A stretch of DNA of 64,000 bases from Trichoplax sp. H2 (taxonomy: Eukaryota): the NCBI GenBank assembly GCA_003344405.1, contig NOWV01000013.1, positions 930,001 to 994,000 of the forward strand, read 5' to 3'. The notes beneath the pieces were generated by a model. The model made no database searches. It was given only the letters and a program-made list of their open reading frames with translations, and was not told the DNA's origin. The position numbers and the translations under genes were made by a program. This document shows positions 1 through 64,000 of this stretch, piece by piece. Within the stretch, counting starts at the first letter, position 1. Every line of letters starts with the position of its first letter.

Positions 1-263
1 TTATTACTTTTGGGATCGGTTGTCTTTATCCTGTTATAGGAATTTAGTAAATTGATATAATATTTTTAAAATGAATCGGCATTGTATAATGCCTAAAAAC
101 TGAGATTGATATTAGTTAAAATATGTAAAAATTTTTTACTACCCAGACGGAATAGGAAACAGTCTATTTGAATACGACTGAAATGAGGTATTTAGAAATT
201 ATTATTTTATTGCAGTAACAAAGCTCGCTAAGACAGCTACATCGTCCATACGATCATACTAAC

Positions 264-1938
264 CGTTAGCGACTAGTGCAAAGAAAGCTTTTTTCATCTA
301 ATACAAAAAACGTAATCGATTCAGTTGCAGTTAGTTCTGAGTTTAGTTAATAAAGCGTGATTATACTGTACTGTCCAATATAAATTTGTATATCTTACCG
401 ATAACTTGGTATCCAGGGTTACAATTTTGGAGCTAGGAGGAATGAGTTCTTCGCATTTTACAGATTTTAAAAATCTCATATAGTTGTCATCCTCCGAATC
501 TACAAAAGAATTCATTCTGAGCTATCATTGGCATGCTGAGTAGATATTGATTACGATTAATTAATTATTAGGATCAGTAATAGGGTTATCATGTTGAAAT
601 AATTCTCTTATGCAAGTTTAGAGTGCAGGTAGGGGTAGATAAGTAATGAATGAGAAATTAAATGCTCCGGTGTTACTGTAATGTGATGCAACTAAGGTTA
701 TCCTTCTAGAACGTTATAAAAGGTAGAGCAATTGTCGATAATTAATAATTGTCTAATTTAACTTACAATTAATTCATTCTTACTGTTTTAGTTAGTTTTT
801 ATTATTAATTATCTTGAATAACGTGCTACTACATTACAGTACTATGCATACCGTACAATAGCGAGTAAAATAGTGTTTACGATGATAATAATTAAGTAGA
901 ATTTATAATCTGAGGACTTGCCTTGTAAAATCATCCTTTCAACTTGAGTGCGAGAATTCTAAGTGTAAAAACAAAGTGTAAGAGGCGGCCGCATGTTGAT
1001 AATAAAATCATCAAGGTGATCATAATATAAAAATATTGACGAGGTAGAAGCAATTCATAAGAGTTTCCATGAGAAAAAAAACGTATCAATGATCTAGGTA
1101 GGTCAATTCATTATTGTAGCGAGTTGATAAAATAAAAAAATAAATAAAACTGATGATATAGCTTGGTGTTGACTCGGTAATTGCGCATTTTTATACAGAT
1201 AGTAAAGCACCGTAAGAACTGATAATAAGATACAGAATAGGGTAATGTAATTCTACTTTGGCGCAAATTAGTTATCCAATAAAATCATTAGATATTTGAA
1301 TCGATTGTATTAGTGATAACTTGTGAACATTCTCACAAGACAACTACAATTTTCACAGTCTTTCTTGAAAATAGAAAAGTGAGAGAAAGTTGATAAAAGT
1401 GCACTGAACTAATCGATGAATGCCCATATTCAAATAAAGTTATGATTTTATTACAGAAATTGTGATGCATGTAGCATTAAGTGATAGCATACAGTCCAGT
1501 TTCTAAAACTGTTCTGTACCGGAAAAGACTGCTATCTTTCATTAGTATAACTTTAAAAGTCAACATTATTTTAGGAATGATCAGAAAAGAAGAAAAAAAA
1601 AGGATAGCGGTCAAGATGTGCTCGTATGAGTTGTTGCATTCAAGTTGAACTAAAACTACTACGATGAAAATATAGAGTACCTTAACTTCTTCTGTTTCCA
1701 TTTCATCATCTTCGATGTTTTGTAAATCCGAAGGTACATAGGCCCTTAAGTTGGGTTTTTCACCTGGATCCGATCGAGATCGTGCTAGCAATCTTTCAGA
1801 TGGGGATGAATCATGAACAGACTGAGAACGTCGGTTACCGGAATTGGTTTTATGAGCAAGTTTATGGGCTGTTTTTTTGGTAGGTGATTTGACCTTAGCA
1901 TTGGATGGATCCACATCGGTATCATCAAATACCGGCAT
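264..1938 (-). CDS. PRKAG: 5'-AMP-activated protein kinase gamma subunit (CBS-domain), 5' part; the gene continues beyond the left edge of the window
   Basis: Exons 1938-1681 (MPVFDD...ETEEVK), 958-922 (NSRTQVERMILQ, GC donor), 499-399 (DSEDDNYMRFLKSVKCEELIPPSSKIVTLDTKLS) and 297-264 (MKKAFFALVANG) join in frame. YMRFLK..KC.ELIP.SSK.V..DT.L..KKAFFALVANG is the hallmark start of AMPK-gamma CBS1. Confidence 0.93.
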
Positions 1939-4458
1939 AGCAAATTTGCTGAGATCCTATTGTCAATAAAGGTACATTAATAAAATTGGATAATGCCTAG
2001 GTTTATTGCTGCTACTCTGTCTCATCACGTTGTCCAATATTGGATTAGAAGACTTTTGATTACAGTACTAAAGATGGTCAAAATAGAGTGTGTGTGTGTG
2101 TAGCAGGCTATTGCAAATTTCAATCCACTAAAATACACCTCGGGAATCTTGTGAGTGGGATAGATTGTGACATCTATCGTGTGCTCATGGTTTGGACTAA
2201 ACTAAAATGCGTCATCAAGGACTATCAACAAGGCAGCAGGTATCCTGTCAATTGATATTTCTCTCCTCTCAGTAGAAGAGGATCAACATGCATTGGATCG
2301 CTATCCATGAAGGTGAGAACGTATGTTGTTATGCCTGGACAAGATTGCAAAGGGACATATCTTCTATCACTTTCCATGCAGTACGTCGATACTTGTATAG
2401 AAGAGTGTTGTAGGAAAATGGTGGCGCAAACATCTATCGAAAGGTAAAAATGACCAACTACGGTGATAACGTACGTGATGAGAATTCCATTGTGGACGAA
2501 TAGTCGATAGTAGAGTAATTTCTTGCCCACATTATGCTCCACTTGGGCAAATGTAGCAATCCTTGCAGTTCGATTATGATGGACGATTTTCCCATCGTTG
2601 GCGAACTCAGGCAAGATTCCATCACAGTACGATAGTGGGATAAATTTGTGCTTTTGCTCCGTTGGCAGGAGTAAACTTTGGTTGAATGATGGACTGCACT
2701 TTGATATTACGTCTTAATACTACTAATGGTAGCATTAGGGTCAGCGTGGTTAAGCTAAGTATGCAATTAATGGATGCTATCATGCCTATTCTTACATCAT
2801 CTTCTCCTATTTCCATTGGATCGAGTTCGTGGTCATCCATGATGTTGTAGACCTTTGGTAGTCCAACCTAGAATAACATACGTCCATTTTGAAATGCTGA
2901 GTACTAGGATGCATCAATTGCTCTATTGCAGTGTCCATCCAGCCAACCTGGTTGAAATGGACAGTCATTGTGATACTACCACTACTACTATAGACAATGT
3001 TGTATCAAGAAATAGACATGAATTTGCCAATTTTCTATCTCCTTTATTTGCTATCTACTCGTCTCTATCCTATCTTTAAAGTCTATGCAATGATTATATG
3101 GCTGCATTAGCAATCGTCGAGCTCGCTGTGGAGAAAGAGTTAGCACGCTCGATCGACCTACCTGACTTTTCTTGTCGACGATCTAATATTCAACAAGCAA
3201 TTGCAATTAGAGCTGTAGCAGCAACAATAGTCAATAATGGAGCATAGAATGGAATAAATCCTACTTAGGATGGAGAGTTTTGATTCTGCAAATAAATTGC
3301 CTCTTGAAAATTGCAATTGCTTAACTCTGTCAACGACATGGAAAGGGAATAGAGAGCAATGTTTTCAACATCCCCGCTGGGTCTTTCTGTCGTAGCGTCA
3401 TCGACTTCCAACTCGCTGATGGATGGAGCACTCGACTGGATGGTGGTATGGACGCTTTAGGACAGACCGAGGTTACGGACTCGAACTGTGTGGAACAAAG
3501 TGGCCATCGTCGTGTGATGGTTGATTGACGTTTGCAAGGGTAATGGATGAAACATTGCCAATACGAGTAGGGTATTGTATCAAGTTGCTTGCATATTTTG
3601 TGGAGGGCTCGATAAATTTCATGTTGGCACAACGTGAGTGGTTTCCACTGGCATTTTACATCGTTTTCATCCACTATACTGTGTACTGTATCAGCTTGCA
3701 TGGGTGGAAGACATCGGATCAAGCTTTTCTCTACAAGATTCTTTTCTTATTGACTACTCTACACGGTACAGTACTGTATCATGTTTCAGTAGGATGGAAA
3801 AGACGGCAAAAGCAGGGGGATTTTGGAAGTTTGCAATGCAAAACTTGATCCAAGTCTTGCAAGTCGCTGGCCAACGCAAGATCTTGCCAACATGGAGTCC
3901 ACTCAGTACAGTACAGTACAGGGCAATCTAGAGTACAATGTACTGTACACTGTGTAGTACATACTGTACGCCACTACAAATAGGATCGAGGTCGTGATTG
4001 CACCTGGGTATTCAAACACGGGTCAAATTCTCCAATACACTAACTAGATCGAGGTGTAAAATGCTGTATGGTACAGTACACTACTCTATGCAAAAGTAGT
4101 GTCCACTGTTGTATTGGTTCGTAATACAACGAGTAGAGGATTTTTCACTTCTCCGGCGTGCTGTATACGACACTTGTTTTGCACATTGCTAGTACAGTGT
4201 GTATCCTAACATTTTGTCACTTTCGGGCTATATTTTTCTTTCAAAATACAGTAAAGCTATAATAGAATGATATATTAGGTTGATGACTATGTAAAGGAAA
4301 AATTTAGATGTCAAGTTCCAATGTAACTCAAATGCTATGGAATGTAACAACTCTTCATCAGTATTTCCTTATTAAGATCACAGGTTGATGCTTTTCAAAG
4401 TGACAAAATACTGTACAGTGTACAGTACTTTGATACACACTGTACAGTACATTGTCGA

Positions 4459-5493
4459 CTGGGTACAGTAGTCGGTAATTACAGTACACAGCGTACTGCG
4501 TACTGTAGTACAGTACAGTATTATGGACTGTAGAGTACAGTACTGTACTCAGTACTGTAGTAACTGTGATGACTTACTGTACTGTATTGTACAGTACAGT
4601 ACATACTGTACTGTACAGTAGAGCGTCAGGATACGCAGGTACTGTATAGTACAGACTGTACAGTACAGTACAGTACTGTACACTGATTGCCATGCTACGG
4701 TACGGTACGTCACGTCACAGCAAAAGCTTTAAACTGGGTACAGTAGTCGGTAATTACAGTACAGTGTACTGTAGTATACTGTAGTATTATGGACTGTAGA
4801 GTACTGTACTGTACTGTACTGTACAGTCATCACAGTTATTACAGTACTGAGTACAGTACTGTACAGTGTACAGTACTGTAATAACTGTGGTGACTTACAG
4901 TACAGTACTGTACAGTACTGTACAATGTACAGTGTACATACTGTAGAGCGTCAGGCTTAGGGTCAGGCTTAGGGTTAGGATCCACCACACGAGCAGTGCA
5001 TGACTTGATAGCACTGTACACTGTACAGTACAGTATAGTACAGTACAGTATAGTACAGTACAGTATAGTACAGACTGTACACTGTACACTCACTGAGTGT
5101 ACAGTACAGTACACTGCTTGCCATGCTACGGTACGGTACGCCACGGAACAGCAAAAGCTTTAAACTGGGTACAGTAGTCGGTAATTACAGTACTGGACAG
5201 TACTGTACAGTGTACAGTGTACTGTAGTATACTGTAGTATTATGGACTGTAGAGTACTGTACAGTGTACAGTACTGTACTCAGTACTGTAATAACTGTGA
5301 TGACTGACAGTACTGTACAAGTACAGTGTACATACTGTAGAGCGTCAGGCTTAGGGTCAGGCTTAGGGTTGGGATCCACCACACGAGCAGTGCATGACTT
5401 GATAGTACTGTATAGTACAGTATAGTACAGACTGTACAGTACACTGCTTGCCATGCTACGGTACGGTACGTCACGGAACAGCAAAAGCTTTAA
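4459..5493. repeat. Three-unit tandem repeat (about 276, 430 and 329 bp) built on ACAGT/ACTGT/GTAC low-complexity sequence, with conserved blocks and TTAGGG-like hexamers
   Basis: CTGGGTACAGTAGTCGGTAATTACAGTAC recurs at about 4459, 4735 and 5165. GCCATGCTACGGTACGGTACG...CAGCAAAAGCTTTAAA closes each unit. GCGTCAGGCTTAGGGTCAGGCTTAGGGTT(A/G)GGATCCACCACACGAGCAGTGCATGACTTGATAG is in units 2 and 3. Similar TACAGTAC low complexity extends back to about 3760. Confidence 0.9.
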
Positions 5494-7822
5494 ATATTGC
5501 AACCAGCCTCTTGGCAGTTCACTTCTCCGCGCACGTGGCTCTCCAATCGCTCTATCTTGTTGCGCTCCTCTTCGTTTCGTTTTTCCTGGATTGAGGCAAA
5601 TGTGGCAAAAAGAAAAAGAAAACGCCATGGTAGAGAAGAAATGGGCCTGTAGGACTAGCCAATGGTAAGTAGATTTCCTCGACAGTCAACCTAGTAGAAG
5701 CTGCAGAAGTAGACAGTAGGAGACGTCTTTTCCACCTTGAAAAAAGTCTTGAAATGCTGACCAGTCATGCCTCTCCTCGGAGGTCCATGACGCTTCAGTT
5801 TTTGTCTTTTTCATCGTCATTCGTAGCGATCTCTGCCAGTGGAGCATGCTATCTGTACCATGTCATGTTCTCTTCTGATATGATGATGTTGTATGTGATT
5901 CCCCATCAGACTATGTTATGACGACATGCAACAAATTCTGATTCCATCAATGCCTTGACCTTAAAAGGCAATATCCAAATAGCTTGCTTCCAGTCATGCT
6001 TCAATTAAATAGCAAATTATTTCTGTTCTTAGCTAGGTAACGCTATCGTCATGATGGAGAAAGCTTTCGCTGCAGCGGTCCACCAAAGATGAAAGATAAT
6101 GGTCTATGAGACAACAGCGAAACGCAATTTTCCATGACTAAAAACGTGCCATGGCCTTGCAAGGGTGAATGATGGATGCATGCATCTTCCAACTCTTTGC
6201 GTCGACCGACTACGTTAAAGTAGCGTCTTTGTCGGCTGTGATCTTAACATGCTTGGATAGGCAGTGTAAGTGTCAATACAGTAGCATGTAAAACTCGAGA
6301 GTGCAACCGATTTTTGGGTAAATGATGACTATACCTTTTTTCCCCTTCTTATCGATATATGACGACGTTTTCACTTTAATTTTAAGCCAGTGACTACTGA
6401 TCCCAAATTATCCAATGATATTGAATCCTATTATTTGTTCACATTTCTGGTACTTGCTGATCAACTAAACTAGGTCATTTTATTACTACCCGTACTCTTT
6501 AGGATCAGCCTTTCCACAAATAGTCATGCGTAAAGAAACATTGAAGCAAGTGAATTCCAACAGCTGTTGTGTTAGATGGTTAAAATGAATTGAGGTATGT
6601 AGAAAAGCACACCGTGACATAGATCATTTTAGTAATGCATCACGCCTTTTGATTGTACACTGTTCAGTACATTTCTGATGCAAATCGATGATGAAGATTT
6701 GCCGAAATTCGCAGTTTCCAACCGAAGGTTGGGTAGTTGCCAGCTACACAACCTGTGATGGCATATTCCTTGGATGTCTGAGATTTGCTACAGCAGTGTA
6801 CACGTAGACATACTGTATAGTGGCGTATTTACTAGCTTGCGATGATGCAGTTGCTCTTGGACTACTCTTGACAAATTTGAATACGTTATTTCTGTATGTC
6901 ATGTGTGTATGAATGTACTGTGTAGCTGGAGTTCGAAAATAGGTACTTGTTAGGCGTAGGTGATTAATATCTATATGCTTGGAATGTATTCTATATTGCT
7001 ATAGGCAGTGGTGAAAGCCGACATTGGAGGTACAAGACAATTCGTAATTACCAAGATCGTTTTTGGTACGTTACTGACATTTCTTGAGGCGTGATTACTG
7101 CAGACAGCCTGACAAATTGAATTGCACAGAATAGGGTGGGGTGAAGGACCCATTCTGTCGTTAATCAATACTAATTGTACCTATTAGTCAGTTTGTTGCC
7201 GTAAACTGTTTGTACAATGAATAAAATATTGATGCTATAAACAATAAATATGTACAAGCACGTCAATCAGAAATGCAATAAAGTTAGTTTGAAATCAATG
7301 AAACTCGTGTAGTACATTGCTGCTATTTCAAAGAACGAAACGTTCCACGCCTGATTTTATGAACAACTAAAACGGATGTGTGCTCTGCATGCGTGACTAC
7401 TGGTCGTTTATGCACATCATGATAATCAGTGAGTAAAAATAGCACTAGAAGAAATTGTGTATTGAAATATGAATAAGCGTACTTTATTACATGCTAATAT
7501 TGGTAGATACCATAGTAATAAAATAAATATTACTGATTCTTACAAATTAATACGTACAAAAATGATTACATTATTACACAATGTACCGCAAATAATACAG
7601 GATTTAGTAGTGAAACGCTATATTTGCATTGCTAGGCATGCACTGCATGGACTAGAATGATATCAGTAAAAGTTCATTTACAGTCAATAAAATACGGCCA
7701 TTTTCTCCGTATTATTACAAAGATTTTAGTAGGAGTCTTATGTCCAGTCCAGGACAATATAGAGTATAAGCAAGTCACTTTACAAAAATGAGCTATGATA
7801 CAATTTGAGATTTAATTCAAGT

Positions 7823-10533
7823 TTAATCTTGATGAGGCTTGTATAAATCTTCATACTGCAAAGGAAAAAAAGATGTTCATTAGCAATCTCGATAGCAGTT
7901 GGAAATTTTAGCATTTTAATCGTACGTATACATCAATGTCAACAGATAATCTTACCACAACAAGTTGTCTCCCAATATTTCCAATTGTAAGTCCACCTGA
8001 GAAATAAATCGACGGTAGCCAAGACTTGACAGATAATAAATCTGGCTCATTGTAACTGATAAAAGGCGAAAATTTATACTTCGTTAGCTTACTATAGAGC
8101 AACGCATTTTGCATGCTTTTAGCCAATGCTAGTAATAGTAAATGTTGACAGAGTGACAATTACCTAAAGACACCATTTGAGACTAAAATTTGATTAAAGC
8201 CCGTAGCAACAACAGCCGATAGCATGGCCAAGAAAAGACCAGTTCGAGTGCGATCGTATAACCACCACAAGCAAAGTGACATTGCCGATACCCAGAATGT
8301 TAGCTGAGCAGGTGTTGAAAAATTAAGTGTCTATATGGGAAAGAATCAACGAGCACATTAAAAATACACGTCCATTTGCGAGATTAACTTTAAGGTGTTG
8401 ACATTCTTGTACAATAGAAATGAATTGCAAATCGACAGATGTGTAAAAACTACGATAACGGAAAAGGTGCACCGAGCAGTGTATTATATTATTGTATTGA
8501 TACAGGGTCATTGAGCAATATAGTTACTGTCAATATGCAGGCATCCAAATTTGTATATACTGTATAATGTACAGTATCATATTGTGAATATTTTTTGTCG
8601 CATATTCAATATACGCGTAGAGCGGTATCCACAGTGTCCTGACACTGTAATATGTGAGAAGAACACCAATCATGAAGTTTACATTAGTGTGCCTGTTGAT
8701 TTGCTTGTGCTGTAACACCGTCAATTAGGGCATAACTGACTGAAACTTGCAGGTAAGACAAGTTACTTCTAGTTAACGTATCATAACATAACATTAGATG
8801 AAACTGTGTCAAAAGAATTTAGTACAACAGCCATTTCGACCATATTCCGTAGATCACGAGAATATTTTAGTACAACCATTTCGACTATATTCCGTAGATC
8901 ACGAGAATATTTTAGTACAATCATTTCGACTATATTCCGTAGATCAAGAGAATAGTTTAGTAGAACTATTTCGACTATATTCCGTAGATCACGAGAATAT
9001 TTTAGTAGAACTATTTCGATTATATTCCGTAGATCACGAGAATATCTTAGTAGAACTATTTCGACTATATTCCGTAGATCACGAGAATATTTTAGTACAA
9101 CCATTTCGACTATATTCCGTAGATCACGAGAATATTTTAGTACAACCATTTCGACTATATTCCGTAGATCACGAGAATATTTTAGTACAACCATTTCGAC
9201 TATATTCCGTAGATCACAAATATATTTATTTTAGTAGAAGTTGATGCAAATTAGCGCAAGACCGCACTGCACTCACGTGATAGTGGGTGCGGACTTTGCG
9301 TCATAAAGGATTCACCTACGGTATTGCAGTATCAAACAGTGTACTGTTCCGTACATTACCTACACTCCCATAGCGAGAGTTGAAAAGATCATTTAGAAGC
9401 GTAGATATACGCTACAATAGCATAATAACATGTAGTGGATCGCTTTAGTGTAAACTGCCCTTCCACGACGCTATTTAACCCTTCATTAATTCAACATTTT
9501 CATCGATTAGGTTGGGAACAGAGACTCAACTATTTGCGTCAAAACACAAAAACAATCGCAGTTTGTACTAGTCCATGAACACTACATAGCATTCTTGTGT
9601 AGTATAATAATGATCAAGCAATTGAATAAAACGTCTCTTCCATCATGATGACGTGTATATTGATCATGGATCAATCAAAATCGAAATGTTGTAGTACAAC
9701 TTGAGATGATGATGTTGACTAATAACATCATCATTCTGATCGCATAACTTGAGATGATGATGTTGACTAATAACATCATTCTGATCGTCTAACTGGAGAT
9801 GATGATGCTGACTAATGACATCATCATTTCTGATCGTATAACTTGAGACGTTGATGTTGACTAATATCATCATCATTCTGATCGTAAAACTTGAAATGAT
9901 GATGTTGACTCATGACATCATTATTCTGATTGTATTACTTGAGATGATGATGCGGACTAACAACATCATTATTCTGATCGTGAAATTACAATCCTGTTGA
10001 TATTCAACAATAACATGCTAGTAAAACACTGTAATAATACTAAGCGATTAGTCGTGGCAAAGGTTTTCAAACTTGTGTCTTACTACTAGCAGAAGAAGTA
10101 CATGAATGACTGTATGTCGAAAAAAAGCATCAGAAGTAAAGAGGACACTAGGAAAGAGAACGGCATAACCTATACGGCAGATTCAACTTACAGCGGCAGC
10201 GTGATTAATTCCTATCCATAAAGCAGTACAACGCATTATACTTGTCCACTCGTTCTTGATTTTAGGAGATTCACCTAAATGATGATCTGCACAAGGAAAT
10301 GCCAATCCAATCAATACAGCACCAGTACCATATGATGGCAGCATCCACCAAGTAGACATTGATAGGCCAAACAAAGCGAGGCCTGACAGGACGTCTCGCG
10401 AAAAAGCGGCTACATTACGTTGAACTTGTAAGACATTCAGTACAAGAGCGAATATGACACCAATGAAAAACAAGGCAATGACTATTCGAAGCCAAGGAAC
10501 TAGTGCCGAACGAAGTGATTTGACGTTGGTCAT
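7823..10533 (-). CDS. INSIG: Insulin-induced gene protein (INSIG), about 213 aa, 4 coding exons
   Basis: Exons 10533-10192, 8330-8164, 8055-7956 and 7855-7823 have GT-AG ends and consistent phases. INSIG motifs: LFFIGV..ALVLN.LQVQRN, EW.SIMRC.A..IGINHA, LWW.YDR.R.G, PD.L.V.SWLP.IYFSGG.TIGNIGRQL. The C-terminus is KPHQD (KxHxx-type ER retrieval, as in vertebrate INSIGs). Confidence 0.96.
8812..9238. repeat. 45-bp minisatellite, about 9.5 near-identical copies, in INSIG intron 1
   Basis: Unit GAATATTTTAGTACAACCATTTCGACTATATTCCGTAGATCACGA repeated in tandem. It explains the 15-aa periodic ORFs on both strands. Confidence 0.95.
9698..9983. repeat. 45-49 bp minisatellite, about 6 copies, each containing an inverted repeat, in INSIG intron 1
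   Basis: Unit ACTTGAGATGATGATGTTGACTAATAACATCATCATTCTGATCG(C/T)ATA. ATGATGATGTT and AACATCATCAT are reverse complements. Confidence 0.9.
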
Positions 10534-11382
10534 GATTGTGCATAAAGACAGTAAGCGTTGACCAGATTTCGTTTTCGTTATTTGACAATGTTTTCTATTA
10601 CGCTGATGACTCTCTAACGAGCCTATACCACAATGAATAGTAAGTAATATCCAATGTTATGACAGCAAAGATAGTGTCCAGTTTACATGTTACTTATTGC
10701 AATTATCTACTGATGAGAATTAGAAATGGAAGTATTTCCAACATGATAGCAATAACAAACTTGCCTTACTGCTGATGTCAATTACAGTACAGCAAATTCT
10801 ATTCTATGATTATTACACTACAAGTGACGTGCAGTCCATATCAGAATCTTCCGTTGACCAAAGTATCTACTGTACAAACGGTAGATGATCATTCCAGAGC
10901 TACACTACTGTAGGTCTATGGACTAAGTTTGATTTTTCCAGCTGTTGTAGGCTAGTGAATCTTCAATTTCTGTTGCAATATCGTACAGCATTATTATTAT
11001 ATTCAAAATCAACGCAAGGCATACAGTACTGTATATGTAAAGTATCCACTGCAAGCTCTTCCATAAAGAAATTTGGACAGCGTTTCACTTACGTAATTTG
11101 ATCCTTTTGCCAATCAAAGTATTCAATTCAAGCTAAAAAGCCAAGTAAAATGGATTGATTGATTTTGCCTTGAAGGTTGATATATGAAATAGAAACCGAG
11201 TAGACTAGAGCGTGTTGACATCGGTGTCAAGGCAGACTGTGATTGCAGTATGCCAACTATTCGATCCTAATGGTCGCTATGGTAGTGTCCAAGTCAGTAA
11301 CATCTGATTGATCTGCTGATACTCGTTGGAAAAATTGTTGGAAAGAGTGATACGGTAATCAAACAGGGCATCCATTCTTTTA

Positions 11383-11690
11383 GTCAGGTGATCAGTGGTG
11401 TAACCATTGGATTGGATGGGTGCCGTACAGTACCCTGTACGGTATTGCAGTACAGTACTATACTGTAGACTATCAGCCAGCCGTGGGCATTCTGTGTCGT
11501 ATCGTACAAGCCTTAAAGCAGCTAGGGTACAGTGCAAAGTACTGCAGACCACAGTACGTACAGTCGAGTACTGTAGTAAAGGTTACAGTGGACGTGATGT
11601 CAATGGAGTGAGGTGGTGAACTGTTCTTCCAAGAAAGAGACTACGCATGTGCCATCTTGTAAGGTGATTGATAGCCAACCAATCAAATTG
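11383..11690 (-). promoter_or_regulatory. Putative INSIG promoter with SREBP-like and CCAAT motifs
   Basis: Minus strand has ATCACCTGAC (11383-11392), two CCAAT (11406-11415), ATCACGTCCAC (11588-11598) and CTCACTCCAT (11603-11612). Plus strand has CCAAT at 11679-11683. The cluster lies just upstream of a candidate 5'-UTR exon whose donor (GTAAGT) is near 11092. Confidence 0.45.
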
Positions 11691-13332
11691 CGTCTCGGCC
11701 GTTGACGATCGCATGACATCTTGGTCTGCAACAGCTTAATACTGACGGCTTCAACTACTGGTTAAGTGGTTATCCCACTCAATCATTCATTCATTCGCCA
11801 TAGTGCTCGATCAACAGATCGTATGACGAGTCAGGAGGATGATCTATCCAGTAAGGAGGAAAATCCATTTCCAAATTATTCCCTAACATTAGTATACAAA
11901 GAAATATCCAAAAATAGTGGCCAATTTGCCAACGTCTGTCATTTAAATGGCACTTTAAATATCAAATGACTTTCCACACACCCTGTACAATAGTCAAGCT
12001 AAAAGGACAACTTGATCCTACGACCAGAATGAAGCAATCTTTAGACATTGATACACTCGGCTAAATTGTCTTTCAACAAATCTCAATAATGACCCAAAGT
12101 CATTGCATGCCAATTGAGCTTACGGTCAATAAACCAGCTAATGGTCTACAGTTGATTAGTGTCTCATCCATGCATACCATTTCAACACCAAGGGACCCAT
12201 TCATAAAGCACATTGCTAAATCATGGATAAAAACAACAATGTCAGTGTTGATACAATAATACTTATTCAATCACCAATCTGTTCATGGATCAGTTCCGGT
12301 TCTGAGCATTTTTGCGGGCAATCGATTAAGACGTATACGGGTATGTAGTTCAAGGCGTCCATAATACGGTACAATATTAAAGTTTGCTCCACGCTTTTCA
12401 CAGGCGTAAATGACTCTATCAAGTTCAACCTTCACGGAGTAATTCAATCATTCAAGAAAGTAAACCAGCATCAATACTTCCCTTGAATATCACTATTTAC
12501 TGTATAAACTGTACTGGACTTTACAGTATTGATAGTCCACTAGCTTATACGTACTGTCAATACTCTTTCATCAATGGAAAGAATCTTGTTTGCATGATAT
12601 TGGATTGGATTCAAATTGGTAAACAATGCTTAGCAAATAATGACAGGTACGGTAGAGTACTTGAGCAAAGACAACAGATATCGTCAAATTTTGACACTAT
12701 GCAAAGTGTGCATACTTCTGTGTCTTAACGAGTGACCTCATACGGTTCCTATATTGCCAGAATTGTTAGCCATTGCATTATTACGTACGCATGGATGCAA
12801 CCTGCAATCGCAATTCTATGATTACTTTTGATCAAGACTAAAATCGTCGCGCATTCATGTGTAATGAACTTCTACTACATAGACAATTGATATCCATCAC
12901 TGGCTACCATAGTCCCTGTTATACATGCACCTTAAGGGTTAAATACAAATCGATCCAAAATAAATACGGAAAATGTTTTATTGCCTACAATGACAACTAC
13001 TTGAATCGAACTGTCATATAAAAAAAATCAATTCATTTCAGATAGAAGCCTAAAATAGGAATAAATTTGTGGAATCAAGTCGTCACCACTTCTGCAGGAG
13101 AAGTATATACTGAATAGATATAGATATAGATATATGTATATAATGAATTAATCGATGTATTCCAATCACGCACAAATGACAACTTAGAATCAATAAGGTA
13201 TAATAATTACAGTAAATCCAATCAGAAAGTCGTAAAAACCTTTGCAGTTTGCGTTGAAACCCAAATTATTGAAATTTACATTAGTCAACAAAATATCTGT
13301 CAAATAAAATTTAGTTCGATAGGAAGCAATCT

Positions 13333-16300
13333 TCACAGAAGCCTTTTATGTACAATCTCATAAATCAATAAATGTCTGAAGTATGGCATATTTTCCTATA
13401 AAAAAATTAGACATAGAAGTGATCTCCTGGTTACAATAGATATAAAGAGAGATAGTACAGTATATAGCCATGTGTCTCTCGCTAAAGAGAACTAACCTGC
13501 TCGAAAGCCAAAGGGAGGTCACGAGAAACGCAATCTGCAAACTAATAAAATACAGCATTATCAACAACGAAAACCTTACAGTACTTATAGCTTTTCGTTT
13601 TTTACATAACAAGTAATAGATATCACTCTCGAAAAGCTGACAACTTATTAAGGCTACCTTGCAAGCAAAGACACCACAGTCGGATCCATTCATTTGCTGT
13701 GGCACGTCCTAAAGAAGAGATGTAAAGTATTTGCATTAAAAAAAAATTAAAAATGTCACACTATATAATATAATCGTAGTCAATTATAGTACCTTAACCA
13801 TTATACTGTTCCATTCTGATACGTCATATTCTTTTTGCCTTTTATCTTTGGATTCTTTACCGATATACTCTCTAAAAATATTAGCAATATTGTATGGAAG
13901 ATAGCAATAAGCTAAGTCTACGTTAAATTCCAAGGCACTTACAACAGCGTATCGACGCATTTATAATTACTCCCAAGCATGGAATCATAATATTTCACTT
14001 CCTTCTTACGAAAATCAATTGTCTACAGTAGAAACAGAAATAATTCACGGTAAGGTAAAATTTTGTGCTGAATATACGCAAAATAATACTCGTTGTCATT
14101 CGTACCGCTAAACACCAATGAACTCCCAGATGTATAGGTATTAACAATAGATCAAATTGAAATATATCCACCTACATGATAGGTTACACGCGATCGAATT
14201 AAATTGAACTATTTATTAGTAACGAAAAAAATTGGATTCAATCTTGTACTAAACATGCATACAGTTTTTAAATCTGTATTGAATGTGGTGATCAATGCAA
14301 TAAAATTTAAACCTTTTTCGTCCATCGTCTAACGCTAGAATATCCTTGGCTTGATAGTTTCGGATAAAAAAATGTATTGAAGACATGTACCTTGGGCAGT
14401 GACTTCATAAATAAACCAAACAATAATGTTCATCAAAATCCGCTTACAATTAATATACGGCTTAAAATATTCTAAAAATACCTTTTCATTTTGACTTCTT
14501 CTTGAAATTAAATTAAAATAAAAGTTGATAACCTACAAGACAGAATTAAATAATTAAAACGTAAAAGATATGTACCATTTGTTGGCCATTTACCCAATCT
14601 CTTGCCTTGTGTAAACAATTCTTGTTATATCTAAGTTTGTAGTAATGCAGCTAACTTGAATGATGCAGTAGCTATTTACAAACCTCATCATTTAGCCAAT
14701 TACAATTCGATAATGTTTTAATATCTGATCGTGTAATCGTTATATTAAACTCTTCCGATAATACTTTGTTATTAGGTCCTCCATGTAAGGCGGAATTGAT
14801 CTGAAAAAAATAGAAACAGCCTTAAAGGGTTTACAATCTTAAAGTAATATCTTTGAAGGTGGAAGTTTACTAAAATATAACTCACAGCTTCTTTCATGCA
14901 GTTGTCCAAAGTTGGAAAAAGATTCGCGGGTTCTATTTTCTTTTCATCCTTTATAATATCAATCTGTAAATAGAGAGTAAAGCTATATGGACCGTAGCAT
15001 GATTGCAATAGTCTATCAAAAACGTCACTGACCTCTTGTATTAATTTATCGATCGATTTCTCCTTCTATATAGAAACACAGTAATATGATATTAGCTCTT
15101 CATTAAAATCGATTCTACTAAATAATCGTCAATTACCATCACATCAATGTTCTTTAAGTTGCCCGATTCCCTTTCAATTTCTTTACGAATTTTAATTTCT
15201 TCTTTAGTTTTTTCTTTCCTAGAAATTGACCATACAGTACAACATTAACTCTGACATACCAAATAAAGGCTCTAAAATGAACATAATATATACCATTTAT
15301 TTAACCATTCGCGATCGTAAGTACTTCCTGAAATTTTTCTTGATGAACGATCCAGATTACTAACAAAAAAACGTCCACTTGTTAGCGGAAGTATTTTCAA
15401 AAAGTATAATTACAAGATATTGCAGTAATTACCCAGGTTTTCGTGACTTAAGACTAACACCAAGGACGGCATCGTCTAAAGTTTATCAGGAGTAAATATA
15501 TAAGGCCAACTCGTACCTAGTTAATCTACTAATCAGTATAATTAAAATTACCTGCTGATTTAAATGAGTCGTCCATTGGGCCAGAAGAATGATCATTTGT
15601 AATCTTATGATCGTTAATCTGCTTATTAGACAAGTGAATACTGGAAAGACAATAGAGAATTTCGTTTTACAATCGTGTGAAAGTTATCCAATTTAAAGGT
15701 ATACAATAATTATTTTATAATGGTATACCTAATCGATTCATTTGTTGCATCTGAGTGAAGAGGTGAAAGCTCATGGTTTCCCTCATATCCAGTCGTTAAT
15801 TTCTCCGTTAATCTGCGTGTTGACGTAAATTTTTGAGCATCATTTGATATTGGCGTACTGGTATGCAGCTGTATGAGCTCAGCATACTTTTTCTTCTCCT
15901 TTATTCGAATAACCTAAGTGTCATATCGTAATTGTTTTTCAGTTTAACTGACCCTTGGCAAATTTCAAATTAATAAATATAGCAGTTACATTGTCTATAG
16001 TCTTTGGTGATCTATCGTCCATAAAAGACAATGCAGGATTAAGTGCCAGAACAGAGTTTGGACGAAGCGGGGCATTTGTATTGTCCGAATTGTCCTTGCA
16101 AATGAAACATTCTTCAAATGCTTCCTAACAGATGAATTGTATCATCAGATTATTCAAAGCAGGCGATCATAAATGATATACGCATAGTCCTGAGTTGTAA
16201 ATATTCTATTTTATTCCTTTCAAAATGTCACCTCGTGACTTTGTTTAAATACTTCACGGCCAATTCGGGTCGATTGCTGCTTTTTCATGGGTTTGCTTTG

Positions 16301-17396
16301 TACCATTTTAGGCGATGAATTTAATGGCGGACGGTGATAAATGTTTCTACCGTCTTCTTTCATTCCATTACTGTCGTGTTCTGTTTTATTGTTAAAAATC
16401 AACAATAGAATTAGCAACAAAGTTGTAATAAGATTCCAACTATATCTAAAATGACGGCTGTCATGTAAAAAATAAAAGCGTGCGCAAGATTTCTTGTAGC
16501 ATAATGTACTGTGTAGAAGCAGTACGTTGTACAATTGCTTGCTTTACATAGAGATTTGAATATTACGTACCAATACTAGCTTTAGCTTGTCTTCGCTTTG
16601 GAGGAGTCTTGAAACAATTTATAGATCAATAATAACGCGATTATCAGTACAGTAGTACTATAAACTACATATTGAAATAAATTTGTGCTAAAGATCACTA
16701 TTATTAGCTACATATTTTTTAAGCCTGGAATGATTCATTACCTGTAAACTATCTAAACTATTGTCACTATTATTAGACATTGATGGAGAGGTATCCCTAC
16801 ACAAACAATATGATTGTTAAAGTTAGAAATAGCATAACGATATAGAAGTATCGTTGATATGAAATTATCTTGCAATCAAGGTTCGAATAACATACGTTAT
16901 CCTGTGGCTAAAATTAAGTATCGCGTTTCGGAGAAACTGTGAAAGATAGTCCTTAGCTTTTTCAAAACCACTAAAAATTCCTTCTACGATTAAAATTTGA
17001 TGAAAGAATTTATTATAAATGAAGACACACGTATGCCAAATGGCGCTGCAGGTAAGATTTATAACTGCATACTGAATACAAAATATTATTTGTAGTTGTT
17101 CATTAACAGAATAACGAGATAGTAAAGTACTGTCGTTTTCATTTATTAAATGAGGGTTATATAGAATGTTATATATAGTAGTCATTAACAGGATAACAAA
17201 ATGGTACAATATTGTAGTTTTCATTTATTAAATAAGGGTTAAAAATAAACGAGGAACCACCGAAAATTTTTCAAGATGAATTTAATGCTAGATTTGTAAT
17301 CTACTTGCGTTGCAAGATACGCGCGCGGATACAGGTATACGAGTACTTACGCTGCTTAAGAGCAGTTAGCAAAAATTTATAAAGTACTTACAACAT
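13333..17396 (-). CDS. SENP1: Sentrin/SUMO-specific protease, SENP1/SENP2-like (peptidase C48), about 22 coding exons
   Basis: C-terminal exons give [60 protein letters not shown] (catalytic His), [28 protein letters not shown] (catalytic Cys) and [20 protein letters not shown] (stop at 13335-13333). N-terminal exons chain in phase back to a 5-nt ATGTT exon at 17396-17392, spliced to 16970 ([11 protein letters not shown]...). The start exon is the least certain part. Confidence 0.93.
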
Positions 17397-20039
17397 GGAG
17401 AAGTCACAATTTTGACGTCTTTAGCAGGAGTAGTTACTCGTAGTATGATTTTATGAGAACTAACTACTTTACTACCAACGCAGGTGGATGATGATGCCGT
17501 CAGTACACGTGGCTATTTCTCGACAATATGAAGCCTGCACTGTACTCATTTGGGACTTATTAAACTATTCTGAAATGATACAGATGAGAGAGCGTACAGA
17601 AGTAGGTGTGAAATTTAAAAATGCCCTGGGTCGAACGTTTTCGCACATTGAAAGTACTTCTTTACAGCCATATCTTTCTACATATGTGATCATTAAGTGT
17701 TTTAAATTGATTTACGATGTAAATAATGGTAACATGGTATTATTATGCTGTAATGACAGCCTGTAAAAGCTTTCATTTCTAATAATGAACAATTTCTGAC
17801 TAATTGGTTATTAATTACTGAACAACGCAAAAGTTGGCAATTAAAATCATGATGGAGAATTTAGTCTGGTTAATTTCTTTTACTAAATGTTGATCATGTC
17901 AATTTCACATCGATCTTTAACGTCGGTCTAGGACTGGGCTACAGTAAGTGGACTCTTTTTATGTACCGTACGTCTGTCAGTTTTTCTTTTACTACTCAGT
18001 TAGGGTAAAATATAATATAATATAAAACTACCTATGGTGATTTAACCTAATCAGAGATAATATTTCAAACAGTAAAGCAGTCTGCTCTTTCATATCTACA
18101 TTGAGCTTCTTCCCAGCAATTTTTAGCTTAATTGTACTAATGCTAGAGCATGCATTAGTGCATAAAATTGAACTGTTATTTCCTTCATCCCGTGTGATGG
18201 TCTTTCTGTGCTACTGAAGGAAAAAAGGTCAAGCACGTTGTGATTGCGAATTGCAAACTATGACTAAATAGCAGTAGTGTTAATAAAGTGCAGTTACTGT
18301 AGCACCAAAAAAAGAATTGGGGATCATTTCAAAGTCATGTACGGTTATCTTTATCACCGAAAAAAGCATAATTCGTATACTAAATTTTGGGGGGATAATT
18401 CAGCCTAGTTATAAGAACTTTCTCAACACTCTCCAAACACCCTTTACACTAATTTAATATTTGTGTAGCTAGTACTACAACACGATGGATTGTGTAATTG
18501 ATTGAATATCAATTTGGAAAGGCAACGGCAAATGTCGTAGGACTCGTAGCGCTCTACTGTGCACAGACACCATCAACAGTAACACCGTACTTACCTATTG
18601 GAGACGACTTTGCCTTTTTAGGTGGAAATTCCTATTTGATAAACAGAAGACACAAGCAACAGTATTGTCAAAGAAATCAAACTCCCATAGTTTACTAAGA
18701 ACAACATTACTTATTAAGAAAGAGTATTTGAAGTAGCTTTATGAGACCGTACATTACTTATTGATTTCGATTAGCAATGATACTAAGTATAACATTTTAA
18801 ATCATAAACGTGAAGTTTATGACATGTATGTTCAAGTATTGTGTATGAGTAACAACTAAGAGAGTTTATTAAGATTTGAAGAATGCTTAACGCGATTAAT
18901 ATGAGCAGTGTAGTTATAATAACGATGAGAATATTCGACTTACCATTGGAGAATAATTGTCTTCCAAGCTAGACAAGAAAATGAAGACAAGAATATAAAG
19001 TGTGAAATGACAATCAAGGGTTCAAAAATGAATATTTATAGAAAACGTGTTATTAATAAGTTAAGGAGATTGAACAGGGGAATACAGATTCTATTGTAGG
19101 TTTGATGGTGTAAATGTAATAAGCTATCGTTCTACTGTAATATTGGATCAATCTATGCTCGTTTTTTATGCTAGCAGGTGGTAAAAAACACACAAGTAAA
19201 CACGAGATCAAAATAGTTTACTAGTATTTCTTTGCATTGAACATCGACTTAAAGGCATGATACAAATTTTTAACCACGTTGCCATCAAATTAACAATACT
19301 ACAAAGCAAAACTGCGTTAAAGGATATGACAAAATCGTCCGTATGCGGAAAGAATCATTTTGAAACATAGAATAATCACGGACAAGTATTTGAAATGATT
19401 TTTTTCAACTTCTTGCAATAAGACAACCCAACCCAGTGACGATCAAATCGATCTTTTTTTTACTCTTCATTAATCGTATCCAAAAAATGTCGAATGAATT
19501 CATCATGTAGTTCATTCGTTGCGATATAATTCTTATAGCTACAGCCATCCATTATTGAATGCCTTACGTTCTTCCTTGACCATCTTGTACTCATCAAGCG
19601 AAAATTACCTTTATAGCTGATCAAGAATTGCAATCGATTGAATCATGATAACCGCGTTGTTACCCATTTTCTCCAGTGAAAAATTGCGGTTAAGTTAATT
19701 CAAGAAGTCAGTGGGGAATCTTTGAGGGTATTGTGCATACATTAGGTTATAAACTGTACAATATCAAGGTGCTAATGCAGTCCATAATGACATCTAATTA
19801 TACAAGTTAAAAGTTTTGTTTACACTTTTTGATTAATTAATTCATTATTGCCATGGACGTACCATCGATAAAATTGATCATTTTCCATCAGTCCGTATAA
19901 ACTTTTTATGACGGAATCACGATTTGGTCATAGGATTACTAGTTGTCTTTTAAGTACATTTTCACTGTTGTGTTACCTACACAGCTTGTGTGCTAGTCCA
20001 TATTGGCTAGTCATGATGCGATAGTTTTGACAAGTATTC

Positions 20040-21990
20040 AATGAGATGCAATGACTGATTTTCAAATCTACTCATTCTGATATTAGACGACTGCAATCTC
20101 CGCCAATCATTTTGTAGCCTTGTCATATTAGATCTATTGAAACTCTCATCAATGGCGATGATGCTTCCTTGTAGGTTTTACGACTGCCTTGCTACAAAGG
20201 CTGATCACTGCTAGCAGTATAAATTCAACAATATTGTGTGACTTTCAAATGGATTAACATTGATTCTATTACAGTAAAAGTCCATCTAGTCGTAACAATA
20301 ACATACTAGTCGTATAATGTTGGTGCACTCTCTCCTAGTCATCTTCAATTAGGCATCTTTAAAATACTCATTCCCTATTCCCCAAAATTACGATCTTTCC
20401 TCATGTCATGCATGGATTGATACAAACACACTATATTGACTATAGCGTCATCAATTTAATATGCTAACTACTGTAGTTTACGACCAGCATTGGAAATGGC
20501 ATGATTACTGACTTTCCATTTACTCATTCTAGTGGAAATGCATCTATCAACGATCTATTTGTGCATTAGAATCTCGACTTTCTGACGACAAATTCGTTCC
20601 ATCCTAGCTTGACGCATACTAGTATGATGGCTTACAGCATACTACTTTGGTCTTAACAGAGATTCTAACTAATGTAATATACTGCATGCATTGAAAATGG
20701 AATATTATCGCTGACTTTATATTCACCAATTCTAGTGCAAATTCATCTGGTGATGAGTTAACTATTAGGGCATTCTATTCTCGACTTCATTAGTTTATTA
20801 TAACAATTGCTTATGCTAACTATATCATGGATTTGTACGTACTATGCCATCCACTATAGTCTACTGCATTTATACGAAATAGGATAATTACCATATTACT
20901 AACTTTCCATGTACGCATTCTAGTGCAAACTCAATCCGTCCATGATTATATTATTGTATTTGAAATCTCGATTTCATTGCGACAATTCTATATATTATAG
21001 ATTTACGCGTAGCAGTCAGTTTCTTGAGTAATAGCATCCTATGTTTTGTACTCAAGCTTACTTTGCAGAAATACCACCAACAGTGGTAGATGTATAATTA
21101 CTGTACTACTGACTTTCCATGTACGCATTCTAGTGCAAACTCAATCTATCCATGATTATATTAGAGTATTAGAATTCACGATTTCATTACGACAATTCCA
21201 TATGTTATAGATTTACGTAGCAGTATCTTGACTAATAGCATCCTATGTTTCATAGTCAAGCTTTGCAGAAATACCACCAACAGTGGTAGATATATAATTA
21301 CTGTACTACTGACTTTCCACGTACGCATTCTAGTGCAAACCCAATCTATCCATGATTACATTAAGAGTATTAGAAATCTCGATTTCATTGCGACAATTCC
21401 AAATATTATAAATTTACGCGTAGTAGGCAGTATCTTGAGTAATAGCGTCCTATGTTTTATAGTCAAGCTTACTTTGCAGAAATACCACCAACAGTAGTAG
21501 ATGTATAATTAGTGTACTACTGACTTTCCATGTACGCATTGTAGTGCAAACCCAATCTAGCCATGATTATATTAGAGTATTAGAATTCTCGATTTCATTG
21601 CGACAATTCCATATATTATAAATTTACGCGTAGCAGTCAGTATCTTGAGTAATAACATCCTATGTTTCATAGTCAAGCTTACTTTGCAGAAATACCACCA
21701 ACAGTAGTAAAATACATGTATTGGAAATAGGATATCATGGATGATTTTCCAATTTATCCATTCTAGTGCAAATCCATCCATAAAATGATCTGTCAGTAAG
21801 TTGGAATCTCGATTTGATACTGACTATCCTACGTTGAGCAATCTGTCTTACTTCACGAAAATGCAAACTACTGTAGTATACTTGTAAACCTGTTATTTAC
21901 TGCTTGTTTTCGAAATCGGATATTATTGCTGATTTCCATTTCACTTCTTCCAGAGTAGAGCAAATACTTCTATTACTGCGTAGTAGTGCA
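20040..21990. repeat. Degenerate tandem array, unit about 200 bp, about 9 copies; central copies (about 20890-21710) are highly similar
   Basis: Anchor CTGACTTTCCATGTACGCATTCTAGTGCAAA.TCAATC recurs at about 20510, 20710, 20900, 21110, 21310, 21520 and 21740, with decayed versions near 20055 and 21930. Confidence 0.88.
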
Positions 21991-23749
21991 TTAGAATCGC
22001 CACTTGAATTAAAGCCATTTGCAATTGAGGCAGATTAGAAATTCTATCAGACTTACAAGACCATTGAAATTATCGCCATGTTGATCCTTCTAGCTGACGT
22101 ACTCTACATTGCACTTGACTCTTTGAATAAGCCAACAGTTGGCTGCACAACACGGTCACTTTAATGTCAATCCACGAATCAAGATGGCCGTCTAACATCA
22201 TTTAAGTTGGAATAAAGCCTTTGCTCATACAAGCAATGACAATAGTGCAATAAAACGTTTAAAGTTGAGGGAAAATAAGTTGGCAACAAGCCTGCTATCG
22301 TGTTCAGGAGTATACTTGTACTCTAAGCTGTTGCTAGCTATCAATCGTTAAATCAATAGTTTTACTCTGGTGTAGGAGAGACCTTATGGATCACTACATT
22401 CCTCTCAGTGTTGCATCGTAGAGTTCAAGAATTGAATTTTGCAAGGATATTCCCGCTCAAAAGCGATATTCAATCATGTAGTTGGCTTTCTGATTCCGCT
22501 ACTAATGCATCATCTCCGGATGCGTTCTTATTGACTTACTACTCGTAGTAAACAGTTGGATGTCCAATCTACAGTACATCTCTTGCCATAGATCGGTCGG
22601 ATATTACCGTTGATCTCAGATCAGTTTCAATTAGGAATCGTGTGTTTCAATTCATCGTTGCTATTGTCAAATTTTCACTAATGTAGAGTAGACAAAAGTG
22701 TTGTTTTACTAACGCACACCTTCGAGTAAGTAAATAAGATACTTCTAGCAAACCCCATGACGTGTCAAGGCGCAAGAATAGAAAGTAACTTGTTAGCAAC
22801 TGGACTAGGACTACTGTAGTATCGGTGTTTGCAAGGAGTAGAAGACACTGTGCAAGGGTAAAGTAAACGGAGTAAGAACTAGCCTTCTCCATGCATCTCC
22901 TGGACCCATTTTCATCAACGTCTAGAGCCAATCACTTTTTAAAACATCAACTCTTCACGTTTACCCAGACAGCAGCACCACTACTATATACTGTGATGCA
23001 TATAGCATCGATCAGTCTAGACAAGATGAACGATGTCTTCCTTAAAAGATTGGAACTAATCCGATAACGATATTGAACGAGGAAATTGTCCTACAATTGA
23101 CCTACCCAAGCACTTTCATCTTCTTCACCTACCCAGCGGATGCTATATACAATATGGACTAACGACTGCTATTCTTTTCTTTTTTTTTTACTACATTGTA
23201 CTATCTCTTGTCATACAAGTTATGAATTCTTTTTTTGGACCAAAGGACTGTTCAATAATCATTTCCTCATCTGAAGCTAGAATAACAACATGCTACTGTA
23301 GTCGTACCTTGATCGTCGGCGCTTGCAAGACGAAGTGTTCTTAATGTTCCTTGTTTGCTGTCGATTTTCGTTTAAGGTAGCTAGGGTTTTTTGTGGATGT
23401 TGAGATGTACCTTTACTTTGTGGCTTATTCAAATAATCCATAATAATGATAATGGTGTAGCAGATCCAACTAATATATAAAGGAGGAAAATGGTGTTGGA
23501 AAGGATCCCAACACAGGTTGACCAAGTTTCTCTAGAATAGGGATTCTGTAGCGCCTAGAGGCTTGTGCATCGCGCATGCTCGATGGTCACTTCAATACAA
23601 CTGGTCAATGAAGTATTACTATGACAACATTGTCGCATTGGGTTTGCCTTTTATCCATCAAGTTATGCCTTCAAGGTATAGCCAAAGGTTAATAGCTCGA
23701 ATTTAACGGATTAATAGGAGCTCTATTGGTGTAGAAGAATGGATACGAT

Positions 23750-24860
23750 AGCAGAGTAGCCATAATTTTGGATCGATTTGCTTGAGATCATACGGTATTG
23801 CGTAGGAGTGGAGAGTAATGATAAAGAAAAGGATCGCTTTATTTGCCTGAAATTGCATGCTAAACTGGTAGTGCAGCGATTATCATTGGGTCTATTTACT
23901 TGAGATAGTACAATAGGAATGCTCAACTGATGTAAAATAATTGATAATACTGCAGAAGAGTGATAGCCACTTGATCAATTTGCTTCAAATCATGCAATAC
24001 GATTCAAGAGCAAAGATAGAGATTAAAATGAGCTCCATTGATGTACTGTACAGTACTGCACAGTAGGCTAGTCGATTATGCAAAGTAGCAATGGAGACTA
24101 ATTGATGATGTAGAGTAGCAATAATCACTAGGTCATTTTGCTTGAAATCGCACTATACTTTCTAAGATTTTAAAAGATAAAGATTAAAATGAGTTCCATT
24201 GATTTAGACCGTGCATGAGCCTTACTACCTCTATGATGTGAAACGAATTGACTATACAGAGCTGCAATAACTACTAGGTCAATTTACTTGTAATCACACG
24301 ATATTATCAAAGAGTATAAAAGATAGAGCAGTAAATAAACTCTATTTATGTGAATCATATTACTTCGATGATGTAGATTCGTTGATTAAGATTGCAGAGT
24401 AACAATAACTACTTGGTGAATTTGTATGCAATCATACGATATTATACGAGAGTAAAGACAGAGATGAGTTCCATTTTATGTTGACTATACTGTACATCAA
24501 TCTTATTACCTCTCTAATGCGGATTAATCGATTGTCCAGAGTAGCAATAACTACTAGGTTAGTTTACTTAAAATTATATGATATTATGCAAGAGTAGTGA
24601 CAGAGATGAGTTCCATTCTATATAGACCATACATGGATCTTATTACCTATCCGATGTAAACTAATTGATTATCTAGAGTAGCATTAACTACTGGGTCAAT
24701 TTCCTTGAAATCATGCGATATTATCCAAGATAAAGATAGAAATTAATTTGAGCTCCATTTATCAGACGTAGATTAGTTAATCGACATTTTAGAGTTGCGA
24801 TAACTACTTTCTCAATTTGTTTTGAAATCACACAATATCGTCCTAGAGTGTAAGATGTAG
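23750..24860. repeat. Degenerate tandem array, unit about 140 bp, about 8 copies
   Basis: Anchor AGAGTAGCAATAACTACTAGGTCAATTT.CTTGAAATCA..CGATATTAT recurs at about 24112, 24258, 24397, 24538, 24676 and 24791, with weaker copies upstream. Confidence 0.85.
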
Positions 24861-24904
24861 AAGGGTATCGATGATACCATAGCACGAAATCAATTTCTTA
24901 ATTA

Positions 24905-27087
24905 AGCTTCGGAAACCCGGACCAATCTCCAACTACTGCATTCACCTTTTCAACCCGAGAATTTTCCAACTCTGTTCAAAATATTGAATACGGCTTTTTT
25001 GTAAGATTTTAGAATTCTATTTATACTTCAGATGATTTCGTAATCAAATATTTAGCTATAATACAGCCCTTTAGGTACGATATGTTTGGAGTTGAACAAA
25101 ATGGTAACGTAAACATCGTGAAAAGGTTGAAATTTATGTAAATCCTACAACTCGCTAATGATATTGAACAATACGAAGACGTCATTATTCAGAGCTTTAA
25201 ATAATAGTAATATAAATGATATAACAGTAATATTGCGATCCAAGTATTTGAAAGTACTGTCTTAGGTGCAGTATCGTAATTTCAATATTGGAGGTACATT
25301 CAAAACATCCTACTAAGCATAGTAAAACTTAAATTAGAGTCGATAATATTTCCTGGGATACGAAAAGAAAGTGATTAATAATTTATAAATAATATTCTAA
25401 GAAAAGTAAAATTGAAATCGTTCTGCTAATATTATAGTAAAAAATTTCAACTATCGTTCTGTCAATAAAATTAAAATTTGAAACTGTCCAACCGACAATA
25501 TTGCAAAACCTCAACAATTCTAGTTTGATAATAAATACGTTATAGTATTTCGATACGAAATAAAGGAGTAAGCATTAATTACGTTAGTTAGAGAACCTCT
25601 CTGAGCCTCGATTGCTAACACCAGATGCCAAGATCAGATATCGGATCTTGATATATAATCCATTTTTTTGAAATTCATTAATTTGAATCATGGGACGATG
25701 TCAAAATATAAATGATCTATTGAAGGTTATTCACTATTTTGGTCCAATATTTTGCTATAATTTATTATCGGATCAGTATTTTAGTAGTTAAATATAATGC
25801 ATAATACATGTCACAACTTTGAAGGAAAGGTGGATCGGTAACTTGAAAATATAACACATAAAAAGTAACAAACAGATGGTCTCATTTGAATCTACGGTAT
25901 GGCAGCTATAACTATCACTATAGTATGAAAGTTGCAGTAGTGAAATTGAAATAGATCTTAGAACTTAAAAATTGATTAAATGATATATGAGCCGTTTGTC
26001 ACTTGACTGCAACTTGTAAAGAGACATTAGCATTATTACATTCAAGTATATATAATATACAAAGTATGGATTAACATCGATATTCTGTAAGGAATTTATC
26101 TAATTTGAAATTATAATTGCGATTCATCAATTTTACAATATTTTTGGAACGCATTGAAACTTTCATCTGTGCAATGAACAACTAATTATGAACTCCATTT
26201 GAACTAACAGTCGTTACATTACAAGCCTTTACAGAACTAAGAGTCATATCCTATTGCAAGTACCATTCACAGCGCAAACGAATGCCTTTAAAACTTTTAT
26301 GGTACCAATATGTTGCAATAATATCATATATAGAAGTAATATTTTACTAAGTGAGCAAGCAAGTTTATCATAGGCTCTATAATGTAAGGCTACAACGAGA
26401 CGCGTGTGTCCAGGTCTCTTTAGTAGTCCATGCCACTATATATCTTACTACCTGGTGCAAATATAGAACTACAACATTGTTTTTTATTTACAAGTGCGAC
26501 ACCGTTGCTAAAGCTGTTGTTAATATTCATGGGATTCAGTCACTTATCTTTATTTTATCCAATTAGTTGTATTAGTTACATAATTGATAATTAATCATCC
26601 ATAGTAAGCTAACTAGCGCTCAGCTACCAGCTAGTATACCAGCATTTGTAGTGATGATTACATAACTACCAATCTTTCCGCTTCGCTTATTAAAAGCAAT
26701 CAGTGGAGATGGATAATAAGACGGTGCATGTTTTATAGTGTTAGTAAAAGGTATCTACCAGATATAGTTGTCCAGGGCAGTAATGAGAGTGATTCAAGGG
26801 CAAATTTTGTCCAATACTGAATCTCCTGCTACAATTATAGCATCTGTAGAAGTTACTATTATTAAATTACAACCCGTAATCTATTTCAATCATGGAGGGA
26901 GCTCAGGATGCTTTTTTATCCATAAATTATTGATCATAACTCAGTCTAGGAAGGCAGCAACCTCATTCAGTTATATAATCCAAATTGAAAGGAGTCAAAG
27001 GTCGATATTAGCGATGGCATAGTTACAAGTCATTAGCTGGAATAGCAATCCAAGTAGAAAGATTAATAAATGTACTTTAGATCTCAT
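24905..27087 (-). pseudogene. Possible decayed intronless gene for a secreted or single-pass membrane glycoprotein
   Basis: ATG at 27087 begins a signal-peptide-like stretch (MRSKVHLLIFLLGLLFQLMTCNYAIA) that stops after 30 codons. Downstream are Cys/Trp-containing, N-x-S/T-rich fragments broken by stops and frameshifts, then a hydrophobic stretch near 25200-25270. No family recognised. Confidence 0.3.
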
Positions 27088-28329
27088 AGATTATGAAAAT
27101 AATTAATAATGTTATCTATTGACACAAAGACTTAGAAATAGAGTTCAATTTATCACGTGTAAGCAAGACAAGGCAAAGATTGGTGAAATTTAATCACAGG
27201 TGCAAGGTCAACAATGGGCCTGTCATGATGTCAAGTTGTTTATTATTCATCATCGAAATGAAAAGTACAGAGAAACAAATGAACCCACGGACGTGCCTAT
27301 TTGGTGCACATTTTGTCATCTATATAAATAAAAGCGATAATAACAATACTTCCTTGTTCCATAATTGTATGGTGGAACTATGAAAGTGTAGTAGAAACGA
27401 GGTGGCGAATTACATTTGTGAAATATTGCAATTTACCCTTAACGCTTATTCCATCTTGGTGTCGAAAAGTATCGATAATAAGTTTAATTCGCCACGAACA
27501 AATCTTGGGAAACTTCTCCATATCTAAGACAGTAAGTGATCTATATCATTACTCGATTGAAAAACTCTTTCATGTGTATGTGTTACAAACTAAATTTGTT
27601 CATCATTTTAAAATTTTTGATATCCGCCTAATATTGATTGAGTCTTAACTGAACCCACAAAATTGTTTTTGCATGGCAAATAATATCAGGTCTTAAATTT
27701 ATAAATGATTTTCTTGCCGGCCATTTTAATTCTATACCTAGCAACTTACGTCGTCAAAGAGTTAATTGTATCGCTATTAACTATTTCACTAATTTAACCT
27801 GGGTACCCGTATGGGGTATTCGTCTAATTGTTGACCAATATCTAATGTTAATAGTTGAATATCTCATTTCGTCATTATACCCCATTATGATCCATCCAAT
27901 CTTGTGTTAAAGCAACCCAAATATTTTTTGTTAGAAAACAATTTTGCTTATTCCCAAGGGTCATTTTATTTTCATCTATTTTGCATACTGACCCAGTGTA
28001 AATTGATGCAAGGATGATCTTTGCAATCATAACAAATGATCTTGATCTTAAAGCTAGTAAGTCTAAGGGAAACATATGTAGTAACAATGAGTCTGAATCT
28101 TGTAGTGTAGCAATTTTAATGGTTCGGAAAGAGAATTCGCCTTTCGTTAAATTATTATATTAATCTTGGAAAAATGGCTATATAATATAATTTATAACAT
28201 ATACATATTAACATGAAGAGTGATATTAAATGTATCGTAATAGCTTAAATAGAGAGTAACAATTAATTTCAACTTTGTTACATAATAATCTTGATGATTC
28301 GATATTGTTATTTTACTTTAATTAAGTTT

Positions 28330-29800
28330 ACTACATAGAAATAGCCGAATTCCAATGATATTATTCAAAGGAACGCTATTAGCGTTAGTAAAGCCAAGAA
28401 TGATCGTATTGCTGATGAGTAGCAACTAGTATTAATTTAACATTGATGATTTGATAGAAGTATCTTGTTTTTTTTATCTATTTTAATAAATTAACTGGCT
28501 AAAAGCGAATCCCTATACAGATGTCGGCCAAGGAAGCGCTATGAGAGTTTGTAAAGCTAACAAGGAAGATTGTATTGACTGGCAAGTACATCGATCAGAT
28601 TTAGCCCAGACGATTCATTGCAATTATCCTACCTTTATTAATTTCACTACATTAACTGGCTAAAAGCGAACTCCTATATACTGTAGGCATTAACATAATA
28701 AGCATAATAAGCATTATTAGAGTAAATCAAGCCAAGAATGATTGTATAAAGTAGTAGCAACTAGATCCAAATTTTATTACAAGATAATATTTTCTACTTG
28801 ACATAACTGTTCTTAATTAATTTTACTCCTATACATCAACTCGTTGAAAAGATACTTTACAGATATAAGCAAAGGAAATGTCGTTCGAATTACCATGGTC
28901 AAGAAAGAGCGGGTTGAGTAGCAATTAGATCTAGCTCTTGTTCCGTAATAATATTGCTTGATGACTTTTGATAATTATATTATTCTTATTCTAAACCGCA
29001 TCATTTGGCTGAAAGTTGCTGTATAGATATGGGCAAAGGAGATTTTACTAGAGTTAGCAAAGTTAAGAATAATCATATTAAGTGGAAACTAGTTCTATGA
29101 TTAGTAATCTTAGTGATTAGTTATAACCAATTATCTCTTGCTTATTTTAAATTGTAATTAGCTAAAAGCTACTGAATCGAGCAAAGAAGACTTGTTTAGA
29201 GTAGCAATGTCAAGAATGATGATATTGAGTAATAAACAGAATCCATATTTAGTTATATGATAATCTTCATGATTATAATTCATAATCATTCTGGTATTAT
29301 TAGTTTTGGACTGCATTAACTGCTCAAAGCTATAGTATAAGTGTAAGCATAGGGGACTTTATTAGAGCTACTAAAGCCAAGAATGATCGTATAAAGTAGC
29401 AACCAAATCCAAATCTTATTCTACAATAATCTTCATGATTTACCTTATCATTTTACTCTTATTAATTTTGGATTACATTAATTGGCTCAGAATTACAGTA
29501 CACATACGAGCAAAGGAGACCGTAATAGACTAGCAGCTAGAGCCATATCTTATTTCTATAATAATCTTAATAATTTGTCGTAATCACTTTAATCATGATT
29601 CATTTTGAATCACACTAGCTGTCTAAAAGCTATGTTATAGATAGGAGCAAAAGAAGCGATATTAGTTATCCAAGTAGAGCCTAATCTTGTTCTAAATAAT
29701 CTTAATAATTTGAGATAATCATTTTCATGATGACTCATTTTGAATTACACGAACAGGCTAAAAGCTACATTATAGGTAGGAGCTAAAGAAACAATATTAG
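28330..29800. repeat. Degenerate tandem array, unit about 165 bp (shorter at the 3' end), about 9 copies
   Basis: Anchors AAGCCAAGAATGAT.GTAT, AGTAGCAACTAG and ATTAACTGGCTAAAAGC recur at about 165-bp spacing (28391, 28729, 28899, 29060, 29208, 29374). Confidence 0.82.
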
Positions 29801-31556
29801 CTATTGTGTATTATTAATCATAGACCGACACATTATATAACTTGCCTTCTCTACTTCGTTTGATCGTATTCATTTAAGAATTGTAATTAACCTTTAGTCT
29901 AAATAAATAGTGTACAAGCTGTACTATGTCATTTCAATAACAAGTTAGACAAGTGGACTCTAGGACCATTCTTATCTTAATCATCAAGGAACATGTGCAC
30001 AACTTTAGTTCAACAATCACGTTAAAAATAGAAGGAAATAATGCTCCATTAGGGCTACTTGAATCCTCTTCTGATTTAATCGTATAAAATTCCATGCATT
30101 TTATACCTAAACTTGTCCACTATCGTCTCATTCTATTTGAAATTAAGGCCTATTTCTTAACATAACCAGCTTGACACTATACTATTACTTGAGAATATTA
30201 TTCAGTCGTAAGTATTTATTTGTACATATTTTCATTCGGGTCAATTCGTTGTTTGAAAAGTAAGAGTTATTTTTTTGATTTGGTAATTGAATATTGATTG
30301 TCAGGGTTAATTTGATATAAAATGGACAATTCTAAACTGAGAAAATCTATCCTCCATGATCGACGATGATAGCCCTTTTCCTTATTGATCATTGCGCAAA
30401 TGATACAAAGATAACCGCGATAGTCATGCTATAAAGACTTTTTTATTTGAATTGATGACATCTTATTAAGTTCAATAAAATTTCTATTCTACTTTATTCG
30501 TAGACTGACTGATTATAACCAGTATAAAGGATGGATGATAATAAGCAATATTAAGCTAAAGAATTTTTTAATAATCAAGGATAAGAAAAGAGTTCCCAAG
30601 ATTGCATGTTATCTTCTTATTGTTATGATTTCCCTTCAGGCTAAATAAATTCATTTATTCTCCTATTCGAAATGGTAATTATCTTCAGCTGCACTCGAAT
30701 ATCTCTGTTCAAATAAATGATATCCCAATGTGAAATTTTTTCCATCATGTATGTCTTCCATAATATCGATTTCTGCTGTAGGATAGAGGGGGAAGGCAGT
30801 AATCGTAGACTAGTGAGGGATACGTGAAGTTGAAGAAATGTCACGAGGATCACGATTCAAAATCAGAGGGGGGAAAAAATAGACGGTATGTAATTAAATT
30901 AAACTTCTTACCTTATTCTATTCAACTTATACACTTGAAATAGTTCAATTCTCCCAACATGAGCTCATAAAAGTATTTGTCGACATAGACCTATATCATA
31001 TTGCCCGCAAGCAGGGAAATAATAAGTGGAGCGAACTATTCTATCAAAATAGCAAGACAATTTTTAATTTTTCGCCTTTGCTAGTGCTCCCTAAGCTCAT
31101 CATTTTTCTTCATCGAGATGAGACATTCAATAAAATGGCCATTTTTAATCTATCTATTGGCTTAATTCAATACTATACAGTCTACAAGAAACTTTTTGTC
31201 ATGCAATTCAATTAGAAGTTGCAAAATCTTTTGTCATTTTAGTTTGAGCTATTCTTTCTTTCAGCAATTGACAATTATTCAATTTGATGTTTTTCCAGTC
31301 AGTTAATAGATGACAGTCGAGTAAAAGTTGATTTTCTTTGCTTGGATGATCTATTGAAGGCGTAATCATACTTGCTGTGACTTGGAATAAATAGAATAAT
31401 TCTGTCTAGTCGTCTACGTTATCAATTAGAATCATATTACTAATACAATTACTCTTCTTGCTATGAATATAATAATTGATTTTTATTGATTTTGATTTAT
31501 TTCATCCACAGCATTAGCCTCTTCACATTCAAAGTCATTTATTACTTTACTTGACC

Positions 31557-34500
31557 ATGGATCAAACCGACTACCAACAGCTTCCTGAATCACCCAATGA
31601 CTATAGTAGTCCATTTCACAAAACAAGTAATAAAAATTCGGTTGTGAAATCATCTAATGGTTTAAGTAATGGAATATCTAATGGCCATTATCAAAACGGT
31701 ACGGTTAACCAAGGTGCTATGGAACTACAGAAAATAACCAGGCCAGAAAATGGCCATGATGAGGTTAGAAGCAGTCGATTGTAACCATCTTGATCGATGG
31801 TCGTCATTTTCCCTTTCTGTAGAGAAAGACTTTAGTTTCAAGACGAGCACTTAGCAAAAGTCCTTTCTATACTTAATGAATCTTGTAGACGAGTAGAATT
31901 ATTTCATCTTTAATAAATAAGCATTGCTGCTTAGAGAAATAAAATGACGTATAAAATTGCTTTCATTTAGGCTCAGAAACAGACTGATCGCTCTGCTTTA
32001 ATTGAGGTAAGGAAAATCATCCTTTCATAGATGATAGTTTGAAGACGATACTCTTGAATAATTCAAAGCCATCCCCTTGTATTAGAATGTAAGAATAATT
32101 TTACTACGATGATAATCTCATTTAGCCATCATTTTTTGCTCCAAGTTGAGATGATGGATGATAAAATCCAGATAGTGAATGATAATTCATTATAAAAGGC
32201 ACCCAATTTCATAAATTTACGGCAAATATCAGATTGCTCAGAGTTTGCTGCGCCCAGGCTGCAGGACATCAAAATTGAATTTGAAATAGTTACCCAATTA
32301 TTCGCTGATGGTTTATTAAATCATTTAGTCTTGGTCAAGATTTCTATTTAAGTTAATTGATGTTATACTAAATATTGATATTTTATGGTATCATTTAATC
32401 TTACCCAGGGTCCTATTTGAGTTCTATGACATCACATACTGGTATAGAATGATATAATTTAGCCTTTCTGAGAAGTCCTATTTGCCATATTGAAGATTGA
32501 TATTGAATGATATCATTTAGTCTTATTCAGGGCTATTATTAGAGTTCATTAATATAGTATAAAAATAATAGTGCTTAACGATATCAATTAGTCTTTCTTA
32601 GAGCTCTTATTTGAGTTTTTGAATAACAGCATAAAATAGAAAGCAAAGAATAAATACATCGATCAAAAAAGTTGACAGGACATACGATTATGGACAGCTT
32701 TCACGGCTTTATTACGGATGGTGAACGAACTGATTTTAGTCTTTATTTAGTTGATGACAGTAGTAACTGGACCGTAAAATAGACTAATGATTGATAGATG
32801 CTATAAAATCGATTTCAACTTTGCAGATGGTGTCAATGTCATTCAGAACTGAAGAATGAAATATAATATTTTATTTCCTTTCAGCCAGACATTTAACCCC
32901 TTATAGAATGGAATTGCAATCTAGAGTGTAGGGAATGATTCATTATTTTCGCTTGATCTCAAAGCTTCGTAGTCAATTTCCAAACTTTGTCGTTGATTCT
33001 ATGCAATCCGATTTCGATTTACTGTAATCTTTCATCCAAGTGATTTAAAATAAAATCGAAACAGTAACCACAAAATAGTGTAGAAACTCCCTAACATTGC
33101 TACGGATTGCATGAAGGCTTTCAAAATCCTAACATAAATCGTTTATGATACCATTTAAGTTTTCACATAAGGTCCTACTAGAGTTACTCGCTGCTTGTTA
33201 AGATAGTATGTGTGCTATACGATTAGCAGATTTATCTTCTTACAGATTTCATAAGGTAGATTAGAAATCGAATTTGTTCAGAATTTTATCATTGCTCTGA
33301 TTTGAGTTTACCTATATTCAATTTCATAACTCCATTCAATCTTTGGTTTGGAATTTATATTTGAGTTGTTGGATAATAAAGATCTGAATGGAGAGCAGCA
33401 AAGTACCATCATTATAAATGGATTACGTATCAAAAATCGATCATTCATCTAAGTATCGAATTTCTGCAAACTTTCGAGTGTTTCTTAGCAATTAAAGAAT
33501 GTAAACTTCCCAAAAGTAGCTCAGTTTCCTTCTATAAATGACTAACTTCTCCTAATATTGTACGGACATTGACGTAAAAATGAGTACCATGGCTGTGAAT
33601 TCTTAGAAAAGGCTGGGTTGTATTAGAATCCTAATTTGAGCTTCTACTCAAACTAATATTGTCGTCAATAGTAGATTTATTTGAGGAGGATGTAATCATT
33701 TTTCTACGACTTTTTCACCATTAGAGTGATGAAGGTGGAAATGGAGATCAAGTTAAAAGTGGAATTGCATTAAGTTCCTTTAACTTCATCAATTCTATCA
33801 TTGGAGCAGGAGCTTTAGGTAAAGTTATCATTGTCCATGTTAACCAGTAGCAACTTGAATCTATTGCTATTGGAAATTGTATCATTGTATTGATGTAAGC
33901 ATGAATAAAAATGAAAAGATATTCAGTTTGTTTCAGTTTTACTGTATTAAAAGCTGACTACTAGTATAGAGTGGTACTATGTTAATATTGAGTTTCCATT
34001 TTATCCTTTATTAGAAAGAGTAGATACTTCATAAGACTAAAAGCAACATCTTTGATTGAATAGGAATGCCTTATGCGATGAAACAAGCTGGGCTATTTCT
34101 AGGAATTTTATTGTTAACTATGATGGCTGTTATAACAGGTACAGTATAAATTAAAAAAAATTTTATAGGTACTTTCTTTCTCTTAATTGTCCTTATTATT
34201 CCATGCTGATTCTTGAATTATTACCTTGAGATATAATATTGATCGTTGGCATTGCCTGCCAGTTTATTAAATCATCAGGATTACTTGATGGTTTATTTTC
34301 TTTCTATTATCTCTTCTTCCAGACTTTTAGTCTAGTATCGTCTATTTCCATTATACATTCTATCGTAACTGATTTTCGAGTTTCTGACTGTTATAGATAG
34401 AAAGGCTAGCTATCCCCTTACCATCAAACAATAATATTTTGATAGTACTCAACCTAGTAATGTAAAATGGAACTGATAAAGTAAAATCTTTATGGATTTT

Positions 34501-37500
34501 ATACTAATTTAATAAGCGGTTTCCTGGCGACCTTGCCTATTTATATATACGTATATAAATATGAACGTAGTATATTAATTGCATGATTTATTGAGCGTAT
34601 ATCAAATATCATACCCAAATAGTTCTAGATACGAGTTGTTTGCTACTTCAATGCGATAATAGTTTTGATGATAGATTTATTTGTACCTATATTAAGCTAT
34701 TCATCATTTGTAAACTACCTAAATACATAAGTAGGGACTAAATAACTGTAATAGTTTCATTGATCTGCTTATGGATAAAGCATATTAATTACTGGATGGT
34801 TATAATCAACTACCGCATTGTTAGGAAAAAACCCGTTTTTAACTATTGGTTGCCTGATCTGTTCATGCCAAAATTGAGTGTAGGGCAATTATTATCTGCT
34901 GCAAAGCAAGATAGAGGTAGATGAATTCAATAATAGCCTTGATGATCCACCACATATATTTTAATTACTCAGTAATTATTAGCTACCCGCAATGCCAAAC
35001 AGAACCATTTACATCGTTAATAGTAACCTATTAGATATACTCAAGTACTGTATAAACTATGTGACCAGACTTTCATCGACCACCGTTATTAAAGCAGGAA
35101 CCCGTCACAATTTTAATAATGATTTAATTAAATTGCTCACGTATATATTAATCTACTTTTAAATTGCGGACGATTATATTATCTTAAAAGACAGGATGGA
35201 TGAAAATTGACCGGAATAGATGATAGATTTTGTTCTTTAGAGAAATAATAGGGGAAAATAAGAGTCTGTCAAGTTGATGACAGCTATTATGCAATAATCT
35301 ACAGATTTTAAAATTAGACATTAAGGAAACTCATTTAATTTGTCAATGATTGCACGTCTTATGTACGTCTTTATCTATTTTTACTATAATCATAACTAAT
35401 GTCAGCGAATAAATGACTATACGAGTATGTAGCACTGATATAATTACGTGGATATCTTATATACGAGCTGATGGAAACAAGAATTAGCACGAATTTTACT
35501 AAAGTTTTATATACAGAAAAAATTGCATTGCTGTAGTATCATCGTAGAATGTAATTTTCTTCATAGCTTATATATGATTCTTTCTAATACACAAAATTAA
35601 TGCAAGCTATAACCTATGAGGGTTATATGTATAATCATCTACGGCTTGGTAAAATAAAATATGCTTATGGACTTCTCTGGATCTTTTTGTAAACTGTGAT
35701 AATAATACCCATTTTTCTTTATTCCTCTTTTTAGATTTTACTGTTATACTATTAGTTGAAAGTGGTTCTATGGCTGGTCAAAGTTCCTATGTGGTAAAAT
35801 CACTTATTGTAAAACACAGCTATCAAAGCTTCTAAAAATCATTTATAGCATAACTCTCCATTGTATGCAGTACTATGCACAGTATACCATATCTGAACTG
35901 GCCAAATTTGAGAACAACAAATGAACCAATAAATGATCTAATTATATCAGTTTATCTATGTAATTTCTAGAAGAAGAAATAATTTAGATTTCTGTTGTTA
36001 AATACGAGAGTAAAATTATCTGATTATTTTATTCAGGGTTTAATGAAATCAACGTTTGGAAATATCGGTTATGGATTAGTCCTTTCATGTCAATTCATAT
36101 TTCCATTCTTAGGTAATTGCTTTCCCTATAAGAATTGCTCACTCTTTTAGTTTTTGCTATTAGCTGAGATTTGATTTCATCAAGATAACGTTCCTTAGCA
36201 GAATAGCAAATTACTTCGGTTTTCTAAAATTTTCGATATTTTATGGCTCTTATATAATACATAGCAATGAATGGGTATGCTGTTATTGTTGGTGATTCAC
36301 TGGTTAAATTTTTCCAGCTTGTTGGTAAGTATTACCTTCAGGATGTTTTTGTGCTTCTTTTACTGAATTATATTACTTTACCTGATGACCTTCGTTCTAT
36401 TACTGCGTCGTGAGAAATTGTATTTATCTCTAATGTTGCTGACATAAATTACTTTTATCAAACTTTACAGGTCTAATCCATATCATTTTACTTTTTCTAT
36501 GCATTTTAGGCGCCGAATCAACTATTTTAACCAATCGACAATTTGTTATTGGCATTTCCATTTTATTGATAATGACGCCATTATGCTTGCTGAAGAAAAT
36601 TTCAAAGCTGGGCATGGTATAGGCATCAATTATAAACGAATCCTTATCTAATTATAATTCAGTGTACAGTACATATACTGCTATATTATCAAACTTGGTT
36701 CTCTCTTTTTATTGTCAAACTGTGGATATCGTGATTGAAATTGAATCTTTCTACAACAGGCCTCGTTTTTTTCACTAATTTGTGTCGGTGCGGTTATTGT
36801 CACTGTTTTTATAAGATTAGCCACTCTTGGTCCTGATATGTAAGTGATTAAATGTAACCTACCGTCTTTTTACTTTGAATAGTTTAGTAACTATGATACA
36901 TTAAAATACTATAAGAGCAAATCTATGGCAGTATAAGTTCCTTTTAGACGTACCTAAAACATTTTTTTCCTTTTCTGTTCATTCCTGACAGACCACACAC
37001 CGAAGGAGCTTTCAATTTCGCTCACGAAAACGTACCTCAGGTAAATTGCTCATAGTGGGCTTGTCTGTTTACTTATTGCTAAGTTGAGATATTTATGATT
37101 TAATAAATTAGTCGATGACCTATTATAAGCTGTGGTACCAATAGAGATGCAATTTCGTTTCTTCTAATAATTCTTATCCTTATTGAACAGGCGATTGGTG
37201 TAATGGCTTTTGGTAAGGGTTTTGCATATTAAACGATTGAGATAAAATAGAATAATATAAATTGGGTTTTGTCTTGGCTATCCTTTCTATATGCTATAAC
37301 GGTAGTTCTCACAATTTCTGGTAGATAAATAAATTATGAATTACTCTAATGCTGTTTAAACTATATTTCATCCAAATTTTCCTTTTAATACAACCAAAAA
37401 TTACGCTATTGCTTCTAAATCGTGAAAAAGTTAATGCAATTACACTCTTAAAGTTTCCATCCAGTTTTTATATACTATCACGACACCTACTACTAATTCC

Positions 37501-39371
37501 TTGTAGATAAATATCATGAATCGCTCTAATGCTGCATGACACATCTAGTAGTCCATGGACTTTTCCTTTCGATGCAGCAGTCTTTCGCTATTTCATTTCG
37601 GGGAATCATAAATTCTCAACTAAACCCTATTCTCCATGGTTCTATCCAACTTTTATTTACTGTATCCCCTAATCCTTATTAGTTCTTCAAGACAAGTACT
37701 ATACGTTACTTTCGAATGAGAAAAACTTCGATTCAGTTGTTTTTCTAATTCCTATCATACTATTATGTGCTATCGCAGCAATGTCTGAAAGACAGCCGAT
37801 ATCGATCATTTCAGGATTACTCGTATACAAAATTTCGTCTATTCATTGCTCTATTCCATTTTCAGCTTTCGTGTGCCATCACAACACGTTCTTAATCTAT
37901 AATTCCTTAAAGACAAATACCATGGATCGCTTTATGACTGTAACGCATATTTCCGTTTCTCTATCGTGGATGTCGGTTATATTGCTATCCGTTGCTGGCT
38001 ATATGACATTTACGGGCCATACTCAAGGTAATCCATTTCATTCTATCGGTATATTAATGTCTCCATTAAACTATGAAGTTTTATATTGTTGACAAGGCTA
38101 AATATTAATGATATAAAGGTTAAGTCGGGATGCTAATTCAAGTCTTTTCTTTCTTATAACTTAATTTAACAGCGGATATTTTAGAGAATTATTGCAGTCA
38201 TGATTTCTTGGTGACCATTGCACGCTTATGTTATGGTATAACCATGATGTTAACTTATCCTATAGAATGCTTCGTATGTAGACAAGTAAGTAAGATAGAA
38301 CCAATACAAGCAAATAGCTAGCTGTTGAAGTTTATTGAAATGTCGTAGGTATAACTTTAAAATTATTTCCACGTAGATTATAGAACTTGTCTTTTTTGCT
38401 GGGCGAGAAGAATCAACCAGTCGTCATATCATTGTTACCTTGGCAATTATCGCTGCGACTTTACCCATTCCAATGGTTACTGACTGTCTTGGCACAGTTC
38501 TAGAACTAAATGTGAGAGATTATGTCTTATATAGGAAACGGCATTTTGTAGTTTATAGGATATTACCTGTCCATTCTCTATATCTAACGCATTGGTTGTA
38601 GGTCCTCGGACTTCATGTACTTATTTTTACTACCATTTTGATGACAATGAATGCGAATTCTCTCAATTTAACGAATATAATATCTATTTTAATTTTTTAT
38701 AGGGAAGCATAGCTGCAGTTCCATTAGGTTAGTTACCCATATCTAAACTTATTTGATAGTTGTCTCTAGCTTTAATTCAGAAAAATGCTATAATATGGTC
38801 AATTACTGGGAATGGTATAGCATTAACACCTAGGCAAGAAATAGCACTAGATAATATATTAACTAATAGTAAACTCATATGATAATTACACTGTTAGTAA
38901 GGTCAAGTTTAGATTTAAAATGTCATTTGAAATGATAAATTAACGAAAACGATACCCCAACCCTAATTAGGTGATAAATAGTATTTAAATATATTAGATC
39001 TAAGCGATTGTTTTACTTGGAAGTAGTGCTGATGATATCAGAAATTGGTTTGCTAAATGATAAATTAACCAAAAATGGCATGGCAGTCCAACATGAGCGG
39101 TAAACATACTAATAATATTTCTCTTTCATTATTCACCATTTTAGTTTTTATTTTTCCTTGTGCTTGCTATATAAAACTGGCTGAAGGATCAAATTATGCT
39201 CCTCGCAAAGTTATATCTGCAATCATCTTAGTGATTGGTATCGTAGTCTTAATCTTGGGTACTATCACTTCTATACTGGGAGCAAGAGAGTGTACTAATA
39301 CGCATAAACCACAGTTATCTTGGTGTAATGCCACAATTGATTTAAACACTACCAACAGCCTTTATTACTAA
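31557..39371 (+). CDS. SLC38A11: SLC38A11-like amino-acid transporter (AAAP/APC fold), paralogue A, 16 coding exons
   Basis: Exons start at about 31557, 31971, 33725, 34064, 35735, 36037, 36264, 36510, 36760, 36992, 37191, 37866, 38173, 38377, 38703 and 39145. Motifs: SSFNFINSIIGAG.LGMPYA.KQAG, QF.FPF.AM..Y...VGD, QAIGVMAFAFVCHHNTFLIYNSLK, GY.TFTG.TQ.DILENYC, MLTYPIECFVCR, DCLG.VLELNG, FIFP.ACY.KL. The luminal tail has a Cys pair and N-glycosylation sites, typical of SLC38A11. Confidence 0.95.
32310..32640. repeat. Degenerate tandem repeat, unit about 60 bp, intronic
   Basis: ATCATTTAGTCTT...AGGG.C.TATTTGAGTT recurs about 5 times. Confidence 0.65.
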
Positions 39372-42300
39372 TGCGATTTGATTCAAGTGGGTTGTAAGTA
39401 ATTCTGCGATATGATACAGTTACTACCTCCAATTACTGTACGTATAGTTAACATAATCATGATACTGATGGATTTAAAATAAGAATCTTATGACCCTCTT
39501 GGAAGAAGACTAACAGCAATTGTAATATTATCTATATCTTTTATGACTTATTTGATTGGCAGTCAATTCAGATAGGTAGATATATGATACCTGATAAAGC
39601 TGCAGCTGTCTTGGGTGATATTAATATCAGTGTCCTTTACGACTGAATTTCAAGCATCACCGAAATAGCAAAGTTTAATACTTTTATACTTTCAAAATAT
39701 ATATCATTACTTATCAACAACGCATTTAGAGCTAGCCTAATAAAAATCAAAGGTAATGCAACATCATCGAATTATCTAAGTTAATGCCATAAGTAATGTT
39801 AAAAGTGTCAAAATTCCGGGACTAATTTGATTATATGCAAAAGGAGATATACGGTACAGTGATATTACCGGAATATCTAGGTTTAGACTTAATTCTACCT
39901 TCATAAATATATTCATTTCATGAATTATGCGTTTTGTGACTAATGCGACTAGTTTTAGACTCTAATTACATATTGATGTTAACCAGTATCTTCATAAACG
40001 GATTTGCCTATGATGGATGATTGATGAAGTGATATCCGAGATTATTTATTGCCCCAATTTAGTGTTAACCTTAAGTCTTAATAGTGAAATCCATTCACTA
40101 TCATTTTAACTCTACTAGTTAGTGTAAGAGTTCACAATTATGCTTATGTAAACCAGGAAGATACAATTTGAGTTATCTCTGTAATTTCCGCTAGATATTT
40201 TGATTAGTTGATCTGCCCAAAAAGTCGTAAAACTAAAGCCACCATAACTATCGTATGGAGCGATTATTACATAGTAGTGTCTTATGTTCTGAACTGCTTG
40301 TTGCATATTTAGCTTAAATATTACCTTTTTGCAACTTAAACTGAAAGTAACTAACTTTACCATCTATAGACCAGCTAAATACATGTATAATTAAAGCGTA
40401 TGTTGCTTAAGTTACACTACACAAAATTTGGTATCGGAAATTGCCATCTAACTCACAATGATATTGATAAGTGATTCTGAAATGTAGTGACAGGATATGC
40501 TAATTTCAAAGCACTTCCTCCATAATAATTCCAATTTCAATTATAGAATACCCTATTAACTTCTAAACGTTTGATAAAATTTCCTATTAGAGGACAGCAA
40601 TGATATATATATATATACATATATACAAATATAGCATTGAAACTCAGAAATTATTATGCGCCTTGCTAACTAGATACGGTAATTTATGTATCTACAGGCC
40701 AGTGTTACTAATATGATGGATGAGTATTACATAGACATATATATAGATTATGCTACCAAAGTATTTACAGCTACGTTGTCTAAGATCAGCTTTCTTCGCT
40801 GGTTACTTAGCTAATATATACAAATTTGTATTTACGAGTGCTTAATGTTTGCTTTCATGATTGATAAAATCAAATTTTAGCAGAAGGCAACTTAAATAGA
40901 TTACGCAAAGTATACTTTGCTAATACGTAAGATTTCCGATTAATTTCATCTTCTCAAAGAAAAAACTTCATTGCTTAAAAAACTATCATGTGATCAACGC
41001 TACAGATTTATTGCAATCTTATTATGGTTATTTCGAGATATCAAGCAATTAATCTATTTTCATTTCGTTAATCCTGTTATAAATGATATTGTGATTATTA
41101 ACTATAGTAACAGAATTAAATTATGTCTTGGTATGTCAGAATCTAGTGTTATGTTGGAATGTCTTTTAAGCTCAGAGTGTAATATCTATGTTATCATGGT
41201 CTATAATTATTAAAGTGGTAATACTTTTAGTATAAGATATGTTACAAATTATAACATCAGTAAATTTATTTAGAATTAACAATGCTCAAAAATGTTCTAG
41301 ATATATGGATAAAGGCTACATAATCACTAGAATAAAAGAAACACTTGTTAAAAATCGATGTAATACATCAACGGGCGTAGATTTTGTATAAATGCAACAA
41401 GAGTATTGTACCAATGTATAAAATCTATCTCGGGCTTATTAGTGAACCTTGTGAGATTCTTACATCATATTACACGACACATTTGATTCTGCTTACAATA
41501 AGGTGTCGATTTCGTATCAATAAAGTACGAATATATTACTGAAATACCTACCATAATTAATTGTTTGAATATGTATACGTGTAAGACCACAAAAAAGTTT
41601 CATTTCGAGCTTATTAACGAACTTTGTGAGGTTCTTATACTATACTTTTGATGCTAATAAAGTGTAATATATTCAAATAAGGATGGGTTGTCGTTCGCAT
41701 GCAGTTAACGATTCCATCTTTATATGATTAAATGGTGACGGTGGTGTATTATTTAGTAAGGTATTAGTCAGTAAATGTAGAATTGCAACGATTACACGGT
41801 AGTCTATACCTACCAATATTACATCGTAAATTTCTAAGTACAATTAAGCAGCCTAATGTGATTGGATCCTATCAAACATGAGATTGTGTGAATATGTTGT
41901 TGTCAAACTGAGAAAATATCTAAGGAATAGCGCGCCTAATCCGAATAAAAGGCTAACGTATTTACTAATAAGCTCGAATGAAGACGCAGAGATGATTGAA
42001 CTGCTAAACTTTGCCGTATATTATGCAGTTGTCAAATCGATTCAATTTCATTATACTAGGTCAACAAGAAGAGACTAGCAATATCCATACTTTTTGATGA
42101 TAATAAGGAGAAAAGCATCCTCAAGATTTAATAGCTTCTTATAATTGTAAATTATGATCACCTTCTGGTTGAAAGCAACCGTTTATGCAAAGTCGTCGCT
42201 TTGCGCCTGTATAGACCAGATTACAAATACATTCATAAATATTACTTAGGATATTGTTGATGATATTATTGGACCCTCATTTTCATGGGTATAAATTTCT

Positions 42301-44989
42301 AATAACGCTATAGATTTAAGTTCTTTATAGAATTCTCTGTGAGTACAAATGTTCAAATTTGATTCAATAATCATCACAAATTATTGTTAACCAAAGCAAT
42401 ACTTAAATTTTGGATTATCAACAACTCTATACCTATGTGATTTATGGGCAAGTTTAAATGCTTGTACGTAATGACTTTTTACAATAATATCAGTTTCGAA
42501 TTTACCGACATTAAAATTGATGGATCTCTAATATCCCATTTTAAAATTAAGTTAATGAGTTCATTTGAGCTCAACATATTTCGCTATTATTGTCTAAAAT
42601 GTAAGTATACCTATGAGCAAACTTAACATTTAATTTGTTACGGCAGTTGAATATTGATTTCGTAGATATCGATTAACGAATATGAATTATTGATACATAA
42701 ACCCTTCTTTTCGTTATGGAATTGCAATGGATCATAATTATTTCATCAAGTCGCTAATGTAAAAATTTTTATAAGTCTTTGAATTTTACCGTCATCGTCT
42801 TCATCTTAATTTAAGTATACTTATTAATGAACTTTGGATGTTATCAGTGATCTTATTTTATAATAATTTAGCTAGTAAAGGCTAATAAATATAGGTTGAG
42901 TGATACGTCAAAGAACTTGTGTTGTAGTGGTATTTGTAAAACTTTCGAATCTATCTATTACAATTGTTTTTAATTCAGCTGGCATTACCATTTTCGACAC
43001 TATAATATTTCTACATTTATCTAACGGGATGCTGATGAATGTAATTTATACGTATGATATATAAAAGTTTCTATAATATTATCATATATAATTAAATTAT
43101 AATCATCTTGATATAATTTCGATTTATATGATATTGTATGTTGAATACATTTAGAATAAGCACATATGGTATTTTCATTTTGTAAAGACAATGAGATATT
43201 ACTGTTACTTACTTTTATGAAGTAATAAAGACTATGCACCGGTCTTAATTACCGGATAGGCTTTATTCAAGTTGACTGTATAAAAATAAGAATTTCAATG
43301 ATATTTATAATAAGAATGCTACTATGTATACTCATATTATTTTGGAATATAAAACAACGCCTTTTAAAAGAATACAGGTTCATAAAAATAAGACTACTAT
43401 TTAGCGACAGCAATTGATATTTTAATCATGAACAATAATATCAACTACCACAGAGATTAAGCCAATGAGCGCTAAATTAAAGTTTGCTTCCTGAGTTTCA
43501 TATATTAGCTGTGATTGATTGTGAGGCAATTTACTTATCGCTTAATAATTTATATCATCAGTACTAAAACGATATTGAAATTATTAAATTACATTTCTTG
43601 AGGTTAAATTTGATTTTCTCTGATCATTGCCAAGAGTAGAATCTTATTAACAAGTAAAGGTAAATATGCCAATTAAATCAAGTAATCAATATTATGTAAC
43701 GATATCTATTGCTCCATCTTCAGTTGTTCAAATTGTTGAACTAACAAAATCAGTCTACCCTTCTTAAATACTCTATCATTTTTATACCTGTAAATTATAA
43801 TTGTATTTGCAATGGGGTATTTGATCATTTAAGAGTGTATCAATCCAGTACGTTGATAGGATCCGTAATAGCTGTCTGTAAGATTCTACATCTCGTAGAT
43901 ACAGATTTAGAGAAAATGTTGCCAGGGCATTGATTATTTCAAAGTCTATTGAACTATTTCGTAGAAAATAATAAAATAACTTGTCTATTTCTCAAAGTAA
44001 GGTTCTAGCCAGCTGTTACCAATGTGCTAGTTAATAATGGATTTTACCTGTTATTTTTGACATTATCAAGACAATATTAGGCCTTTCAGTGTAGTGGTAT
44101 GAATAGAATGAAATCACTGAGGAGGCAATTAATAAATAATTGTAATTGATAGGAAACAGGCGTACAATGCAGCAATTAGCTTTAATGTCTCAATAATTCA
44201 TAACACCTAGGCCATGTTAATCTAACCTTTAAATCCATATCTATAACAATTTTAATGTAGTGCTCCAAACCGTTAGGCTACCGATATCGGCCAAGATGCG
44301 ACCTAAAATATTTTAATTCTAAATGATGAAGAAGTACCGCACCAAAGTTTTATCATCGCTTCTCATAATTTTTTGTCCCGTCATATAAATAAATATCCGC
44401 TATCTTTACCTTCAACAATACGCCAATTGTAACACCATTTTTAGTCACCTATTCGCAGTTATGACATATTGGTAATCAAAAGAAGGTAAAACTACGAGTA
44501 TAGTTAAACAGTCTAAATCAAAATATCCAGGGCTTATGTAGATTCTAAGGTGTAAGCATCATGTTATTTTTGTAATGGCAAAATACCTGTATATTGAATA
44601 TAAAATTATTCTAGAAATTAATATTAAGAAAGCGAAAGTATCGAAGCTTTCTTTTGCCTTTACGTACAATATGCAAACCAGTAGTAATTTTATGCTTTGT
44701 TTTATTTCAATCTCAATTTTAGTTGCCAAGGCTGTTTATATGAATGATAATATTAGAAGAGTTAAACTAATGTATTGACGTCAAGCTATCTGGGCAGAAA
44801 ATACAATATTGATGTTCAATGCAATGATTATAACTACTCTCAGTTATTGACTTGTTAATGCATCATAGTTTATTTTTAAACAGCTCTACCATAGGAAAAT
44901 TTCGTGTCTTTGATACGGTATCTATGCGTAGCTTACAGCCGATATCTCGGAGTATACAGGTAACTAAAGCTGTTGAGAGTTTGCAAATG

Positions 44990-45425
44990 CTGTCCTATAG
45001 CGAAATCTATCTAGTCCTACCAGATAGAAATGAAATCAATCTGTTAGTCCAAGTGCCAGGGAACATTTTAAACTTTCATACGTAATCGTGGCGCATAACC
45101 TGGTATATTTAGTCGTACTAGATAGGAACGAGATCAACTCCTTCTAGCCCAAGAACTATAGGATATTTTTAACTTTCATAGGTGATCGTAACGCGTACGC
45201 TTCTATATTTAATCTTACAAGATAGGAACGAAATCAATTCTCGCTAGTCTAGATACTAGGGTAAATTTTAACTAAACTTTCGTACGTGATCGTAACGCAT
45301 ATTCTGCTATATTTAGTCCTATCAGACAGAAATGAATCAATTCCTGCTAGTTAAAGTACTACAGGATATTTTAATTAAACTTTCACAGGTGATCGTTTCG
45401 CATACCCTACCATATTTTAAGTTTC
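44990..45425. repeat. Tandem array, unit about 100 bp, about 4.5 copies
   Basis: TAGTCCTAC.AGATAGGAACGAAATCAA...AAACTTTCATA.GTGATCGTAACGCATA recurs at about 45012, 45110, 45210 and 45314. Confidence 0.85.
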
Positions 45426-47026
45426 TACCCTATTCTGGATTAATTTCACTAAGGTAGTGCAAGTGAAATTTCTAACACTGAAATTAAGCCAAATAATTAT
45501 GAATAAAAATTTTTTTCGATATTATACCATCCATATAGAAATCATGGTAAGAACTGAATTTAAGTTACTACAGCTATAAACTAGCGTTTCGAAAGATATC
45601 AATATATTCGGGAAATGTCATAATACAAGAACAGGGTTGTAGCAACGCTAAAATTAGCCGTCTATGAGGATAGTACCAGTGGTATGTAGGTGGAAAATAT
45701 CATAGCTTTCGCATTATTTGAAAATAATTATCATGATATAAGCTTTATTGACAGTTTCTAGTTTCTGGTATGAAGTATTGTAAACCTTTCACCAAATATC
45801 GAAAGAGTAGTTATATACCTGGGGCGTAACATGCGTTTATAAGCCTTTGCTGCGCAATCAATTGCAGTAAAATACTGCCCTAGATGCATCCTGAAATATG
45901 CAGCTGGAAAGAATAGATCGAGAAATTTATTATTTGAAAGCATATAGTTAGTAGAAGAGTTAAGAGGGAATTTTCTTAACTTCATTTATTTAATTTGGTA
46001 TTAGGATATTATCTTATAATACCGTTATATTGTTAGCGATTTCTGCTTTTTAAAATGATATAAAAGCATAATGTATGACTATTAGGTCAGGAAGATGGCA
46101 ATCATCCTTCTCGCAAAGTGAACCCTTTAACTCATGCTTCGCACTCTTACACTATGATTACTCACCATATCGTTCAATGCTTATAACTAACTAGTACAAT
46201 AACTAATTTGTTTTCATAGGCCATCACAGACAAAGAAGTAAACGCTGCTGTGATGGAATACAATCGCAATTAGCATATAATTGCCTCAGGGTAACCCAAT
46301 GATGACAATGGCTTCTCGGTCAAAATTTGAAGAATCAGTTAGAATAAAAGTTTTGTCTACAAGCGAAACAATTATTATTACATGTTGTCGTCGCTTTCTC
46401 CTTTAATTAGTAAAGGAAATTTTCTATATTAGAATAACGTACGTAAATCCTCAAGAATCACTACAATAGATCGTTAATTAGCGGCCCTGCCTAGCAAGAT
46501 GGTATAAGATCAAGCTACTCGAATGAGGAATCAATTTTCCTAGTATCAAATTGCTGTATCTACTCGTAAAATTGGCCTAGAAAAAAGAGGAAACGATTAC
46601 TTTCGTTGTAACGACGAATATTAATTACTGTATAGAGTGTAGCGGCACTCCATCTTGGTCATTATTACGAATTTATTCCACTAGAAGTAGTTTAAATCGT
46701 TACTTTCCTACTCCTGGTCGTACGAACATTCTGATGTAGTACAGTAATGAACGATCGATTGAACTAAATACTGAATTATAAATACGCCTTTAAACATCTC
46801 GTAAGGTCTTTTTTCATAACATCTTCTCCAGTATTGTTTCTTCTTATATTAATTATTAATATCCGCTTTACTACGTTGAATTTACTGTATTGGTTCTGCA
46901 TAGAAAATGGCACATTTATGCCAACGTATTTGTTCGTAGAGAGTAGTCTATTAATTATTACTGGAGGATATGTTAGGTAACGTAAAGCCTTTGCTAAATA
47001 TCTAAAATTATGATTGTCTATAGGAT

Positions 47027-50000
47027 ATGACAGAATCTGACGAGAAGAAAATGAATCGAAAAGGTTACTTAGAATTATCGGATAGCCACACGCTGAATGG
47101 AAAGGATCATCGGCAAGGGAATGGCAGTTATCAGCTTGGTGATGATGAAGCAGAGCCAATTCCAGTCCCCTCGATTGGTATTAAAGCCAATTTAGACGAT
47201 GATGAAAGGGAAGATATAGAGGAAGAAGTAAGGGAATAGTCTCCTCTATCGCTAGTTTATTCGTTCAGATATGACTCTATACTGTCTAGACCGTTTCAAG
47301 GAGTAAAATAACTGGCAATAACGGTGTTTTATCGCGTTCTTGTAGCAATTCTAACTTGAAATTATTTGATTTCCATTTTATTTTCCTCCTTTACTTTAAA
47401 CTTACCTGCTGTTTGATCCAATTCATCAACCAATCTAATGGTGACAGTATAATGATAAACAAGCTTTAATCCCGGTAAGACTAAGTAAGAATAAATGGCG
47501 GATAATTATAGTCGAAATGGACAGTCGCTATTCCTCTTACCTTATCTAGCTCTAGTTCTAGTTCTACGCTTGTGACTAATATTTAAGTCATTCCTAACTA
47601 ATTTAATACTTACTAATCGCTACTACCGAAATATTAATTAATTTTGGCTGTTTGCACCAAAACTAAATAATAATACAGCAGCCAACGATTTTCAATTAAC
47701 TTATGAATAGAGTGATAGAAAGATTTGGATATTTTCCTTGTTTCAGTCGGGACTAACTATTCTCATGTCTCTCCATCAATATAATTTAATAATGTGGCAG
47801 CATTCTACGGACGATGATGATTGTAAGGATGAAGAAACTGGTAGCATGGCGAGTAGTATATTTAATATCCTCAATACTATAATTGGTGCTGGGATTATCG
47901 GTAAGTAATGTCAATCGGATTAGCTTGGAGACATTAAATAAGGTGCATTCGTCTTTGATTTTTAAACTGATTGCAAATATTATCGTACAGAATGATTACT
48001 ATTGAAACAGAGCAAGGCTTTGACGGACAGATTACTGATGTTACGAAACTAATTTTAGGGATACCTTATTCCTTTCGACTCGCTGGTTTAGGGTTAGGGA
48101 TTATCATCTTAACTTTGGTAGCCATAATAAGCGGTAAGGAATTCTTTAGTTGGTAAAATGTAGAAAAATACGTCGGGGATGATCACCCATTTTAGGAGAT
48201 CAATAGTAAATGAGAAAATCTTGGTTTGACTAGTCATTGAAAATTAGAAAAGCCGCAAAATAATAGTATAGATTGTTTTAAAAAAATAATTCATCAAAAT
48301 AGTTTATTCGTATTAAAACCTTTCATAAATGGCTAAATCATGCAGGTTACTCGTGTTCAAGACAGGTTTAGAAATATTTAAATACTGCGTTTCATGTACT
48401 AGCAATTCAAGGAGTTGATGAAAATTGAACCAAAGTTCGCCATTTAGTTCACAAACATACGTGTATAAGTATCAAAAAAGTTCCTTGATGCAACCCTTCT
48501 AAATTACAAAAAAATCAGGCAGATTACCATTGTCATAAACGAACTTATGGACATTTAAATAGTATTTCAGCGTGCTATCAATGGAAGAAGTTGGTGAAAA
48601 TTGAGTGTAATCTACTATAAGTCGCGTCGGATATTAAAATAGTTCTTCTTGAAGAATGAAGCCCTTTTAAGTTGTAGAAATTATACAGATTACCATTGTC
48701 ACAGATAGATTTATGGCCATTTAAATACTGTTTTCGCTTACTATTAATGAAAGGAGTTGGTGAAAATTGCAATAAATCGTTTCAAATAAAAATTGAATGA
48801 AATTTACTGTAGAGTTCACAAAGAGGTCACGGCAGATATTAAAATGATTCTTCTTGAAGAATGATCTCCTTATAAGTTGCAAAAATTATATGGATTACCA
48901 TTATCATAGACAGATTTATAGAGCTTAAATATAAGGTTAGCTGAATATCGAAAATGTTTCATTCAAAGATTGAGATTTTTATAGATTGCAAAATCGAGGC
49001 GGTTACTAGTATCAAAGATGGCTTGCAGGCATTTAAACATTATTCTAAATGTGTTTGAGTACTCTATCAGTGAAAAGAAAGAATTAAAATCCAATCTAAA
49101 TCAATAGTTTTAGATGAAAATAGAGAATGGTAGAATTGACTATCGAGTTGACAAATTGAGTGGTAGTTAATATCTAAAAAATTTCTCTCAGAGTCTAGTA
49201 GAAAATCTTAAGGTTATTTATGAATTATCATTGCCATCATAATACTTATTAAACCAAGAATATTTTTGTTGTAGATGTGCAATCAGCTGGATTGGAATTG
49301 AATAGGATTCATTATGTTGATCTTAGTCATGTTCTAAACTCATTAAAGCGACCATTTTATCAGGAAGCATTTTTATTTCATTAATGAATTGCAGTTATTT
49401 CATCAGAAACTAATTAATGTCGATCGATAATACAATCCATTTCAACTACCGACTCATTCTAAATTAGTTTGCCAAATGAATATTAATGATATTCTAAGCT
49501 ATGGAAACAAGTTTACTTTTATTAGGCGTAGATAAATAATATTCTTAGCAGTGGAAGCGGCCAATTTATCTAAAGCCGTATTAAAACCCAAGGGCATTTG
49601 AAGCAATTGTAGCCCATTTATTGCATTAATTTTCAATAAGAAACTATCGTCATTGATATAGAAATGATTTCACTACTTGATAGTTAAATAAAATAGAAGT
49701 ATATACCTCAAATGTTTAATTGAAGTCAATTTCTTTAACGGTAGATTATGGCCTCATCATGCTAATCAAAGCCGGAACGATAACCGATGAGAATTCCTAT
49801 CGTGTAAGTTACAAGTTTTGCTCACCGAGTCCTCATAAAATATTCATTATGGAGAGTCGAATTGTTATCGCTAGCTTTCAATGTTGTTGTTGTTCAACTC
49901 TTATGATGGAATATTGTTAGCTAGCAATAGTGCAAATAGAGCAAAGGCAAATACAACTTTTTCATTCGATATTCAATAACAGGGGGTAATGACCGCCGCA

Positions 50001-53000
50001 TTTGGAAAGCCAGGCCATGTTATAGCACTTTTGACACAATTTTTGTATCCGTTTATTGGTATATAATACAATCATCATATTCTTTTCCTGCTACCAATAT
50101 TATCAATTACGTTGTACTAAAACTATTTTTCTAGAGAGAATAGTTGTAAAATAAATGCTCTATTATTGATGTAGAATCAAAACTCCATGATAATTACGAG
50201 TTAATTTTCTTTCTATCTCTCATTTTCAATCACTAGCTTTAATGGGCTATTGCGTGGTCGTTGGCGATATTTTTACCAAAGTATTTCGACTTTTCGGTAA
50301 TTAAAGTATTTTATTTAATCAATTTTAGCGTACTTTTTATTGGTTATTTAACTACCGGTACCTTATATATATGCGCTACTATGTACTGCTCGGTACATGA
50401 TTCATTTTATTAAGTCGTAATGTCATAAAGATTGTTATTGACTGGTTCATTAACGATTTACTTTAGAATATTAAATATCGTAGACTAGAGTTTAAATCCT
50501 ATTTTTGAGTTCTATTCCATAGGATCAATTTATAAACATCGTGTCATGTGGATCAGAAGTGTTTACTCATTTACGATTCGTTATTTAGAGTATTTCGTAT
50601 TATTGACTAGAGTTTGAATCCTATTTTTGAATTCTATTTCGACGTTATCAACTTATCAACATTATGTCCTATGGATTATTATTAATGCTTATTTCATTTA
50701 CGATTCGCTATTCAGAGTATTTCATATGGTTGGCTAGTATTTGAATCCATTTCGACTACTACAGTATTTCGATATTATCATTTATTAAGACTATGCTGTA
50801 ACGATTATTAGCGTTCCCTTCATTCGCGGTTCGTTATTTAGAATATTTTATATCGTTGGCTAGAGTTTAAATCCATTTTAATTCCCTTTTTCCATAAAAT
50901 CAACTTATTAAGATTAGGTCATAAGGATCATTAGTGTCTACTCCATCTGTGGTTCGCTATTTAGAGTATTTCATATCATTGGCTAGAGTTGAAATTTATT
51001 CCGAGTTCTATTTCGATATAAACAACTTATCAAGACGATATCATAAGGATTACTAACGTATTTTATATTGTTGACAAGGTTTAATTTCATTTTTGAATCC
51101 TGTTTCCATAGGATCAATTTTTTACGAATATATTATAAGGATCATTAGCTTCTACTTTTACTATAATCTAGAGCATTCCATATCGTTAATTAGAGACTAA
51201 ACAAATTAGGCAAATTGCTTATTTTTTTATACTTTAGATGTTGCCCTATGATTAAAATCTTTTTCACTAGCTAGTTAAGAGATGGAAATATCATGTAGGA
51301 TAGGTCTTGATTACTCTTTCGATGTATCACATCGTAAAATTGCCATTTGATGTAGTAAAATATCAGATTAAACATTCTTGTAACGTAGCACCGTACTAGC
51401 TTGATTCTATTTATCACTATCGCCAAGTCAATGACATTTTAAAGTAGATGATAGAATTCCAAATTCTTTCTGTAGATTCTCCATCCAAAGCAGTTGATGC
51501 AAATATCCAATTTAACGTGCGTCATTTGCCCAACCTATATGGAAATAGCAAGATGCTAATCAATACTTTACAGAGTTATCAGCCTCATTCATAATTAGTA
51601 AGGCAATAAGTAATACCAGTCTAAATTTTATGTTGTATTTTTAAGGATGACTTATAAACAATTTCAAGTATTACAACACTTCCAGTACCCATTTTAAACA
51701 TTAGAATTGAATCATTATGCCACGATCAAATTGCCTTAATATATAATACTTCAGATATCGTCATAAATTTTGACTTTGAATAATCATTGCACGATGATAG
51801 AATCTTACTATAACTTAAGTATGGTTCATTTGCTATTTATTAGGAGATGATGGAAATTTACTAACAAATCGGCAGTTTGTTATTTCTGCTGCAATATTAC
51901 TCATTATGGGGCCATTATGCTACATGAAAAAAATATCTAAACTTGGATGGGTAAAATTAGTTAATAATAGAGTGAAGCTATACTTCAGTTTGTGATTTTG
52001 CGCTAGGTTTCGGTGAAGAATGAATTTTATTTTATTGACTATATTTATTTTTAGACGTCCTGCTTATCCTTTATTTGTGTTGTAATATTGGTTATTGTGG
52101 CTGTCATACGAGTAGCAACGTTGGAAACATACATGTAGGAGAAACCATTTTTCTAAAGATGCTCCAATATAGATAAGAGATTCGATTTGAATTTTCATTT
52201 TATATTATCGTTCTATGTGTTTATAGGTATCTTGAAAGTCAATCCATACAGTTTGCTGCGCCAAAAGTACCCCAGGTAGGAGACTAATGGAATATGTAAT
52301 CGTTTTAAAGCGGAATATCATTTCTGGAGAATCAAATCGAGCGAAATAATGATTAGAATCCGTTCACTGATGATGTGGTAACATATTGATATTGTATATT
52401 TTAGGCCTTAGCCATCATGCAATTTAGTAAGACAGCAGGATCAATTATGTTAACTATCATTTGAAGTTATATCAAAAATTTGAATACGTGGAACTCTTTA
52501 AAACATGGGGCAATGCAACTTCGTCCTCAATTTTCTCGATTTTAATCCTACAGCATTCGTTTGCCACTACAATATTTTCATTGTGTATCGCTTCATGAAA
52601 AAAAAAAGTGAAGAGAGAATTTCTAGGGCATGTCATACCGCTGTTGGAATTTCTTACCTGCTCTGCTTAGTCTTGGGCATCGCAGGCTATTTAACGTTTT
52701 TAGATGCAACTCAAGGTAATAAAGTGAACTAGTATCATGACCATCTTAATACCTATACTCTGTTCAACTATAATAGTTTCTGTAGCGATCATGTGCTACA
52801 GTGTTTTCTTGCGCTTTCACTCTTTAACGTAGTTTTAGTAGCACGGCTAAGCAGGATTTGTAAAACTAGATTGTTTTGCAAGTATGAACAAATTGTAACT
52901 ACGATTCATTTTTTAGAATTAGCAGCATAGATTCGCTCAATTTTTTCATCTCAGTAGCGATATTTTTGTTATAGATCAATAGCCGATTAAAAGTCGGATG

Positions 53001-54165
53001 AATCTGACATTTTGATCCGCATCTTTAACTAAAATTGGATGCCTAGTGTAACTTTAGCTTCCCATCCAATTAACTATACAGTAATAATGGTAGCTAAATA
53101 TACTAAATAGAATCCATACTGCAAGATAAGATGTTGCACATTGATTTTTAATGGCTACAAACATGTCAAAATGTATATTACATGAAATTTTCTTATAATT
53201 TCATAAGTATAGTATGATTATAGCGAAGCATTATGACTGTTATAACTGCTCAGTTATAGGAACTAGCGATATTATCGACAATAAATCCTTTCTAATCATA
53301 TCTATTTCCTACTAGCCGATATTCTGCAAAACTACTGCGTTCATGATGTGCTCGTTAATGTGGCTCGAATTTGCTATGGAATTTCTGTGATGACTATTTA
53401 TCCTCTCGATTGTTTCGCTTGTCGAGAAGTATGTTGAAATTGAAGACATCTCCGTAACAAAGCTTGCTAGCAATTTGTCCTAATCTTTATTTCTGTCCTT
53501 ACTACTTAATTTAGACTGCTGATCAAGCTTTATTCCCAGACAGACCAAAGTCTACTCTACGTCGGGTAGTAATCACAACCTGCGTCATTTTGGGAAGTTT
53601 ACCTGTACCACTCATTACCAGTTGCTTAGGGACAGTTTTGGAATTGAATGTAATTCTTTCAATATCCTAATCATATACATTAGTATTAACTTTGAACTTA
53701 TAATTTTTGCAATATAAAATCGATTAATCTCAAAATAGGACTTGTCGTGAGTTTGATAGTATTACCCAAAATAACATTACTAAATTCCGTTTATTTACCT
53801 CATGTTTGTTATTATTGTATAACTTAGGGAAGTCTAACAGCAGCTCCAATAGGTAAAAGGAATGAATGGATGATTTGAAAGAATGTTGTTTAAAATTGTG
53901 GTTAAATTGTTCTTGTGCTTTATATTTAGGTTTCATTTTTCCAGCCGCTTGCTATCTCAAAATAGCGAAAGGTTCTCTGATATCGCCATCAAAGTTAGCT
54001 GCTGGATTTATTGTAGTCTTAGGAACCTTTGCATCTTTCTTGGGTACAATTTACGCCATTATTGGAGCTAAAGGATGTGGCCATCATGTATTAAATCCAT
54101 GGTGCAATGAAACTATGTTTTCTAATGACAGCTATATCACGATACTGAATAATACATTAAAGTAA
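47027..54165 (+). CDS. SLC38A11: SLC38A11-like amino-acid transporter, paralogue B, 16 coding exons
   Basis: Exon structure is collinear with paralogue A: 47027-47227, 47448-47474, 47801-47900 (SSIFNILNTIIGAGIIG), 48059-48133 (IPYSFRLAG), ..., 52227-52275, 52405-52426, FVCHYN..., GYLTF..ATQ.DILQNYC, M..YPLDCFACRE, CLGTVLELNG, last exon FIFPAACYLK...CGHHVLNPWCNET...LK*. Confidence 0.94.
48400..49260. repeat. Degenerate tandem array, unit about 170-200 bp, intronic
   Basis: GATTACCATTGTCATA.AC..ATTTATGG.CATTTAAATA and GGAGTTG.TGAAAATTG recur (48523, 48689, 48894). Confidence 0.7.
50445..51200. repeat. Degenerate tandem array, unit about 123 bp, about 6 copies, intronic
   Basis: GATTCG.TATTTAGAGTATTTCATAT..TTGGCTAGAGTTT.AATCC recurs at about 50485, 50607, 50734, 50860 and 50983. 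Confidence 0.85.
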
Positions 54166-57100
54166 TAGCAAAGTGACTAATTATTTTGGATAGGAGGGAC
54201 ATTGCCTAATAGCAATAAGCACGAAAATTTAATTTTTTGACGCCCTATTGATATAACTATCTGAAAATCAAACTTGATAATCATAGGAAGATTGTTTCAA
54301 TACCTTCAATATTTATTCTAGAATTTTCATATTTCAGTCTTATTTTCTCTTGTGATTACTTCGACTCGAAATTTCAGGCTGATTTTGACAATTCTGCTAA
54401 ACCTATTTAAAATTTTGTTAAAATTTATTGGACATATCAATAAGCATGTAATATATTTCCCCTAATGAATAAGAAAAGATAAATTATGATGTAATATGGA
54501 ACTAATTGATTCAAAGAAAAAAAAGATAAAATCGTAAATTGAATTAAAATTGCAAAATCTGCTTGGATCCGTATATATGCATCATTTCGATGATGCTTAT
54601 TTGTTTATTCCGAATGGGATAGAGACTAATTTTTCCTTTGTTGAAGAAGGATAACCTTAACTACAGGGAGTTCTGCTATAAAATTTATGTCTTTAAGGAT
54701 TGTTATTTAAAATTATATCAAAATCTTAGAAAGTGAACTAAAAGTTCGTCGATATAGGGTTGATGAATCAATTTGTATGCTCGTCTATCGGTTTTGTGTT
54801 TGATTATTTTAACAACCTTTAAGATTCGTGAATGAAAAGAAAATAAAATTGTATGCATTTGAAACCAACAATTCTAAATATACTTCTGCTGATATTTTAC
54901 TGCATATTAGCATCTTAATCGTGTATGTGAGCTTTCTATCTTATTATAAGCAGAAAACATGTTAGATACCTTAACAAAACCTAGCGTTTATTTACTAAAG
55001 TGATGAAAAAACAAAACTAGAGGACGTATAGTTTAGTAGAATCAGTCAAAAATAAACTTGCTAATTTATAATTATAGTAAATATTTCCACCTTTAAGAAA
55101 GACATAATACGATAGTATCAGTTTTTGAATACCAGTTGAATTATTTGGATAGCGTAAAGAGCTGATTTTGGGAGAGCAAATAGAGATTGATTCTGTTGGT
55201 TGGCGGAGAAACATTGCAGATTGTAATCACTTGTACTCCATAACATTAGCTAGCTAAGAATGGAATAGGCTAGGCCTATTCCATCTTGTGTCGATTTTAT
55301 AGGAACAGGATGAGGATTGAAATCAATACAATGTTTATAATTATAGCTATAATATGTGCAAGAACCAGGCTCAAGTACAATAAATAAAAATTTTGTAAAA
55401 AAAAATTGCAATACGACGGTTTATGAAGTATCTCGTCCAAAAAAAGAAAAGCATGTAGCTACCGCAAATTGTGGCCTAATAATTTTTCTTTATAATATCC
55501 ATTACAGCAAACTGTAGGCTAATAGCCCTTGTAGTAACATCGAATTGCACCATATGCTATTATAAGGACTTTCATAAATGATAATTGCGTCCATACTAGA
55601 GTATATACATTAGGGCTCTCTCTAATGAATATGGTAAATACCTATCTAAGATCAGAATAATATATAATTTCAGCAAACTATGATGTAATAATCTTTTCAA
55701 AAAACCCCGAATTATTTCTTTAGCGATTATAAAGAGTTTAACAAGTGATAATTACACAATTTTATTTGCATTAGGGTCCTAGAACATGGAGCTCTTAGCA
55801 CTCTAAAGGTGCCACTAAAAATGTAAGTACTCGAATCAAACCTAAATAATTGCTATTCCAGCAAGAAGATGATTTTCTGATTGTTTATTAATGCTTTAAT
55901 TTCCTTCATAAATCAATTATCATATCAAGAAATATTGTATTATTAGCAAGATACAACTTTTGAGTTGAAAGAGTCTAGGAGGAAAATTTTGACTCAATCG
56001 CAGACTTTTAGTTAACGATTAAATTATTAATGATACTTGATCAAAGATCATGTGGTATCCCTTTCAATAGTTTCTGTAATACCTTGATAAAGCAAAGATT
56101 GGTATAATTAGGGCGTCCAATGAGGTGTCAATTATGATATTTTGCCTTAGTCAACATAATTAGTTATTTTATCTATTTTATAATACAACTCAGGGATTGA
56201 TTGCGATACATTGCTCGCTTTTAAAAAGTTAAGCGAGTAGTATTAATCTTAAAGTTTATAATCCATGAAGGTTGTTAAAATTGGGTCTAGCTTTTAATCG
56301 ATCTTTAAAAGATAATCTAGTCTATAGGGGACACCTTAGACTGTTTTCATTATGAATCCAGGTGAGTATTAGTTTTACCCTTGTAATAGACTTGTAATGT
56401 ATGTTATATCCAGGTTAAAAATCAGATGAAAGCAACACTTATAGCCGAGGCATATCTGTTCATACAGATAATACAGATTGATCTTAATTCCTAGTAAAGT
56501 TCTGGAAATACTAAAACTTCGTCATAGAGACGAATCTTGCTTTGAGATGTTAGCGATATTACGCAATCTCTATTTTTCATGCAAATATATCGTAGCGAAC
56601 TGGTTCAGTGATTGAGTATTAAATCTAGAATACTATAGGGCTAAAACATGAATAAATACTTGATTGAAGTCAGAATAATGGAGAGGTTTAATTTTACTGC
56701 TGCGGCCAGGTAGATACTCGATCAGCGCAATAAATAGGCTTCAATTTGATTGCTAAGCTGCACGCCTACTCGATTTGTACAATAGATAGATTGAATATTG
56801 TAGTCAGCTAGTAATGCTAGATGATAAAGGTACGAATAGATTTAATCACATATTTCCTTCATTTTCTTTAAAGGTATACCCATGATTAAGGAGGTAGTAG
56901 ACCAGCGTAGTGGATCGACTTAATTGTTAGGCTGTTGATTATTATATACTCGTATATACGAGTATGTTAAATAATGAAAGTGAGAAGATTTTAACTCAGG
57001 TATCTATCATAAGGTTATAGAGATACAAATTAGTAATAATTAGGGTTAGTTTTTAGACTATGAATGATACTGAATGATGAAAGCGCTAATGGATACATCA

Positions 57101-58155
57101 TTTATTGCCTAGAAACCTGCAATTAATTTCTAGAACTATTTAAGAGCTTTTCTTCGTTTACTAGCAGTAAGCAAACAGAAATGAATTAATGTCGGTCTTC
57201 CTGCCAAGTTAAACTATATCCAAGTCTGTAGTTATTAAAATAGCAATCATGGTGTTTACTGAATATATGACGATAGATATCATTAACATTTGATATTTTT
57301 CCTTCTTTGCTTAAACATAAATCAATGTTTGCCTAACGGTGTTGATTGCTTCAGAAATATCGCGTTAAAAATTCAATAAAAGAGTGGGTATATTGAATAA
57401 ATAAATAGTGGGAGTATAATGAATACGAATGAGGTGATGGCTGTTTCATCTTTACTTGTAAGCAAATAGACAAGTACAGCCATGGAGATACTCTTAACAG
57501 CAGCTTATGGGCTAGTTTTACTAACATCCTATAACAATGTAACTATAGGCATAATAATGTACTATAATGCTCTTTATTTATACTGAGAAAAGAGTCCTGG
57601 CCAGATTAATCATTTTGGTAATTAACTACCGGGAAGGATTGAAATTATTCCGATCGCAAAGAATTTATCTCAGGTTTCAAAGATTCACTTCATTTTGACA
57701 TTCACTGTAATTTGTCATAATTATTCCTTGTATGCCCTATGTTGCTCAAGATGGACAAGTGTCCATTCACTTAAAATTGCTACTGTATTAAATTAGTAGC
57801 CGAACGTGAAGTTCTTATTTAAAATAGTAGAATAAAATACGATTCATAGTCAAGTTATAAGCTGATAAATTTGAGAATATAAAATATTTTAGTTTTGAAG
57901 ATTAATTTTCCTTACTATTGACCATGAAACTGCTGTTATACGAGTAATTAAATAGTAATAGATAAATATAATTGCCATAAGCTCTCAAAAATGGATTCAT
58001 TTGAATTTTTGGAAAGTTGCTCACAGTCCCTTAATGAGATGAAAAACTCTTCTATTGCTTTCCATACGTTGATTAATTATTGAATCGTTCTTCGCTGACT
58101 GTAAAAATTTTCTATTTTCAGCTCTTGTGAAAATCGAGTTTAGTAAGTCAAAAGG

Positions 58156-61100
58156 ATGAAAAAATTTATCGATGGTTACCAAGCGGTGGATAATAAAACT
58201 AGTTCAAGTCAGGAATCGACTAGACTATTCTATCATGTCGAATCAGAAGAGCATGTTAGCATAGATGATATTTATAGGAGAAGAAGTAGTTCAGACACAA
58301 GTTCAATCCAAGGATATCAAAATATAGTTGATGCAAGTGAAATAATGGAAATGAAAAGCATTCCTATTAATGATGCAGGTGTAAGTGATAATTGTAGGGG
58401 TTTTTAGTTGATGACCTGAGGTACCTTTACGCCATATTGTGGTAGATTCTGAATGGAGTAAAGCTGAATAGTAGATTTTATGAAACAATTTACGAGAGTA
58501 GAGCCACCCATTCTTGTAAATACATAATACCTAGGATGTACTCGAGAAATGAGCTACATATGATTTAGTTCATCTCTATAGAACTACTTTAAGGTATTTG
58601 AGAAAAGATTTTGTTAAATAATCTACTCGTGCAAGTACATAAGTCTTAGGATATACTTGAGAAATGAAGAAAAAATATGGTTTAGGTCATTTCTGTTTAG
58701 AATTACGGCAGTTAAAACTGTATGAGAGGAATTGTAGATAGAATAATCTGTTGTCGCAAGCAAAGTACAGTAATTCTGTTAGTATTTGCAATAGTTTTAG
58801 GTATCAAATAGAGGATTGAAAATATCTATTTGAAACTAGGTGAATAAATTAGAAGTTGAAACTTTTTTTAATTTGAAACGAATGAAACACTTTGTTCACA
58901 AAATTATTGTTGTGGAATTCTTTCAGATTTCTTTTTATAAAGTAAATTGAAATGAGAACATTCTTTTACCCAATATCAGAAACAGTACACTTGTATTTAC
59001 GATGTGCAAATACAGCCAATTGATCCATTAAATTCGTGATTGTTATTTAACAAACTTGGGTTTTTATTTTAGGATGGCAACTGTGATGATCATAGTTTGC
59101 TTTTAAAGGTACGATTCATCAAGAAAAACGGGTGAAAATATCTAATTTATTGGTCGCAAAAGAATAGTACTTTCAAGTTATTATGAATAAGATGAAATAA
59201 TTTACTATGTAGATAGACAATCATAAGGAAAATGATAAATCTGGCATTGCTTTATCCTCGTTTAACATTATGAATACTATCTTAGCTACGGGCATCTTGG
59301 GTAATTGATATTTTTACTATTTGATATGCTAATCTATGCAGATAGTATAGAACCTAACCAATTTTTTTTATCTATATCGCCAATCACAGGAATACCCTAT
59401 GCTTTAAAGCAAGCAGGATTTGTTATGGGCTTAATTATTCTCCTGCTTGTCGCAGCTATATCAGGTAATGTCTATTTTATCCTTCCATCACCACAGTTGC
59501 TTCTATGAAAATTACCAGCTAGGCTATTTTTAGATATTTTGGAATTTCCTTCTTTATCAAGATGGTGTTGTGATGCTAATGCCTCCGCATTAATCAAGCA
59601 TTTCTTAGCAAACGTAGAATATAATGAAGTATTTGCAACAATCACCATAGACGCACTGATTATAGATAATCAGCGATGTTATAGAAATTTCCTTCTTTAT
59701 AAATGTTGTGTTTTGATACTAATGCCTTTGCATTAATCAAGAATTTTTGGTATACTATATGCAGAATATAATGGAGTTTTTACAACATCATTATAGACGC
59801 TTTAATGATAGAGGATCATAGATGACCATCGATGTTTTAAAATTTTCTTCTTTATAAATATTTTGTGAAAATGCTGATACTTTCACATTAATTATCATTT
59901 ATAACCACATTATTAGCTTAGCTTCTAGAAGTTTGCTTTACTACTATACTGATGGCTAGGTATAACTAAGACATGCTTTATCCAACTACTGTATAATGTG
60001 TATATATGGCGGATGCACTAACAAATAGGAAGTTAAAAGTTTCTTATCGGTCATGTTGAAATCGATTTTTAATTGATTGCAGATTTTACAGCATTATTAT
60101 TGATCAAGTCCGGCAGATTAGCCAGTCAGAGCTCTTACCAGGTGAGATAGAAGATCCTTTTTGGCTTATTTGAAATAGCTTGATCATTTATACAGCATAA
60201 GGAGTCTACTTACATTTCTATTTGCTTCAGAGTGTTTATTGAAAAATATTGACTAATCAAGGAGCCAATTAATCATCATTTTATTCCAGTCTTTATCATT
60301 GCTTCTTTACACCATAATTACGGACATTATTTCCAATGCGTACTATGTCTTTATTCCGAATTTTTAATTATCCATATTCTATGGAGGCTAAAATTACATT
60401 TGAACAGATAACTTTGTATGAAATCGAGGAAATTTAAAAATACAATTTGTCAGCGATATCACGCCTTACATACTTATTCTTGTCGCCTATTTCATGACTT
60501 GGATATATTGCTGATCTAGCCTTCTCAAAATGCAATTATAAAATTATGCAAGGAATATTTTATAAAATAGAAAAAAAGTAACAAGCAGAATACAGAAACA
60601 TAGTGAAATATTGCAGATAATACTAGACGGGTAGTTGCTGATAGATGATAAAAATGTTAGAGGTTAATAAATATTGCATGAGCATAAGTGTTGCCATTGC
60701 TTGAGGTATTTTTATTAATGGCATTCGCAATCAAGGTAGCCAATAGCCTATGTCATTTTAACGGAAATTACTGTGCTGAATCAATCTTTTGCTTTATAAA
60801 AATAGCTGATGCATTTACTTTGTTTTAAAATGAAACACAGAATCTTGCCAGGGCTGCCTTTGGTAATATGGGTTATTATCTTGCACTAGTCTGCCAGTTT
60901 TTATTCCCTTTTCTTGGTTAGTCGATAAAATCGTTTAACCTACGATGGAAATGCTTAAAAGTTCGGAGACTAATTAATATTTAATGTAGAGCAGGACTTG
61001 ACCAGTTTATAGTGGTTAATGGACGTAAAATGGATAACTAATTGTATTTTATATATGAAAATATTCTAATAATGCTATTAGCCATGATGGGATACCTTGT

Positions 61101-64000
61101 GGTCATTGGAGACTCATTTACCAGATCATTTCATCATTTAGGTGAGGATTACGCTCAGCTTTTATCATTTTCTAATTTAGCATTCTGATATTTTTCCACA
61201 ACAACCACTTTAATATCTGACTATATCAATTCAAGATGATGGAACCGTTGTCCTACAAGATAGACGATTTATTATTAGCATGGCGATGTTGATTATTGCA
61301 CCACTGTGTTTTTTTAAACGCTTGAAAGACTTAGGAGTGGTAAGCATAAATTCTAATGCTACGTGAATGGAGAAGAAGTAATCATCCATTAGCAATAATT
61401 ATTTCGATCTTCTTGGCATGTTGCTTTACTTGCAACTGTTTTCATTCTATTAGCTTATTTAATAAGCAATTAAAGTATATCAAATACTAAAACATAGAGC
61501 AAGTATTTTATATAGCCGTCCTTGATTATCTAGGTATCGATGATTTCCTTAATATGTTTAGCCGTCTTAGTGCTGGCAGTTCTTATCCGTATGTCGACAT
61601 TGAAACCGCTAATGTAAGTAGAACTTTATTGCTATCTAGTCTATCTAGCTATCCCATCATAATTGTTATACTATGCCTTGGTTTGATAGCCCAGAAACTC
61701 CTCACGCTTGGCAGTTTGCTACTCTCAATATTCCGCAGGCTATTGGAATTACTGCATTTGGTATGGCATAATATTAGGCTTAGGATATAATTAAAGCAAA
61801 GCCATGGCTAGTACAATTTAAGATGCTGTTACTAAAACATGAGTTATCATTACGTGTTGTTCAATTCCATTTAGAATTGCATCGATGAACTCAAGGCTCG
61901 TGATTTATTGTAATATCTTCAATTTAGGTTTTGTTTGGCATCACAACACATTCCTAATTTACAACTCTTTGAAAAGTAATAGCATGGACAGATTTAATGC
62001 AATATCGCATGTTTCCATCTCAACAGCACTGGTATTTATGCTTCTTCTTGGCATGGTTGGTTATATTACATTCACAGGAAACACTCAAGGTACACTAAGC
62101 TAAGGGTTATTGTCAATATATACAAGCTAATACAAACTAAATAACCCTTACTATTTCTAACTTTATGAATAATTGTCAATTTTATAACATTTATGGTAAT
62201 CCATAGGTATCTACCTGTATGCAGTCTAGAATTGAGCTAGCTATAATCAAGTTTAACAAGACATTTAAGAGAACAAATATATAGGCTGAATGCTCTAATA
62301 TTTTAAAAAGATTTTATAGCATTTTAGCCGTCACCAATTTCACAAAATTATGGTTTTTGTCTCATTTTCTAGCGGATATTTTGGAGAATTATTGTGATGA
62401 TGATATTCTCATCATTGTGAGCCGATGTTGTTATGCTATCTCTATGATGTTAACTTATCCAATAGAATGTTTCGTATGTAGAAACGTAAGTACTTGTCAC
62501 TTCAATAGAGTAACATTGAGAGTGGATATGGCAATGGAATCTATAGGATATTTTAAATTAGTTAGCAAGTTCTAATTCACTATGACTTTAAAATCGGATT
62601 TTCTAAAGGTAATCTTAGAATCTATCAAATTTTCAGAGTTAGAGAGAGAATTAATGATATGAATATTGACGTCTATAGATAATTTGCACCATCTTGAAGA
62701 CCTTGACCATTATCGACTGTTGAATTTTACATTTATAGATTATACAGATTGCTTTCTTTAGCAATGCAAGAGATTCTATTTGGAGGCACTGCATTATTAC
62801 AGCATTAATTATTTTAGGTACTCTACCGGTACCTTTGATTACCAGGTGTCTTGGATTTGTTCTTGAGCTAAATGTAAGCTCAAAAATGATGTATTTGAGT
62901 ATTAATCTATCGCAAGATATAAAATTTTTCTAACGATAAATTGCTGTATTTCTTAATAGGGAATCATTGCTGCAACACCTTTAGGTAATATTATAATCAA
63001 CTACTGAAGCGAAGATCTAAATAATACCTTTACACTATGATTTAGTCTTGATAAACCTAAATTATATATAGTAAACACAGACAATGTTACTTCCATTGCG
63101 AGCCTATAGGTTTGACTTTGCAAAGTTAAGTAAATTGCTATTGCATTTCTATGAACAATATATTGCTCAGGCGTTGGGAAAGAGCTAACAGCTACGCATG
63201 CGAGTAATAACCACATTTGAAGTGTACTTGTAGATTAAGATCCTTTAACTCTCCCTAGTGTACCTATTTTATTGTGTGGACAAGTATACGTATACACGGT
63301 AGATGATCAATGTCGATGGATTGAATAGCCTACCTTAGATTACCATGATATTTAGCTCGTTTAGTGCACATGCTTTATTGTACCTTTCTATAGACGATCG
63401 AAGTGGATAGATTGATTTACTATAGACTGATATCATATTTCGCCAAAACTTGTTTATGTCCTTATCATAATAATTGGGGGTAGGATGGTGGTTATGGATA
63501 GGGTTTGAAGCGAAGTACTATGTAATTTACACTACTCATGCGAGTAAATACAGCAAATATTAGAGTATACTACGTTAATATATACGTGTACTTTGATCAA
63601 TTTTAATATCTCACTAAAGTACACTAAAGGTGAGCTAAATCACTTTTAAGATTATCGGAGTTTATGTATTTGATTGAATTAGGATTGTCGTGTCACAATA
63701 ACTAATCACGATTCATTGCATGAGTTACTTCCTGAGCTAACGTCTGTTGAGTGTAGATCATTTAGGTGGAGACAGTGGATACTTGTATGGATTCTTCAAC
63801 TATATATTAAAATTATGGCTACACGTACCACTATCACATTAACAAAATATAATCCCATTATTGCTTTCTATTTCAGTATTTCTTTTCCCTCCAGCTTGCT
63901 TTATCAAACTCTCCACAAAATCAAACTTTTCTATTGAAAAGGTACTTTCTGTGATTATTATCGCCATTGGAATTGGAATAGTTGTAATTGGACTACTTGT
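58156..64000 (+). CDS. SLC38A11: SLC38A11-like amino-acid transporter, paralogue C, 15 coding exons; last exon truncated by the window end
   Basis: Exons 58156-58380, 59073-59108, 59213-59300 (SGIALSSFNIMNTILATGILG), IPYALKQAG, CQFLFPFL, 61690-61760 (PETPHAWQFATLNIPQAIGITAF), GFVWHHNTFLIYNSLK, GYITFTGNTQ.DILENYC, MLTYPIECFVCR, CLGFVLELNG. The last exon starts at 63877 (FLFPPACFIKL...) and is open at 64000. Confidence 0.94.
59535..59895. repeat. Degenerate tandem duplication, unit about 150 bp, about 2.3 copies, intronic
   Basis: AATTTCCTTCTTTAT.AA..TG.TGTG..GCTAATGCCT..GCATTAATCAAG recurs at about 59543, 59686 and 59840. Confidence 0.7.

Follow-up and report, generated by a model that had tools for sequence, protein, structure and literature searches.

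A conserved acidic dileucine-type motif on small symmetric exons of three tandem SLC38A11-type transporter genes of Trichoplax, a putative sorting signal

The locus and its three microexons

The window is a stretch of 64,000 nucleotides of Trichoplax sp. H2 (contig NOWV01000013.1, positions 930,001 to 994,000 of the forward strand) that carries three neighbouring, tandemly duplicated genes for Aa_trans (SLC38A11-like) transporters, here named A, B and C. The Pfam Aa_trans domain (PF01490) covers the whole membrane core of P0002, a gene model matching gene C, and is placed at residues 99-479 with E = 1.6e-64 and 218.6 bits against a cut-off of 25.6. The top named database relatives are SLC38A11 proteins of lamprey, molluscs, insects, sponge and nemertean (E 1e-106 to 1e-83). 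The N-terminal tail motif described below is found in common with SLC38A11 and agrees with this type. To judge by their best named relatives and by this motif, the window genes would code for SLC38A11-type Aa_trans transporters, an assignment made from named matches. The features are:

31512..31763 (+): gene A, first coding exon; acceptor 31512, ATG 31557, donor after 31763; 69-residue non-conserved tail (sequence; joint 31763>31971)
31971..32006 (+): gene A, microexon; 36 nt, phase 0-0, AQKQTDRSALIE; motif DRSALI; preceded by tttag and followed by gtaagg (sequence; joints 31763>31971 and 32006>33725 in X8, X4 and X6)
33725..33818 (+): gene A, TM1 exon; SDEGG...FNFINSIIGAGALG (sequence; tblastn; joint into 33725)
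33725..63950 (+): bodies of genes A to C; A to ~39371, B to ~54165, C past the window end (tblastn of P0002 on the window; Pfam PF01490; more GT..AG joints in A and B)
47024..47227 (+): gene B, first coding exon; ATG 47027, preceded by a 5' exon ending at 46800 (joints 46800>47024 in X4 and X6, 47227>47448 in X8, X4 and X6)
47448..47474 (+): gene B, microexon; 27 nt, phase 0-0, YNDKQALIP; motif DKQALI; preceded by gacag and followed by gtaaga (sequence; joints 47227>47448 and 47474>47801 in X8, X4 and X6)
47801..47900 (+): gene B, TM1 exon; HSTDDDD...FNILNTIIGAGIIG (joints 47474>47801 and 47900>48059)
58156..58380 (+): gene C, first coding exon; 75 residues from the ATG (sequence; 99-100% match to P0001 and P0002)
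59073..59108 (+): gene C, microexon; 36 nt, phase 0-0, DGNCDDHSLLLK; motif DDHSLL (other register DHSLLL); preceded by tttag and followed by gtacga (sequence; gene models P0001 and P0002; tblastn)
59213..59300 (+): gene C, TM1 exon; IDNHKEN...FNIMNTILATGILG (sequence; tblastn; P0002)

The three short segments are real coding microexons, established by exact junctions in genes A and B and supported by gene models in gene C. The original prediction had them right as phase 0-0 exons with AG/GT ends: every length is divisible by 3 and the neighbouring exons finish or start in phase 0. Their supposed place between exon 1 and the TM1 exon needs one correction. They follow the first coding exon and precede the TM1 exon, but in genes A and B the first coding exon is itself preceded by a 5' exon, to which in gene A a loose end before 31512 in the X4 and X6 contigs points.

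Spliced contigs of the runs X8, X4 and X6 (three studies, one contig per run; X8 is RNA on record, X4 and X6 are RNA by guess) carry exact GT..AG joints at 31763>31971, 32006>33725, 47227>47448 and 47474>47801, at coordinates taken after the reported cut shifts. The transcript contigs covered a 20-kb stretch with genes A and B. Gene C, at 58-59 kb, was judged from protein models, and the support for its microexon consists of P0001 (NCBI TRIADDRAFT_54868, with Y for C) and P0002. Run X5, which served as contrast only, has zero joints; its contigs cross both exon-1 donors unspliced and it resembles DNA or unspliced material. Inclusion alone is found among the listed joints of the three spliced runs, and microexon inclusion in Trichoplax looks constitutive in the data seen. 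The public models matching genes A and B, P0127 and P0089, start inside or after the intron and are devoid of the first coding exon and the microexon. Both elements are present in the RNA contigs, which corrects these models.

Conservation of the tail motif in SLC38A11

The canonical signal [DE]xxxL[LI] (acidic residue at position -4, leucine at 0, leucine or isoleucine at +1) fits the three Trichoplax motifs, each of which stops one codon before the GT. The N-terminal tails had been described as otherwise unalignable and this holds for the exon-1 peptides, whose local alignment scores are matched by 19, 187 and 201 of 300 shuffles. Identity between the paralogues is weak in the microexon DNA (0.37-0.56 over 27 nt versus 0.30-0.45 in the flanks) and adds little.

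The D-x-x-x-L-[LI] pattern noticed in the three proteins is real, in register and conserved far past them. Sequence comparison indicates, as the new element of this analysis, that the motif is family-wide and not limited to the three Trichoplax paralogues. Among 29 animal homologues with tails of at least 35 residues, a set whose members are not independent and include many Hymenoptera or molluscs, [DE]xxxL[LIVMF] starts 19-31 residues before the TM1 anchor in 26; shuffled tails of the same proteins average 1.0 such hit and never exceed 5 of 29. One of the 26 matches, DVSTLL in P0035, is probably the product of an aberrant gene model; two of the three motif-less homologues are annotated isoforms missing exactly the motif segment. 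Mammalian SLC38A11 representatives have the motif in 110/112 cases; the mammalian form is D-[RK]-E-T-L-V, close to the N-terminus. The motif is found in 8/101 members of a background set of more distant Aa_trans representatives (unnamed proteins P0101-P0235, leaving out 24 without anchor and 10 with short tails).

The Trichoplax motifs lie ~25-28 residues before the TM1 signature, and sponge, mollusc, arthropod, nemertean, lamprey and mammalian SLC38A11 have the motif at a matching distance from TM1. An alignment of 40 sequences shows conservation of 90% or more for the motif leucine in the column of L85 of P0002. Across animals the motif itself is upheld but its strict form is not: the family consensus is D-x-x-x-L-V, with L-V the commonest form, and strict L-[LI] occurs in only 4/29 invertebrate or lamprey homologues and 19/112 mammalian representatives, the rest having L-V, L-M or L-F. 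The canonical L-[LI] form is present in all three Trichoplax copies, in the sponge, in some vertebrates and in some insects. A basic residue is kept at -3/-2 of the family motif. The exon border one residue past the motif recurs in Hymenoptera, and in an Anopheles isoform the border is two residues past. Taken together, the linear motif is real, conserved and probably functional, and the small exon that carries it would be ancient.

SLC38A11, considered here along with Drosophila CG13743 (PMC6985444), is treated in the literature found as an orphan with unassigned substrate, function and location. The window proteins belong to this same transporter family, and the N-terminal motif goes unmentioned in the literature found, part of which was available as excerpts. 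A search that included word-internal matching returned nothing linking SLC38A11 to a leucine motif, and no localisation of SLC38A11 was found in the literature, the accessible text of which lists it as unknown or orphan (PMC6985444, PMC5444488). With its spacing to TM1 fixed in animals as far apart as sponge, placozoan and human-lineage mammals, the motif offers a cheap and concrete handle on this orphan.

Putative function of the motif

The N-terminal tail around the motif is predicted to be disordered. In the AlphaFold2 model (40 sequences) the core has a mean pLDDT of 80.9 and residues 40-91, including the microexon at 76-87, are below 50, which fits an exposed linear motif in the sense of being compatible with it, not a proof. 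The tail would be cytosolic, going by general SLC38 topology.

The joint reading of the data is that real, included microexons in tandem SLC38A11-type genes code for a family-wide tail motif which would be an acidic dileucine-type sorting signal, and we give it about an even chance. Each microexon puts one linear motif, D-[RKH/D]-x-x-L-[LI] plus one residue, into a predicted-disordered and otherwise fast-evolving N-terminal tail, the Trichoplax motif being the local form of a family-wide [DE]xxxL[VILMF] at the same distance from TM1. Acting as an acidic dileucine-type signal, it may be read by the clathrin adaptor complexes AP-1/2/3 at their sigma/large-subunit site and so set the membrane address, which could be the endosomal/lysosomal membrane or regulated retrieval from the cell surface. 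The motif probably tells the cell where to send the transporter because the same motif is present in SLC38A11 from sponges to mammals. Its surroundings are acidic and serine-rich, as is typical for dileucine signals. Adaptor binding is putative and no stronger than plausible, since strict L-[LI] is found in just 4/29 homologues and most orthologues have L-V. Pairs L-V or F-V can serve adaptors (yeast ALP, VGLUT1). Endolysosomal residence would be one possible destination; signals of the dileucine type are also used for endocytosis and for sorting to the basolateral membrane or to vesicles.

Among the closest parallels are EREPLL of PQLC2 and EQQPLL of Ypq1, acidic dileucines that send lysosomal/vacuolar amino-acid transporters to their membrane via AP-3 (PMC4649669), and position -4 was critical in the dileucine signal of Vam3p (PMC2132875), according to the accessible portions of both papers. 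Like these two transporters, the Trichoplax proteins are polytopic amino-acid transporters with a [DE]xxxL[LI] signal (DRSALI, DKQALI and DDHSLL fit) in an unstructured segment, whose cytosolic side is here presumed. Unlike them, they have the motif in the N-terminal tail of an Aa_trans (SLC38) protein and on its own small exon, most orthologues have L-V, and adaptor binding and destination are putative.

The conserved D-x-x-x-L-V/L/I could instead be functional outside adaptor recognition, docking another partner or folding back as a regulatory plug like the N-tails of other SLC38 members, a real possibility that we place on the unlikely side. The N-tail of SLC38A9 is known as a Rag-binding or plug element. 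A consensus L-V rather than L-[LI] suits this alternative, and the conserved basic residue at -3/-2, which is no defining feature of adaptor signals, could point to a partner other than adaptors. AlphaFold2 also places a short low-confidence helix at residues 81-87. The segment is, however, not docked on the core (pLDDT <50), and this alternative is also disfavoured by the canonical form in the Trichoplax, sponge and part of the vertebrate and insect proteins and by the acidic, serine-rich surroundings.

An adaptor signal might also belong to a surface transporter and serve its endocytosis, polarised delivery or secretory-vesicle sorting in place of lysosomal residence, which we consider fairly unlikely. 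CD3-gamma SDKQTLL and Menkes ATPase DKHSLL are endocytic-type dileucines of surface or TGN-cycling proteins, and NDKQALI of gene B and DDHSLL of gene C are close to them in sequence, including the basic residue after the aspartate; the likeness is a lead only. Dileucine-type signals are not restricted to AP-3 but bind AP-1 and AP-2 too (PMC2132875), a C-terminal dileucine of NKCC1 directs basolateral delivery (PMC7727275) and the plasma membrane is the listed location of most SLC38 members characterised (PMC5444488), in the parts of these sources that were available. The data here do not separate the possible destinations. Against a surface role, the nearest fungal relatives of the SLC38A11-type family include vacuolar transporters.

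Splice isoforms and chance resemblance

Animal microexons measure 3-27 nt in the strict definition and up to 51 nt in the broad one, and the classical ones are alternatively included in neurons. The Trichoplax exons are like them in their length of 27-36 nt, their symmetry and their peptide, surface-exposed in a predicted-disordered region. They are unlike them in that inclusion looks constitutive, in an animal without neurons.

As the three microexons are symmetric, skipping is in frame and would take out the motif alone. Such clean removal, put forward for Trichoplax in the original prediction, is exactly what annotated isoforms of Hymenoptera display. In Fopius, Diachasmimorpha, Diachasma and Linepithema the only difference within a RefSeq isoform pair is a segment of 18 residues holding the motif, which makes a splice switch credible in Hymenoptera. 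The motif is also absent from Wasmannia X2, Nasonia X2 and the tick isoform Amblyomma X2, while it is kept in isoforms of Ruditapes, Ostrea, Crassostrea and 10 other named species or groups. For the insects the isoforms come from computed models, and none of the assembled-read (Logan) proteins in insect clusters was found to be without the segment, P0041 and P0061 being uninformative C-terminal fragments. With a recurrent exon border right behind the motif and skipping annotated in Hymenoptera, this is a tidy case of linear motifs packaged into exons.

A full switch in Trichoplax, in which regulated skipping of the microexons would move the transporters between lysosome and cell surface, is improbable. 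The symmetric exons, the four hymenopteran isoform pairs and the three motif-less X2 isoforms are in line with it. The claim was not borne out by the Trichoplax transcripts: inclusion is exact for A and B, but no skipping joint for either was found among 15 of 30 joints from the three spliced runs, in contigs that lose rare variants. Retention of the motif in the other isoforms listed above and in 110/112 mammalian representatives, the computed nature of the insect models, unmatched by a segment-less assembled-read protein, and the putative status of the lysosome/surface destinations also speak against it.

NKCC1 (SLC12A2) exon 21 is a small alternatively spliced exon with a proposed sorting signal, but the protein arrives at the basolateral membrane in either splice form, owing to another dileucine in the C-terminus, as stated in the available part of a review (PMC7727275). 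The likeness to the Trichoplax exons is that of a short in-frame exon in a transporter tail, whose skipping was proposed in NKCC1 to change membrane sorting. That both NKCC1 forms are basolateral cautions against reading a switch out of exon content alone.

The most far-reaching reading, a long shot, would make the motif exon an ancient pre-bilaterian module, a small symmetric exon with an adaptor-binding label as its sole conserved content, kept separate from Placozoa to insects so that splicing adds or removes the label; SLC38A11 would then be a dual-location transporter (lysosome/vesicle versus cell surface) under the control of a single microexon.

That the three small exons code for a spacer peptide without specific function, with a chance resemblance to a motif that is short, degenerate and was picked after looking at the sequences, is highly improbable given a motif in register in 26/29 homologues and 110/112 mammalian representatives versus ~1/29 in shuffles, its persistence in tails where all other similarity is gone, and the rarity of the in-register pattern across three introns. 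Open in-frame AG..GT segments of 15-63 nt number 34, 13 and 16 in the three introns, and among them [DE]xxxL[LI] is found only at the claimed sites. Of 2000 first-order Markov simulations, 0.25% gave a segment with the motif in each of the three introns. With the motif required one codon before the GT, it was found in 933, 179 and 490 of 20000 simulated introns, a product of ~1e-5.

Microexons of three tandem transporter genes

Comparison of the gene C protein (P0002, 508 residues) with the window by tblastn delimits three tandem multi-exon genes, A, B and C, on the + strand from ~31.5 kb to the window end. Residues 99-479 of P0002 match Pfam Aa_trans (E = 1.6e-64). Its best named relatives are annotated as 'putative sodium-coupled neutral amino acid transporter 11' (E 1e-106 to 1e-83, 35-42% identity) and come from lamprey, many molluscs, insects, the sponge Oscarella and a nemertean. 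By these best hits and a common tail motif, the genes are putative SLC38A11 orthologues. Each carries a microexon before the exon coding TM1:

31971-32006, + strand, microexon A, reads AQKQTDRSALIE; AG before, GTAAG after
47448-47474, + strand, microexon B, reads YNDKQALIP; AG before, GTAAG after
59073-59108, + strand, microexon C, reads DGNCDDHSLLLK; AG before, GTACG after

The coordinates, AG/GT ends and peptides of the original prediction are thus exact in the sequence. All three lengths are divisible by 3, and both the upstream coding exon ends (31763, 47227 and 58380 in A, B and C) and the TM1 exon starts (33725, 47801 and 59213) are in phase 0. The N-terminal tails were said to be otherwise unalignable, which holds: for the exon-1 peptides, local alignment scores were equalled by 19, 187 and 201 of 300 shuffles.

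This part of the window is AT-rich (GC ~0.30-0.34), and the introns running from the exon-1 donor to the TM1 acceptor contain 34 (A), 13 (B) and 16 (C) AG..GT segments, 15-63 nt long, that are open and in frame. Among these, [DE]xxxL[LI] occurs at the predicted sites only, in each of the three introns, on segments with three nested acceptors and one donor in A, one acceptor and two donors in B, and a single combination in C. In first-order Markov trials of matched composition a motif-bearing segment arose by chance in 28% (A), 6% (B) and 14% (C) of cases, and in all three introns together in 0.25% of 2000 trials. The motif ends exactly one codon upstream of the donor in all three genes. With this register imposed there were 933, 179 and 490 matches per 20000 trials; the product, ~1e-5, is a guide and no formal probability because the pattern was picked after the fact.

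Transcript evidence comes from contigs of four sequencing runs from four studies, aligned to window positions 31500-51499, which cover genes A and B; joint positions are given after the stated cut shifts. One run (X8) is RNA on record and two (X4, X6) are RNA by guess. Each of the three has one contig with GT..AG joints, at 31763>31971 and 32006>33725 in gene A and at 47227>47448 and 47474>47801 in gene B, matching the predicted inclusion junctions to the base. The fourth run (X5) behaves as DNA or unspliced material because it has zero joints and its contigs cross both exon-1 donors unspliced. Gene B has a further 5' exon upstream (joint 46800>47024) and gene A a loose contig end before 31512, at an AG acceptor, whose upstream exon falls before the stretch covered, so the microexons are at least third exons. 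Microexon A has three in-frame acceptors, 31971, 31977 and 31983, nested with a common donor; the contigs splice at 31971, and minor forms 2 or 4 residues shorter that retain the motif are possible.

The exon calls are therefore backed by spliced contigs in A and B and, in C, by gene models alone. A search with the exon-1 peptide found microexon C in P0002 and in P0001, NCBI Trichoplax adhaerens TRIADDRAFT_54868, which reads ...INDAG DGNYDDHSLLLK IDNHK... The two models differ at 59082-59084 (DGNYDD in T. adhaerens vs DGNCDD in the window, with the same motif), and their exons 1 are 99% identical with one I/M difference. Two unnamed database proteins match genes A (P0127) and B (P0089) from the TM1 exon onward and differ at their starts: P0127 opens with 16 unrelated residues and P0089 with MWQ, translated from the intron at 47792-47800 just before 47801. 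Some public models are thus truncated: the microexon and the first coding exon are missing.

Conservation and optional use of the tail motif

The motif expected in all three paralogues is borne out and extends well beyond them. Homologue tails vary widely; nearly all keep D-x-[RK]-x-L-V or a variant near to it (DTRGLV, DTKQLV, DMRQLV, DMKQLI, EDRGLL, DREALF, ESRHLF) at a fixed distance upstream of the TM1 signature N-x-x-N-S-I-I-G-S-G. When motifs starting 19-31 residues before this anchor were counted in tails of at least 35 residues, [DE]xxxL[LIVMF] was present in 26/29 homologues (34 in total, 5 with short tails dropped), a set of related rather than independent sequences that includes P0035, whose match probably reflects a faulty gene model. 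With shuffled tails (1000 shuffles each) the count averaged 1.0 of 29 and never exceeded 5. In Trichoplax the motif begins 26 (A), 28 (B) and 25 (C) residues before the anchor, in register with the homologues. Among mammals the anchor is found in 112/119 cluster representatives and the motif, most commonly D-[RK]-E-T-L-V, lies 21-24 residues upstream in 110 of these 112. The leucine aligned to P0002 L85 is at least 90% conserved in a 40-sequence alignment. More distant representatives (P0101-P0235; 135 in total, minus 24 anchorless and 10 short-tailed) have the motif in 8/101. Judged from these sequences, the motif is a feature of the SLC38A11 family, and this is the main new result.

The motif is not always included in annotated proteins. 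Two of the three motif-less homologues are 'isoform X2' records (Nasonia and Wasmannia), and four hymenopteran RefSeq isoform pairs (Fopius arisanus, 528/510 residues; Diachasmimorpha, 529/511; Diachasma alloeum, 529/511; Linepithema humile, 485/467) differ by exactly 18 residues, GNSLGTDDSYDDMRQLVR or GGSLASEESYDDMRRLVG. This segment ends one residue past L-V, a border as in Trichoplax (with a one-residue ambiguity in the braconids). The tick Amblyomma has an isoform X2 without the motif and another model with DTKQLV. One Anopheles X2 isoform is missing the V-K that follows DDINSL; a second departs immediately after SLVK, which puts an exon border at that point. By contrast, the motif is retained by every isoform in Formica, Polyergus, Nylanderia, Oscarella, two scallops, Saccostrea, lampreys, Biomphalaria, Ruditapes, Ostrea and Crassostrea. 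The isoforms compared are computed annotations, and no segment-less protein was found from assembled reads. The motif exon is, by sequence comparison, old and optional in some arthropods.

A splicing switch between lysosome and cell surface, as originally proposed, is reasonable in Hymenoptera since skipping would keep the frame and skipped forms are annotated there, whereas the Trichoplax contigs show inclusion: no skipping joint occurs among the 15 of 30 joints listed for genes A and B. Contigs lose rare variants, so skipping in Trichoplax is unobserved rather than excluded. NKCC1 exon 21 invites caution about a microexon switch. A sorting role was proposed for it, yet both splice forms sort alike and sorting is attributed to another dileucine, according to a review (PMC7727275).

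Candidate readings of the motif

An AlphaFold2 model of P0002 built with the 40-sequence alignment has a confident core (mean pLDDT 80.9, pTM 0.78) and pLDDT <50 at residues 1-38 and 40-91. Blocks over the microexon (residues 76-87) average 40 and 44, with a weak helix alone at 81-87, and the motif is therefore predicted in a flexible tail, unpacked on the core. We take this tail to be cytosolic from the accepted SLC38 topology. A short acidic-leucine-hydrophobic motif in an otherwise unconstrained disordered tail, at a fixed distance from TM1, is the hallmark of a linear motif that a cytosolic partner reads, and among known classes the acidic dileucine [DE]xxxL[LI] read by AP complexes fits best.

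By sequence the three Trichoplax motifs satisfy the canonical form; motif B resembles the CD3-gamma signal and motif C that of the Menkes ATPase. Outside Trichoplax the predominance of L-V weakens the assignment: canonical L-[LI] is found in just 4/29 homologues and 19/112 mammalian representatives, the family consensus being L-V. L-V and F-V pairs do serve as dileucine-like signals, in yeast ALP and VGLUT1. The lysosomal or vacuolar amino-acid transporters PQLC2 (EREPLL) and Ypq1 (EQQPLL) are delivered via AP-3 by acidic dileucines (PMC4649669), and Vam3p depends critically on the acidic residue at -4 (PMC2132875). An adaptor-read sorting signal is the leading reading of the motif, at about even odds. 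The endolysosomal location first predicted is one compatible destination; retrieval by endocytosis, polarised delivery and vesicular delivery are compatible as well. Reading by another partner, or an autoregulatory role, is a less likely explanation; a motif without function, kept in register across the family, is very improbable.

A dileucine-type motif on a small exon of a transporter tail is already well known. That SLC38A11 has such a motif, deeply conserved, appears to be unreported: none of 193 papers that mention SLC38A11, in literature outside supplements and subscription journals, combines it with a leucine motif. SLC38A11 localisation is not given in passages of PMC10658360, PMC5444488 and PMC6985444; a review passage enters it as unknown (PMC5444488) and another classes it as an orphan (PMC6985444).

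Further tail elements and other features of the window

The exon-1 peptides (31557-31763, 47027-47227 and 58156-58380) each hold G-x-Y-Q or G-Y-Q (GHYQNG, GSYQLG, QGYQNI). Mammalian SLC38A11 begins M-G-Y-Q-G-Q, and invertebrate bilaterian proteins have E-[KN]-S-[YF]-I-L close to the N-terminus. The G-Y-Q-type element is a candidate for another conserved motif of the tail. In three oyster isoform pairs (P0238/P0012, P0241/P0016, P0074/P0008) a different segment of 15-18 residues varies, downstream of the E-N-S-F-I-L element and upstream of the D-T-K-Q-L-V motif; as the annotated proteins indicate, the tail in some lineages includes at least two small exons that are optional.

Elsewhere the window contains:

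8827-9217, tandem repeat, 45 nt x 8.7 copies with 95% matches; both strands are open and would encode a repeated peptide
9694-9981, tandem repeat, 48 nt x 6 copies
10183-10656, - strand, open frame matching Pfam INSIG (insulin-induced protein), E = 3.4e-16
13358-13708, - strand, open frame matching the catalytic end of Pfam Peptidase_C48 (Ulp1/SENP), E = 2.8e-4, slightly above the cut-off
20884-21709, tandem repeat, 210 nt x 4 copies
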